DNA of 64,000 bases from positions 6,946,001-7,010,000 of the forward strand of contig OZ076409.1 of the NCBI GenBank assembly GCA_964187785.1. The letters run 5' to 3'. Numbering within the stretch: the stretch's first letter is position 1; every line of letters begins with the position of its first letter. The notes under the pieces were generated by a model, which saw nothing but the letters and a program-made list of their open reading frames with translations, had not been told where the DNA came from and did not search any database. The position numbers and the translations under genes were made by a program. Positions 1 to 64,000 of this stretch are shown here, piece by piece. The stretch is from Amphiscolops sp. MND2022 (Eukaryota).

Positions 1-1330
1 AGAGTTAATTGCTTCGAAAAAGGGGATTGCAATAGCCTCTTTCCGAATCCCGTATAGCCTATAACCATTTTAGGATTCATTTCATTTGGAATTCATCACA
101 AAAATTTCATAATTTCCAAAAAAACTTCCTTGGTCCGTTATGGGAAAGTCGACGCAAAAAGACTGAAAAACGATTCTCCGTATAACACCTATAATAATGG
201 CATCTTGGTATAACATGTAATTCGTGTAACAAATTGTGTATTTGGTATATTTTTTTGTATAATCGTATTTCGTGTACAATACACCGGTCTGCGTGGTCCA
301 TTTAACCCAATTACTCAATGAGCTGAATTTGAACTGAGTTTTTTTTGTGACCGGAATTAGAGGATAGAATGCAGTTCAAATTAGCAGAAGGATGAGAGCT
401 GTCAAACACGTCAAGATAAGATAGTGCAGGACGAGCGTTGCTTCTGTAAATCGAGGCAATTAAAGGGGCATGAAATAAATTTAACACTTCAGGGGATGAA
501 GCACGGACGGAGAAAACAAGGTTGTTTTCACCTCCTCTCGTTGCGATTCGAAATATTCATTCAATACCATCCTCACATCAGATAGCGGCTCTTTTCTGAA
601 CACACACCCCCCTACCATGAAATTTTTTGAGCAAAGTTTACAAAAAATTTCTGAATGGCCCAATTAGAAATAAAATCTTGTTTCGCAACAGAAAGTAAAC
701 TTCTGTTTTTTGTTTTGAACAAATCATTTTTCACACATTCTGACTGTGATTATCTTCGAATTGACTTTTTTGGACGTCACAAAACCGGAAATTGTTGATT
801 TTTAAATCCATAAGGCGAAAAGTGTGAACAAAGTCTATACCCGGATCCCAAACTGTCAATCTGGGAATACATTCAACTTCGAAGGTTTTTGGTTTCAAGT
901 CTTTTTCTGCTAATATTTCAACTCCTTCACTTCGTTTCCAACCCGGTTGCGTCACTGCGAAGCAGGGCTTCGGGGGTTCGAATCGCGGGATGAACAGATT
1001 TTTTTCTGTAAATGAGACCAAAATGTCCCTCTTTGTGTTTGTTTTATTCACTAAAGGGTCGCCTTTCGCTTTCATTGATGTTTCCGATGTGGGAAAGCAT
1101 TCTTAAAAGTCGAGTGGTCATTTATTCCGAATACGGCATTTATTTAATCTACACACTAGAATTTGTTAATGTTTTATAATTCTTTTGCACAATTTAATCA
1201 TTTGCTATAATCTAATTTATGGATCGGTAGCAAAATCGAATGAATCGAGATTCCAGATCAAACTAGACATGCGTTCTGGAGAGGGTTACCTCACAAGGCG
1301 GAACAAAAAAGGTCTTATCTCAACTGCAAC

Positions 1331-1803
1331 CAGAGGTGTGATCGCTAACCATTTCATCGCTAATGGCTCGATTTCATCGCTATCGCTACAACAAAATGGG
1401 TTCGCTAATCGCTAACGCTATCGCTAATTAAAAAACTGATTTTCAAGATATTCATTTATATTTCGGAATTTTACTTCAAAAGTAACAAGTTTTGAAAAAC
1501 TTTTTGTGCAAAATCTAATTCGTCTTGGGTTCTGCACATTGCCGGCCACACTGAATAACCGGTTGACCGAAGCTGTACTGGCTAAAGCAGCCAAAACTTT
1601 CTGGATCAAAATTGTCAATGTTGATTGAGCAGCCATGGACCAATATTTTCCAGCAGAATCATATTTTCAATCGTTCTCTCCTTAACGGCATTGCATTCTG
1701 TTTAGCGATTGAAAATGTTCGCTAACGCCCTAATTTGTCGCTAACTATCGCTATCGCTAATTAATGCTGAATTGCCGCTTACGCTTTCGCTGTCACACCT
1801 CTG
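1331..1803 (-). mobile_element. Internally deleted hAT transposon retaining the transposase C-terminal dimerisation region
   Basis: TIR CAGAGGTGTGA...TCACACCTCTG; exact 8-bp TSD ACTGCAAC (1323-1330, 1804-1811); subterminal TCGCTA repeats. Confidence 0.9.
1424..1636 (-). pseudogene. hAT transposase dimerisation-domain fragment
   Basis: ORF reads LAALASTASVNRLFSVAGNVQNPRRIRF, resembling the hAT motif PASSASVERLFSxAG...RRxRL; lies inside a TIR/TSD-bounded element. Confidence 0.8.
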
Positions 1804-2476
1804 ACTGCAACAGAACAGTTTTGCAACGAAAATCTTTAGTCTTTGGCCGGTTATCTGAAGAAAACGTTCAACTGGCTAAATGAAGCCAATCTCTTACCGA
1901 GAAAAAATGAAACGTTTAGTTTTCAAATGAAACGCTTAGTGTCAATTATAACTACAGATTACTTAGCTGATAGAGATCAAAGTGTTTGAAATAATCAAGA
2001 GCCAACTATTGTGAAATTTGCCAATTACCATACAGTGCCAAAAAACACCTGAAGTTTCGAAAACCCTCGAAACTCGAAAACAGCTTTTTCTGAATTGGAA
2101 ACATTAAAGAACAAGAATTCAAAATTTTTACAAAAGTCGCATTGTGTTGAAAAATCTAGCATTGTCTTGAGACCCTTAAGGTCGCTAAACGCTTTTCCCA
2201 AAGCAATAGAATCTTCAAGGGGTGGTACCTTTTGATCAAATTTAAAATTCAGGTCGTGTTGTTCAGGTCAAGTTGGACTGAAGCAAATTATAAAAGTCCG
2301 TCAGTTCGCTGGTCTTTAAAAAAGCCACTACTGTACAAGTTAGAAAACGTCGACTAAAAATTATGATAGTCTGAAATAATTGGTTGCCCTATTGTGCATT
2401 TAATCAGAGGTGGCTCTTGTAGGAAGGTCTGTCGGCTTTTTGCCGTCCTGATTAGATGGTTGGTTTAATATATCCA

Positions 2477-2772
2477 TTATTGCACATGACGAAGTCAATG
2501 TGCATTGCAGTCCAGCTAAGTAAGTTTTTTTCCACTATAGTCAACTTCATAATGAGCGCCTTTTAGAAAAAAGCCAAAACCCCAGAGAGTTTCGAACCTG
2601 CAGCCTCCCGATTGCACGGCATAAGTGTTGACCACTGTGCCATAGGGACGTTATTGAACAAAGTTGAACTATTGAAAATATACGCATACGATTAAAATAA
2701 TATATATATACGCATAATTAAAATAATCGATGTCTTCGTCATGTGTTGCGAAGCACCGCTTCGCCTCTGTGT
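2477..2772 (+). mobile_element. Helentron/Helitron2-like non-autonomous element, family I copy 1
   Basis: 5' CACATGACGAAG (2483) and 3' subterminal inverse CTTCGTCATGTG (2734), then hairpin GCGAAGC-ACC-GCTTCGC and tail CTCTGTGT; no TSD. Confidence 0.75.
2581..2647 (-). pseudogene. tRNA-derived cassette inside family I element
   Basis: Reverse strand CCCTATGGCACAGTGG...GGTTCGAAACTCTCTGGG with A-box-like and B-box-like motifs at tRNA spacing; imperfect cloverleaf. Confidence 0.65.
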
Positions 2773-3134
2773 ATTGAAGTTATGTTTTTCTTTCCAATCT
2801 GACTTTTATCCTCGAACAGGGTTCCATCAAAGTCAAATTTTGCATTTTGGAAAGGGTTAGTTCATATTTCGCTGCGAATTTTTCGAAAATCCAGAAAAAA
2901 ATTTCAGAAATTACTCGCATACTGCATCGGAAAACTGAAGTTACATAACATCTCAGCCAAGTATAAGGATAATTTTGTGATCATAAACAAAAATATTACT
3001 CTGTACACTATGGATGAGGCAATCCAGACAATTGTACAATTTAAACATCATATCAGGCACGAAATGAGAATCAATCAGTGACAAGTAATCCGTAATTTGC
3101 ACTGCATCATAACATTTATAAGAAACGCTTTCTA

Positions 3135-3905
3135 TTATTTCCGCGATAGCAGGAATATTATTATTTTCCGCCCACATAAATGGGGGAGAAAAATCATGAT
3201 CCGTGACGCGTTTTTTACTAATTCTGCCAAAACTCCACTTTATTTCCACTACATTTATGCACTTTGTTCACTTATGGTGGCTCAGTCAGGTTGTAGGTCC
3301 TGGGTTCGAACTGGTGGTTGAATTTTTTTTGTTTCCCAGCCAGTAGGTCGTGGGTTCGAACCTCTCCTTCGCCATACTTTTTTTTGCAATAAGCGTGTCG
3401 CGGAAAATATCCCGGTGCTTAGCGGGCGTCTTGTTGAAACCTCAATATGTCTACTTTTTTCAGTAAAATTCTTGTCGTGATACTGAAAAAATATTTTGTC
3501 CGACAAAAAATTATTTTGATATTTTGTCCGGCAGTGACTATAAGCGTGAGAATTAATTTTCTCAAGCTGCCGACGACATTTCGTTCTCGTGCGATGGAAC
3601 GAGCGAGTGGTAATTGTGCATTCGTACGCTGACGTCATTGAGATGAAGCGAGCGAATGTTTGTAATTATGCTTTCGTGCGCCGAGTTATTTAGATCAAGC
3701 GAATGAGTGTTAATTGGGAATGCGAAACTTCGTCTACGCTGAGTAGTTAAATTTGCTCTAGCCCGAGATTTAAAGGCGGTATAAACTGGTAGTGATTGAT
3801 TGTGCGCTAAATAATAATTAAACAAGGGTGTATTGGTATTCCAGATATGATTCTATTATTGAAAGATTAAAGCAGAATTAATAGTGTGCCCCAGAGGGGC
3901 CTATT
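3135..3905 (+). mobile_element. Helentron-like family F copy, interrupted by a family G element
   Basis: Homologous to 37495-37886, 55905-56477, 60169-60670 and 61485-61933; 3' TAAAGCAGAA then hairpin GCCCC-AGA-GGGGC and CTATTTT; internal degenerate ~50-bp repeats. Confidence 0.75.
3161..3435 (+). mobile_element. Helentron-like family G copy 1 with two tRNA B-box-like segments
   Basis: 5' TTATTTTCCGC and 3' GCGGAAAAT, hairpin CCCG-GTGCTTAG-CGGG, end CTTGTT; GGTGGCTCAGTC...GGGTTCGAAC twice (about 3277-3372). Confidence 0.8.
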
Positions 3906-3999
3906 TTCTGATAGGATATTAACAGCTAGTTAGCAATATGTAGTTAATCGACCAATTTTGCTCCTAATTATTATGTTCTGTGATTTTATGTTCGACCAA

Positions 4000-4424
4000 T
4001 TTTAGTCGGCGCTTCATGAAGTGAAACGCGCCTTTTATATGGGTTCTTCTTTTTCAATCCACAAGAATTGACCAAAATAGTTCTACAAAGTTACGAAATT
4101 TTATGGTGTCAAGTTGAACCATTTGGCCTAGCGAACAAAATCCTTTGTTTTTCCTTTGTTTCCGCGTTACCGGGCGAGACTAAAGGGTTCCCCTTCGCAG
4201 TTTTTTTCCGGAATTGAGACTTTTTCTGGAAAAAATTATTCCCCAAAGGGTCCCTCCTTCAATGTTTTGCAACAAAAGATATTGAAAAATCCGAAAGTGT
4301 CCCCTTCTAGCGCACCAAATCGGTCCAACTTTTGGGTTTTTCGTGTACTGTAAAAGAATTTTTCACACTTTGAAGTCCCTTTGCTATTTTTGAGCCCTAG
4401 GTATGGCGCCGACTCATTCCGTTC
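4000..4424 (+). mobile_element. Helentron-like family A copy (3' hairpin truncated)
   Basis: Starts TTTTAGTCGGCGC; GCGCCGACT at 4406; internal AAAGGGTCCC-type modules. Confidence 0.8.
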
Positions 4425-4685
4425 AAAAATGTTCTTTTCTTCGCAAAAATGACCTAAAATTGTTTAAAACTTCTGTGGCATTTTTTTCATTCGCAAGTCC
4501 GCCCTAAGAGCTATCAAGATCTAACAAAAGGCTAGCTAGTTTTGTTATACTTTCCCCAAAATTTCTCAAATTGCACATAAAAAAACACTGTATTGATCTT
4601 TGTTACTAAAATCATGAAAGATTCATTAAAAAAGTAGTGTACAAATACAATTTAAAAATATTGAGGTCGAAATTAAAAAGAACAT

Positions 4686-5063
4686 TCATCTAAATTGATA
4701 ATCCCTCCAACATTTTTTACCGTACTCGGGTGTATCCACTTCTCGTTCAAGTTGTTTGAGGAAAAAAGCTTTGGTCTTGTTCTTTATAGTTGCATATGAG
4801 TACGATTTAGTATTCAAGTTTTTCGGCAAGGTGTTCCATAGAGGGACGGTTTTCCTAAAAAAGCTATTTCTCATGAAAGTACTCTCACAGCGCCCAGTAT
4901 ATACAAGTATATCTGTTCTTTCAAGAAATCTGAGCTGAGCGGTTGATGGTTCATTTTCACCAATAAGAGCCGGGATCATTTTATTTTTCCATTTCCAAAA
5001 ATAAAGTACCGTTTTCATGTTGAGCAAATATCGTACCGGTAAGATTTTATACTGTATTTTCAT
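4686..5063 (-). pseudogene. C-terminus of a non-LTR retrotransposon (CR1/L2-type) ORF2
   Basis: Motif RNSFFRKTVPLWNTLP is typical of the end of CR1/L2-group ORF2; a diverged homologue lies at 26229-26413. Confidence 0.75.
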
Positions 5064-5779
5064 ATTTTACACATTAATGACTTTGGTGTAAAAGCAAAAG
5101 TATATACTCAGTTATAGCTTATTACAATTTCGTGTGCAGTGCAACTTTGCATAGAAAGAAGATATGCGATCGTGAAATAGTAAAATTTACATCCACCATG
5201 TTAGGATTTGTGAGGTTTTAATTCAGGACATACGTGATTAAGAGCCTTTTTTCGGCGACCTTGAAGACCCAATGGTCTTCATTGGCTCAATGATGGATGT
5301 TGGTTGCCTCAACTTTGCACAAGATGTGTGTCTGTGATTTTCGGGGCGTGAGTTGACGGGGCTTTCTTGTGCTGTCAGGATTTGGCACATTTTCTAGGAT
5401 TGGATTTGCAAGTCAGTAAGTATGTTTTGAAAAGATCCCTTTCATTGTGGCCATTGCAGTGTGCTCTTTATGTCACAACGTGCGACGTCTACCGACAGAG
5501 AAGAACAAGAAGAACTGAGAAGTGGAATAATTTAATGGAATTGCCAGATGATCAATCTGCGGAGATTCTTTACTACTAGTACCCCCCTGTGTGGACCCGG
5601 TCGCGTTCTGTGTCTGTCACTTCACCTATTTATACTGTCACTTTCATCTGCCAGGCCCATCGCCAACTCATTGCGCCGCCTCTCAAATGTCGCAATGATA
5701 ATGTCTAGCCCGTCTATTTCAATGCCCATTCAATTTCACACTACCTGAGCTCCTATCAAACAAGGTATTCAATGTACCT

Positions 5780-5935
5780 CCTCCTCCTCTACCATTTTTC
5801 ATCTTCCTTTTAATTACATAACCATTTCTCGGAATAGAAAACGAGCGAGGTCTGTTTCGAAACATTGTAAAAACATCACCCAGCTTGTATTTACTAGGAA
5901 AGTCTTTGGATAACAAAGCAACGATCCGTTATTAT
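5780..5935 (-). pseudogene. Decayed LINE apurinic-like endonuclease N-terminal fragment
   Basis: Across frameshifts: NNGSLLCYPK, SLVFYSEKWL and KNGRGGG in the order expected for NxRSL..K, TETWL and GRGGGV; same strand and upstream of the ORF2 end at 4686-5063. Confidence 0.45.
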
Positions 5936-6604
5936 TGTAAGTGCTGTAGTCAAAGTCTTCGACGTGTTTCTATTATTATTTGATGTCGATGCAAGCTCGA
6001 TTTATCCGCAATTGCTAGTTATAAAAGCATCATACACCTGCTTCTGAGGTTGCCGGATGTAATTTCCTTGTTTTATGTTCTCATTTCATCTTCGCTGTGT
6101 CGTAAAGTGCGGCTTTAACTGTTGTTGGTCTTTATGATTGTTTTTGCTAATTTCTCACTTTAGAACCCCGTCGCGTCTTTCAGGGGTCTTGAATTCAGGT
6201 ATGTTTTCCTTGTGAAATTGATTTTTCCTGTTGATTTTCATTTTTAAATATTCTGCGTAAGCTGACATGGTATAGAAGCCGTAAATGTGATTTTTTTCAA
6301 GACCTATTTATCGACCCACTTTGTTAGCCAAATGACTCGCGTTACTCCAAGGCTTTAGGTAGTTTATTTAATTCCGGTAGCAGCGAGACAGTGGTTTCAT
6401 TGAGGCGATTCTAAAGCTTTTTTGGCACGTTGAGGTTTCATATTTTTTGGAGACGTCTCATGTTGCCGTGACTTTGTTGAATGAAAGAGCAATACATGGA
6501 TTTTCAGTTTTTTGTCAGTTAGTTAATTCTCCCTAAATCAACCCAATGAGTGGTTTTATACATTTTAGACACGTCTAAATTCATTTTAGGAGTGATTTTC
6601 CCTG

Positions 6605-7501
6605 TTTTTTTAGCCGGCGCTTTTTGAATTTTCTGAAAAGAAGTACACGACACTTACAGTGGCAAGTTTTTTCAGTCACCTCAAAGCGTACACCTTTGTA
6701 AATTTTGGATTGGTCATAAATTTTGAAATTTTGCCCACTGGTTAACGCAGATTTCCAAGCCTGGTGACGCCTGGGCCTGAGAAGCAGCAGTACGAGGCTT
6801 CGAGTCCCGCACTAAAGTTTTTATGCTTGCAAACATAGAGTAAATACCAAAGCGTCCCCTTTGGGTATTTTCGGCACTATGCGACTCTGAATATATTTAC
6901 CGAAGCCCCCTTCAATTTTGAGCAGAAACGAAGCATAGAGGGACCACAAAGTTTTCCGGAAGTATTCGACATTTCGAAAACTTTTTTGAGGAAAAAATTT
7001 CCCATTTTGGTTTTTTGAAGAAAACCGTTTTCCGAGTCTCAAGGGTGACATCTTCGATTATTTTTAGGGCCTGTGGGATGGATGCCAAGTAAAAAGACCT
7101 CAAATCGAAAATTTTCTCTATACCTGTGGAAAAACCCGTTTTTGGACCTGTTCGACTTTTTTCGATAAAGTATTCATTTGGTTAAAGGGTACCCTGATCA
7201 CTTTTTAAAAAGTTGATGCCTTGAAAAAAGCGTTAAAAAGGGTTTCCTTTTGGGTTTTTTGGCACCATGAGAATTTTTCCGTAAAGAAAAATGTCGACTT
7301 TTTTTTCAAAATTGTGTTTTGTGATGTTACGAGTTAGGGCAAAAACATCTTATGGTTCTCCCTCGGGCGCTCTATTTTTTGGCGCTCTATATTTGATGAA
7401 TTTTCCTAAATAGTGGAATAATTTTGCATAATTTGTCTTTTTGCATGATTTGTCTTTTTGAAATTTGAGTGGTGCGCCGACTTGGGCCGTTCCCGGCTTG
7501 T
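6605..7501 (+). mobile_element. Helentron-like family A copy
   Basis: 5' TTTTAGCCGGCGC; 3' GCGCCGACTTGG-GCCG-TTCC-CGGC-TTGT; weak B-box-like TTCGAGTCCC near 6800. Confidence 0.8.
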
Positions 7502-8392
7502 CATGACAATACTCGTTTCCTGTTAAACCTTTTTCATGTAACTCTTGTTCTGAAATCAGCACAAAAATATCTGCGATAGTAGTTTTCAGAAATAAACACA
7601 CCTTAACTAACAACCTTTTGGGTTAGTGCTTAGAATTTACTATTATTACTCAGAAAACTAAACTATTATGCGAAAAACTTTCCAGTGTTTTCCATAAAAT
7701 CTGTGAGGAAAGTTTTTCGTAGTTGCTTACTACATCGCTTTGAAAAGGACGTATTTTGACAGTTGTTTGGCGAATTTTAGCGCTCCAACATGACTTGCGT
7801 AATTTCAATCTTAATCGTTTCTGAACTTTTTCCAACCCATAGTTGTGCGGATTGTGAACATTCATAACTCTTGATAAACTTTTGATAGTTTCAGTCTCAA
7901 TGTAGATCTAAAATCTGCGCAACGGTTGGCGGTCATTTGTATTCAATGCTAGAAGAAACGCTTTATCAGGAAAACGCTTTTACATTTCTGGAAAGTGATA
8001 ACAACTGTGTTTTTAGATGGTTTCTGAAAAAGCCTCAAAAAGAACATTTGTGGTTTTTGCTTCCAAAAGCTTTGATGTTGGCCGGCCGAGTCGAATTTTG
8101 TGGGTTGAAAGAAATGCTGATAAAAAGTAAATGGATTATTATTGTAGGAAGATTTGAAACGCCAGCCCGTGTTTTCATCAATTTCATGGATTCCTCCCTT
8201 CGCGTATTCTTTGAGAGCTCTTAATACATACATCTTTGTATCTACTTTTGTCTTCTTCCTTTTGTTTTCGGTTCAGCTGCTAGCAACGTGAATAAAAGTA
8301 ACATTCCATTTTTGCGACGCAAAAACGAATTTGTTCCGTCCTGTTTTTTGACCATCGACGTCTCAAAAGTCAAATACATTTACAGCGAAACG

Positions 8393-8995
8393 TTTCGGAG
8401 TCGGAAAAGTTTTCGTACTGCCATTCTACGCCATATTAGGGTCCTATATGCGCAATGACATCAAAATCTTATGACCGGGATCTGAGAAATTTAGCTAAAA
8501 TCAGTCCAAAAATTCTGAAGAAAATGCTTGACAATAAAGTACGTCGACTTTATTTTTAGTCGGATCTTTTGAAGAAAAGTGCCGACTCTTACAGTGTGTA
8601 GTTTTTAGCCACGTATGTATGGTCCTCTTTGTTTATTTGTTCAACAACTTTAATTACGGATGTCCAAAATATACTGGAAACGTCAGAACCTCTAAAACAT
8701 ACCAAGGATCTAACCTTGGCTATCTTTGTGTTTTTAACTTTTTTCGGCACTATGATACTTTTTTTGGCCGTAGGATCAAAATAGCGCTCGCATTTGTCTC
8801 AGCACGCTGTATATGAGCTTTTGAAACGGTTTCCGAGCGCTACAAGCATCCTTTGGGTGTTTCGAAACTTTTTTGTGAGTCTTTTTCAAAAAACATCCCA
8901 AGCATATTTTTTAAACTGCGCCGACTTATGCCGTGCCCCTTGTTCATCATTTTAATCCGTTTTCGACTCCTTTACCGCACATGCGGCTCGGGTTT
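8393..8995 (+). mobile_element. Helentron-like family H copy containing a nested family A copy (about 8554-8945)
   Basis: 5' GGAGTCGG and 3' CGACTCCTTTA-CCGCA-CA-TGCGG-CTCGGGTTT, as at 56586-57563; inner TTTTAGTCGG...GCGCCGACTT ends. Confidence 0.7.
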
Positions 8996-9264
8996 GAAGA
9001 GACATCAAAACTGGTGTGAACGATTAACGTTAAACGGCAGTCCAAGTGACGTGATGTTTCCGATTAGGTAAATTATTGCATTCGAATTGAGCATGTCGAG
9101 TTTTTGCCTCGTGTGATGTTGAATAATCAAATTTAGCCCGTATTGCGAAGTGTTTCCGGGACACTGAAAGCCACTTCCGATTTGCTGCCACTGCAAGGGC
9201 ATACCTAGCATGAGGTCCCACTGTTTTCACCTGATGTATTTCCGTCCGTTTCTATTGATGTTTC

Positions 9265-10198
9265 GCACCATGTGTTTTATCCCCCCCTGGTACACCTTGT
9301 TTCAAGTTTCTCCCCCAACACGAAAGAGCATTTTATTCTTGAAGAGAAATATTTCATTAATGAGACAATTTTATAAGAATGTAAATACATAGAGAATTGT
9401 CTCTACAGCTGTTTTGACACTTCAGGAAAAAAACCCTGATTTTTAGTCGGCGCATTTTAAGTTTTTTTTTCGTCAGACCACAGAATGTATGCGTAGTGGA
9501 CACTTTTTTTTACAGAACTAAACTACTGGACCGGCAAGCGGAAACACCTCTAAGTTAATGCAAAGGGTCCCCCCTTTCGTGTACTCAATTTTTAACGTAA
9601 GATACAAAACCGGACGGGACTATAGGGTCCCCCGTTGAATTTTTCACGGCACTGTGCAACTTTTTTTTCAAAATTTTTTTTGTCGCCAAAGGGTCTCCCT
9701 TCAAGTTTTTTGATATTTTGCAGCAAACTGAAGTTTCAAAAAGCCCAAAGTCTCCCTTTTCTAGTTTTTCAGCACTATGAGACTGTTTTTTTTTCGAAAA
9801 TTCGTTTTTTTTCGAAAATTTCTTTAATGTCTTCAAAGGGTCCCTCTTCAACATTTTTGATATTTTGCAACAAACTGGGTTTGAAAAAGTCCTTAGATAT
9901 AGCGCCGACTTTAGACGTTCCCGTCTTGTTTGAAATGTATCGTCCAATATGGCAAAAATTCACGCTTGGAGCAAGCCAAAATCGCATTGAAAGGCCCCTT
10001 TTTGAATGCAAATTTTCTTTGCAACGAAAAATTAGCAACTTTAAACTGTGAATTGGTGTAAAATATTGGATTATGTTGACATCAATTACTTTTTGGACCA
10101 AAATTTCTCGACCAAATGATGTCGACATAATGGTATTTGAACATTGTTTCTTATTTCCATCCCTCCGCGGCCGCTTGGTCGAATGAGAAACATGGTCC
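9265..10198 (+). mobile_element. GG-terminal MITE with 8-bp TSD (Merlin-like candidate), interrupted by family A
   Basis: Ends GCACCATGTG...AAACATGGTCC; TSD GATGTTTC (9257-9264, 10199-10206); homologous to 59428-59778. Confidence 0.7.
9440..9930 (+). mobile_element. Helentron-like family A copy (GACG/CGTC hairpin variant)
   Basis: TTTTTAGTCGGCGC ... GCGCCGACTTTA-GACG-TTCC-CGTC-TTGTT. Confidence 0.85.
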
Positions 10199-10726
10199 GA
10201 TGTTTCTTTTCAAATCTGTGAGGGTATATAGCTGCCGGCAACTTTTCAAACGGGCAGCATTTAAATTCGTTTTTAGATTTTTCCTGATGTTTTTCGGTTG
10301 CTGTTTAAAGTTAAAGTATTCACTTTGATACATCGAGTGTATGGTAATAGCAAACTGATTGTCTCTTCAAATAACTGCTTTTCTATTTTCATCTTTCGTA
10401 CTAATTGTTTCTCAAAAAATCAATTAACTTCAACTGCATTTGAATATCCATCTGTTTTATTTTGCCTATAATTAGAAATGCGCTGACGTGGCTTGAAAAG
10501 AAATACAATCTTCAAAGTACTTTTTTCTATGATTTTCAAAGAGTAAAATTTCACAAGCGAAAGCTGCTTCCCTTTTTCTGAGAGAGTTTTGAACGAAAAA
10601 GGTGCAAATTTTCGGTCGAAATTGTAGCAGCCTCGATGAGTATTGTGTAATTAATTGCAAAGTCATTCCACCAAACGATAAATTTGTCCACTGAACTAAG
10701 TCTTGATAAAATCCTTGCGGTGTCAC

Positions 10727-11538
10727 CAGAGCCTCTATTTAATTGCGTTAACCATAACGCAATGCTTTACGCAAAATTTGGCCATTTTCATTTATTACGC
10801 AATTTTTTTGGTTTTAACGCAAAATTGGGCGAAATTCTCTCGAAAACAAGCAAAAATGATACAATCATAAAATTTTGAACTACTTGGTTGGAGACTTGTT
10901 TTTATTTTGCCGAAAATTATGGCAATTTTGGTCAATTTTTGTCAATTCTCAAAGACGAGGAAGATACCTACTTTATTTCAAGTTCAATAGACAATTATAA
11001 CGACCCGGTTTTAATTCAGAATTTTATTTTTATTTCTTCTAATTTTCGACCCTTGACCGAAGCTGTGACAAAACTACAGTCAAGACAATCCCTCGTTGAA
11101 AGTTTGACTATAGTTCAGAAGTTGCGGTCCGATTTGACTTTAGACCCATACAAGTCCAAACTCGAAGCAATATTGAAGAAAAATCCAGATTTGCAGAAAT
11201 TTATTGAGGTTTCAAATGTCTTATCCGGGAAAACCGTCAAAGAATGGCAAAATTATATGAAAGACGCGGAAAAGTTCAAGAATGCGCAAATTGTGTCTGT
11301 GAAGATAGAGTTTTCTCAGCAATGGGTGATTTTCAGGCTGCTAAACGACAAACTCTGTCAGTGTCAAATTTGCGACAATACAGTGTCATTTATTGGTATT
11401 TAAATGTTGTCAATTCCTCTGATTTAATTTAATTTTATAATTTTAACGCAATTTTTGTTAGTTTATTGCGCAATTTTTTACGCAATTTCAGGTATTTTTA
11501 ACGCTATATATTTTTAACGCTATAAAATAGAAGCTCTG
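10727..11538 (+). mobile_element. Internally deleted hAT transposon
   Basis: TIR CAGAGCCTCTATTT...AAATAGAAGCTCTG; exact TSD GGTGTCAC (10719-10726, 11539-11546); subterminal TAACGC repeats. Confidence 0.9.
10879..11410 (+). pseudogene. hAT transposase C-terminal half, frameshifted
   Basis: TWLETCFYFAENY (RWGTWL-type), KLEAILKKNPDL, FKNAQIVSV, then after a frameshift EDRVFS...KRQTLSVSNL (VERSFS-type dimerisation motif). Confidence 0.75.
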
Positions 11539-12516
11539 GGTGTCACTCAATGACCCACTTTTCAACAGACGTTTAGCAACTTGACTTTTATAGAATACAT
11601 TCTATGGGCGACGCCTCTTGTTTTTGCTGAATCTGCGTGAAATAACAAACCAAATGAGACACAAAAAACGTGTTTTTCGGCACTGTGCGACCTTTTTAAA
11701 AACGTCTTCTGTATTTCAAGCTTTTCCTGTCAAGAAATATTGCTATTGTGAGTTCAAAATATCAAAAAATCAGGGTATTTTTTGCTGCACGTTTAAAAAA
11801 ACCTGTAGAGACAACCCTCAAATATTTGTAACCTTATCAAATTCTTTCATTCATGTAAAAATTTTCACGAAAAAAGTGATTTTCGGTGTTGGGGGTAGAA
11901 ATGAGAAACATGGTCCCGAAAATCATTTCATGAGCCGCAGATAATGCCCAGTGGATTTGTGTTAATTTAGCTGGATGATTTCTTTCAACGGTTTCTTTGA
12001 AGTACAGTCAAGTGTGAACAACATTTCCCCCAATCAGTGGGAATTCCACGGACGCAGGTCATAATTGATAGCTGTTTTCTTTCCTGAATTCAAATTGGCT
12101 CTTTCATCGATTTGTATGGGCATGTTTAGAAGTGATTTATTGCGAACAAGGACCTTAATCAGGTTGAATTAGACAGGAATTCAAGCCCAACCTCCAACTT
12201 GTATCGGCACAAATCAATGGGGCGGAAACAATACGGGCATCAAGCTGTGTTCTTAAATTGCTACTGCTTATTCGTTCATAAAAGTTGTTGAATTTGAAAT
12301 TCCTATTTTGGGTTGCAATGAAGATTTAGATTTTGTGGTAGTGAACGTTTTAGACGAAGTCAATTGGATTTATCCGAAAACAACGAAGATTGTTTATTGT
12401 TTTGAATCAATTCCTATGATGATGTTATAAAATGGTAATTTTCGGAAAACGGTATCGGAACTGTTCTCCAAAAACTATCAAGGTCCTAATTATCAAGTTT
12501 TTTCAAACATTGGAAT

Positions 12517-12875
12517 CAGAGTTTTGACACCGCTAATTAGCGATCTAGCGAATTAGCGGCCGCGCGGGAATTTTTCAGCGATTTGATTAGCGATTCAAAT
12601 TAGCGGCAACTAATAAAAAGTACAAAATCAAAATTTCCCCAGAATCTGACACGGAGATTCAAAAAGAATTACGAAAATTTCAACTCTCACCCTTGCAAAA
12701 CCCACCCAATATGAGAAAAATTCCACTTTTTTGCAAAATCTAAATGAAGTTATCTTTTATTTTGAAATATATTTAAACCAAACATCCAATAGTTTGAGAA
12801 AAATTTCAGCGAAATAGCGAATTTGAAATTAGCGGTTTAGCGATTAGCGAAAAAAATAGCGATGTCAAAACCCTG
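12517..12875 (+). mobile_element. hAT-type MITE, family B
   Basis: TIR CAGAGTTTTGACACCGCTA...TAGCGATGTCAAAACCCTG; exact TSD ATTGGAAT. Confidence 0.9.
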
Positions 12876-13789
12876 ATTGGAATATTTCCTTCAATTCCAC
12901 GACACTCATTTAATTCCATAAATATTCAGTATTTAGTCAGTAGATGTTCTCCAGCATTGAAAAAATATGAAGCATTTAATAGGTTAGTTGAATTATCTCG
13001 GATAAGCGATCAAATCAAAATCAATTCAATCGAATTTCCTACTATTCTTGTCCTCGTCCGATATTTTTCTGATTTGCCTCAAAGTTTTTGATTCTGCAGG
13101 AGAATTTTGATTGTCTAGGAGAATCCAAAAGAAATGTATTTTGGACGGTAATCATTTCAATTGGAATGGAATTTTATTGTTTGCAAAAATTTGAATACCA
13201 ATAATCATACATTTGAATTTTGAAAATGAATGTTATATAACAGTTGTTTTTGAATAGGAAATATACCCATAACTCTCGTAGATGTGGTAATTGGGTATGA
13301 AACTTACAAATTTTTTTTTCAAGTAAAACTGTCAAAAATTACAAATGACAAAGAGCCTCAATGAGGCTAGCCCAGACTTAGTTAATCGAACTTCCAGAAA
13401 TTTAGTCAACGGAATTTTTGAAAGAACATCAGTATTAACGTGATGAAATTCTGAGAAATTTTCCTTCGTGAGGTTTCTCGAAATTTTTCAAGCGGCCTCG
13501 AGATATTATTGACCTTAACGACAATTTCTAAATCACAGGACTGTACAAAGTGGGGGACTACTTTTTATGCCCTTACTAAAAAACATGGTAATTTCCATCA
13601 GTATGATAACAAACCATCATAGTGAGAGACATGTGAATGCTGATATGAAATAGCAATTGTCAATTATATAGGCCACGTGATCTAAAAAAGTTTTTTTAAA
13701 GACCTTTTTTAAAGAAAAAAATTCAAAGTTTGCAATAACTTCTTTCCGTATTCTGTCAATTTTACTTTGTGATCAAGCTGCATTGGAAC

Positions 13790-14128
13790 CACAGTTTTGA
13801 CACTTTTAGCTTCATCGACACAGTTCAGCGATTTAGCGAATCAGCGGTCTCGCAGACATTTTTCAGCGATTCAAATTACCATGGAAAATACACGCATGGA
13901 AAAATGAATTTCGAAAAATTCCAAATCTTACCCTTGTAAAACTCAGACAGTATGAGAAATTTTCTTGCAAACATTGAATGGTGTGCATTGAATGAAAGTT
14001 ACCATTGGAGTTTGAAACATAATTGAATTCAAACATTCAATAATTTGAAGTAAAAGTTTCTGCGGAATGGCGATTTTGAAATTAGCTTTTTAGCGACAAG
14101 TGAAAAAATGAGCGATGTCAAAACTTTG
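13790..14128 (+). mobile_element. hAT-type MITE, family B (diverged)
   Basis: Degenerate TIRs; TSD ATTGGAAC/ATTGAAAC. Confidence 0.75.
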
Positions 14129-15154
14129 ATTGAAACCGAAAGACCTTGATCAGCGGTTCAATCTCTGGCACTAGCTTAATCTAAACCAGAAACTCATAGG
14201 GGATTATTTGACAGACAATCGCATACCTTAATTTTGTTCGACACAGGCAATCCCTGAAACGCAGGCCGCTTTTAGGAACTATAAATTGCACCCATTGGAG
14301 GCTGTCTGCTAATCACACTGTGGGCCTTTGATACTTTTGATTGTCTGGTCATTGGAAGTTGATTATGCAACATTCAACAGTGCCTGGGCTCGAACTAAAT
14401 GTTGCCACGTGTGACCTGTCAAACATATTTGCCTAGGTGAGGTGAGATTGGGTCTTAGCGGCGGGAAAGGTCGGAAATATTTGTTTGTAATGTTCTTATC
14501 GTTCTATACATGCGAGATACATGTGTTTCAAATGTCACTTTGAGAAATAATAATTTACGAGCAAGCAACTATATTAAATTTGGCATCGAGATAAAGTTTT
14601 TATCAGTCAGCTTACGAGAATCGCCCGGCGGATGAGAAATCTGGTTCGAGAGCCAGGATGAAAGAACCAGACTTGAAGTACTATCGGAGCAAGCAACCGC
14701 TGCTATTTTCATTACCACGGAATTGTTTGTTCATTTGGAGAAGAGGAAACTACTGGCTGAATAAACTGCTGATAATTTCACAATATTTCTCCATTTAGTT
14801 CGCTTCGTTCTGTCGGAATAAGTGCGGCGCCGAAATGTGAAAACCGTTGAAATGTTTATATTGTCGTTTTGAGAGACACTTTGAAATGTTATTTTCACAG
14901 CAATTGCCTGTCAATGAAAATATTCGTGGGCAATATTCTGGAAAGTTTGTTAATTTTGAATTGGATTCATGTTAAACAGTTGGGCCATAATTTATATACT
15001 AGCATTTAGCTAACTTATTTTACCAGTAAACGTCGCAAAAGTAAGTAAAAGTTGTGCATTTTTGGAGTTTTTGGTTGCCTGTTGATTCGTTCTCCTAAGT
15101 AGCAGACTTAGGATTTATGGCCCTGTTGAGCTTAGTCGACACATCATGTGATAT

Positions 15155-15429
15155 AGGACCGACCATATTGCTCATGTTGTCCGAAAGTTGAATAAATTTT
15201 CCGACTGGATGTGCAAAATGAGACATTAGAATCCAAAAGATGTCTGTTTATGTTTCATCATTCAAATGCAAGGTCTATAATCGCATATGGTCTTCTGGTA
15301 CATGGAAGTGCCGCAACAACAAGCATCGAATTGATTGAAAAAGGTCAACTGCGAATAATTTGCGCTTTTTTTTTCAAAAATATAAGTACAAACTTCTCAC
15401 ACCATCTGAACTTTATATATCTGAATTGA
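15155..15429 (+). pseudogene. Decayed LINE ORF2 post-RT region
   Basis: HIAHVVRKLNKFS... KRCLFMFHHSNARSIIAYGLLVHGS...IEKGQLRII resembles the CR1/L2 pattern HI..KLSK, LY.S..S.L.YG..VWG, LQKRA.R.I. Confidence 0.6.
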
Positions 15430-15772
15430 TTTAAGTCTTTATGCAGCTTAGAGGGATCTCTCCGCTTAATATTCTCACACTTGCTAGTAATCCGCGCACT
15501 TATGAAACTCGCAGAACACAGCATGACCTATATCCATCACAATACTGGAAAACTGTAACAAAAATAAGTGGAAAATGCAATTAGAGTTTGCTATAACTGG
15601 TTGAAAAAGTTTGACCTCATACCCAGTGACATCAATTTAAGCTCGTCAAATGAAGTCCTACACGGAAAATATCTGCTTTAATTATGTTGCCTCTGAAATA
15701 AAAATCTTTCTATTCACGCTTAGAAACCACCTATTAGAATTGTCTCCGGAATTATCCTGCATGTTGCACTTG

Positions 15773-16580
15773 TTTTTTAATCGGCGCTTCATGAAGTGAA
15801 ACGCGACTATTATAGTGACTTTTTTTCTCTTTTTCAATCCACACGAACTGACCAAAATAGTTGTACAAAATAATATTGGACCAAATTGCACCATTTGGCC
15901 TAGCAAGCTGAACCCTGTTTTTCCTGTTTTCCCGCGTAACATACCATACGGGCGAGACCAAAGTGTCCCCCCTTCAATTTTTTTCGGCACTGCGAGACTT
16001 TTTTCGGAAAAAATTTTTCCCCGAAGGGTCCCCCCTTCAATTTTTTTTGCTGTTTTGCGACAGAATGGATGTTGGAAAATCCCGAAGGGTCCTCCCTTTC
16101 AGTTTTTTCGGCACTGTGAGATTTTTTTCCGAAAATAAAAATTTTTCCCCACTTCAATTTTTTGGTTTTGCGACAGAATGGTCCCCCCTTTCAGTTTTTC
16201 GGCATTGTCAGACTTTTTTTCCGGAAAAAATTTTTTCCCTAAGGGTCCCCCTTCAATTTTTTTGCTGTTTTGCCACAGAATGGATGTTGGAAAATCTCAA
16301 AGGGTTCCCCCTTTCACTTTTTTTCGGCACTGAGATTTTTTTCCGAAAATTTGTTTTTTCGCCAAAGGGTCCCCCCTTCAACTGCGACAAAAATGTTGAC
16401 ATATTCAGAAGTGTCCCCCCCTTTTAGCGCGCCAGGAGCTCGCGTTAGCGGGTCCCGGCGCGCCACTCAGTCGTTTTTTTGGTTTTTCGATTTTCGAGTA
16501 CTGTAAATTGACACTTGGAAGTCCTTGTGCTATTTTTGAGCCTTGGATATGGCGCCGACTTGGGCCGGTCCCGGCTTGTT
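15773..16580 (+). mobile_element. Helentron-like family A copy with tandem internal modules
   Basis: TTTTTTAATCGGCGC ... GCGCCGACTTGG-GCCG-GTCC-CGGC-TTGTT; repeated TTTTCGGCAYTGYGAGA and AAGGGTCCCCCCTT modules. Confidence 0.85.
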
Positions 16581-17659
16581 TTCATACATAGTCACAAACA
16601 GTAGCCCTCATTGAAATAGAAAGACTCGCTAATTGTTTTTACGCTGGGCAGGGGCTCGAAAAGTGAAAAGGCTCATCCCTTGTCCAAATTGTGTATATAG
16701 TCATGAAATAAGCGCAAGGTTTTTTTATACAACATTCAATTAAATAAACTTTTCCTTCTGTCTGGAAGTTGAAGTTTTGAGCATTAACTGATTTTTCTTG
16801 TAAATGTCAGGTCGGTTTTTAATATTTTGCTAAACTGCTAAACCTTTGCCCTTGTGGAGCAATGCGATTTCTTCCTTCAATAGATAAATATAAATGGTTC
16901 TTTGAGCCTTGAGCAGGCGCCGACTCGGGGGGCCAGTCCCCTTTTGCCGTTTCAATTTTAAAATCATTATCGAAATCACCGCGTTTGGGGGCAGATTAAT
17001 TTTTAAATAAATCAGCTGAAATCCACGGCGCAAATGTTTATTACTAAAGATGAATTTCTAGCCCATAGCACATTATCATCCATGCGAATTGCTTCCCCTG
17101 TCTTTCATAATGGTAACTCGAGTCCAAACAACGTGGCGCCATGTCATTCCGTAGTGGACCTGGATGTTTTGCGGTCTCAGCTTAAGGCCTAATCACTCGG
17201 TGTGTTGTAAAAGTGCCGCCGATTTTGATGAATTTATGAATGAATTGCAGCATTCACTGTCCGTCTTTCCTCCTCGTTTAATTTCCCCCGCTCGCCGTGA
17301 TTGCTGCACTGGTTGAGGGGTTGAGGAGTTGGGTTTGGCTGACTCCCGTTGCAATGTCTGGACTTTGTGCGAGTCCATTATCACGGCTTTTCCACCAGAA
17401 AATGACCTTGATTGCAAGGTTGTTAAGGTGTGTTTTATTCATGAATGTTTTATTCAAACAATTTTGAAAAAACACTATTTTTCCTGTTTTTTCCAGACAC
17501 TTCTTCATAGTTGTTTCTGAGTGTTCAATTTGTTTGCTACTTTTCACCTTTTTGAGATCAGCAGAATATCCCGTGTGAAAGATGATATCTGGAAAAATTC
17601 AATGAAGTGAATGACTTTCATGCTTTATATTCCTTTGTTAAATTGTTGTACATTGAAAT

Positions 17660-18011
17660 CAGGGTTTTGACATCGCTAATTTCTCCCGCTAAACCGCTAA
17701 TTTGAAAATCGCTATTTCGCTGAAAAGCATTTTCTGCAAACTATTAAATGTTTAGCTTCAACTATGTTTCAAATTAACTTATTCGGTTTTTGGAAGAAAA
17801 AAGACTAGAATTTTTTATACTGTGCGTGTTTTACAAGGGTAAGAGTTGGAATTTTTCCGAAATTCATTTTGAAACACCGTCTATACGCAGAAGAAATTTT
17901 GAATTTGGAGGGTCTGTTAGTTACCGCTAATTTGAATCGCTAATGAAATCGCTGAAAAGTTCCTGCGCGGCCGCTAATTCGCTAAATCGCTGATTAGCGG
18001 TGTCAAAACTG
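17660..18011 (-). mobile_element. hAT-type MITE, family B
   Basis: CAGGGTTTTGACATCGCTA...TAGCGGTGTCAAAACTG; exact TSD ATTGAAAT. Confidence 0.9.
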
Positions 18012-18185
18012 ATTGAAATATTTGGCAACAAATGAAAAACAGTTGTGCACAACACATTGTTTTCCACGGTAGTTTTCCGAAGAGAAAAAAACAATATAAT
18101 GCAAAAAACAGTATATTTCGTTCAAAAACCTGTTTAAAACATTTTTCGTGGAAAACTGTATAATCAACGACCTTGTTTGATTGGT

Positions 18186-18572
18186 AACAAGCCAGGAACG
18201 GCATAAGTCGGCGCCATATCTAAGGCTCAAAAATAGCTAGAGGACTTCAAAGTACTCTCTTCTACAGTACCCGAAAAGCCCAAAAGTTGGACGGAATTGG
18301 CGCGCCAGGGAGGACGCTTTGAGATTTTTCATCCATTCTGTCGCAAACCATCGACATTTTTTCGGATTTTGTTACATTGCCCGGTATTGTATGTTACGCG
18401 GAAAAAAGGAAAAACCATTCTACTTCAGTTCCATGGGGCAACAGGTACATTTTGGCGACACCTCAAATTTTTGTAGAACAATTTTTGGTCACTTCAGGTG
18501 TATCGAAAAAAACACTGACGAAAAGCCATGACTATAGTCGACTCTTTTCTTAAGAAAAATGCCAACTAAAAA
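18186..18572 (-). mobile_element. Helentron-like family A copy
   Basis: AACAAGCCAGGAACGGCATAAGTCGGCGC ... GCCAACTAAAAA (reverse orientation). Confidence 0.8.
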
Positions 18573-18891
18573 TAGAAAAATGTCATTCAAGCATGAGACG
18601 AGCTTTTCCCAACCTCGCGATTCTTGCTGTTAATTGGAAAATATTTCCCAATCTTTTCCGTCCCTGGCCATTAAATAATTTTAATCATAGAACTGCTCAA
18701 ATTTTAATACCGTTTCTCATCTTATAAATTATGACTTACATCAGTGTCCTATTTTTATAAAATCTAGTTCTTTTCAAGTGCTGCCGTGCAGGAAAAAAGT
18801 TTTCGTCGTTTCATTAATAATTTGCTTTCTTTGCGGATCATTTTCCATAATTTATATTAGTTTCCATGTTCATTTTTGGAGGCTTTCAAAC

Positions 18892-19193
18892 CAGGGTTTT
18901 GACATCGCTAATTTTTTTCGCTAATCACTAAACCGCTAATTTTAAAATCGCTATTTCGCTGAAATTTTTCTACAAACTATTAAATGTTTGACTTCAAGTA
19001 TGTTTTAAAAAGACTTAATTCATTTTTTTTGCAGGAAAAAACAAGAATTTTTCATATTGTGTGCGTTTTACAAGGGTAAGAGTTGGAATTTTTCCGAAAT
19101 TCATTTTGAAACTCCGTGTATACTCTGAAGAAATTTTGAATTGGGACAACATATTACTTGCCGCTAAAGAGTTGATTAGCGGTGTCAAAACTG
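18892..19193 (-). mobile_element. hAT-type MITE, family B
   Basis: Same TIRs; exact TSD TTTCAAAC. Confidence 0.9.
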
Positions 19194-19901
19194 TTTCAAA
19201 CGTAATTTCTCAGTTATAATTCTGAAGTGATAGACTCCGCTTTGCGTTTTTCATCAGGAATTTACGGCTGCGGCGTGATATGATGAATGGAATTTTTTAT
19301 ATGAACGTTCTAACTTTCTAGGCCAACGGAAACGTAATTAGGACTTGATGATTGAAAGTTCCTCAAATTTTGTCGTTTCTGTCGTACTTTGCGTTCGATA
19401 ATTCATCAAGACAATCAATGGCAGTATTTTAGCGGCGCCGAAAGTTCAATATTGGGTTTTAAAAATGCGCAATTCTAATGAAATATCATATGTTATAACT
19501 TCAAAACCTATAGCTTATAATGAATTTAACCAGGGTTCGGATTAATAGGCTTTTCAAAATTCAGTTTATTCCGCATACGTATTCCCTTAAAAACGTTCAT
19601 ATATGCTTAGAAAACACTTTAGACGGCGTTTATCCATTTGTTGACCTAAATGAACAGTATACTTTGAAGTATCAGACGTAATGATTGATTCTCAGGGGGT
19701 TTACCTAACACCAAGTCCGGTCTGGTATCCGGCCGGATTTCAGAGAAATGTCCGGTCCAGTATTCGGTCGGATTTTTGACATATTCGGTCGGATAATGTC
19801 ATGGCGAATGATCTAATGTGAGAAGTTTGTGTGACACTGCCAAAATTTAACTTTTTGACTGATAATCCAATTTTCAGAAATTATTATATTCGGATAAGTA
19901 G

Positions 19902-21230
19902 TTTTAGTTGGCGCTTTTCCTAAAAGAAAAGTAGTGCCCGACTATTACAGTGGTTAGTTTCTTTAGTCGGCGCTTTTTTAGTGAAAAGTGCCCGGCTATT
20001 AAAATGGCCAGTTTTTTTTTCGTCAGACCAAAGACCTCACTCTGTATGTACCACTTTTTACAGACTTTAATCGGTTTAGAGGAACCCAGTGGTTGCGGTT
20101 TTGAGTCCCTGCTTCAGCCAGAAACTTTTTCGTGCGTTTGCAAAACCGGACGAGACTGAAGGATCCCCCTTTCAGTTTTTTTCCGGCATTGTGAGACTTT
20201 GTAAAATTTTCAATGTCTGTAAAGGGTCCCTCTTTTAGCGCGCCAGTTCGGTCCAACTTTTGGGTTTTTTGGGTACTGTAGAAGAGAATGCTTGACACTC
20301 AGAAGTCCTTGTGCTATTTTTGAGCCTTAGATATGGCGCCGACTTGGGCCGTTCCCGGCTTGTTTATCTTTTTTAAGACCAACGAAGTGACAGATTTTAT
20401 AATGTGGCTTCCACTAACTGCCACATTAATGCAACTTCTGTTTCTGGTTTTTTAAGGATTTTTTGAGGCCTGCCAAGCAGAAGGATGTGGGTTCGAGAAG
20501 GAAGGGGAGCATGGCGTAGTGGTTAGAGCATTCGGCCTGTACTCGGGCGGTATCAGGTTCGAATCTCTCTCAACTCACCATTGTTGGTCCTTAAGCAAGT
20601 CCTTCATCCCTAGCTTAGTGGTATGGTCAATGACAAAAAATAACGCATTTGGCGGAGAAAAGCAAAACAAAAAGAGCAAAGATGAGCAGTCAGACCTTTG
20701 TGACCTTGAGCAAGTTACTTTGAAACCACAGCTTCAAGTCCACCATTACTTGACCACTTGGTTGTAAATATGGTACCATAGCTTGCTATGGGGAGATAGT
20801 ATCCGAAAGGGCGCCGACTTAGAAAAGCAGAACTGCTTATTCGGCGTCCACCCCGCGGTAATGGGGAAATTAACTTCTCTCTCGAGTCTCGCCCTTGACC
20901 AAAATTTTATTTCAGTGTTCTATTTTATTTCGGCTTTGTGAGACTTTTTTTGCATTTTTGGTCTCCAAAGGGTCCCCTTTCAATTTTTTCCATTTTGCAA
21001 AAAATGTATGTTCAAAAACTCTCAAAGAGCCTTTTTTACATTTTTGCGACTTACTTACACTATGCGACTTACCGGAGACTTCAAAAAAAATTTCGAATAA
21101 AAATTTCGGGAAGTGTTTCATTTTTTTCTCATGCGGGTACTGTAGAAGAGAATGAATGACACTTAGAAGTCCTTGTGCTATTTTTGAGCCTTAGATATGG
21201 CGCCGACTTATGCCGTTCCCGGCTTGTTTT
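19902..21230 (+). mobile_element. Family A copy hosting a second family A copy (19961-20365) and a SINE
   Basis: Two 5' ends (19902, 19961) and two 3' hairpin ends (20365, 21230); the body after 20365 matches the uninterrupted 5' body at 32245-32470. Confidence 0.8.
20498..20881 (+). mobile_element. tRNA-head SINE with CORE-like motif
   Basis: A box TGGCGTAGTGG, B box GGTTCGAATC; body TGTGACCTTGAGCAAGTTACTT; flanking TCGAG direct repeat; second copy at 58563-58942. Confidence 0.85.
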
Positions 21231-21899
21231 GCTCGTTATCGAAAGTAACCTCTGTCTCACCCAATGCATTGAACTGCTTCTGAAACACTATTATGTTTTG
21301 GTGTGTGCCATAATTGAAACTGTTGATTTTTTCTTAGTTTTCAAATTATTAGGAAGCTGAGTGTAATAAATAAGTGCGGAATGTGTTTAGGTTTACTTGT
21401 AAGTATCGAAGCGGATTGTACTTTGTGAAAGAGATAATTTTCTGTTCTCTGGCAAAATTTTCGTGCTAAAACATGCAATTATGCTCATCTTAATTTTGCT
21501 CATATATTTTTCACATAAGGGTGTGTAGAAGCTATTTAAATTTTCAAAATCTTTCAAAACTATCTGTAGATTCCCTCAATTCAGTAGTGAAATATGAGAA
21601 GTATATGAAAAATAGGTAAATATCAAACCGACTATCTCAAAGATGTCAAAAACATCTTTTGGAAACTGGCAAATTAAAAGTTTCTGATGTTTTTTATAGC
21701 TCACATTTTTGTCAAATTTTTGCGACAATTTCACCTCAAACTAGGTTTGACTAGCTTTGAGACTACTTTTTCTAAGGTTTTTTTGCGAACTTTTCCATAT
21801 TTTTGGAGAAGAGTTTAATTATCAGTTCTATCTATGAGCAAGGCTTATAAACTGTAACAGAAACGAAAGAAAAAAAAGATACATCATTCTTTCAAAGCT

Positions 21900-22200
21900 T
21901 TGCGCCAAGTTTTTATAATTTTCCTTGTTTGTTGTTTCGCAGCTTGTTGCAAAACTTAAAAAGTTTTTGCGAATTTTTCCATTCAATCGACTTCCTGGGT
22001 CTACCAAAGCCCCTGGTTTGTTTCGATATAAATAGGAGTATTGACTTCGCCTTTGATAATATCACTACTTCGGCTTTCGAGTATTTCAGTGCAATGTTTT
22101 GGTCGGATCTATTTTATCAATCAAGGGTACTGTTTTTCGCACTGCTGCTGTATTTTAGTTGGTAAGAAGCAAGTTTTTTGTAAGATAACAATTTCTAGAA
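21900..22200 (+). pseudogene. Possible decayed LINE endonuclease C-terminal region
   Basis: LVCFDINRSIDFAFDNITTSAFEY loosely resembles the GDFNID motif context; weak. Confidence 0.3.
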
Positions 22201-22977
22201 GCTTTGTTCAAATTGGTTTCGATTTTTGCAGTCGATATTATTCATAGAAAGGTGGAATCTATATTGAAGACAACTTGAAACGAAATTTGAAGACGTTTTT
22301 CATTCGATGCCAACTGCTTCAAATAATACTTCTATTGACGGCAATGACAGCTTCGTTAATTCCCAGTTTCATTTGTCTCTTTGGGATTGGGAAATCAAAA
22401 AGTACCGGTCAGTTGTAAGTACCTTTGATCTCTCGCTATTTGAACTACAAAATACTTTCGGGTTTGAGAGTGTATACTGTAGACTAATAAATTGACAGCT
22501 GAAGGTTCAGCTTTTCGGCAATGCTGGGAAAGGCTATTCAAGGAACAAGTATCAACATCGCTCAGTGGGAACTTTGATGTTCATTCTGTTGACACTTCCT
22601 CGTGGATTAGTTGGCGCCAAGTGTCTCTTCTGTTAATCTCCCGCTCTTCAATCCCCCTTGACATTGTCTCAAATCATTAATAACAATCCAGGAACGGCCC
22701 TAGTCGGCGCCCCGCTCAAGGTTCAAAAAGAGCAAAGTGTTTGAAATATTTAAAGGACAACTATCGAGAAACTTTTTGGATATCATACAGTGCCAGAAAG
22801 AGACTCTAAAACATCCGAAAAACTCTCGAAAAAAAACATTCGAAAAAAACTTTCAAAAAAGCCGCATTGGCCCGCAAACCCCAATAGGAGACTAGGCTCG
22901 CCGCTAAACGCTTTTTCCGGACCGAAAAGTGAATGGGGTACACTTTGAGCAAATTTTAAAATTCGCACAGCGCTGTG

Positions 22978-23395
22978 CAGGGTTCGGAAAAAAACAAGAT
23001 TCTGTAAAAATGTTTTAAACGTTTTAAACATAAAAATCGCTTGTCAAAAACATGTCGAAAACTCGAAATCTCAATTTGAATTCATAAACACAAAAATCTA
23101 AAACATCTAAAATCTTAAAACTCTAAACTGAAAATCACTGCAAAAGTATGCGACAAAATGCTAATTTGTTGGCTTTTTCTACTGAGAGGCGGTTGCGTGT
23201 TTCATCAAGGGACAACGTTTGCATTTGGCTATTTTAACATTTTCTGATCGTTCAAATTCGAACCAAATTGCACCTCGTTTTCTTCCAGTTATAACAATTG
23301 GAGATGCCATTCATATGTGGAAAAGACAAAGGTTAAATTTCAGCTATGTTTAAAACGTGTTTAAAACAACCTCTGTTTTAAACATGCGAACCCTG
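22978..23395 (-). mobile_element. hAT deletion derivative, family C (BED-finger start joined to transposase end)
   Basis: TIR CAGGGTTCG...CGAACCCTG; exact TSD GCGCTGTG; minus strand MASPIVITGRKRGAIWFEF...AKCKRC (ATG at 23310), then DETRNRLSVEKANKLAFC in another frame. Confidence 0.85.
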
Positions 23396-23408
23396 GCGCT
23401 GTGAAAGG

Positions 23409-24031
23409 GGAGCGGGACAAAACAGCCGATTTTAAACGGGACAAAACAGCCGATTTTAAAACAGTACAAAATCGCCGATTGGTAAGTGAAAATCGCCGAT
23501 TTTGTCAATGCGTGAGATTAGCAGTCAAGAAAATTATTATTATAACGTAGTCAGCTATGTTCACATACCCCTAGTGCCCTAAATGGAGGAGCGAAGCGGA
23601 GCGACGTGCCATATGGCCATGCCTCAATGTTGCTACTTGGCGAAGAGAGCGAAGCGACCGAGCCATACAACAAATATGAACCTCTTCAAATAAATCAAGT
23701 TCCATGCATATTGGCTGTAACAGCACTCATTTTGTTCCGTTTTGAAAATCGGCTGTTTTGTTGCGTTTTGAAAATCAGCTCTTTTGTCTCGTTTTGAAAA
23801 TCGGCTGTTTTGTTCCGTTTTGAAAATCAGCTCTTTTGTCTCGTTTTAAAAATCGGCTGTTTTGTCCCGTTTTGAAAATCGGCTGTTTTGTCCAGTTTTG
23901 AAAATCGGCTGTTTTGTCCAGTTTTGAAAATCGGCGGTTTTGTCCCGTTTTGAAAATCGACTGTTTTGTCTCGTTTTGAAAATCGGCTGTTTTGTCTCGT
24001 TTTGAAAATCGGCTGTTTCATCCCGCATTCC
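23409..24031. mobile_element. Foldback/Mutator-like element with arms built from 25-26-bp subrepeats
   Basis: Left CGGGACAAAACAGCCGATTTT units, right inverted units; candidate 9-bp TSD TGTGAAAGG/CGTAAAAGG. Confidence 0.6.
23730..24025. repeat. 26-bp minisatellite, about 11 units
   Basis: Consensus GAAAATCGGCTGTTTTGTCYCGTTTT. Confidence 0.95.
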
Positions 24032-24807
24032 CGTAAAAGGTCTTCCTCTGCTTTTGCGAGCATTATTTTTTTTAGTTTTAACGAAGGATTCGGAACCACG
24101 TACGGGCAGTGTAGCTCACTGAAAGAAACTCTCATTAACATATAGGTCAAGTAGTGTATTGTTGAATATGAATTTGAAATTCATCAGTTCGCTGGTCTTG
24201 AAAAAAGTGACTACTAGAGTCTCCATTTTCTACGAAATCGCCGTTTGAAAAACTATAATTATTGTCCCCATTATGCTGGGATTCTCGAGTTGGTCGATTG
24301 ACTGTGCTTCAGATTCCAATTGCTTGCTGTATTCCCGAGAATTTTTGTTCATATTGAGAAAGTTTTCTGGGTTCCTGACCTTTCCAAATGCTTTTCTGCA
24401 CCCGGCAATCTACTTGGCAAGCAATCAGTTGCCGAGTTTTGAAAAATGTCTCAGTTCCCAACCCTCACCACCTAATTTTAAGAAAAAAGAATTTGTGAAA
24501 TTATTAAAATAAAAAGACTGAGAACTAAATTAGAAACCTTTACTTTTATGTTTATTCTCAGGATGACAGTTTGGGATTGAGATACAAATTTTGTTCACAC
24601 TTTTTCCCTCATGAAGTCACGCATTCTTGATTAGGAAATCAACAGCTTCCGGTTTTGAGTCACAAAAAACGGTTAATTTTCAACATATTCACAGTCAAAA
24701 TGTGTGAAAAAATGTTTTGTTCAATCGAAAAATTATTCAAATAGAAGTTTACTTCCTGTTATGGAAAACAAAAATTTCGTCGCATTCGAGACTGTCCTAA
24801 ATTAAAT

Positions 24808-25510
24808 AAAACAAGCCGAGAACGGCCAAAGTCGGCGCTATATCTAAGGCTCAAAATTGTAAAAGGGGGGACTCTTTGGGTTTTGTGAAACTCCAGCTGG
24901 TGGCAAAATATGAAAAAAAGTGAATTGAACAGTGTCACAGTGTCGAAAAATGTAAAAGGGGGACCCTTTGGGCTTTGTGAAACTCCAGCTGGTTGCAAAA
25001 TATGAAAAAAATTGAAGGGGGGACCCTTTAAGGACTGAAAAAAATTGCCCAAAAAAATTTTAAAATGTGATTTTTGAACAGTGTCACAGTGCCGAAAAAT
25101 GTAAAAGGGGGGACCCTTTGGAATTTTCTGACATCCATTGTGTTTTAAAATATCGAAACAAATAAAGGGGGGACCCTTTGGTGCAATCCAAAAAGTTTCA
25201 AAAAAAGTCGCATAGTGCCGAAAAAAGTGAGGGGGGGGGGGGGAGGCTTAGGGGAGATCGTTAGTGTGTTGTCGAGGTTTTGTTTGTTTTGTTTTCTTTT
25301 TCGTTTTGGACGCGCTTCTTAGGTTCGCCAAGTTGTTGAAGAAATGAACTGAACAAAGAACAAAAAGAAAAGACAGAAAGAAAAGTGGCACTTTCGTGTC
25401 TAAAAAAAAACTACCCACTGTAATAGTCGGGCACATTTTCTAAAATGCGCCGACTAAAAACATGTGACTGTAATAGTCGGGCTCTTTCATTCTAAAAGCG
25501 CCGACTAGAA
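24808..25510 (-). mobile_element. Helentron-like family A copy with doubled 5' end
   Basis: AAACAAGCCGAGAACGGCCAAAGTCGGCGC ... GCGCCGACTAAAAA (25460) and again GCGCCGACTAGAA (25510). Confidence 0.8.
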
Positions 25511-25929
25511 ATTTCACTTTTAAGTCGACCATTTGAAAAATTTCAGTAAATTTCCCTCGAAAAATTTTGATGGTGGGGAGAAACAGAGGAAAAAACCAAT
25601 GTCTCGATTGTATGGGAATGCATTTTGCCTCTGGATTTAATTCCATTTCACTTGTCCCGGTGAGGACTGATTCTCAATTTTGTCCTCAACTTCAAAGAGA
25701 CTCTTGATGTTGGTAGTTCAAGAGGCTCTAGGCTGTTTCTGCAGCTTGATGGAAACGAAAGCTTTCAGTGTTAACGTTCATTGTTTTCTGTCTCTTTGGC
25801 ACAATATTGCTCTTTTCTGTCCTGATTGACTTGTGAAGAACACTGAGAAGCATTTCAGGAGCATTTTCTGCGTCAATTCTCTGTTTTCAACCTATACACG
25901 AACTTACTGACATGTCTCCTATTTTTTCT

Positions 25930-26215
25930 TTTTTTTAGTCGGCGCTTTTCGTAAGAAAAGAGTCGACCATAGTCATGGCTTTTGTCAAGTGTTTTTTCCG
26001 ATACACCTGAAGTGACCAAAATAGTTCTACCAAAAGTTCTACAGAATTTTAATGTGTTAATATACCTGTTGGCCCAGGGAGCTGAACCAAAAAGGTTTTT
26101 TCCGCGTAACATACAATACCGGGCGAGACTAAAGGGTCCTTCTTTCTATTTTTCGGCATTATGAGACATTTTTCAAAAAAATTCACCAAAGGGTCCCTTC
26201 ATTTTTTGGCTTGTT
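25930..26215 (+). mobile_element. Family A 5' fragment
   Basis: TTTTTAGTCGGCGCTTTTC start; body homologous to 46212-46570. Confidence 0.7.
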
Positions 26216-26228
26216 GATTTGAAAAATG

Positions 26229-26413
26229 TGTAACTGTTTTTTTTAAATCGATCACTGCAGTTTGGAACGCCTTACCTATGAAGATGAAGACCACGAACAT
26301 TGTTCTCGAAACTGCAAAACATAAGATCAAATTTTTCTCCTTTTAGCGGATGGAAAGAGAAAACGATCAATCGGAATAGGGGAAAAATTTTGGATAAATT
26401 ATCGTTTTAAATG
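26229..26413 (+). pseudogene. Diverged LINE ORF2 C-terminus
   Basis: Manual translation KSITAVWNALPMKMKT...ERENDQSE*GKKFWINYRFK* aligns with the ORF at 4686-5063 (KTVPLWNTLP...EREVDTPEYGKKCWRDYQFR). Confidence 0.65.
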
Positions 26414-27640
26414 AATGTATAAGTGCTCTTCCCCCTATTGTTTGAATTGTTTTTTTTTTAAAAAAACTATTCACTATTGCTACACTACCTTTTTAAAAAT
26501 TGTTCATTGTATTTGATTTTAAACAAAGAATTTAGTGTTTTAATGCATTTTTGAAGTGATGATTTCTTGCCATTTTCAATAGATGCATCGTATGTATCAT
26601 AGAGAAGGCTGCTTTTGTATTACCGGTACCGATTGTGGTTTAACTATTGAGTAATTTTTAAATGAAAGATTTTTGAATTAAAATTTTTATAATGAAAAGC
26701 CGGTTTTCTGAGTATATTCCTGATTATTTCGATCGAAATTTGTATGTTCTTTACTAGTTTTTTAGCTTGAAATAACATCGCCGATAGTTTTTTTACAGGG
26801 TCATTCAGAAATTATGTGGAACTTTTATTTCAAATACTTCAATACGTACTATTCAGAACGTAACTATTTTTCAACAGATTTTCAACAATATATGGAACTT
26901 TTGTTTCTGATACATTAAAAGTTTATTCATCTACATTAGGTGCTGGAAATGACCTCCATTCTGATCTTCACACAGCTGTGATCGCTTCCGAATATTGAAC
27001 AAGTTGAATCATGACCGGAAAGAGCAAGTGTGAAAAATTGAAATTTTCACTTAACAACAAAATTGAGCAAAACAAAAAAAATAATCAAAAGGTCCAATGT
27101 TTCTCTGTAGAACCTGAAAAAGCATTATTGTTAAATTTGACCACGATTTCTCATAATTGGAAGATAATTGTGACACATGATTTCTGAAAGACCCTGTGTA
27201 TATTGTCAAAATTAATTTCGAATACTCGCTACTGTTTATACGTGTAATAAACGCATACAAGACGAAATACAAAATTACAGAAAAAATCTTCCTTTCGGAG
27301 CAGATACCAGAAGAAGATAGAGCTGTTGTTTTTAACGAAGATTCTAACATGTCTGAAGCATCCTTACCCGATTTAGAGGGACCATTAGTTCAAAATCAAA
27401 GTGAAAGTTTCAAGAACGATTCATGTTCATCTTATTTTCAATTGTAAATTCCCATTGTTTGTAATCAATTCATTTATTTTTGAAACTTTTGTCCAATCAT
27501 TCTCCTTTTGTTTGTTTAGTTTTCGCCTCAAATAACATTTCATTATCGGGCCTAAATAAACGTTCCCTAATAAACATTGCAATGGGTATAAATATTGCAA
27601 CCTTCTGGAACCGCGCAGCTTCGCCCTAGACTTAGTCATG

Positions 27641-27710
27641 ACCTTGGATGTAATTAAATAGGGTGAAAAAATGGAACCTTGGATGTAATTAAATAGGGTG
27701 AAAAAATGGA
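27641..27710. repeat. Perfect 35-bp tandem duplication
   Basis: ACCTTGGATGTAATTAAATAGGGTGAAAAAATGGA x2. Confidence 0.9.
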
Positions 27711-28208
27711 ATTTCGTCTCGATCTGAATCAAATTTCCGGACAGTTCGACTCATCGCGACCACAAAGGAAGCGTCACGACTAATCCTGGATCATAAAAAG
27801 ACTCAAGTAACCAGTTTTGGTACTTTCAATTTCTTCTGAAATGCTAGATGAACTTGTAAAAAGTGTCAGTTGTAATTCGATTCAGGACGCCGCCATGTGT
27901 AAAACGTGGACGGCACCCGTCATTCAGACACCCAATTAGTCAAAAGTTTTCTCACAGACTTCCAGTGCCTAGCAGGATGTGTCGTAGACTGTGTGCGAGA
28001 GTTCCATTGGCGCTCCAGGGGGGGGGGGGTTGGGTAGAAATACACCTGCTAACAAGGTTGGCATTGTTGTAAACAGTTGTTTTAAACAAGGGATACAAAA
28101 CATGTTCTAAATGGCACTGAAAAAAACATTTAAAAAATTTTTTTCATTATTTTTATGATATCGACCTTATGTCTTCTGTTATTGATGATAATTTTAGTGA
28201 TTACTGTG

Positions 28209-28604
28209 CAGGCTTCGCATGTTTGAAACGCGTTTTAAACAGAACAAAAACCTTCATTTTGTTCAATTGTTTTTATTTCAGTTGTAGATATTTACAAGTT
28301 CCTAAAATCGCAAGTAATCTTGGACAATTTGGTAGAAGACATCAAGAAAATTGCCGATGCGCTTCTGGTTTTTATTCCAAGTTCGGCAAGCTTGGAACGT
28401 ATTTTCAGCACTCTGGGCTTCGTCCACAACGAAACATAAAATCGGCTCTCATTGAAAAAGCCGACAAATTTGCATTCTGTCTTCGCTTGTAAACTCAGTT
28501 CTTAGGTCGTTTAGCGCTAGAAGTATTTGTGCTAGAGTTTTGAACATGTTTTAAACAAAAAATGTTTTAAACACGATTTTTTTTCAATTTTTTTCCGAAC
28601 CCTA
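28209..28604 (+). mobile_element. hAT deletion derivative, family C, with dimerisation-domain remnant
   Basis: Degenerate TIRs CAGGCTTCGCA...TCCGAACCCTA; from 28341 IKKIADALLVFIPSSASLERIFSTLGFVHNET*NRL; TSD not recognisable. Confidence 0.75.
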
Positions 28605-28934
28605 ATTTTTGAAACGAAAAAAATATATGTAAATCGCAACCATGCCAGCTAACTCAACTACCATAATCACTAAATGCTTTTGCCCATGAACGGTTTCTAA
28701 TCGCTTTTTGTCTCTACTATTGATGATGTCTTAGAGCATTTGATGGCTATTTTTGGCTATTTGATCAAGATCTTTGAGCGGAGACCTTGACGTGTTTATC
28801 CGCTGCATTGATCAAAAATTCTGCCAACTTTTTGATCTAAAATTGATCCGCTAGAAATTTGGTTGAAGAACAATTTGATTTTTCTCAAACAGATCCGGTT
28901 TTACCTTTAGACGCGTGTTCTACTTTACCTTTAA

Positions 28935-29524
28935 CCTTAACTTGGCCAATGTGCCAAATTTGGCACATTTTGTTACTGCAAATTCTTAACGCACCAGCTG
29001 ATTGTATGGTAAAGCAAACCCTTTAATAAGAGTTTCAGACAATATTGCATAGCATTCGGCGCCTTTTCACGGAAAATTGACGTGATGTCTCAAAAACCCA
29101 GAAAATGACGCAAAAAAATCAAAAGAAAAATAAGTGCAGATTTTCCGTTTTCCCAGTTTTCGTTTGTGCCCCTTTTATCCCACTGGTATCAACATTGGGT
29201 CAAAGCGTCCCCAGCATGTTTTGAAACATGTTGAAAAGCAAGCAGAGACACGAGGCGTGCAAAGTTTTGGCGCAAAGTTCGGAGCCAGTGCGGCGAAGCC
29301 GCACGCCAGCGGAGAACTTCGCGCAAAAAACTTTGCGCGCAAGGGGCCCGCGCTAGCGGGCCCCAAGCCCAGCAGTTTAAAAATTGATTTGAAAGCCCCA
29401 ATGCTCCTCTTTCGAACGCTGTATAAATCGTTTGTCGGACTTGTATAGTTCAGAAGATATTGCGGTTTAAAGTTGAAGCACCTGATTTTTGGACGCAACA
29501 AGATTTTTCCTGGCCAACTTAAGG
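28935..29524 (+). mobile_element. piggyBac-type MITE
   Basis: TTAA|CCTTAACTTGGCCA...TGGCCAACTTAAGG|TTAA; near-identical to the three copies at 53004-55025. Confidence 0.85.
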
Positions 29525-30852
29525 TTAAGTATGAACATCAATTCTAAATCTGACAAACGCTTCCAATCTTTTTCGAATCCATTTCTAGAAATTTAGCTTT
29601 TTAGCAAGTAAAGCGCAACTAATTTATGTTGTTTCTTTCAAGCTAGGAGAAACCTCCATTCAATATCGAAACGGTAGCGAAAGTTCAGAAAATACAAAAC
29701 TATTTTCTCTATCATGGAAAATCAATACGATTCAGCAGTTGAAAGCAATTAAATTATCAACTGGGTCTTCAATCAATCAAGTTAAATTATCCTCATGTTT
29801 TTGTACTACTTGCTTTTCATTTTATTTTCTTGTATAAATTTGTTTCCGCACAATAGATAATTGCTTTTCTTCTAAGGGCAAAGAAAATTTTCTGCAGCCA
29901 TACAAAAAGCACTCACGCTGTGAAATTTTAGTCAGAAGTTTGCAATTTTTTGTTCCGGTTTAAATGCTTATTGTGCCGTTTTATTTTTGTGATTTCTACT
30001 GAAAGCGGCTGACATGTCAGCGAAGAAAACTGATGTGGATTTTCTAATGATTTTCAAAATAGACGCAATTCCCTCGAGTGGTAGGATATGCGGAAATTTC
30101 GTCAGAAACAACTCTTGGATTTTTAATTAGGCTCAAACTCGTCGAAAAAATAGATTACTAAATGTCTGTAAGAAATCCACAAGAAAATTGATTCTTCTAA
30201 ATGTTATTACAAATGTTATGGAATTATTTTTCTTAATTGATGCGTGAACTTTTCAGTTTTACGCAAAATATAGCCTTTTTAGTTGTTAATTGCTTGAAAT
30301 GTCTGGCTTTTATAGTTTATAGTGTAATCATTTTGTTCCTAATGCAATAGGATATAAAAATTTGCGTCGTGTTTGGCTCGGTTAATTTTCCGTACCTGCA
30401 ACAATTTTTCCACCGCAGAGATTCTGACGGATTTTTTTTTAGATTCAGTGGTAGGGTCCATAGTTGGATTCGATATGCGCAGCTCTTACGTTTTGAAATG
30501 ATACAATTTGTGGGAAGATTTCAAAAATTGCGCATTTTGGGCACAAAGACTGGGGCTTTGACCGGCTGTCCGTTTCTTTTTTTTGTTTTGCTTATGTTTA
30601 TAGTACGTTAACAAATTGGCAAGTTTTATGCCAGCGTGAAGTTATGAAATAAGTTATTCGTCTACCATTGTTTTCCATTTTTAGTAGTCCTATTTTTTCA
30701 GATATGCAAAAGGACACTATTGTTAAAATTTCATCAATTTTACAGTGCCAGAAAGTACCCGACGGGATACGTATAAATCTCGAAAATCATCACCTTTTCC
30801 CCTACTGGAAACGGCAAAACCATCTTTCTCAACCGGAAACCTCTCGAAAACG

Positions 30853-31531
30853 AAACAAGCCGGGACCGGCCCAAGTCGGCGCCATATCCAAGGCTCAAAA
30901 ATAGCAAAAAGACTTCCAAGTGTCAAGTACTCTTTTACAGTACTCGAAAATCGAAATTTTTTGAAAAAAAATTTTTCGAAAAAATTACATACTCAAAAAA
31001 AATGGACCGAGTGGCGCGCCGGGCCCGCTAGCGCGAGCCCCTGGCGCGCTAAAGTCTCACAATGCCGAAAAACTGAAAGGGTGGACCCTTTGAGGTTTTT
31101 CAACATCCATTCTGTCGCAAAACATGAAAAAATTGAAGAAAACAAAAATTTTCATTTTCGGGAAAAAATCTCACAATGCCGAAAAAAACTGAAAGGGGGG
31201 ACCCTTTGGGATTTTTTAACATCCATTCTGTCGCAAAACATCAAAAAAATGCAGGGGGGGACCCTTTGGGGAAAAGTTTTTTTTCGAAAAAAAAGTCTCG
31301 CATTGCCGAAAAAAATGAAAGGGGGGAGTCTTTGGTCTCGCCCGGTATGGTATGTTACGCGGAAAAACAGGAAAAACCTTTTTGGTTCAGTTCGCTAGAC
31401 CAAATAGTGCATTTTGATGCAATAATATTTTGTAGAACTTTTGTAGAACTATTTTGGTCAGTTCGTGTGGATAGAAAAAAAAAGAGTCACTATAATAGTC
31501 GCGTTTCACTTCATGAAGCGCCGACTAAAAA
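30853..31531 (-). mobile_element. Helentron-like family A copy
   Basis: AAACAAGCCGGGACCGGCCCAAGTCGGCGC ... GAAGCGCCGACTAAAAA; closely similar to 48591-49208. Confidence 0.85.
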
Positions 31532-32244
31532 TGAGAGAAAAATTTTCGATTTTTTTTTCAAAAAATGTCTTTGGTAAGTCGCATAGTGCCGAAAACCCTA
31601 GGGAGGGAACCCTTAGGGGTTTTTTAACATCCCTTCTGTTGCAAAATATCAAAAAATTGAATGGGGACCCTTTGGAGACATTAAGAAATTGTCGAAAAAG
31701 CCTCACACAGCCGAAAAAGGACGACAAAAAAGTCTCAGTGTCGATAAAAGTGGAGAGGGGGACCCTTCTGCTTTGGAATGGTTTTGTATTTCATGTTAGA
31801 GACTTTGGATGCGATCAAAATGAAGTACTAAGTACTTATGGAATAAGTGCATAATGTACAAAAAGTGGACCGATTTTTTTTGGCACTGTGCAACTTTTGT
31901 TTGGAAATTTGTGTCTTAGTTTTTTGTCAGTTTGGAAAAAGTCCTTTTCAGCTGAGTTGTTTTACAAATCTCGAGTGTACTGACTTTTCATAAAATTGGC
32001 CTTTTAGCTGACAGTTGCGCTTTTGAGCCTTAGCGGGGCTTACTTAAGTTAGGGTCCAAACTACGCTCCAAACTACAAAATGTGTCCTAATGGTCCACTT
32101 TTTGCGAACTTTCAGCTTCAATTCTAAAGAGCATCCAAGAGATCCTATTTGTTTGTTTTACATTTTTACTTGAATTATAAAGCCACCGGAGACCAAAAGT
32201 TTTTTCGGCACTTTTTTACTTGATATTTTTTGATCTTTTCAATG

Positions 32245-32470
32245 ATTTTTAGTCGGCGCTTTTCGTTGACTATAACAGTGACTTCTTAAGACCAACGAAG
32301 TGACAGATTTTATAAGCTTTATAAGCTGGCTTCCACTAACACTAACTGGCACACTGCTCTACTGGCACTTGGCATAGAGGTTAATTAGGCTTTTTGAGGT
32401 CTGCCGTGCAGAAGGACGTGGGTTCGAGTCTCGCCCTTGACCAAATTTTTTTGCATGTTTCAATTTATTT
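32245..32470 (+). mobile_element. Family A 5' fragment with tRNA-derived cassette (about 32364-32442)
   Basis: TTTTTAGTCGGCGC start; TGGCATAGAGG ... GGGTTCGAGTCTC. Confidence 0.7.
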
Positions 32471-32926
32471 TGGTTAACTTCAAAGTATCTTGAAAAAAAT
32501 TAACAATGCATTTCTTTCGAAACTTAATTCAGTCTCACTCAACTTTGTTGATGTTGAGGCACCATTCAGAAAAATTAACTTTGGTTCCTTTCTTGAGTTG
32601 TGCAGTGTACTTGTGAAGACATGTTTTTTTAAAAAGCTTTTTGCCGCAAATTTTCGCCTATTTTTTCGTTTTGGAAACGATGTTAATCCCCGCCCAAGTG
32701 TACAGTCAAGAAGTACCGTTCCGCCTCAAAGTCCCTGCACGGAATAAGATATGGTTTTACCTTGATGCACATTTATCAGTGCTTCGCTATCAGTATTTTA
32801 CTCTTTGAAGATGAATAATCAATGGTACTCTGATGCCGCATGTTGGATCGATACTTTTTTCACAATAATGGTTTTTAATAGAGACGGAGATGCATTGGAA
32901 GATGTACTGATTGAAAGGTGTTATGA

Positions 32927-33548
32927 TTTTTAGTAGTCAGAAAAAAATTTCGACTACTTGGGAAAACGTGACGTTTTTTCTCGACCTTTCAATGAAATTT
33001 TCAACTTTCTCAAAAACTGTCCAGACGATTTTCATAAAATTTAGCACAGACATTCTACACCCGAACGAAATTATTTACAGTCATTCTACACCATAATAGT
33101 GTGTCAAGTGTCAAGTATTCTTTTACAGTACCCGAAAAACCCAAAAGTTGAACCAAATTGGCACACCGGGGCCCGTTAGCGGCGCGCTAAAAGGGGACCC
33201 TTTCGGATTTTTTAACATCCATTGTTTCAAACATCAAAAAATTGAAGGAGGTCCCTTTGGGGATTTTTTTCGAAAAGTCTCACAATGCCGAAAAAAGTGA
33301 AAGTGGGACCCTTTGGGATTTTTCAACACATTCTTTGAGGATTTTTTTCGAAAAAAGTCTCATACTGCCGAAACAATCTGAAAGGGGGACCATTTAGTAT
33401 CGCCCGGTACTGTATGTTACGCGGTTCAGTTCGCTATGCCAAATGGTTCAATTTGACACCATAATATTTCGTAAAACTTTTGTAGAAATATTTTGGTCAG
33501 TTCGTGTGGATTGAAAAAGAAGTCACTACAATAGTCGCGTTTCACTCT
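32927..33548. mobile_element. Family H 5' fragment (+) abutting a family A fragment (-)
   Basis: TTTAGTAGTCAGAAAAAAATTTCGACTACT plus a partial 172-bp unit; then family A modules in reverse. Confidence 0.6.
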
Positions 33549-34189
33549 ATGACCATGCTTAATTTTTGGACTTTTTTCGATTTTATCGAAAACTCCCCGA
33601 GAAGCGTGTAACTGTTTCATCACAATTGGGATCACAAGATGCGCTCTTAGTTTGAGCAGTTTTCACTCAAGTGACGTAAGATTGGCATCCTTTGAAACAA
33701 GGGTTTTCAGCTAATGCATTTTGTCGTGGTACCAAATTGATCTCTAGGAGAAACCTTGAACGAAACCCTTTCAAGACGATAAGCTTGAATCAGTTAAGAT
33801 TAGTTGAGATTTTCTAGCTTCCACTGTGATGACATATTGAACATCTAACTGTGAAGCAATGTGCATAAATTGCTTTTTTAAATTAATTCGACATTATCAG
33901 TTCAAATAACCCACGCTATCTAAATTGAATATTTACCTGATAAAATTGAATGGTGATAAAATGTTTTTTTTCTCTCGAAGCTTTTTTCAGCGTCGTCGAT
34001 TCTGTTAGACTAACCTTGCTATTTTGTTAAATTGCGTCAGGGGTTTAACTTGGATCCAGAACTTGTTCAGAATGATGCTTCTAGTGAACCTGCGATCACA
34101 TGTGTGCAAATATTAGAAATTTCATGGCAAATTTTTTTTACAGTTTGCAGAAATATTACTTGGTTGAGAAGGTGCCGATTTTGCTATTA

Positions 34190-34370
34190 CAGTCGAACTC
34201 GGATAAAAGAAACACGGATAAGAAACATTTGGATTTAAACGTTTTCACTTCTCCACTTTTAGGCAAGACAAACTTTATGTTAATAGGACAACTGGTAAAA
34301 GAAACAATGGATAAAAGAAACTTTTTATTACTGTCCTCTGACCTCTGAGTTTTTTATCCGAGTTTGACTG
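34190..34370. mobile_element. Tc1/mariner (pogo/Tigger-like) MITE
   Basis: TA|CAGTCGAACTCGGATAAAA...TTTTATCCGAGTTTGACTG|TA. Confidence 0.85.
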
Positions 34371-34736
34371 TAAACGAAAAATTGGGGGAAAATGTTGATC
34401 GGAAATTGCATTGGAACCACAGCTCTCGCTTAAAAAAGTATTGCAAAACCTTTTTTTTTGTTTCTATTGCTTCCTGTTTATTGGCCTGCACTGTGAGATA
34501 TTGACTGTGATTTCTTTTTGCATTCTTTCCATACATGAAATATGGCTGATATGAAAAAGTGGCAAGCGGATTTTAAATTGCTCTTAACTTTCAAATTGGT
34601 CTCCTAATTAGGTTTTCCATTTCGTGAGATCATGATTTTATCAACAGAAATTGGGCAAGTATTGGGGTTTGAAACTAATTAATCGTTCGTAGAGATCTTT
34701 GGTTGGTCTTAAAGAGTTGAATGCAAGAGTTCATTA

Positions 34737-35229
34737 TTTTTAGTCAGTGCTTCATGAATTAAAACTTGAACGCAACTATTATAGTGGCTTTCCGTCTGTT
34801 TTGTTTTCAATGCGGTAGAAGTGACCACGAAAGTTCTATTAAACGCCTAAGAGCTGAAGAGGACTCTTTCTTTTTTGACATTTGAATTACAAAAGTATCT
34901 TTTTTTTCGGCACTGTGTGACGACGTCGTTTGATTTTTTTGATTTCACCAAAGGGGTATTTTTTTGGGATTTTCAGTTAGGAAAAGGTCCTTTGAAACCC
35001 AAAGTGTGTTTTTCGGCGTTGTGAGATTTTTCAGAATTGCCATAGAAACATTTTCTTAAGCATATTTGAGAGTTAGAAAAAGCTTTGTACGTCCTTGTAA
35101 GGGTCCTCCCCTTATATTTTTTCTTGAAATTTTGTGATTTTTTGTCAAAAACAGTTCCTTGATTGTTCGAACTACTTAGCGTTTTTTGGGCCTTAAGCGG
35201 GCACCGACTCATACCGTTCCGGGCTTGTT
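34737..35229 (+). mobile_element. Diverged family A copy
   Basis: TTTTTAGTCAGTGCTTCATGAA ... GCACCGACTCATACCGTTCCGGGCTTGTT. Confidence 0.65.
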
Positions 35230-35251
35230 CATTTTCAGTACTATCGTTTTG

Positions 35252-35539
35252 TTATTTTCCGCCCACATAAATGGGGGAGGAAAATCATGATCTGTGTTGC
35301 GTTTTTTTTTACAAATTCTGCCAAAACTCCATTTTATCTCCATTTCACTTAGTTACTTGACTGTTTTTTAGTTTCTTGACTATTTTACTAGTAACTATAT
35401 AATAGTCATGTAACTAAAATAGCGCCATGGCGCAGTTGGTAGTGCGTGTGCCTGTCAGTCACGAGGTCGTGGGTTCGAACCCGTGCTGGTGCGATACTTT
35501 TTAGCGGAAAATATCCCGGTGCTTAGCGGGCGTCTTGTT
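35252..35539 (+). mobile_element. Helentron-like family G copy 2
   Basis: Same ends as 3161-3435: TTATTTTCCGCCCACATAAATGGGGGAG ... GCGGAAAATATCCCGGTGCTTAGCGGGCGTCTTGTT. Confidence 0.85.
35422..35493 (+). pseudogene. Near full-length tRNA-like sequence (GTC at anticodon position) inside family G
   Basis: GCGCCA/TGGTGC acceptor-like pairing, D arm GCGC-AGTTGGTA-GTGC, loop CTGTCAG, GGGTTCGAACCC, T-run just downstream; T and anticodon stems imperfect. Confidence 0.7.
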
Positions 35540-35599
35540 ATTCAATCGTAAATCATAGAGGAGTATTCTAACTTTACTATGCTTTTATTATAGCACAAG

Positions 35600-36630
35600 C
35601 CTTTGGTGCTTTCAATTTTAAACTGTGAAATTCTTCCGCAGTAGAAATATTACGAAGCCTAATCGAAAGCAATATGTAATTTGATTAACTTCCAAATTGT
35701 CGATTCGCTATTTTCGCCGTAACTGGGATTAGTCTGGATAGTTTTTTATCTAAACTTTTGCCACTTTGGTCGCAAATCAGATATAGCGAGTGATCAATGA
35801 TTTTGATCTGATCAAGATCTTTCTGCAGATTGCCTTCGATTCTCCTATTAAATGAGTATACAAATATCCTTGAAAGTGCAATATGGTGGAAGTAATTGTT
35901 AAGCCTTTCGACTCTGTTGACAATCTTGTTTAAAAACTGCGGTGCAAACGATTAGACGGAAGTTACAGCCCCTGTTGTAATAAATTGTGCTGTTTCTATT
36001 TTGCACTGACTGTGTTGTTAGTTGCCAGCAATTTATATTCATTTTCGCCACTGTGCACAAACGAAAACAATTCTTGTTTTGCTATCCTCGCTAATAAGAC
36101 GAGCTCAATGCCTGGAAAAAGCAGTTGAACGTGGCCAAGGGTTGTGTAATTGTGGCGCTACTTCAGTAGTATTTATTTTAATTGTCATGTAGTATATACA
36201 AGTGGCCGGTAGAAAAGAACGCTCGTAAAACATAGTTGGTAAATGTCAAAATAAGCCCGCTTCGAGTATCAAGCAACCATGTTAACCGATTATTTTTGTA
36301 ACTTTGTATCACCTGCTTTCCCAATGTCAGGTTGAATGCAGGAAGATTTCTGTCTCTTAAACACTCTGCTCCGAGTTTATCCTCGCAAATGCCCACGTTT
36401 TCTGTCATGTAGATCCCACCGCAAACCGGCCCTGCCCATATTTTTATTCAAACTTGCAAATACTTCCTTTAGCTTATAGCTTTGTGCGGCAGTCTTTAAT
36501 GTAAGACTGATAACGAAGATTTGATTATCCCCAAATTTATTGCTTCTCACTCAGCCTAGTAGTTGCTTTGACCCCCGACTCATTTCGAGCAGAGCTACCA
36601 GTAAGTTCCCAGCTCTTCAATTCCATAAAT
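35600..36630 (-). pseudogene. Possible heavily decayed LINE reverse-transcriptase region
   Basis: Only traces (YGI..G, AFA.D-like near 36385) in the expected order; many stops and frameshifts. Confidence 0.3.
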
Positions 36631-37141
36631 TTTTGAGGAAATAAATATTGTGCATTTTCGGCGGCGTCAGTATTTGAAAAATAGTAAAACATAACGCCAG
36701 GGTTGACATGTTATTCAGCACTGTTTTTAGCTACCCTTTAAGAAGCGTTTTTTTTTCGTTTTGGGAACAGATGTTTGTTACATATTAGCCGTCTTAAACA
36801 AGATTTGCCAAATGTTTACCAAAATTAACGTGTCCTATATCATTTTGAAGCTCGTGAGACGCTATTTATGATTCAATCACTCAAATATAGCAGACCGCTC
36901 TCCGGCTTCAGAAATTTAGTCGAAGATGAACAACAGAACAGATGAACAAATTGTAAAAAGTGGACCATTCAGAGTGAGATTGTAGGCTGAAAAAGAAAAA
37001 AAACTACCCACTGTAATAGTCGGGCTTTTTTCCCTAAGGGAAAAAGCGCCGACTGAAAACACTTCCTTTCGGTGAAATACTGTTCGTTATTTTTGATTTC
37101 CGTCAGGGTACGTCATGAGACACCCGCTTTGCTTTTCTCTC

Positions 37142-37390
37142 TTTTTAGGAGTCGGAAAGAATTTTTGACTACATATGCACTCGTATTTTTTTCTCCCGAC
37201 CTTTCAATGATAATTTCAACTTTCTCAAAAACTGTCCATACGATTTTTTATAAAATTCAGCACAGTCATTCTACACCCGAAGGCGCTCCTGCGTGAGCAA
37301 TGACATCGGAATTGTATGACTTGGATCTGAGAAACAGCCAAAATTAATCCAAAAAACGGCCATTTTGGACTTTCTTCCGTTTTCTCAAAC
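37142..37390 (+). mobile_element. Family H 5' fragment with one internal unit
   Basis: TTTTTAGGAGTCGGAAAGAATTTTTGACTAC plus one degenerate 172-bp-type unit. Confidence 0.7.
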
Positions 37391-37494
37391 TCCTTAGGAT
37401 TCGAATATGCATTGTTTGTTTTTTACTCAGCTACAAAATTCGTCTGTGAAAACGAAACTCGACGTCGTCATTACTCATTTTGAATTCAGTTTTT

Positions 37495-37886
37495 ATTATT
37501 TCTGCGATAGCAGTTATTTTACAGACATCCGAAAAATTAAGATATTTGGTTCGGCAGTTTCGACGCCAATTCATTTCTCGTGCGATGAAACGAGCGATTG
37601 TTAATTCTGCTTTCGTACGCCGAATTTATTGAGTTGAAACGAATGAGTGTTAATTATTTGTTCACAGAGAGCTTCGCCTGCATTTAAATGCGTCTTCGTC
37701 TACGCTTAGTTATTTTCTTTAGCCCTGAGAAGAATTAAATGCCGTGTAAATACAGTGATTAATGGTGCGCTATGTAATTTAACAGGAGTGTATAATTATT
37801 CCACATTCTATCGATTCTATCCTTCTATTATTGAAAATGAATGCCTAAAAGCAGAAATAATAATGTGCCCCGCAGGTACCTATTTT
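37495..37886 (+). mobile_element. Helentron-like family F copy
   Basis: ATTTCTGCGATAGCAG ... AAAGCAGAAATAATAATGTGCCCCGCAGGTACCTATTT. Confidence 0.75.
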
Positions 37887-37915
37887 TTATGTGAAAGCTC
37901 TTTCGGTTCCAAAAA

Positions 37916-39070
37916 TAGTCGGTGCTTTTCCACTATTACAGTTTGTATTTTTCTAGTGAAAAGTGCCCTACTATTGCAGTGCCTAGTTTTTTCGTCAGAC
38001 CAAGCAGCTCACCCGGTATGTACCACTTTTTGTGCATTATGCACTTTCACCAAAAGTACTTATTACTTGATTTTGAACGCATCCAAAAGCCTCTAACATG
38101 AAAAACAAAAGCAAAAGGGCCCCCTTATCTTTTTTTCCGGCAATATGAGACTTCCCTTCCCTTTTTTCGGCTTTGTGAGATTTTTTTAATGTCTCCAAAG
38201 GGTCCCCCCCTTCGAGTGTTTTTGATATTTTGCAACAGGATGGATGTTAATAAATCCAAAAAGGTCCCCTTTTACATTTTTTGGCACTTTAGATTTTCCG
38301 AGAAAAATTTTCAAGTTTTCCAAAAAAAAGTTTTGCGCATTTTGAGCCTTAGATATAGCGCCGACTTTAGACGTTCTCCTCTTCTTGTTTGTCAGTCCCA
38401 CTCCGAATGGTCCACTTTTTTGCCCTTGCACTATGCACTTGTTCCATCAGTACTTAGCGCTTGATTTTGAACGCATCCAAAGCCTCTAACATGAAATTCA
38501 AACCATTCCAAAGCAGAATGATCCCCCCTTCGTTTTTTCTTCGGCACTGTGCGACTTCCCGCTTCGACTTTGTGAGACTTTTTTCCCCGCAAGTTTTTTG
38601 TCTCCAAAAATTCCTCTTCATATTTGATATTTTGTAACAGAATGGATGTTAAAAATCCCAAATGGTTCCTCCTTATAGATATTTTGACTCTGAGACTGCT
38701 CAAAATTCTGTTTTGTCCAATATATTCCCCAATTTTTCTCAAATTTTTTGTCTCCAAAGGATCCCCCCTTCAATTTTATTGAAGTCCCTCGTAATATCCG
38801 AAGTCAAGCGCTATTTCCGAATTTTTGACGTTCTATTCGAACTATACTACGTTTTACTAAGGAGGAGGCGGAGGTTCGAAAAAGCGCTCCCATTTATCCG
38901 GAAATTCTAAAGCATTTTCCGAGAACGAAATGCACCCTTTGGGTGAAGCTTTTTTGTGAGTTTTTCATAGAAGAACGTCCTGAGCCTATATTTTAAAAAC
39001 TTTAAGTCCATGTTTAGCGTCTTTTTGAGCCTTAGGTATAACGCCGACTTGACACCTTCCCGTCGTATTT
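37916..39070 (+). mobile_element. Nested pair of family A copies (inner about 37948-38390)
   Basis: Two 5'-end remnants and two 3' ends (38390, about 39070). Confidence 0.65.
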
Positions 39071-39559
39071 TGTTACAATTTCTCGGTCTCGGATTCCATG
39101 AAAATTTCGCGAAATTCTGCGTGCATTTTTTTCACTTTCTGACGCATTGGGGCCATAGATTTTTTTCTAAAAAAGGTATATCTTTCTGAAAGTGCTTTCA
39201 AATTTGCGTTATGAGTTTAGACGGAGCTTCTATTCATTTCGCAAAAAATCAGACTATTGCAGTGATTAGTTTTTCTAGTCGGCGCCTTTCAGGAAAAAGC
39301 TTGCTTTTAGAATCACTTCGAGAGGTACACTTTTTTGTTCAGTCTCTTAATGCGTCATAGTGAGAAGCCAAAAACACTTCGAACCAAGTTTAATGTTTTG
39401 GCTTTTTTGAGCCTTGAGCGGGCGCCGTCCTTGAATGCTCGCAATTGTTTGTTTTTTATTCAGTCACAGAAGCGTCCACTTTCTTTGTTCAGTTTCTTAC
39501 GTTTTTGTCTCCGTGGCGCAGCATCTTGTATGTTTCAACGCTATCAAAGTGTCGCTCCT

Positions 39560-39820
39560 TTCATTTTTAGTTTTTTCAGCGATTCAAATTAGCGGTCACT
39601 AATAGATTGTCCAAATTCAAAGTTTCCTTGGAAAATACACACGCAATTTCAAAATGAATTTCGAAAAATACCAAGTCTTCATCTATGAAACGCACACAGT
39701 ATTAATTTACTCTCTCACAAAAATTAATTTAGGTTATCGTTTATAGTTAAAATATTTTGTATTCAAACATTTACTAGTTTGAAAAGAGTTTTTCAGCGAT
39801 AGCGACTTTGAAATTAGCGC
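39560..39820 (+). mobile_element. Family B hAT MITE internal fragment, truncated by family A sequence
   Basis: TTTTCAGCGATTCAAATTAGCGG...GAAATTAGCG homology; TIRs missing. Confidence 0.65.
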
Positions 39821-40895
39821 TATGTCTAAGGCTCAAAATTGTAAAAGGGACCCTTTGGGCTTTTTGAAACTCCAGTTTCTTGCAGAATATGAAAAAAAAT
39901 TGGAGGAGGGACCCTTTGGAGATAGCCGAAGGGTGTTTTTCTCTTAGATTTGTTTCGGCATTGTGAGACCTTTTTGAAACTTTTGTATTGCACCAAAGGG
40001 TCCCCCCTTCATTTGTTTCGATATTTTGCCACAGAATGGTTGTCAAAAAATCAAAAAGGGTCCCCTTTTACATTTTTCGGCAGTGACACTGGTCAAAAAT
40101 CTCATTTTTTAATTTTTCACCAAAATTTTCTCAGTGTGTTTTCGAGGTTCTGGACGTCGGTTTTGTTTCTTCGTGTTTTGGCGAGGTTCTGAGATTTAGT
40201 GTTTTGAAATTCACAGACGACGCATGCTGTAGCACAATCAAGGAACAATTTACTTCATTAGAGTCGAAGTTTTCATTTGTTGTCGACTCATCCATCCATA
40301 TTTTCGCAACAACTTGTGACCCGCGAAAGAAATGTGACCCATTGTATTCATAGCAAAAATTCAAGAAACTTTTGTTTTTACCAAATGGAACCATTTCGAA
40401 TAGTTTTGGAGATATGAGACTGCAAAATTAGCCTTTTTGAGCAGCTAAGTCGCATTCTTCACACCACTGTATATGTATTCGTCTACTGCCGAAATTTCAA
40501 CTGTTTTTACGACAATTTCTCTTTCATTAGCTCAGTCCTTCAACTTGTACAGAGTACTTGACTGTATCTTGTCTTTATTCTTTTTTGTCAGCAGATGAGA
40601 GACTTCTATTGAAGAATCAGATGCTAATGGAATATCCGTAGATCATTGGTTTGTTTTTTTTGGCTCATTTGTGAAGTTAAAGAAGATCAGATTTCGGAAT
40701 TTGTAATTTTTGTTTGAATTAAATTGCAGCGTTAATCAGATTAACGGTTTAAACAAACATGTTCTTGTGATGATAATTCGATCCAAAATGTGTTCTTTTT
40801 AAAAGGAGGAACTTTATAAGAGTTTCAGAAAATATTTTGTCTCATTGAAAGCCCTTGCATCGTCTTTTATCCTGACAATAATTCATCAAAAGGCC

Positions 40896-41255
40896 TTTTT
40901 AGTCGGCGTTTTCGAAGAAAATCCCGACTCTTACAGTGGCTAGTTTTTTTTTCGTCAGTTCAACGCGAACGTCCACTTTTTGTGCATTATAATGCACATT
41001 TACCAACTTTTACCATATGTACTTAATACTTCATTTTCAACGCATCCAAAGCGTCTAACATGAGAAAAAGCGTCCCCCCTTTTACATTTTCGGCACTATG
41101 CGACTTACCGGAAACTTCGAAAAAAAATTCGGAAATTTTTTTTCTCAATTTTTAGTTTTTTGAGAGCTTTTGTTGTCTGCAGTTGTAGAAAAAGTGGTTT
41201 TCGAGTCTTTTTGAGCCTTAGATATGGCGCCGACTTGGGCCGTTCCCGGCTTGTT
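40896..41255 (+). mobile_element. Short family A copy
   Basis: TTTTTAGTCGGCG ... GGCGCCGACTTGGGCCGTTCCCGGCTTGTT. Confidence 0.85.
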
Positions 41256-42703
41256 CGTTCTAGCGTTTTCCGGTGTTTATTCTATAATCAGGTGATATCA
41301 TTATTGTAATGCTTTGCGTTTTTGTGCTTAGAAATCACACTTAAATTTCATCTTGTTCATTTTTTGTTCCACGTATGGCGGATAATTTAATGGCAAAACA
41401 CATTTGATTATTTTCATATAATTGAACGTCACAACAAGTCATTATCAAAGTGTATTTTTATAGTGCTCTTTTCCCATTGGCTCCCATTCGTCGAAAATTG
41501 TGCTGCTTATTTTTTTTTCACAAAATGGTGGCGGTAAATATATTATATACATTGAATAAGAACCAGCCGATTGGAGGAAAATAGTTGCAAATTCCATTTA
41601 AACTCAACTAAAGCGAGATAGTCATTTTTGAATATTTGGTTGGCACGACGTCTAATCACTTACAACCCATAATAATTCATTTTCCTTCTAATTTTGCTTA
41701 TTTTTCCCACCTCACTTCTTAATGGTAAGTGTTTATCCCCGGCCGTTTCATTGTGTTTAATTGCCGACATTGTACGCTTCCAAAATGTTGTATTCATGAA
41801 ATACCATAATGTGAGAATTGGTTTGGACTCCTGATCAGTGTTGGTCATTTCTATTTTTTAAAGGATTTTTTGAAGGAAATTTTTTTTATTTATAAAGGAT
41901 CATTTAAATTATTGCATACTTTCAACACATATCAAAACAATATTTCAGACTGAAATTGTAATTCCCATTAAGACCTAAGTCTAATTTTATTCATGGACAA
42001 TCAATTTTTCCGATTTTCCGTGAAGTATTGAGCCCTTTTTTCTTATAATTGAATACTTTAACTGGAAAATTCTGAATAATAGTTATTAAAACTTCCCAAA
42101 AAATAGATCGAGTTGACTCCCGTCTCTATCCCCGAGGTTTGATTCACATTGAGAGTACAGTTTATCTTTATTTAAACTATGACTATTCATTTAACTGATT
42201 ATTCCTTTAAATAAGTCGCTTTTAAAGGTTGGAAAAATCAAATGATCTTATATATTATCCTTTAATTGTACAACACTGCCTCTGATAGTAAAAAATGGCT
42301 TGGACCCGGGTGAGGAATACCAAAATCTTCTGAAAAAATATCAGAATAAAAAACCGCCAAACTGAAAGTTTATTGATTTTTCACGATACAGACATTTTGG
42401 TTTGGAATTGAAATCAACATTCAAAAATATAGAAACTATGCATTGTACCACTGATTTTCCTTTTTTCTTAGTAAAGTTCAAAGTTCACCAGCCTTGAGAG
42501 CTGAAAAAGATTCGTTTCCAATCCTTCGAGCTAATTTGTTTCCTGTCCAAATCACTTTTCACACTCGAGGGTCGTACATTTCACTGTTTACAGTATGGTA
42601 CTTCGTAACATTACTTACTAACTTGAGGCAATTTCCATTGCGATTAAAACATGCATGAATTTATCTCAATACCTTTTGAGCCTGATAATTCGGAAACGGT
42701 TGA

Positions 42704-43748
42704 TTACACTTGCGATAAGCAAGTGTTATGGGAAAGTGCGGGTGCTTTTTTTTCCGCGCGACAACTCTCTCGTTTCAGACCGCTAGTCGCATAATTCAGT
42801 CGACTTTTTTGGTCTAGCGGTAAGATGCTTGCTTTTCAACCCAGAGTGTCCGGGTTCGAACCCGTGCATATGCGCTAATTTTTTTTACAAAATTTTCGAA
42901 GCAGAAGATTCTCACTTTTTTTGACAATGAGACCCCCCTCCCCCTTTTCGGCTTTTTGAGACTTATTTTCGAAAATTTTTTAATGTCCCCAAGGGTCCTC
43001 CCTTCATTTTTTTGATATTTTGCAACAGAACGAACGTTAAAAAATTCAAAAGGGTCTCTTCTTTCAGATTTTTCGGCACTATGAGACTTGAAAATTCGCA
43101 TTTTTTTCGAAAATTTTTCGGTCTCCAAATGGTCCCCCTTCATTTTTTTGAAATATCGCAAAAGAATGGATGTTAAAAAATCTCAAAGAACCCCCCTTTC
43201 ACAGTTTTCGGCCTTGTGAGATTTTTCAAAAGTAATAATTTTTGTCTTAAAGTTAGGTTTTCTCAGGCCCAGCACGCTATATCCGATTTTTTTTCAAAGA
43301 CCGGTGTTTTTCATATGCGAATTTTTCATTTTTTTTTCATCGAAGTTCCCCCTCAATTTTTACCAAAAATGAAACGTTTTCCGACTCTAAAGGACTCGTC
43401 AAGGTTTTCAGCACTATGCGACTTCAAAAAAATTGCCGGTTACCTTCAAAAAATTTTTTGGTATTGCCGGTAACCTTCAAAAAATTGCCGTAACCTTCAA
43501 AAAAAATTTTCCTTCAATTTTCTGTTTGTTTTTAAGGTTTTCCGTTGAGGAAGATGGGTTTTTTTGCTGTTTTCAGTTGAGGAAGAATGGTTTTCGAGAC
43601 TTATGCCCATCCCTTCGGGTATTTTTTGGCGCTGTAAAATTGATGAAATTTTAACATACTCCTTTTACCCTTGGTTCTACGTATGATATTGCTTTTTTGG
43701 TTTTCAAAACTTCGCAAGTGTTTGCGAAGCGCGGCTTCGCCTCTGTGT
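42704..43748 (+). mobile_element. Helentron-like family I copy 2 carrying a tRNA cassette and family A internal modules
   Basis: 5' ACACTTGCGA and 3' TCGCAAGTGT, hairpin GCGAAGC-GCG-GCTTCGC, tail CTCTGTGT; AAGGGTCC/TTTTCGGCACT modules at 42930-43230. Confidence 0.8.
42810..42867 (+). pseudogene. tRNA-derived cassette
   Basis: A box TGGTCTAGCGG, B box GGTTCGAACCC at tRNA spacing. Confidence 0.7.
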
Positions 43749-44694
43749 CTATTTTGAAATCAAAATGCATCAATATATTCAGTAGATTTGAGGGAGTTAT
43801 TTGAGCATAAAACTTGCCGAAAAAACTGTTGATAAAACGGTCAAAAACTTTAAAAACGGAAAAAAGTACCAAATTTGCTCAAAATCAGCCATTTGTAACT
43901 TTCTCAATTTTTGTCCCAGAAAAATTTTAAAAAAACACTAATATAAACTAGATTAACTTCTAAGAAACTTTTATCTCTGTTTTTCAAAATTCTCAACCGA
44001 TTTCGAGAAAATCGAGCCTAAAATCGCCCGGGGGACGTTTTCTTAATCACAGTACTGTACTTCAATCTTTCTTTAAATATTACTATTACCTCCAACTCGA
44101 AACTGACTTGGTTTCAGTCGATCGAAGTTTGGTAGACAAGTGTGCTTTCGTTGAACTTTGTCAAAAATAAATATCTTCTTAACGACAGCTTTTTTCCTCG
44201 AAAGTCCAGTAAATATGGTCACAGATGTTGATACCATTTTTTATTTCAGAACTTTTCCAAGTTTCCAAAAATCTTTACCCATCAATTCAGCATTAAGTGC
44301 TTGTATTCAGATATTATCCGCCCGTATTTCATAGACGGGAACCGGAAAGAAAACGGAAAAAAAGCGTTCTTTTTTTTTCGAATTTTCGCTGTACTCCGAA
44401 TTTGGGTATTCTCAGAAGTTTCCACAGAATTCAACGAAAACAAATATGATCGCCGCCTAATTTGGAGAATAAAGTTTCCAAACTTCCCATGGGCATAAAA
44501 TTAGTGTCTGTCACCTTTAGAATAAGAATGCTGCTAAAATAATTCAGCAAAAAATATTCCTCGGATCTGCGAGCGTCTTCTTACATTTAGCCTTATTTTT
44601 ACCAAAAGAAAATTGTAGCTTTTTAAAATGTGAGAAGTGCAAAAACGTTTCGTTTTTTTTTCAAATCACTTATTCAGTTTTTAGTCACACTTTT

Positions 44695-45610
44695 TGAAAA
44701 AGAAAACGTCTCGAGTCGGCGCGCCCAGTTTAGGGCTCAAAAAGCGAAAAGTCTCTTGAATATGCTCAGAACCAACAAATTCTCATATATTGGCGATGGG
44801 GCGCTCACGAAAAATCCAGAGAAGCAACCTCTTGCTGGAATTATCCAAAAATATCAATTTGGTAAAAAAAGTTTATAAATTGAAAAAAATGTACTGAAAA
44901 AGTCGCACAGTGCCGGGAATCTCAAAAAGGGGACCCTTTAGGCTCGTAAAATACGCCTTTTCCTAATTTAAAACACGGGGAAGACGGAAGGAGCGACCTT
45001 TTGATAAAGTAAAAAATTATATCCGTTTCGTAAAAGTCGCACAGTGTATAAAAATCCCTTTGATCTTATAGATTTGTAAATATTTAAAAAAAATTGACCG
45101 CGGCCGGTTTCGAACCCCACCACCTTCTGCTTAGTAAGCACTCATCCTTACCACTAGGCCAAGTGGCGGTGTGAAACGTGGACTATTCTAAAAATGAACC
45201 ACTTAATTTCAGGTCTGTGTTCTGACTAGCAAGACGAGAACGTCTAAAATTGGCGCTATATCTATTGACTCAAAAAGCGCAAAACATTTTTTTTTGAAAA
45301 ATTTTTTCTTTCGGAAATTCAAAGGGGGGACCCTTTAGGCACGTCCGGTTTTGTAGGTCCCCTTAAAAAAGTAAGAAAAATGAAAGGGTGGACCCTTTGC
45401 ACTAAGTTTGCATTGGCCGGACTTGGCCTTATTGGTTTCAGGAGTTTCTCTGAAAAGTGGACCGATCAGTGTGAGGATTATAGTCTGAAGAAAAAAAAGG
45501 TCACTGTAAGAGTCGGGCATTTTTCCTTAAAAGGAAAAAGTGTCGACTAAAGAAACTGGCCACTGTAATAGCCTGACATATATTTTTTTTACAAAAAGCG
45601 CTGATTAATA
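44695..45610 (-). mobile_element. Nested pair of family A copies (inner 45228-45552)
   Basis: Inner ends CAAGACGAGAACGTC ... GTCGACTAAAG; outer 5' end 45553-45610 and body 44695-45227. Confidence 0.7.
45096..45170 (-). pseudogene. tRNA-derived cassette inside family A
   Basis: Reverse strand ACCGCCACTTGGCCTAGTGGTAAGG...GGTTCGAAACCGGCCGCGGT with A box, B box and ACCGC/GCGGT terminal pairing. Confidence 0.7.
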
Positions 45611-46211
45611 AAAATTCACGGCGGATATTCGTTTCTGTCGTTGAAGGTTGGCGTATTTTCGGTAGATCCGGTAGCGTCAAAATTAATTATTCCCAAAAAA
45701 TTCCCTCGTGGTTTTCCGAAAGTGTACAAGACTTCATATAACAGCCCAATAAAAGACAAGGGTCTTTATTATGCTTGTAATTAAATTTTGCCTAACCTTG
45801 ACCCTTCATTATTTACTTGCCGAATTTAACGTTTGAATTCACTGATTCGTTGCCATTGACTTGAATCCAGTTTGTACCTTTTCCAAAACTATGTATGTTA
45901 ATTTTCTGTTTCTTCAAAGCATATAAAACGGCAACCCACAAAAGTGTGGAAGGGCCGCGAAGCTGCCGTTCAAAAAACAAAGAAACTAAAATTCTCAGTA
46001 ATTGGGCGGCTGTTGGCAGGGGCTCATGAAACCAAAATAAAAGCTTATGATAAGACCTTTCAAACCAGATATAGTTATTTCTCTCATTTGTGTAGTTGTG
46101 TACCAAATTTCTCGAAAATTTGCGAAAATTCCCAGGTCCATTGGTAATTTCAATTTATTAATTGAAAATCAGTTGAATTACAAAATTCTCAGGTACTTTC
46201 CCAGTTTACTA

Positions 46212-46570
46212 TTTTTAGTCAGCGCTTTTCTTAAGAAAAGAGTCCACTATAGTCATGGCTTTTCGTCAGTGGTTTTTTCGATACACCTGAAGTTATCAAA
46301 ATGGTTCTACCCAAAGTTTTACAGAATTTTATATTGTTCCTGTTGGCCTAGGGACCTGAACCAAAAATGTTTTTCCTTTTTTCCCGCATAACATACAATA
46401 CCGTGAGACTTTTTTCAAAGAAAAAATTTTCACCAAAGGGTCCCCAATTCACCAATACTTTGACACTTTGAAGTCCTTTTGCTATTTTAGAGAATACTTT
46501 GACACTTTGAAGTCCTGTTGCTTTTTTGAGCCTTAGATATGGCGCCGACTTGGGCCGGTCCCGGTTTGTT
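46212..46570 (+). mobile_element. Family A copy
   Basis: TTTTTAGTCAGCGC ... GGCGCCGACTTGGGCCGGTCCCGGTTTGTT. Confidence 0.8.
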
Positions 46571-46777
46571 TCTCAAGTATTTACCCAACATGCGAGGTGG
46601 ATTAAATGATGAAACTGTCAAGCCCCTGTTTCTGTGTTATTCTCATCAGTCTGGCGGAAATATTCTGATCAGTCGATTGTACATGAATGTTAATTTTTTT
46701 TCTGCAGAGCGAGAAATGATAGTTTTTTAGACTGAAAGCTTCGCTCATCTTGTTAATGCGGAAAATCTCAACAAAGC

Positions 46778-48019
46778 GGACCCTGTTTTTCACCCCCCCC
46801 CCCTAACTAAGCCACCGTTTGGAAGAAGAAACAAGATGTCTACATAATTTTCGCTGAAATTTCGGTCCACTAATCTAATTGGTGCGGACATAATCCTAAA
46901 TCCTATTTTTTGCATTGCTGATTCACTATTAAAAATTGCTAATTATGGCGGAGAAAATTGCGGTAAAATAGAGGCTTTCTTGTAAAATTTCAACTCAAGT
47001 TCCTGGAGTGAATTGTTGCCTTTTTGTCAGAAAAATATCAAAAAGTCCCGATAATTTTTTTCTGCAAGTGTCGAAACAACTCTAAGAGACAATCCTATAA
47101 ATATCTGTAGTCATGTTGAATCCTTTCATTCGCACAAGATCCTTTTTCAAGCATAAAAGTTGTTTTTGTGTTCGGGAGAAATGAGAAACGAGGTGTGCCT
47201 GCGGGGGTTGTTGGTAAGAAACATGGGACCATGTGACTAATTTTTCCCCAAGTACACCTTGCTTCGAATTCCCCCCAACAAGAAAACACATTTTGTTCTT
47301 GAATAAAACTATTTCACTATTAAGAGAATATTATATGAATGTAAATAGTTAGAGGATTATCGTTCCAACTGTTTTGATACCAGCAGAAAAAACTACCCTA
47401 ACTATTTACATTCATATAATATTCTCTTGATAGTGAAATAGTTTTATTCAACAACAAAATGTGTTTTCTTGTTGGGGGGAATTCGAAGCAAGGTGTACTT
47501 GGGGGAAAATTAGTCACATGGTCCCATGTTTCTTACCAACACCCCCCGCAGGCACACCTCGTTTCTCATTTCTCCCGAACACAAAAACAACTTTTATGCT
47601 TGAAAAAGGATCTTGTGCGAATGAAAGGATTCAACATGGCTACAGATATTTATAGGATTGTCTCTTAGAGTTGTTTTGACACTTGCAGAAAAAAACAGAT
47701 TATCGTTCCAACTGTTTTGATACCAGCAGAAAAAACTACCCTAATTTTTCAATATTTTCGTCCAGAATAGCTGGGAACAAGCTAAAATTGTATAAAAGAC
47801 TCCTATATCAACGCAATTTTTCTCCGCGATAAAATCTAATGAGCAACATTTAAACCTTTAACTGGCAATCAATGTAAAAGATGGGATTATGTTGACATCA
47901 ATTATTTTATTGGACCAAGATTTCAACACAAACGATGTCGACATTACTAATAGTATGGTATTTGAACCTTTTGTCTTATTAACCCCCCGGCCGCTTGGGG
48001 GTAATAAGACGCATGGTCC
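46778..48019. mobile_element. Head-to-head pair of GG-terminal MITEs (junction about 47226)
   Basis: Termini GGACCCTGTTT (46778), AAGAAACATGG/GGACCATG junction, and GCATGGTCC (48019); homologous to 59428-59778. Confidence 0.65.
47055..47695. repeat. 298-bp near-perfect inverted repeat with 45-bp spacer
   Basis: Arms 47055-47352 and 47398-47695; mirrored ORFs 47082-47291(-) and 47459-47668(+) differ at 3 residues. Confidence 0.95.
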
Positions 48020-48590
48020 AACAAATCAAGTAAGAGAAAGATATTCCTTTTTATCCTTACGATTTCGTCCTTCCTCTTGGTGGGCGATTTTGAAAAGCAT
48101 GATAACTTGATTTCTTTTCCTTTGCGACCCTTGAAGTGTTTGGGAGATTTGTTTTGATGGAATGAATACATACTACCATACCAGGTACATTTGCTTTCAT
48201 TAATGCTGAAAACCATCTCAAATGTTTTGGCATTGATTCTAACAACGGCACAAGTGTTTGAAATCAAGCAAATAGTAAGCATCCAATCGATTTAAGTCTG
48301 TCTAAGCACGTGGAGGTATTGTCAAGTGCCTGGGATACATTGCCTCAAGAGCCGACCTGCGTTTGATTATTTTCTTGATGAATTGAATCGCCTTTCTTGA
48401 ACCCGTTGAATCAAGGCCGAACTACTGTCGCAAAAATTTTAGAGTGGACGAAAATCAATTTTTGATGTTTTTGAAGTACTCCTTTTTAGCTGCTTTTTCG
48501 CCACTCAACCAGTCACTTCTAAGTTGATGAGTTGACTCAGATTTTGCTTGCAGGTTTCTTGATTATAGTAGACATGGTTGTTACAAAAGG

Positions 48591-49208
48591 AAACAAGACG
48601 GGAACGTCTAAAGTCGGCGCTATATCCAAGGCTCAAAAATAGCAAAAAGACTTCCAAGTGTCAAGTATTCTTTTACAGTACTCGAAAATCGAATTTTTTT
48701 GAAAAAAAAATTTCGAAAAAATTACATACTCAAAAAAATGGACCGAGTGGCGCGCTTAAGTCTCACAATGCCGAAAAACTGAAAGGGGGGACCCTCTGAG
48801 GTTTTTCAACATCCATTCTGTCGCAAAACATGAAAAAATTGAAAACTTATTTTCGGGAAAAAAATCTCACAATGCCGAAAAAACTGAAACGGGGGCCCTT
48901 TGGGATTTTTCAACATCCATTGTCGCAAAACATCAAAAAATGCAGGGGGGGACCCTTTGGGGAAAATTTTTTTTTCGGAAAAAAGTCTCGCAATGCCGAA
49001 AAAAAATGAAAGGGGGGACCCTTTGGTCTCGCCCGGTATGGTATGTTACGCGGAAAAACAGGAAAAACCTTTTTGGTTCAGTTCGCTAGGCAAAATAGTG
49101 CAATATGGTGCAATAATATTTTGCAGAACTATTTTGGTCAGTTCGTGTGGATAGAAAAAAAAGTCACTATAATAGTCGCGTTTCACTTCATGAAGCGCCG
49201 ACTAAAAA
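48591..49208 (-). mobile_element. Family A copy (GACG/CGTC hairpin variant)
   Basis: AAACAAGACGGGAACGTCTAAAGTCGGCGC ... GAAGCGCCGACTAAAAA. Confidence 0.85.
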
Positions 49209-49256
49209 TCCCTTTTACAGTGAAATAATTTCTCTCTTATGTCAGGCAGTCGTGAT

Positions 49257-49597
49257 CAGAGATTTGACACCGCTATTCAGCGAATTAGCGGCCGCGCACA
49301 ATTTTTTCAGCCATTCAAATTAGCGACAACTAATAGATTGTACAAATTCAAAATGTTCTCGGAAAATACACGGAGTTTAAAAACGAATTTCGAAAAGTTC
49401 CAACTCGTCATCTTCTGTAGAACCCACACAGAATAAAAATTCAAGTTTTTCCTGCAAAATTGAATTAAGTTATGGTATATATTTAAAACATTTTTGTATT
49501 CAAACAATTTATAGTTTGAAGAAAAAGCTTTTCAGCGAAATAGCGATTTTGAAATTAGCGGCTTAGCGATTAGCGAAAAATAGCGACGTTAAAACTA
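49257..49597 (+). mobile_element. hAT-type MITE, family B
   Basis: CAGAGATTTGACACCGCTA...TAGCGACGTTAAAACT; degenerate TSD GTCGTGAT/GTTGCGAT. Confidence 0.8.
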
Positions 49598-49767
49598 GTT
49601 GCGATGGAACTTCTGTCAGTGTTTCTAATTTAGTTTGAAAAGCGAGTCAAAATATGAAATCAGCAAAAATATTTGGCTGGTTCACTCCAGAAATTGTTCA
49701 TTTTTTGACGCATATATATTCTCTACCCTATTGTTGCCCTATTTACCCCTTGCAGAGTTACATCCGG

Positions 49768-50531
49768 GAGCTTCCCATGATTCGGCTGGAGGCGGAATTT
49801 CGTCGTCGGAAGTTTCGCCGTGGGAAATTTCGTCGTATTAGCAATTCCATAAATTTCGTTATCATAATCATCGCCGTCAGATTTTTCTCGTATTGATCAG
49901 AATTAACAGCGTTCAAGAAAGGATTCCATTAAATAATTATTCAATTATTTAATTATCAAAATAACATCTTGAGAACAGGTTTAATTTTGACACAAAAATC
50001 CACTCCATTTATTATAGTGTGACATATACGCTAATATGCGACAACGTTTTATAGAACGTTATTACCAACGACGCAATTTCTAACGACCAAATTCAACGAC
50101 GAAATTTTGATTACGTACCAAATAACAGAAGAGCAAATAACAAAAACGAAATTAGTCCCATTTAGCATGAAAATGAAATTATTTTCATATAACATTCATA
50201 CTTTTTTCAGTGAATCTTTTGAATTGTGAATGCTGTTGACCACTAAACCTTTCTTGTAAACAATTTTATTTTTATGTCTAGTGAAACTAGTTTCATTTTT
50301 ATGTTATTTGGGAATCCACCGAAGAGTTGCATTGAAATGATAGGGCATATGCGACAACGTTTTATAGAACGTTATTACCGACGACGCAATTTCTGACGAC
50401 CAAATTTCCGACCACGAAATTTTGGTAATCGATTCGGCACTTTCCGTTAATTAATGCGTCAGTCCCACTGGGTGCTAACCCTAACCATGAGGTCGTTCTA
50501 TTTTTGCGATACCCCCCTATCAGGGAAGCTC
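49768..50531. mobile_element. Foldback-like element with inverted ~15-bp subrepeats
   Basis: Left AATTTCGTCGT units, right ACGAC/ACGA...AATTT units; outer inverted GAGCTTCCC..TGAT / ATCAGGGAAGCTC. Confidence 0.45.
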
Positions 50532-50949
50532 TTGCAGAGATATACCTGATGGGTGGATTTTGATGAAATGATAGGATAATCTCGCTTGTATTGTTTTTTC
50601 CCAGGGAAGGGAGGGGATTTGATTAGATTGGTACGTAGGCTGACTAAGAAAAATTTCCGCCTGGAACATTTGCGTCATTTCAACCAAGAACAACTGCACT
50701 TAACGTAAATGATTGTGATTTCTTGATGTGTGAAGGAAACGTTTCAAAGATTTCGCTTTCCGTCGAATGGTTGTCTTCACTGAAGTCACCTAATTGCCTT
50801 CATTTCGTGGTGTTTTCTGTAGCTCTTGAAGTTTACAATCCAGGTCTTTTTTGAGAAAAAGGTGAAGTGTCTTTTCGCTTCACAGTCACTTGATTTATTT
50901 GGAATCACAACACTTCACAATTCCATTTGAGGATGTTCGTTCGAGCAAA

Positions 50950-51432
50950 TTTTTAGTCGGCGCTTTTCTAGTGAAAAGTGCCCGACTCTTACAGTGGCTA
51001 GTTTTTTTCCTTTTTTTTCGTCAGACTACAATCTTACTCTGATTGGGCCACTTTTCTTACAATCGAAACTACTAAAACTACCATAAGGTCAAGTCCGGTC
51101 AGCGGAAATTAGTGCAAAAGGGTCCCTCTTTCATTTTTTACTATTTTAACGTAACCTACAAAACCGGACGAGACTAAAGGGTCCCCCTTTCGATTTTTTT
51201 CGGCATTGTGCGACTTTTTTTCGAGAATTTTTTATTGTCTCAAAAGAGTCCCCCTTTCGAGTTTTTTGATATTTTGCAACAGAATATATGTTAATAAAGC
51301 CCAAAGGGTCCCCCCTTTTACATTTTTCGGCACTAAGCGACATTTTCTGAAAGAAAAAAATTTTCAAAAAAGAATATTTTCCGCTTTTTGAGCCTTAGAT
51401 ATAGGGCCGACTTTAGACGTTTTCGTCTTGTT
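50950..51432 (+). mobile_element. Family A copy
   Basis: TTTTTAGTCGGCGCTTTTCTAGTGAAAAGTGCCCGACT (5' hairpin) ... GCCGACTTTAGACGTTTTCGTCTTGTT. Confidence 0.85.
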
Positions 51433-51636
51433 CTTATTACTATTTAAGGTGTTCGATCTTATAATAATTCTGATCGACGGTTGAAACAGTAGAGCGTCGT
51501 TGTTTATTGTTTTTTCTTGAACTCAGTTGATAGAATAGTATAGAATAATATAGAATAAAATAAAATAAATTATTTTGTGTTCCAAAGGGGGTACAAACTA
51601 CAACATGTATAAACCTACATCAGTTTCAGTTTTGGA

Positions 51637-52069
51637 CAGGGTTGGCCAAAATAAAACATGGGTGTTTTAAAACACGTTTTAAAACAGTTTTAAAACACTG
51701 TTTTATTTTGAATAAAATACAATCCCATCAAAGGTTTTTTATTTCATTTAGATGTAATCGTTGTAGACAGACAAGTAGGCGTCTAAAATGAGCAAAATAA
51801 TGAAATGTCAAGTGAAAATGAAAATCCATCTCGAAGGGTTACTGAAATTGCCACTCGAAATGGCATGTCTAGTCCATCCACTCTGATCTTCGCAACAGGC
51901 TTGGAGTTCAGAAAGTTGAAAAACTTACTTTTGTGATTCGATATTTGAATGATATTGAATAAGATCATTCTTTCAAGCTTGTTTTTCTGTTTTTGTCCGA
52001 GGGAATTTTAAAATGTTTTAAAACGTTTGTTTTGTATAAAATTAATTTAAAACAGAATGGCCAACGCTG
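51637..52069. mobile_element. hAT-type MITE
   Basis: TIR CAGGGTTGGCCA...TGGCCAACGCTG; exact TSD GTTTTGGA; GTTTTAAAAC subterminal repeats. Confidence 0.85.
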
Positions 52070-53003
52070 GTTTTGGAGTACCGTGATTTTACTGTGAAGA
52101 AACGAAGCAAATGTTTTCAGTATTTTCAAATCAGTTATATTCATCAGCTGGTCAAACTTAATGTCGTTTGGGTACTTATGATGTTTAAACTGCAGCTTCT
52201 TCCATTTTTCGTCAAGACTTTTTCGCGATTGCTGAGTCAAGTTGTGTGAGGTCGACAAAGTAGCAAATTCATACAGGATCGAATTGTGACTGGATTTTAT
52301 CTCGAATCGAAAGATGTGAAATTTACTTCAATATCACACCATGACATCTAGTGTCCTAAATGCAGATGCGAAGCGGCAGGTTTTGATTAAGGCCGGTTTT
52401 TTTGGGGGGGGGGGGTAGCGCAAAACGCCCCGTAAAAAGGAAGGCCTAGTCATACTACCAATTTTGAATGTCCATTTGAATTCATCTTAAGATTATCTTT
52501 TTCGATACCAAATAATTCGGTCCCAAATAATTCCACTCCAAACAATTTGGTTGCAATTTTCTATTCCAAATAATTCTCGACTCTTTCGGAAATAATTCCT
52601 TGTTTCGGAATTTTAGTGACAAACGATACTCGTCCGGATACAGTGCGTCTTTTCAAATGTTTCTCACTGGTAATAGAAAAGTTGGCCGGCCTTTCAGGAA
52701 AAGTTGAACTTGCTAAACAAAACTTCAATGAGAAAGTTTAAAGTTCCCTGAATGATGGAATGCCTATAAATTGTTAGGAATAAATACCTTTGTGATTCTT
52801 TTCTGGCTTTGATTCTATTTTTATTGACTCTTATTCTTTTAGTTTTTTACTTCGAATGAAACCGGAAAAATCATTAAAGCACTACAAAGTGAAAGCAAAT
52901 CGCTACTTGAGAGTCCGAAATTGCATTAAAGTGAACCTTAAAGAAAAAAGAATGATCACGAGGAAAATAAAATCGTTTGAAGTTCCATAGCCCGTGGCTT
53001 TAA

Positions 53004-55025
53004 CCTTAACTTGGCCAATGTGCCAAATTTGGCACATTTAGTTTCTGCAAATTCTTAACGCACCAGCTGATTGTATGGTAAAGCAAACCCTTTAATAAGA
53101 GTTTCAGACAATATTGCATAGCATTCGGCGCCTTTTCACGGAAAATTGACGTGATGTCTCCAAAATCCAGAAAATGAGGCGAAAAAATCAAAAGAAAAAT
53201 AAGTGCAGATTTTCCGTTTTCCCAGTTTTTGTTTGTGCCCTTTTTATCCCACTGGTATCAACATTGGGTCAAAGCGGCCCCAGCATGTTTTGAAACATGC
53301 TGAAAAGCAAGCAGAGACACGGCGCGTGCAAAGTTTTGGCGCAAAGTTCGGAGCCAGTGCGGCGAAGCCGCACGCCAGCGGAGAAGTTCGCGCAAAAAAC
53401 ATTGCACGCAAGGGGCCCGCGCTAGCGGGCCCCAAGCCCAGCAGTTTAAAAATTGATTTGAAAGCCCCAATGCTCCTCTTTCGAACGCTGCATAAATCGT
53501 TTGTCGGACTTGTATAGTTCAGGAGATATTGCGGTTTACAGTTGAAGCACCCGATTTTTGGATGGAACCAGATTTTTCCTGGCCAACTTAAGGTTAACAA
53601 GAAAAATACTAAATGTTTCAAATTGCGCTCAGGCTATCATTTTCAGTTGTTTTAAGTCCTGAAATGAGTTTTTGCATCATTTAGGCCAAGTTTTGAGCTT
53701 TTCATTTTCGTCGCATTAACCTTAACTTGGCCAATGTGCCAAATTTGGCACATTTAGTTTTTGCAAATTCTTAACGCACCAGCTGATTGTATGGTAAAGC
53801 AAACCCTTTAATAAGAGTTTCAGACAATATTGCATAGCATTCGGCGCCTTTTCACGGAAAATTGACGTGATGTCCCCAAAATCCAGAAAATGAGGCGAAA
53901 AAATCAAAAGAAAAATAAGTGCAGATTTTCCGTTTTCCCAGTTTTCGTTTGTGCCCTTTTTATCCCACTGGTATCAACATTGTGTCAAAGCGGCCCCAGC
54001 ATGTTTTGAAACATGCTGAAAAGCAAGCAGAGACACGGCGCGTGCAAAGTTTTGGCGCAAAGTTCGGAGCCAGTGCGGCGAAGCCGCACGCCAGCGGAGA
54101 AGTTCGCGCAAAAAACATTGCACTCAAGGGGCCCGCGCTAGCGGGCCCCAATCCCAGCAGTTTAAAAATTGATTTGAAAGCCCCAATGCTCCTCTTTCGA
54201 ACGCTGTATAAATCGTTTGTCGGACTTGTATAGTTCAGGAGATATTGCGGTTTACAGTTGAAGCACCCGATTTTTGGATGGAACCAGATTTTTCCTGGCC
54301 AACTTAAGGTTAACAAGAAAAATACTAAATGTTTCAAATTGCGCTCAGGCTATCATTTTCAGTTGTTTTAAGTCCTGAAATGAGTTTTTGCATCATTTAG
54401 GCCAAGTTTTGAGCTTTTCATTTTCGTCGCATTAACCTTAACTTGGCCAATGTGCCAAATTTGGCACATTTAGTTTTTGCAAATTCTTAACGCACCAGCT
54501 GATTGTATGGTAAAGCAAACCCTTTAATAAGAGTTTCAGACAATATTGCATAGCATTCGGCGCCTTTTCACGGAAAATTGACGTGATGTCCCCAAAATCC
54601 AGAAAATGAGGCGAAAAAATCAAAAGAAAAATAAGTGCAGATTTTCCGTTTTCCCAGTTTTCGTTTGTGCCCTTTTTATCCCACTGGTATCAACATTGTG
54701 TCAAAGCGGCCCCAGCATGTTTTGAAACATGCTGAAAAGCAAGCAGAGACACGGCGCGTGCAAAGTTTTGGCGCAAAGTTCGGAGCCAGTGCGGCGAAGC
54801 CGCACGCCAGCGGAGAAGTTCGCGCAAAAAACATTGCACGCAAGGGGCCCGCGCTAGCGGGCCCCAATCCCAGCAGTTTAAAAATTGATTTGAAAATCCC
54901 AATGCTCCTCTTTCGAACGCTGTATAAATCGTTTGTCGGACTTGTATAGTTCAGGAGATATTGCGATTTAAAGTTGAAGCACCCGATTTTTGGATGGAAC
55001 CAGATTTTTCCTGGCCAACTTAAGG
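53004..55025 (+). mobile_element. Tandem triplet of piggyBac-type MITE (53004-53593, 53720-54309, 54436-55025)
   Basis: Each copy is TTAA-flanked with TIRs; period 716 bp; the two ~118-bp spacers are identical. Confidence 0.9.
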
Positions 55026-55344
55026 TTAAACTGTCAACAATTATCATCAAAAGTCAAAAGTGTGCCGCTGAATTCCCTTTTGAGATGTAGTTGACATCCA
55101 TTGACGTGGAACTTCTTCGGTTCCTTCAGGAAATCGGAACTAATAGGACAAAATGAAGTGTGATCCTCATTCTTCTTGTGTGTGAATTTTTGTTGGGTTG
55201 TTGGGTCATAAGTCTTTGGATCAATTTTCTACTCGCCATGTCGTATTTGTTCATGACCAATTGCCATTTTTGGGCAGCGCTTTTCTAGTGAAAAGTGCCC
55301 GACTATTACAGTGGCTAGTTTTCTTTTTTCGTCAGACCACAGAC

Positions 55345-55808
55345 CAGGGTTCGGAAAAAAACAAGATATTGAAAAAATCGTGTTTAAAACGTTTAAAACA
55401 TTAAATTTTTTTGTTTAAAACGTTCAAAACTCTAGATCTATCACAAATACTTCTAACACTAAACAACCTAAAACCTGAGTTTACTCCAGTAAGCGAAGAC
55501 AAAACAAGTTTGTTGTCGATTTCGTGTTTTGTTGTGGACGAAACCCAGGGTGCTGAAAGCCCAGGGTGTGGACAAAACCTGCGGAACTTGGAATAAGAAC
55601 CAGAAGCGCATCGGCAATTTTCGTGTTGTCTTCCGCCAAATTGCACAAGATTACTTGAGTTTTTTAGCGATTTTAGGAACTTGAAAATACCTATTACCAA
55701 AATAAAAACAATTGAACAAAATGAAGATTTTTGTCGTGTTTAAAACTCTGTTTAAAACACGTTTAAAACGCGTTTAAAACACGGCATGTTTTAATTATGC
55801 GAACCCTG
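55345..55808 (-). mobile_element. hAT deletion derivative, family C
   Basis: CAGGGTTCGG...GCGAACCCTG; exact TSD CCACAGAC; inverse homologue of 28209-28604. Confidence 0.9.
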
Positions 55809-55904
55809 CCACAGACCTCATTCTTTTTAGTGCAGACTTTAATCGGTTTACGGGGAACCCAGCGGTCACGGGTTCGAGTCCCTGCTTTAGCCAGAAACTT
55901 GTTT

Positions 55905-56477
55905 TTATTATTTTTGCTTTAGCAGGAATCTTATTTAAATCTCAAAATGTCTACTTTTTTTCAGTACACTCAGATATTTTGTTCGGCAGTACCTATAAGC
56001 ATAAGAATTAAATTTCTCAAGCTGCCGACGACAATTCAAATTCAATTCTCGTGCGATGGAACGAGCGAGTTGTAATTATGCATTCGTAAGCTGACGTCAT
56101 TGAGATGAAGCGAGCGAATGTTCGTAATTGTGCTTTCGTTGCGCCGAGTTATTGATGAAGCGAATGAGTGTTAATTATACTTTCCTGGAGAGCTTCGCCT
56201 GCATTCAAATATTTATTTGCTTTAGTCCGAGATTTACTACTATTACTACTAAAAGACTGAATTGATTCTAGTCAGAAATTGATTCTAGAAAGAAATACTT
56301 GAGGATATTTACCTGTAACGATTTTTTAACAACAGATTTAAAGGCGGTATAAACTGGTACAGTGCTCAATTGTGCGCTAAATAATGATTAAACAGGAGTG
56401 TGTTTGTATTCCAGATATGATTCTATTATCAATGAAAGATTAAAGCAGAAATAGTAGTGTGCCCAGGGGCCTAATTT
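55905..56477 (+). mobile_element. Helentron-like family F copy
   Basis: ATTTTTGCTTTAGCAGGA ... TAAAGCAGAAAT...GCCCAGGGGCCTAATTT. Confidence 0.8.
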
Positions 56478-56585
56478 CGAACATTTGCGAAAGCACACGA
56501 GACTGAAGGGTCCCCTCTTTCATTTTTTTGGGCACTGTGCGATTTCTTTCCGAGATTTTTTTGCCTCCAAAGGGTCCCCCTTCAC

Positions 56586-57563
56586 TTTTTAGGAGTCGGA
56601 AAAAATTTTCGACTACTTATGCAATCGTGTTTTTTTTCTCCCGACCTTTTCATGAAAATTTCAAATTTCTCAAAAACTGTCCATTCGATTTTCACGAAAT
56701 TTTGCACAGTCATTCTACACCCAAAGGGGCCCCTGCGTGTGCAAAGCCATCAAAATCGTATGGCTGGGATGTGAGAAACATAGCCAAAATTAGCCCAAAA
56801 ATGGCCAAAAAACAGCCATTTTTCGACTTTTTTCGATTTTCTCAAAAACTGTCCATTCGATTTTCACGAAATTTTGCACAGTCATTCTACACCCAAAGGG
56901 GCCCCTGCGTGTGCAAAGCCATCAAAATCGTATGGCTGGGATGTGAGAAACAGCCAAAATTAGCCCAAAAATGGCCAAAAAACAGCCATTTTTCGACTTT
57001 TTTCGATTTTCTCAAAAACTGTCCATACGATTCGAACGAAATTTTCTACAGTTATTCTACACCATATTAGAATCCTATATGTGCAATGGCATCAAAATCG
57101 TATGGCTGGGATGTGAGAAACATAGCCAAAATTAGCCCAAAAATGGCCAAAAAACAGCCATTTTTCGACTTTTTTCGATTTTCTCAAAAACTGTCCATAC
57201 GATTCGAACGAAATTTTCTACAGATATTTTACACCATATTAGAGTCCTATATGTGCAATGGCATCAAAATCGTATGGCTGGGATGTGAGAAACATAGCCA
57301 AAATTAGCCCAAAAATGGCCAAAAAACAGCCATTTTTCGACTTTTTTCGATTTTCTCAAAAACTGTCCATACGATTCGAACGAAATTTTCTACAGATATT
57401 CTACACCATATTAGAGTCCTATATGTGCAATGGCATCAAAATCGTATGGCTGGGATGTGAGAAACATAGCCAAAATTAGCCCAAAAATGGTCAAAAAAGG
57501 GCCATTTTTCGACTTCAGAAAAAAACATAAGCCGACTCCTTTACCGCACATGCGGCTCTGGTT
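56586..57563 (+). mobile_element. Helentron-like family H copy with internal satellite
   Basis: 5' AGGAGTCGG with hairpin, 3' CCGACTCCT, hairpin CCGCA-CA-TGCGG, end CTCTGGTT. Confidence 0.85.
56667..57515. repeat. 170-172-bp tandem repeat, 5 units
   Basis: TTCTCAAAAACTGTCCA recurs at 56667, 56839, 57009, 57181 and 57353. Confidence 0.95.
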
Positions 57564-57748
57564 ATTTGATATTTTGCAACAGAATGGATGTTTAAAAATC
57601 AGAAAGGGCGCGCCAATACGGTTGGATGTTTTAGGGTGACTTTTGGGTTTTTTGGGTACTTTAGAAGAGAATACTTGACACTTTGAATTCTTTTTGCTAT
57701 TTTTGAGCCTTAGACATGGCGCCGACTTGGGCCGTTCCCGGGTTGTTT

Positions 57749-58082
57749 CAAGAAAATGTGCCTGACTTACAGAGGCAAGTCTTATTGTAAGACCACAGAC
57801 CTCACACTGAATGGCCCACTTTTTACAGACTTTACGCCTAAATTCTAAAGGGTACCCAAATAAGCTAAATGTTATTTTATAGTTTCACCGTATCCTCGAA
57901 ACTATTCTACACCAAAGGTTAACCCCTTTAGGTTTTTCGGCACTGTGGGACTTCTTTGGAGTTTCCTCCATCAATTTGGTTTTTCTTTCATGTTTTCAGG
58001 TATAGAAAAACGTTATTTGAGAGTATTAAATTTTTTTTAAACCTTAAGTGGGGTGTCGAATTTAGACGTTCGCGTCTTTGTT
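57749..58082 (+). mobile_element. Diverged family A copy
   Basis: GACCACAGACCTCACACT body; end TTTAGACGTTCGCGTCTTTGTT. Confidence 0.55.
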
Positions 58083-58562
58083 AAATTTGATCGAGGTGTG
58101 AAACTGACACTTGGTTAAAATCAAATTGCGATAAATTTCTCTACGTCCATGTTGTGGAGATTTTGGAGAATTTTTGCCGAAGGACTTTCAGAAAGTAATC
58201 CGAGTACAATTTTTGGGTTTCTACTAAATTTTAACGAACTGACTATTTAAAAATAGTGAGTGTTTACAAAATTGGGCCACAAGGACACTCGAAGCAGAGA
58301 AAGTTTGGCCCAGTTCTCGATTTGTATTGGCAGATCTCTCTATTGAGGTATGCGGAAAACGGCTAATTGATTGTGGGAGAGCTTGAAAGGAATCATACGT
58401 AACACATTTCCATATATGGAAAATGGATGCTTGACGTCATAATTTTCATAATATCGATTGATAGTCTCCCTGATGAAAATGAGATAGATAATGGAATGAT
58501 ATGATTTTCTTCTGATTCAAAAAATATAGCGGAAAATGCCGTCGTATGATATTTGTATGATA

Positions 58563-58942
58563 GTAGAACATGGTGCAGTGCTTAGAGCATTCGGCCTGTA
58601 CTTGGGCGATATCAGGTTCAAATCTCTCTCAAATCACCATTGTTGGGCCTTGAGCAAGTCTTTCATCCATAGCTTAGTGGTATGGTCAATGACAAAAAAA
58701 TAACGCATTTGGCGGAGAAACGCAAAACCAAAAAGAGCAACGGTGAGAAGCCAGACTTTTGTGACCTTGAGCAAGTCACTTTGAAACCACAGCTTCAAGT
58801 CCACCATTACTTGACCACTTGGCTGCAAATATGGTACCGTAGCTTGCTATGGGGAGAAAGTATCCGAAAGGGCGCTGACTTCGAGAAATAGAGCTGCTTA
58901 TTCGGCGTCCACCCCGCGAAATTGTTGAAATTAACTTTCTAC
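58563..58942 (+). mobile_element. tRNA-head SINE, copy 2
   Basis: Full-length homologue of 20504-20881 with decayed A and B boxes. Confidence 0.85.
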
Positions 58943-59427
58943 TTGTTTCCATGGATCACCTTTCCTCCTGTTAAGCATCTTTAGTCCGATGTCGTCTTGC
59001 ATTTTATGCACCATTGCGACATTGCAATTTATTGCGCATCTCAATGAACAATGCCTTCAGATTAAGCGTTACCTGAATTGAAAGAAGAGAAGCGGCCATG
59101 TTCTTGTCAATCCAGATGATAAGCTGTGATTACGATGCACTGAACCGCCTGGTTTCATGGAAAAGTGCACAAACGAATTCTCACTTAATACTCGTCACTT
59201 GTCCGGTCACGTCTCGGTTGCAGAGGCCCCTTAATCTCCGCTTTAATTGAACTCTTTTCAGACCTGCAGTCGAGGCTTCTTGTGTAATTGAAGTGTCAAA
59301 TTTTGACACCCCGATTACACCAACAACCCATATAGAGTCTTATTGCAGTTTGCAAAGGTAAACGCGGTGCAAGAGATAAATTTGTTAACCATTTCGCCCA
59401 TTTTTGAATGAATCCAGGAAAAACTTC

Positions 59428-59778
59428 GGACCATGTTTCGTATTCCCACCCCCCAGGTACACCTTGTTTCTTATCGAGTTGTTTCGACACTTGCAGAAGT
59501 CGAACTTTTTGATACTTTTCTCACAAAAAAGCAAAAATTCGCCCCTGGAACAAGCTGAAAATGTATGGGAAAGTATCAAATTTTAATGCAAATTTTCCCT
59601 GCCATAAATTTAAATGAGCAATTTCTAAACTGTGAATCAATGTGAAAGATAGCCCTATGTCGACATCAAATATTTCATTAGAACAAAATTTCAACACAAA
59701 CGATATCGACATAATGGTATTTGAACCTTGTTTCCTATTTCCTACCTATGGCCGTTTTGGGAATAAGAAACGTGGCCC
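59428..59778 (+). mobile_element. GG-terminal MITE with 8-bp TSD (Merlin-like candidate)
   Basis: GGACCATGTTTCGTATTCCCA...TGGGAATAAGAAACGTGGCCC; exact TSD AAAACTTC (59420-59427, 59779-59786). Confidence 0.75.
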
Positions 59779-60168
59779 AAAACTTCCTCTTGAATTAAAA
59801 TTTCCATATCACTCGAATTTTAAACAAGAACAAATTCTTTTCAAGTGGGCAACGCTATTAGTGCGAAAAGAACTTGAATGGACATCCAAAAATAACCCTT
59901 TCAGCGCCGATGGTGCAAAGGTTCCGGTATTTCCACATCAAACGCTTCGGCTCAAAAATGTGCTGAATTATTGAAGAGCGTGGAAGAGAAAGTGCTGAAT
60001 CAAAATGAACTTGAGTGCTGAATTTTTGAAGCCGAAAGGTAGTAGCAATATTGAGTTTATTTGTTTTCCAGGCTATTGTGTACTTTGATGTACTTTGATC
60101 GCCGCCGGGTTTTTTGAATCAAGGCTGGGAAGTTACCAGCGATGTCCGTTTATACTAATATAAATGAT

Positions 60169-60670
60169 TTTTATTTCTGCGATATCAGGAATATTATTGA
60201 AACCAAAAGAATTTTTTTCAGTACAATTCTTGTGATGCTTAAAAATTCAGATATTTTGTTCGGCAGTGACTATAAGCGTGAGAATTAAATTTCTCAAGCT
60301 GCTGACGACAATTCAATTCTCGTGCAATGGAACGAGCGAGTGGTAGTTATGCATTCGTACGCCGAATTCATTGAGATGAAGCGAGCGATTGTTCGTAATT
60401 ATGCTTTCGTACGCCGAATTAGTGAGATGAAACGAATGAGTGTTAAGTATTCGTTCGCCGAGAGCTTCGCCTGCATTCAAATGCTAATGCGAAACTTAGT
60501 CTACGCTGAGTAGTTATATCTTCTTTAGTCCGAAAAGATTTGAAGGCTGTGTAAACTGGTATAGTGATTAATGGTACAGTGCGCTATATAAATGATTCTG
60601 ATATGCTTCTATTATTGAACATGAAAGCCTAAAAGCAGAAACAATACTGTGGCCCTGCAGGGGCCTACTT
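60169..60670 (+). mobile_element. Helentron-like family F copy
   Basis: ATTTCTGC ... AAAGCAGAAAC...GGCCCTGCAGGGGCCTACTT. Confidence 0.8.
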
Positions 60671-61302
60671 ATGGAATACAGTAAATTTGTCATTTTTGAA
60701 ATTAACAGACGTCTTGCCAATCCGACATCGTTTGCTTTAAAGTTTTGGTCGAATAAAATAATTGATGTCGACATAATCCTTTCTTTTACATTGACTGCCA
60801 GTTAAAAGTTGCCCATTAGATTTTATGATCGAGAAAGTTGTTGTTGAAATATGGGCCTTTCCTGGGGGGGGGGTTGTTTGTTTCCGCCAATGCTGATGAC
60901 ATCTAATAGCAACCAGTTGATCGATCAACTTGAAAAAGTGCGTCGTCCATTTTATCGTCAGTCATGCATCCAACTTGAATTGCATTATATTGAATAGAAT
61001 GGTGATATGGAATGAAATGGAATTTTTATTTAGATAGTGTTGCTTGATGTGTTGCTTTGTGAGCTTTGGTAAAAAGCGCAATTTCACCCCAGTACCAATG
61101 CTGAGTGTCAAATACAGAATGGTTTTTGCAGAAGCACACTTTGAAGATATAGTCTACTGTTATGCTAATGATGATTGCTGGCTCGCGGTTGTGGATAACG
61201 GGAGCTTAGAATACACTATAGACTCAAAGGTCGAAAAATGCTGTCTAGTTCTCGCTTATCTTTCAATCGTCTCAAATCACATATTAATACCGCGTTCTCT
61301 GG

Positions 61303-61480
61303 GCGCACTATGTTTCTTATACCCCCTCCCCCCAAGGTACACCTTGTTCCGTATTTAACCACAGACACGAAAAAACATTTTATTCTTCAAAATGTTTCAA
61401 TAAGAGAATATGAATATAAATACAAAGAAAATTGTCTCTAGAGCTGTTTTGACACTTCCAGCAAAAATTGCCCCTAATTA
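61303..61480 (+). mobile_element. 5' part of GG-terminal MITE
   Basis: ACTATGTTTCTTATACCCCC...AGGTACACCTTG homology; truncated at a family F insertion. Confidence 0.6.
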
Positions 61481-61484
61481 TTAA

Positions 61485-61933
61485 TATTTCTGCTTTAGCA
61501 GGAATGTTATTGTAACCTCAAACTTTCTACTTTTTTTTTCAGTACAATTTTTCGGACGATACTGAATAATTCAGATATTTTGTTCGGCAGTGACTGTAAG
61601 CGTGGGGAATAAATTTCTCAAGCTGCCGACAAAAATTCAATTCTAGTGCGATGGAACGAGCGAGTGGTAATTATGCATTCGTACGCCAAATTCATTGAGA
61701 TGAAGCGAATGAGTGTTAATTATTTGTTCGTTGAAAGCTTCGCCTGCATTCAAATGCGAATGCGAAACTTCGTCTACGCTTAGTAGTTATATTTTCTTTA
61801 GTCCGAGGACAATTAAAGGCGGTGTAAACTGGTGGTTAATTGTGGGCTATATAAATGATTAAGCTATGCTTCTACTATTGAACATGAAAGTCTAAAAGCA
61901 AAAATAATACTGTGCTTCACGGGGGCCTATTTT
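61485..61933 (+). mobile_element. Helentron-like family F copy
   Basis: ATTTCTGCTTTAGCAGGAAT ... AAAGCAAAAAT...GGGGGCCTATTTT. Confidence 0.8.
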
Positions 61934-62343
61934 TCGTAATTTAAATTACCAAATAATAATAGCGAAATTTCAAATTATCATGTAATTATAAATCAGTGCC
62001 AAATGATTAGTCGATCTTTCAGGTTACTCATTTTTAGATGGAATAAAAGACGCCTTGGAGGAAAACTGCTGGTGATGGTAAATCGAACAGTAATCTTCTT
62101 GCCACTTCACAAAGTCTTGGATTTTTTAAAGTTTTCGACTTGAGAGACTCAAACGCCGTTATATTAGTGTGCAGACACACTTCAAGTCTGAACCGAGCAC
62201 CATTTTATTGACATTCAAATTGACGCGTAATTCAAAATACCGATAATATAAATTATTCTAGTTAAAGCTATATTAAATCAGATAAATAATTCAAATTCCA
62301 TTTAAATTATGAATAAAAATGGACATCACCGGAAAGTACCATA

Positions 62344-62830
62344 CAGTGGCGGCACCTGTTGATGTCATAAAATCAAAGATTCATAAAAACGGAAGGGGAA
62401 GGGCGTAATCTGAATGGTCAAGCAAAGTGCGTGCGTGTTTGTATATTTCTAAAATATCAACTCCATCACTCGAAATGTCAAAATTCAAAACTAAATAGCT
62501 CGCAAACTGTCACAAATGCAAAATTTCGTCAAGTTTGCATCTTTTCTCGATTTTCACAAAGTTAAAAAGATATTCACCCCCAAATCTTCTGAATTTAATC
62601 CTCTCAAATATCGAAAAAAAACTCAAATTTCAAGTAAACTTTCCGTAAGTTTGCAATTTCCAACTTTTCAATATGGGTCGCAGAAATTTCAAACATTTTT
62701 TGTACACTAGATGAAATTATACGAAACTTTCCTAGCTGATAATTTTTGTATTCCTGGCAGCTTTCAAGACATTTGTATATGAAAATGGCAATTTTAAGCA
62801 ATGGAGTTTCGATATTTTAGAACGCTACTG
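62344..62830. mobile_element. Possible Tc1/mariner-type non-autonomous element
   Basis: TA|CAGTGGCG...CGCTACTG|TA; only a short inverted match. Confidence 0.4.
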
Positions 62831-63049
62831 TATGCAAAGCGCATTTTGCATATTTGCGAATAAGGTGGGGGTTACTTAGGCCTCTAACACATCAATATCC
62901 GATAACCTAAAAGTTACCGTGTGTTACCAAATGTTTCTCAATTTCATTGCAGTTAGTTTAGTGGCTCCATGAACTGACCTCTTTGTTCTTTATCGTAATC
63001 GTTCGCATGGCGTTTGGGGATCTTTTCAGAAATCATACTTCTATATGAC

Positions 63050-63365
63050 CAGAGTTTTGACATCGCTAATTTTTTTCGCTAAACCGCTAATTTCAAAATC
63101 GCTGTTTCGCTTAAAAACTTTCTTCAAACTATTAAATGTTTGAATTCAAGAATGTTTCGAATATAAACGATAACCTAATTCAATGTTCGCAAGCGTTTTT
63201 CTTACTCTGTGGGTTTTACAGATGAAGAGTTCAACTCGAAATTTTTCGAAATTCATTTTGAAACTCAGTATATTTTCCGAGTACATTTTGAATTTGAATC
63301 GCTAAAAGAATCGCTGAATAAATTCTGCGCGGCCGCTAAATCGCTGGTTAGCGGTGTTAAAACTG
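63050..63365 (-). mobile_element. hAT-type MITE, family B
   Basis: CAGAGTTTTGACATCGCTA...TAGCGGTGTTAAAACTG; exact TSD TATATGAC. Confidence 0.9.
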
Positions 63366-63503
63366 TATATGACTATGACTAGTGAATTTTGGAAAATATC
63401 ATATGTGAAATGCGAAAAAAAAGAATGACATGTGATAAATATGAAAAGTGGAAATAGTTTCATTTGTTCTAATTGGTCATTCTAGTTCACCTAATTCTTT
63501 TTG

Positions 63504-63844
63504 TTATTTTCCGCCCACATAAATGTGGGAGGAAAATCATAATCTGTGTGGCGTTTTTTTTAACAAATTCTGCCAAATCTCCACTTTATGTATAATCTCC
63601 TGGTGCTTATAAAAAGACGTACCTTTTGTCCTAGCACGCTTTATCCAAACTTTTAACGTTATATACGAAATAAATTGCGTTTTTCTAAGGATGAGACGGA
63701 GGTTGGAAATTATTGCGCTATATCCGAATTTTCGACGTTATATCTGAACTATATTGCATTATACTAAGGAAGATGCGGAGGTTCGAAAACAAGCCATCGC
63801 TTACGAAGGCGGAAAATATCCCGGTGCACAGCGGGCGTCTTGTT
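63504..63844 (+). mobile_element. Helentron-like family G copy 3 with different cargo
   Basis: Same ends as other G copies; interior 63710-63790 is homologous to 38805-38885 inside a family A copy. Confidence 0.8.
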
Positions 63845-64000
63845 AGTAGTTTTCCGTGGTTATTTCGTTGGTTCGTGAAAAGATTGGGGATATTTGTCAA
63901 ATCACGTGACTTCAAATTGACAGCTTCAATCGGAAGTGAACTCATTAGCGGAACTCGATCAGTGGTAATTAGATAGAAATTAACTCTTTCTTGTCACTGC

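Follow-up and report, generated by a model that had tools for sequence, protein, structure and literature searches.

tRNA-like cassettes with Pol III-type promoter boxes inside Helentron-like non-autonomous elements of Amphiscolops sp. MND2022

The window, the whole 64,000-nt stretch of Amphiscolops DNA that was analysed, contains mobile elements with three types of ends (families I, G and A), and tRNA-like cassettes lie inside several of them (Table 1). The preliminary description had named eight tRNA-like places, all of which are present as described, with the corrections given below.

Table 1. Elements, cassettes and promoter-box composites in the window
Feature	Position	Strand	Details
I-1 element	2477..2772	+	296 bp; 5′ subTIR CACATGACGAAG pairs with 3′ subTIR CTTCGTCATGTG
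I-1 cassette	2577..2650	-	antisense to element; A box TGGCACAGTGG, B box GGTTCGAAAC
A+B composite	2589-2642	-	pattern scan
G-1 element	3158..3436	+	278 bp; G subfamily with two partial tRNA-like units
G-1 unit a	3275-3322	+	followed by T8 at 3323-3330
G-1 unit b	3334-3377	+	followed by T8 at 3378-3385; homologous to 3′ half of G-2 cassette
Family A element, X type	19960..20365	+	partial cassette 20061-20130 (B-box half, decayed here)
Family A element, A-1 type, 5′-truncated	20366..21229	+	abuts 3′ end of element 19960..20365
tRNA-derived SINE	20498..20881	+	head with A and B boxes, body ∼300 bp
A+B composite	20512-20565		pattern scan; within nested SINE 20498-20881
Family A, A-1 type, 5′ part	32246..32459	+	5′ end TAGTCGGCGC
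A-1 cassette	32364-32445	+	T7 terminator at 32446-32452
A+B composite	32370-32430		pattern scan
G-2 element	35248..35540	+	∼290 bp; subTIRs ATTTTCCGC and GCGGAAAAT
G-2 cassette	35422..35493	+	near-complete tRNA-like; T5 at 35498-35502
A+B composite	35428-35481		pattern scan
I-2 element	42704..43748	+	1046 bp; I-type termini (subTIRs) ACACTTGCGA / TCGCAAGTGT
I-2 cassette	42805..42886	+	A box TGGTCTAGCGG, B box GGTTCGAACC, T8 at 42879-42886
A+B composite	42810-42862		pattern scan
A-like element, old, diverged	44697..45229	-	holds cassette A-2; putative 3′ end
A-2 cassette	45171-45094	-	followed by T8 at 45093-45086
A+B composite	45107-45161	-	pattern scan
X-type partial cassette block	55823..55903	+	81 bp; B box GGTTCGAGTC; family A subfamily; window copy is a fragment
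G-3 element	63496..63845	+	family G termini, different interior without tRNA-like cassette

Helentron non-autonomous elements (HINEs) have been defined by a subterminal inverted repeat (subTIR) at the 5′ terminus with an inverted repeat beside it, a second subTIR before the 3′ end, a 3′ palindrome, a preference for TT or T-rich insertion sites and strings of T at the boundaries (PMC4067079), together with central tandem repeats and no coding capacity (PMC4067079; Thomas, Vadnagara & Pritham 2014). The published HINE/DINE-1 definition (PMC4067079) fits the carriers in this window. They had been described as Helentron-like, and direct reading of the sequence and folding confirmed the ground plan: a subTIR at the 5′ end, a hairpin preceded by a repeat at the 3′ end, repeats in the center and elements arrayed head to tail. 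The subTIR pairs of I-1, I-2 and G are listed in Table 1 and that of A is AGTCGGCGCC/GGCGCCGACT; those of G and A are conserved in family alignments. In all four the 3′ subTIR lies ∼20–30 nt from the element end, somewhat closer than the 38–60 bp given for HINEs (PMC4067079). All four also have a 3′-end palindrome, as judged by DNA folds and direct reading. The I-1 hairpin, GCGAAGC-ACC-GCTTCGC, has a 7-bp stem that ends 8 nt before the last folded base, and is followed by the tail CTCTGTG. I-2 ends in the 7-bp palindrome GCGAAGC-GCG-GCTTCGC, read from the sequence, and the same tail; in its minimum-energy fold the 3′ subTIR region is paired with the left arm of the hairpin instead. G-2 comprises an internal palindrome, the cassette, a 3′ hairpin (CCCG..CGGG) and the tail CGTCTTGTT, the ends of G-1 match those of G-2, and the folded 3′ stems of G and A are shorter, at 4–5 bp. 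Repeated modules of ∼140 bp occur in A and in I-2, which joins I-type ends to an interior of A-type modules; in I-2, TRF detected no more than a 21-bp repeat.

Junctions of the form T-run/element/T without target duplication were found in 13 of 13 I-1 copies examined, as expected for HINE insertion into T-rich targets, and T-rich junctions are also present at G and A copies in the family alignments. For I-1 copies L090 and L096 the empty site is an uninterrupted T-run of a module, represented by its paralogue at 43000–43030 of the window. Two other I-1 copies (L093 and L094) have alike sequence on both flanks, probably pre-existing repeats. Elements stand head to tail at 19960–21229 of the window, in two loci of the 30-copy G-2 alignment (L005 and L014), and in an array (L063) found alongside full-length matches to I-2. 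A Helitron_like_N profile gave 152 above-cut-off matches in the genome, many of them in open frames of 2300–2600 aa. The one Rep/helicase frame examined contains Rep, PIF1 and a sub-threshold GIY-YIG match; an APE domain was not seen in it, it has no DNA similarity to the window, and an autonomous Helentron with termini shared by the carriers was not found through it.

Family analyses were based on the best-scoring 12–40 copies each, and first-look candidate counts are rough. With this reading, each cassette family has at least 12 to 40 scored copies and up to thousands of candidates: at least 40 copies of I-1 at 95–98% identity (1791 candidates), and at least 39 each of I-2 at 92–97% (2478), G-2 at 81–92% (full-length; 4321), G-1 at 88–93% (full-length), A-1 at 83–93% (3474) and the X block at 87–97% (2727). 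The A-2 element gave matches at 70–88% and 241 candidates. The cassette occupies a constant position in all copies aligned (30 of G, 30 of A, 19 of I-2 and 12 of I-1) and over at least 39 full-length G-1 matches. The genome-wide spread foreseen in the preliminary description is thus borne out, the cassettes being integral parts of amplified families.

The motif GGTTCGA occurs 19 times in the window, compared with 6.6 ± 2.7 times in shuffled sequences, and 0 of 100 shuffles reached 19. Promoter composites were sought with the textbook type 2 Pol III promoter boxes, relaxed for the scan, as an A-box pattern 30–60 nt upstream of a B-box pattern. Six composites at tRNA spacing were observed, whereas 200 first-order Markov resamples contained 0.045 on average and never more than 1. 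T4 or longer follows within 40 nt in five of the six, the exception being the head of the tRNA-derived SINE, and all five lie inside HINE/DINE-1-like elements. At the level of motifs, these five are candidate type 2 Pol III promoter units (A box, B box 30–60 nt downstream, oligo-T terminator).

ARAGORN with default settings found 0 tRNAs in the window. Of the segments put forward as tRNA-like, G-2 stands as a whole one and the others do not, as judged by Rfam and ARAGORN: the G-2 cassette scored 28.1 bits with the Rfam tRNA model, below the gathering score of 29, and was found by ARAGORN at relaxed thresholds only. Among 20 genomic G-2 copies, one exceeded the gathering score (30.7 bits), five scored 22–24 bits and 14 had no match at E≤10. 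At the same cut-off there was no match for the G-1, A-2 and X1 cassettes, the SINE head, or the I-1 cassette in 12 genomic copies and the window copy. Identification of the cassettes as tRNA genes was rejected, as the cloverleaf falls below the curated threshold and the anticodon position is variable in the G alignment. Four of the five box-bearing cassettes thus received no tRNA call from Rfam (E≤10) or ARAGORN; a tRNA origin for these four is suggested by their boxes, spacing, terminators and pairwise similarity. Cassettes other than that of G-2 have retained boxes and terminator and lost the cloverleaf.

Several boundaries required revision. The segment 3277–3372 is tRNA-like, as proposed, but consists of two partial units that are each followed by a T8. 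Position 20465–20497 is indeed cassette sequence, but only the left part of a cassette split into 20440–20497 and 20882–20905 by a 384-bp tRNA-derived SINE. This SINE sits in the B box of an A-1 cassette with TCGAG on both sides, has no T-run after its head, and is 90% identical over 374–376 bp to a second copy at 58557–58940; it has the features of a tRNA-derived SINE except for a clear tail repeat. Cassette sequence at 55850–55893 belongs to an 81-bp block that holds the 3′ half only, and it was the one X-type copy named, although another lies at 20061–20130 (87.5% identical to 55833–55904); four fetched copies of the block are inside A-type elements. The A-2 carrier follows another A-like 3′ end at ∼45230. 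About 4–5 of the ∼17 family A copies in the window have a cassette. Terminators of the antisense I-1 cassette are T4 (2576–2579) and T6 (2567–2572).

Pairwise comparison of cassettes gave 51/65 identical aligned positions for I-2 and A-2 (z 11.4), 53/72 for A-1 and A-2 (z 8.6) and 30/38 for G-2 and G-1 unit b (z 9.5); for I-1 and I-2, z was only 1.1. A common slot is visible when the A-type cassettes are aligned with that of I-2. These similarities suggest that the A-1, A-2, X and I-2 cassettes form one lineage, with G and the antisense I-1 each forming its own. Differences in sequence and orientation, as claimed earlier, hold for at least three lineages, one of them antisense, but not among the four members of the first. 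Repeated capture holds in the same measure: the lineages point to about three events plus retention and exchange between families, rather than one event per family.

We consider it likely, with a probability of roughly three in four, that the carriers are non-autonomous Helentron-type elements and the cassettes passenger relics of tRNA-gene type, copied along with them. As relics of tRNA genes or close derivatives, they would have kept both boxes (A and B), still spaced as in tRNA genes, together with the oligo-T terminator. At the DNA level, a relic would have become part of the variable interior of a founder element, which then carried it along to hundreds or thousands of sites. One acquisition would account for the family A slot, flanked by the left module and the central repeats and occupied by the A-1, A-2 and X variants, and for the same block in I-2 with its mixed structure; a second would account for family G, complete in G-2 and present as two partial units in G-1; and a third for I-1. 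Because the elements target T-runs, with which tRNA genes end, they would frequently land beside tRNA genes. End bypass and chimera formation are known for Helitron-type elements, and either would enclose a tRNA gene plus its terminator. The cassettes would be dispensable for transposition and, once inserted, would degrade no differently from the remaining element sequence. Among 16 genuine tRNA genes (Lys, Arg and Pro types only, considered without formal alignment to the cassettes) no donor was found.

A rival reading, which goes back to the preliminary description, is that the cassettes are functional modules that bind TFIIIC and/or drive Pol III and are kept by family-level selection. An element carrying one might gain from more open chromatin, exposed single strands or evasion of silencing; alternatively, the host might use the sites as boundaries. 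We regard this reading as unlikely. To its credit, at least three lineages each have boxes at canonical spacing plus a terminator, kept even in the antisense I-1 cassette, and boxes are intact in the youngest families: A and B boxes in 12/12 copies of I-1 and 18/19 of I-2 (B box in 19/19), as against 24/29 of A-1 (B box in 25/29). However, I-1 and I-2 copies are 98.7–99.7% identical to the majority sequence, and their boxes are intact because these families are young. The expected excess of box conservation over flanking element sequence did not appear, as the profile is flat in both G (cassette bins 0.88–0.93, other bins 0.86–0.94) and A (0.94–0.98 and 0.93–0.99). Such a profile may be compatible with selection acting on master copies. 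The A-1 cassette has an internal T5 (32384–32388; T6 in the family majority), and in I-2 a T6 (42805–42810) replaces the 5′ acceptor strand at the expected transcript start; Pol III transcripts would therefore end early. Relatives without a cassette have also amplified, namely G-3 and the majority of the window's family A copies. From their motifs, the cassettes may nevertheless have some Pol III or TFIIIC activity.

A still weaker candidate is that SINEs were the donors, each lineage going back to a single tRNA-derived SINE, or just a simple SINE head, that had landed in a founder. The genome does contain tRNA-derived SINEs, including the one nested in a family A cassette, and the I-1 cassette matches the SINE head at 48/71 positions (z 7.0), while the I-1 family majority and that head are identical over 17 nt around the B box. 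What makes the idea improbable is the surroundings of the cassettes. As originally described, no SINE body or tail follows any of them; a T-run, absent from the SINE head, follows directly; and no duplication flanks them in the G and A alignments. They lie 100–175 nt inside elements, once in antisense. Independent SINE insertions were rejected, because the cassettes are a fixed part of amplified families and have neither a SINE body or tail nor a target-site duplication.

Passenger relics of tRNA genes would set these carriers apart from related elements. What distinguishes them from HINE/DINE-1 elements is the tRNA-derived unit of A box, B box and terminator: in PMC4067079 the word "tRNA" occurs 0 times in the main text and the B-box string is absent from 10 of the supplementary files, and recently inserted copies of DINE-1, the best-studied relative, are described as lacking Pol III binding sites and tRNA-related structures (Yang & Barbash 2008, PMC2374699). 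Cg_HINE of the Pacific oyster (Vojvoda Zeljko et al. 2020, PMC7492417), in which a left and a right module enclose short satellite-like arrays, shares the flanking modules, oligo-T insertion sites, lack of target-site duplication and tandem copies, whereas "tRNA" and "SINE" occur 0 times each in the main text; the supplement consists of array sequences only. In Arabidopsis, a tRNA-Cys cluster overlaps annotated Helitrons, likewise an association of a rolling-circle family with tRNA gene sequence in tandem copies (PMC10701932). That cluster is local, its genes are mostly expressed and the element was unconfirmed by three Helitron-finding programs; here, in contrast, well-defined elements are dispersed in thousands of copies and the tRNA parts have decayed. 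With tRNA-derived SINEs the carriers share tRNA-derived A and B boxes and a very high copy number, and they differ in the internal position of the tRNA part, the direct terminator, the absence of a LINE-type tail and the DNA-transposon ends. ETC (extra-TFIIIC) sites and tRNA- or SINE-derived boundary elements are dispersed B-box sites able to bind TFIIIC without productive transcription. The candidate sites here resemble them by motif, and an ETC-like state would be expected for I-2 and A-1 because of their internal T-runs. That Helitron-type elements pick up protein-coding fragments of the host is well known; for tRNA genes, clear examples were hard to find in the literature searched.

Taken together, capture and spread of tRNA-derived modules by these elements is supported, and such units are present in at least four families of young or middle age, with copy numbers in the hundreds to thousands. 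For annotation, the cassettes will inflate tRNA-pseudogene counts (a first look for tRNA in the genome gave about 118,000 rough candidates) and are likely to be misfiled as SINEs by tools that seek tRNA regions. The oligo-T target preference suggests a capture route in which elements are brought next to tRNA terminators. It is doubtful that Helentron-type elements of this lineage are vehicles for Pol III/TFIIIC sites in the sense that pickup of a tRNA unit gives an amplification advantage. If they were, the advantage would come from TFIIIC-bound sites lying in open chromatin or having exposed strands, or from escape from silencing, thousands of ETC-like or small-RNA-producing sites would have been seeded across the genome, and a few might end up as chromatin boundaries or as the heads of new SINE-like RNAs. 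The families described here offer a concrete, testable case for the question of whether TFIIIC/Pol III sites can be disseminated by a DNA transposon.

The window, positions 6,946,001-7,010,000 of contig C1 in an assembly of 1.07 Gb in 1929 contigs, has a G+C content of ~37%, is dense in repeats and contains almost no long open frames. As the preliminary description had claimed, tRNA-like segments are present, although with corrections. Using relaxed versions of the textbook consensus, an A-box-like pattern was found 30–60 nt upstream of a B-box-like pattern 6 times, as compared with a mean of 0.045 in 200 Markov resamples, and GGTTCGA occurs 19 times vs. 6.6 ± 2.7 in shuffles. These excesses rule out chance resemblance. 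Functional tRNA genes are likewise ruled out. ARAGORN at default settings found no tRNA in the whole window, and Rfam at gathering thresholds gave no match across it. The sole tRNA-model match in the window under permissive Rfam settings, at 35422-35493, scored 28.1 bits (gathering score, 29); ARAGORN called this segment at relaxed settings only, at which block shuffles yielded none. At E ≤ 10, Rfam found no tRNA match in 12 genomic copies of the I-1 element, in the SINE head, or in the window's I-1, G-1, A-2 and X1 cassettes, and the latter are therefore box-and-terminator relics, as opposed to cloverleaf tRNAs.

Features of the window: carriers of tRNA-derived cassettes, box composites (A-box-like plus B-box-like pattern) and other repeats. 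Identities are those of genomic copies unless stated otherwise.
Feature	Position	Length	Copies and identity	First-look candidates
I-1	2477-2772	296 bp	at least 40, 95-98%	1791
G-1	3158-3436	278 bp	at least 39, 88-93%	5029
A, A-1 type (5′ part)	32246-32459	214 bp	at least 39, 83-93%	3474
G-2	35248-35540	~290 bp	at least 39 full-length, 81-92%	4321
I-2	42704-43748	1046 bp	at least 39, 92-97%	2478
X block	55823-55903	81 bp	at least 39, 87-97%	2727
Composite, T4 or more within 40 nt	2589-2642(-)			
Composite, T4 or more within 40 nt	32370-32430			
Composite, T4 or more within 40 nt	35428-35481			
Composite, T4 or more within 40 nt	42810-42862			
Composite, T4 or more within 40 nt	45107-45161(-)			
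Sixth composite, head of 384-bp tRNA-derived SINE with body	20512-20565			
tRNA-derived SINE with body	20498-20881 and 58557-58940	~384 bp	two copies, 90% identical to each other	
Tandem repeat	52993-55029	716-bp unit	three units, 98-99% identical	
Fourth, dispersed copy of 716-bp repeat	28929-29528		96%	
Short-period tandem array (inverted partner 23412-23480)	23412-24025	~26-bp period		

The cassettes lie in three families of small elements (G, A and I), whose limits were sharp in searches of the window's own genome. The X block was located within family A elements in four fetched copies. The A-2 carrier, with 241 candidates and matches of 70–88%, is an old element. All families have a common ground plan, in which an inverted repeat at the extreme 5′ end has its partner 20–30 nt before the 3′ end. 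Sequence reading and folds showed that the 3′ repeat is followed by a hairpin and a short tail in every family, and folds placed a small inverted repeat next to the 5′ repeat. This plan is the definition of Helentron-associated non-autonomous elements in passages of PMC4067079 and PMC7492417. Element junctions are T-rich, and head-to-tail arrays occur in genomic copies and at window positions 19960-21229. I-1 elements are inserted with a T-run on the left and a T on the right, without duplication in 13/13 copies, and in two of these copies the element splits a module T-run, the intact counterpart of which lies at window positions 43000-43030. Membership of the carriers in the Helentron-type non-autonomous class, as first proposed, is thus well supported by the subterminal repeats, 3′ hairpin, T-rich junctions and arrays.

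Two of the 13 I-1 copies (L093 and L094) have 15–25 nt of similar sequence on both flanks, unlike the other 11. This probably reflects insertion into pre-existing short repeats, although it may represent a long duplication. The segment 35345-35420, immediately upstream of the G-2 cassette, holds a conserved ~70-nt palindrome, which recurs in the same place in the fetched loci L002-L030; its scores with microRNA precursor models were weak (22–33 bits, far below thresholds). A near-perfect ~94-nt hairpin flanking one I-1 copy (L088, 360-453) scored 54.9 bits with the MIR5649 model (threshold, 100) and is probably an inverted duplication or foldback element.

Many Helitron-type Rep proteins are encoded in the genome (152 matches, many in frames of 2300–2600 aa). 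The locus L097 (C1:23997876-24007872, on the window's contig) carries an intact 2377-aa frame at 2172-9305(-), with a Helitron-type Rep at aa 1038–1135, a PIF1 helicase at aa 1778–1950 and a weak GIY-YIG match in the C-terminal part (21.1 bits, below the cut-off of 22.6); no APE endonuclease was seen in this frame. Near-identical frames of ~2375 aa are numerous on C1 at 73–76 Mb. An autonomous partner was not found, and the one 10-kb Rep locus compared with the window, L097, had no DNA in common with it.

Are the cassettes parts of these elements, or independent SINE insertions? Cassette position was identical in all copies examined, in every family alignment, and the second explanation therefore fails, as a separate insertion in each copy is ruled out. 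Among the best-scoring genomic copies of each family, the B box was kept in 25/29 (G), 25/29 (A), 19/19 (I-2) and 12/12 (I-1), and A and B boxes 30–60 nt apart were found in 12/29, 24/29, 18/19 and 12/12, respectively. The proposed genome-wide spread is supported by at least 39 scored copies of each tabulated family and thousands of first-look candidates. Taken together, capture and spread of cassettes by the elements is well supported. A SINE is nested in one cassette: the copy at 20498-20881 interrupts a family A cassette precisely at its B box and is flanked by TCGAG on either side.

The main texts of two papers on HINEs (PMC4067079 and PMC7492417) never mention tRNA, and searches of open-access full text turned up no account of Helentrons or HINEs that carry tRNA-like modules. 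B-box matches in the Pacific oyster HINE supplement (PMC7492417) fall in satellite monomers and are uninformative on tRNA content. In passages of Yang & Barbash 2008 (PMC2374699), recently inserted DINE-1 elements are reported to have neither Pol III sites nor structures related to tRNA, in contrast to the cassette-bearing elements in the window.

If the boxes were functional, they might be better conserved than flanking element sequence. This was not borne out. Conservation in family G was 0.88–0.93 in cassette bins and 0.86–0.94 in other bins, with corresponding values of 0.94–0.98 and 0.93–0.99 in family A; these flat profiles argue that there is no box-specific constraint after insertion. 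Identity to the majority sequence over the whole length is 99.7% for I-1 copies and 98.7% for I-2 copies, and the perfect boxes of both reflect youth. Compensatory changes between subfamilies were looked for by eye in the T-arm of the G cassette, and none were seen. An element with G ends (G-3, 63496-63845) is devoid of a cassette, and among the ~17 members of family A that the window contains, only ~4–5 carry one. T-runs end Pol III transcripts; one lies inside the A-1 cassette, and I-2 has T6 at the expected transcript start. Transcripts would be cut short by these runs, but binding of TFIIIC would still be possible. Judged from sequence, Pol III/TFIIIC function of the cassettes seems somewhat disfavoured.

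A proposed route of capture begins with insertion preference. tRNA genes end in T-runs, and since the elements insert into T-runs, frequent insertion beside tRNA genes would be expected. Rolling-circle elements are known for end bypass and chimera formation, either of which could then enclose such a gene and its terminator. Every cassette, in both orientations, is directly followed by a terminator, while the SINE head in the window has no such following T-run; this placement is more in keeping with a gene captured at the DNA level than with a captured SINE head. With regard to donors, 63 of ~118,000 candidates in an Rfam tRNA search of the genome were scored and led to clustered Lys/Arg/Pro-type genes. 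One Arg tRNA gene, compared with the G-2 cassette by eye only, resembled it no more than tRNAs commonly resemble one another. One fetched locus (L115, C7:5267100-5270000, in a cluster at C7:5.23-5.34 Mb on another contig) holds tRNA-Lys(TTT) genes in a 193-bp tandem array, with 14 units in 2.9 kb at 90–98% identity and several anticodons changed. The best genomic tRNA matches among the 63 scored are located in such clusters; the 193-bp array is not similar to the window.

The cassettes had been described as differing from one another, and repeated capture or retention had been proposed. Pairwise comparison and slot alignment showed that those of A-1, A-2, X1/X2 and I-2 are homologous: I-2 and A-2 are alike at 51/65 positions (z 11.4), A-1 and A-2 at 53/72 (z 8.6), and the X cassette matches the 3′ half of that of I-2. 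All are found in one and the same slot, which lies between the left module and the central repeats. I-2 combines I-type ends with A-type interior modules, and is probably a chimera carrying an A-lineage block. The G-2 cassette is homologous to the second G-1 unit (30/38, z 9.5). The I-1 cassette stands apart, as it is antisense to its element and not specifically similar to that of I-2 (z 1.1). The cassettes are thus not all different, but several lineages remain, from which we infer approximately three acquisitions that would have been followed by retention, decay and exchange.

Follow-up and report, generated by a model that had tools for sequence, protein, structure and literature searches.

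Probable non-autonomous Helitron2/Helentron-type repeats with a shared end structure, frequent nesting and tRNA-like interiors in a 64,000-nucleotide window

The stretch of DNA analysed here, a window of 64,000 nucleotides, is rich in short non-coding repeats that carry five types of ends, which raises the question whether a single kind of mobile element produced them all and, if so, how it moves. We consider it highly probable (roughly 0.88) that at least 27 of these repeats are non-autonomous elements of the HLE2 group (Helitron2/Helentron; HINE/DINE-1 type), which would rely for copying on a Rep/helicase supplied in trans by another part of the genome, an estimate that draws on the anatomy of the ends, the nesting, the gain of T alone at empty sites and the exchange of ends and interiors. 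The classification is structural, with the mobilising enzyme a likely counterpart that we infer. The repeats are new members of a kind that is itself already known and well described in many invertebrates; they may also resemble repeats of acoel worms. A repeat pipeline would likely misfile such HLE2 passengers as MITEs, SINEs, tRNA pseudogenes or short genes.

We delimited 27 two-ended copies by hand (15 A, 5 F, 3 G, 2 H and 2 I), and HLE2-related sequence altogether forms 38 intervals that occupy 27.7% of the window, in line with the more than 30 copies or fragments counted in the initial annotation. Elements lie on the plus strand unless marked otherwise. Family A includes copies at 6612–7500 (diverged), 15779–16578 (with a repeated internal unit), 18188–18567 (minus), 40901–41253, 46217–46568 and 50955–51430, as well as a pair at 30856–31526 (minus) and 48594–49203 (minus) that is 96% identical over aligned bases; an A copy with a decayed 3' hairpin (4004–4424) is outside the 27, and a 5' fragment lies at 25937–26211. 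Every motif quoted previously is present in the window, and comparison with 30 dinucleotide shuffles per motif gave 31 occurrences of the A motif on both strands versus 0.17 per shuffle, 9 versus 1.0 for G, 3 versus 0.13 for H, and 2 versus 0 for both I and F. A family-blind scan for the end grammar recovered 10 end pairs (9 distinct 3' ends), compared with a mean of 0.33 and a maximum of 1 across 40 shuffles; one pair, 8975–10372, is outside the curated set, and another joins an F start to a G end. Thus, both the curated copies and the scan bear out the end grammar proposed as common to the five families.

The repeats match the definitions of HLE2 ends in PMC3627910 and PMC4067079, each in excerpt, and in PMC11417382. 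According to the excerpted PMC3627910, Helitron2 has asymmetric inverted repeats of 8–15 bp, with a terminal 5' arm that folds into a hairpin and a 3' arm located 20–30 bp inside, before a second hairpin; the element begins with a 5' T and inserts after TTTT without duplication, and relatives differ by compensatory changes. The arms, both hairpins, the 5' T, the TTTT target and the compensatory changes are also found in the window. All the end features that define the type in these portions of PMC3627910 and PMC4067079 are present, the 5' hairpin included, and paralogous empty sites gain T's only, so the Helentron/Helitron2-type identity proposed earlier is supported. The best-kept copies of all five families have exact arms of 9–13 bp, with the 5' arm offset by −2 to +1, whereas roughly half of the A and F copies have decayed arms. 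In these best-kept copies, the 3' arm is 18 (A), 19 (F), 21 (H), 24 (G) or 26 (I) nt from the last non-T base, and all 8 folded 3' ends give a predicted hairpin, weaker than the 5' one (z −1.5 to −6.0), in agreement with the subterminal inverse motif and following hairpin described at the outset. At the 5' side, the arm and the bases downstream of it are predicted to form a hairpin in 9/9 folded ends, across all five families (z −2.1 to −6.3), a second hallmark of Helitron2/DINE-1 that is absent from the initial annotation. In the A 3' stem, 91.8% of cells are paired among 17 ends, versus 32–52% in slid controls, and one pair changes from C-G to A-T in 5/17 ends, the five being related copies that perhaps reflect one event. 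Arms differ between the two I copies, with concerted changes in the 5' arm, in the bases it pairs with in the hairpin and in the 3' arm.

The individual motif pairs quoted earlier required some revision. For F, both motifs exist, although they were drawn from different copies (61486 and 56441) and not from the same element, and the F arm is more accurately given as TTATTATTTCTGC, with a length of 13 bp in F copy 2 (37495–37882). For H, one pair is exact (56591) and the other (8396) decayed, the remainder being fragments, such as the 5' ends at 37138–37405 and around 32927–33102. The I motif was found as quoted in one copy, 2482–2771, which has 12-bp inverted arms, a 5' hairpin and a 7-bp 3' stem, whereas the second copy, 42706–43747, combines I-type ends, in which the motif is altered, with an A-type interior. 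The statement that all families start in a T-run with a 9–12-bp motif holds for A, where 13/15 copies have at least 4 T at the start and 10/15 have exactly 5 T, but not for G and I, which begin at a bare TT in 5/5 copies.

Assignment to canonical Helitrons (HLE1; 5' TC, 3' CTRR, A/T insertion, without inverted repeats) was rejected: the ends begin with a T-run followed by A, G or C, and inverted arms are present. In the end and flank table of the curated copies, 3' ends are mostly CTTG, CTGTG or CCTA before T. We likewise rejected the 5' hairpin plus CTAG and T of some A copies as a canonical Helitron 3' end, given that the four bases differ among copies. In relation to HINE/DINE-1 as described in the excerpted PMC4067079, the elements share subterminal inverted repeats (subTIR), an IR and a 3' stem-loop, T-rich targets, a variable number of terminal T's, coexisting families, clustering and internal tandem repeats, here represented by H copy 2 (56591–57561), whose interior consists of five tandem copies of a 172-bp unit. 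They differ from the HINEs of that excerpt, in which arms span 12–15 bp, in that families A and H have arms of 9 bp; this length is near the minimum of the 8–15 bp of Helitron2 and below the 11–15 bp also given for HINEs. The microsatellite block described there was not seen in the window elements. Helentrons in the strict sense are defined by an endonuclease domain, with an AP endonuclease fused to RepHel, which a partner of the window elements may or may not encode.

The junctions are dominated by T. The left flank has at least 2 T in 26/27 copies, and the right flank has at least 1 T in 24/27 and at least 2 T in 21/27. Direct repeats of at least 4 bp that include a non-T base flank 2/27 copies, compared with 13% of mismatched flank pairs, so the earlier claim that there is no TSD holds for such duplications, while TT on both sides is ambiguous; I copy 1 is flanked on both sides by TATT and F copy 1 by TTTC, within chance expectation, though either could be a duplication. 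Two target habits are apparent: A, most F and one H have TTTT|T, whereas G and I use bare T|T, unlike the TTTT of Helitron2. The two habits suggest that more than one partner enzyme may be involved.

Nested copies allow filled and empty sites to be aligned within the window. G copy 1 (3163–3433; two internal B-box-like motifs) interrupts F copy 1 (3133–3903) at a TT, and the filled site has two more T than the empty paralogs, F copy 4 (60173–60667) and F copy 5 (61483–61929). An A copy in the T-run of an unrelated repeat (9445–9928) likewise shows two T more than its empty paralog, the gain for H is about 4, all T's, and that for F copy 3 (55907–56473) is about 7 relative to a diverged paralog. 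Overall, gains of +2 to +7 bases, nearly all T, were obtained, in which element-borne T and TT duplication are indistinguishable. The empty sites are TT or T-runs and belong to diverged paralogs rather than to alleles. Among the 25 family copies put to this test, 12 lacked an empty paralog, and several of the sites that did score are weak or not true paralogs. The alignment check proposed in the initial annotation yielded a gain of T's, with the caveat that +2 T for G and A looks the same on paper as a TT duplication, an ambiguity that the excerpted PMC2374699 also describes for DINE-1. As controls, 7/9 paired hAT-type elements of the window have a perfect 8-bp duplication, and the empty-site test returned +8 for one hAT-type element and +6 for a SINE.

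These data bear directly on whether the repeats could be cut-and-paste elements of MITE type, moved by a DDE transposase, with inverted repeats in subterminal position and a target duplication of 2 bp (TT). The exactly two extra T in the filled sites of G copy 1 and the A copy at 9445, together with TT on both sides of all three G copies, would fit such elements, and DINE-1 was once interpreted in this way (PMC2374699, in excerpt). We nevertheless consider this improbable: the 3' arm is internal by 18–26 nt, with a conserved, covarying hairpin outside it, a single T follows both I copies, the gain exceeds 2 bases for H and F, and the true TIR elements of the window have terminal repeats with 8-bp or TTAA flanks.

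If the repeats are HLE2 elements, known Helitron biology implies that an HUH Rep would nick at the T preceding the 5' arm, a helicase would displace one strand, the 3' arm together with the hairpin would act as the stop signal, and the strand would be joined into a host T|T, for which reason no target duplication would arise. Rep/helicase diagnostic motifs were absent from the six frames of the window, where a single loose match is interrupted by a stop, and no Rep/helicase Pfam family matched any of 159 open frames (26 + 133), in accord with the initial annotation and unlike Helitron2, which encodes RepHel; the frames scanned were those of at least 58 aa, minus most repeat-internal ones, and a short decayed RepHel scrap could escape such a scan. 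The sole Pfam match above cut-off in these frames is a hAT dimerisation remnant at 1427–1666. The absence of the mobilising enzyme from the window would also suit another single-strand or recombinase-type enzyme that leaves no target duplication, either an HUH transposase without a helicase or a tyrosine recombinase, and the excerpted PMC3627910 indicates that lack of duplication and terminal hairpins are common to such systems. However, the exact layout (5' arm 0–2 bp from the end and pairing with bases downstream of it, 3' arm just upstream of the hairpin, TTTT|T) is that published for Helitron2 in the same excerpt, making this explanation very improbable.

No match to the A 3' end pattern was found in metagenome contigs, viral contigs or prokaryote genomes, and none to the G 3' end pattern in viral contigs. 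A reading frame from family A matches predicted proteins of public assemblies. Five longer, unnamed proteins contain the family A interior; in one of them integrase domains span 26% of the query, and no Helitron domains were detected in these five. When the 174-aa frame at 10879 was compared with proteins, 7 close matches were obtained, all unnamed.

The less ordinary features of these HLE2-type repeats are the tRNA-like units inside the elements and the repeated insertion of family A into a single T-run that follows its own 5' hairpin. Five different units with an A-box, a B-box and a T-run are present, all inside elements: in I copy 1 (2576–2642, antisense), an A subfamily 5' fragment at 32251–32473 (32370–32449), G copy 2 at 35254–35537 (35422–35493, with a T-run behind), I copy 2 (42810–42882) and the outer A copy at 44700–45605 on the minus strand (45090–45161). 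Against the Rfam tRNA model, G copy 2 scores 28.1 bits, just below the cut-off of 29, and I copy 2 scores 19.6 bits; I copy 1, G copy 1 and the units at 32370 and 45090 had no match, so four of these units are recognised by their motifs. ARAGORN found no tRNA gene. The five units and the near-threshold score of G copy 2 could indicate that G, I and some A elements are Pol III-transcribed SINE-like retroposons whose shared ends are incidental. However, the tRNA-like part lies 95–445 bp inside the element rather than at its 5' end and is antisense in I copy 1, units of same-ended copies are 39–57% identical, and no such unit occurs in G copy 3 (63506–63842), whose interior is formed by a 79-bp doublet also found at 38808–38882. 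In contrast, the genuine SINE in the window (20498–20880; paralog at 58566) begins with a tRNA-like head and has a 5–6 bp duplication. We therefore rejected a tRNA-derived SINE identity and regard this possibility as very remote.

Such cargo goes unmentioned for Helitron2 in the excerpted PMC3627910. The idea that DINE-1 carries Pol III boxes was discarded, as the excerpted PMC2374699 states that DINE-1 has no Pol III promoter or tRNA similarity, unlike the five units here. Tentatively, and with the odds well against it, we suggest that these HLE2-type elements acquire tRNA-like Pol III units on repeated, independent occasions, either because the T-runs that terminate such units are what the elements themselves target or because TFIIIC binding or transcription of the unit aids mobilisation or escape from silencing, and that family A is steered to the T-run that follows its own 5' hairpin, which would make this T-run a hot spot of self-targeting where composites are built. 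If so, they would represent an equivalent of SINEs among DNA transposons, one in which a Pol III promoter is retained as functional cargo; if the cargo proved general and selected, Pol III promoters would be linked to rolling-circle transposition, and swollen tRNA-gene counts would be explained.

The nested copies document, in compact and natural form, how HLE2 elements choose targets and form chimeras, processes whose biochemistry is absent from the Helitron2/HINE literature cited here, as far as the excerpts extend. The earlier description of a radiation into five unrelated-looking families needs qualifying: the families are not wholly unrelated, since ends and interiors are shuffled among them and interiors and termini are partly shared. 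Related ends with unrelated interiors, central satellite-like arrays and a TT preference without duplication are also features of Cg_HINE of the Pacific oyster (PMC7492417, in excerpt), from which the window elements differ in that their interiors include tRNA-like units and arrays are short or missing in most copies. In FoHeli of Fusarium, several 5' termini accompany one 3' terminus, attributed to self-insertion in the excerpted PMC5148889, whereas here the intermediate, an outer copy resuming behind the inner one, is seen several times at one position. A start at the outer 5' end and a stop at the first 3' end met would give rise to doubled 5' ends and chimeras. Head-to-tail rolling-circle tandems were rejected as the source of the doubled A 5' ends, given that the outer copy resumes behind the inner 3' end in 4/5 cases. 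One A copy (19965–20362) lies within an outer A copy (19906–21226), in the T-run that follows the outer 5' hairpin, and the outer copy also holds the SINE; another (45230–45548, minus) is nested behind the 5' hairpin of an outer A copy at 44700–45605 (minus), the 3' end of which is decayed (~44700). The A copy at 24812–25455 (minus) is preceded by a second A 5' end (to 25506), and decayed A-in-A clusters lie at 37917–39070 and 39219–39500. Nesting also crosses families: the decayed H copy 1 (8396–8993) hosts an A copy (8558–8942), and the A copy at 55272–57745 holds three elements, a hAT-type element (55345–55808), F copy 3, inserted at a T-run, and H copy 2.

The five short non-coding repeat families A, F, G, H and I most likely represent non-autonomous members of the Helitron2/Helentron group (HLE2), copied by a Rep-helicase protein (RepHel) encoded elsewhere. 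The initial annotation had proposed this Helentron/Helitron2-type interpretation, and both the ends and the T-only junctions match it (probability about 0.88); the underlying observation held overall, with the corrections described below. The surrounding sequence is repeat-rich, non-coding eukaryotic DNA with a G+C content of 37%, a longest open frame of at most 223 aa, and 25,349 self-matching bases among its 64,000 (~40%). A search for RepHel motifs and families within the window found none, as the annotation had also stated for a Rep/Helicase gene.

All tests on the elements were made within the 64-kb window. Here the five claimed motif pairs were present far above their level in shuffled sequence, and we delimited both ends of 27 copies (15 A, 5 F, 3 G, 2 H and 2 I; 271–2474 bp) covering 22.5% of the window, a count that leaves out the A copy at 4004, with its decayed 3' hairpin, and two decayed nested clusters. 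With fragments included, 38 intervals of family-related sequence make up 27.7%. A family-blind scan (TT, a 9-mer, its reverse complement 120–2600 bp downstream, a GC hairpin, T) yielded 10 end pairs compared with 0.33 per shuffle (40 shuffles), one of them not a curated copy; A, G and H were recovered, and F and I were missed at the strict settings. The A copies are 70–96% identical over aligned bases, implying activity that spans old and fairly recent times. The + strand, which is T-richer, holds 22 of the 27 paired elements; runs of five or more across the whole window number 549 for T and 404 for A.

At the 5' end, T's precede a terminal inverted motif (arm): AGTCGGCGC in A, TTATTATTTCTGC in F, TATTTTCCGC in G, AGGAGTCGG in H, and CACATGACGAAG or ACACTTGCGA in I. 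Together with the bases directly behind it, this arm is predicted to form a hairpin that had previously gone unmentioned (9/9 ends folded, z −2.1 to −6.3). At the 3' end, the reverse arm is followed by a 4–7 bp GC stem, a few bases and then T, with 18–26 nt from the arm to the last non-T base. Pairing in the stem reaches 91.8% across 17 A 3' ends, compared with 32–52% in slid controls, and one C-G pair has become A-T in five related copies. The two I copies (I1, 2482..2771; I2, 42706..43747) differ in their arms, with joint changes in the 3' arm, the 5' arm and the bases that the latter pairs with in the hairpin. This anatomy corresponds to the Helitron2 definition in the available part of PMC3627910 and to the layout of DINE-1/HINE, the non-autonomous members, in that of PMC4067079.

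The left flank is at least TT in 26/27 copies and the right flank at least T in 24/27, whereas direct repeats of at least 4 bp with a non-T base flank 2/27, against 13% of mismatched flank pairs. Exactly five T's lie to the left of 10/15 A copies, as expected from the TTTT|T target rule plus a 5' T given for Helitron2 in the accessible text of PMC3627910, and exactly two to the left of all five G and I copies. As empty sites, we used in-window paralogs of the hosts of nested copies. The G copy at 3163..3433 adds 2 T to its F host relative to two F copies, and 1 T relative to a third with a deletion at the site; the A copy at 9445..9928, in an unrelated repeat, adds 2 T relative to its empty paralog. 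Within A (55272..57745), H (56591..57561) adds about 4 bases relative to most of six paralogs, and F (55907..56473) about 7, nearly all T. Among controls nested in A copies, a hAT-type element gave +8 and a SINE +6, and 7/9 paired hAT-type elements of the window have perfect 8-bp duplications; ordinary duplications are thus visible in the window and absent from the five families. The claim that target site duplications are lacking stands for duplications that include a non-T base, but a TT duplication is indistinguishable from terminal T's, an ambiguity that the available part of PMC2374699 also describes for DINE-1. The single T to the right of both I copies argues against TT duplication. The in-window search gave no empty paralog for 12/25 family copies tested, and several reported paralogs are weak.

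Shared ends, T-only junctions, nesting and chimeras are all present in these copies. In the proposed mechanism, the 5' T would be nicked and the strand displaced until the 3' arm and hairpin end the process, and the displaced strand would be joined into T|T. We assign the class at the level of HLE2, comprising Helentron and Helitron2, which the accessible portion of PMC11417382 treats together and reports in 173/404 eukaryote genomes; the kind is known and its members here are new.

The families, described initially as unrelated-looking, are less unrelated than that, sharing parts of their interiors and end motifs. In I2, I ends enclose an A-type interior (70–80% identity over stretches of up to 313 bp). 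The G copies at 3163..3433, 35254..35537 and 63506..63842 share only ~85–98 bp of 5' end and 34 bp of 3' end, between which their interiors do not match, and the interior of the third recurs at 38808, adjoining A interior. CGTCTTG is a 3' end common to G and one A subtype, and AGTCGG is common to the A and H arms. The H copy at 56591..57561 contains five tandem 172-bp units, resembling the satellite-like arrays inside oyster HINEs (PMC7492417, in part).

Family A also inserts into itself: 5/26 listed A 5' ends lie in the T-run 45–60 bp behind another A 5' end, and the outer copy resumes behind the inner 3' end in 4/5 cases, two of the five being decayed. Depending on target definition, the binomial P is 2e-7 to 0.02 for five or more such insertions and 3e-4 to 0.23 for three or more, allowing for non-independence. 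Ten nested cases, chosen by eye, are all in host orientation (P 0.008 under T/A-run skew). Self-insertion as such is not a new idea, having been proposed as the source of multiple 5' ends in Fusarium Helitrons (PMC5148889, available part).

Scanning the whole window for patterns of an A box, a B box and a T-run detected 5 tRNA-like units compared with 0.4 per shuffle; the scan was not exhaustive, missing the heads of two SINE copies. All five lie inside the elements, namely I1 (antisense), I2, the G copy at 35254..35537 and two A subfamilies, for which simple arithmetic gives a chance of about 0.002 at 28% coverage. They are 39–57% identical to each other, and the Rfam tRNA model scored only the G and I2 units, both under cut-off. 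DINE-1, in contrast, is without such units in the accessible part of PMC2374699. A literature search of few subscription papers, without Repbase, Dfam or supplements, turned up no description of tRNA-like cargo in HINEs, although such cargo may already be known. A joint reading of selected Pol III cargo plus self-targeting appears doubtful.

Several other repeats occupy the window. A hAT-type MITE family (~320–370 bp, terminal inverted repeats) has copies at 12517-12875, 13790-14128, 17660-18011, 18892-19193, 49257-49596 and 63050-63365 and a fragment at 39571; 4/6 paired copies have perfect 8-bp duplications, and a fifth matches at 7/8 bp. It has TCGCTA-type subterminal repeats in common with an internally deleted hAT element at 1331-1803 (11-bp terminal repeats, perfect 8-bp duplication) that retains a dimerisation remnant (PF05699). 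A second hAT-type family with CAGGGTT ends (22978-23395, 28220-28604, 55345-55808) has 8-bp duplications in two copies and differs in its interior in the 22978 copy. A 600-bp element with inverted ends and TTAA flanks, presumably piggyBac-like, occurs alone at 28931-29528 and as three near-identical tandem copies at 53000-55029 (spacer ~118 bp, period 716 bp). Of two tRNA-headed SINE copies (20498-20880, 58566-58937), the first interrupts an A copy within its B-box-like motif and shows a 5–6 bp duplication. Another family, with apparent terminal inverted repeats of GGACCATGTTTC type (9265-10198, 11756-11916, 46919-48021, 59428-59778, 61305-61460), includes a long inverted duplication at 47000-47700. 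A 174-aa open frame (10879-11403) without a Pfam match has 7 unnamed relatives in public assemblies (78–99% identity) and is, we assume, probably a transposase remnant; a 126-aa frame (4689-5066, − strand), with no supporting Pfam match, seems to resemble the C-terminal tail of LINE-type reverse transcriptases. Minisatellite arrays of 24–26 bp units lie in opposite orientation at 23413-23503 and 23730-24025.
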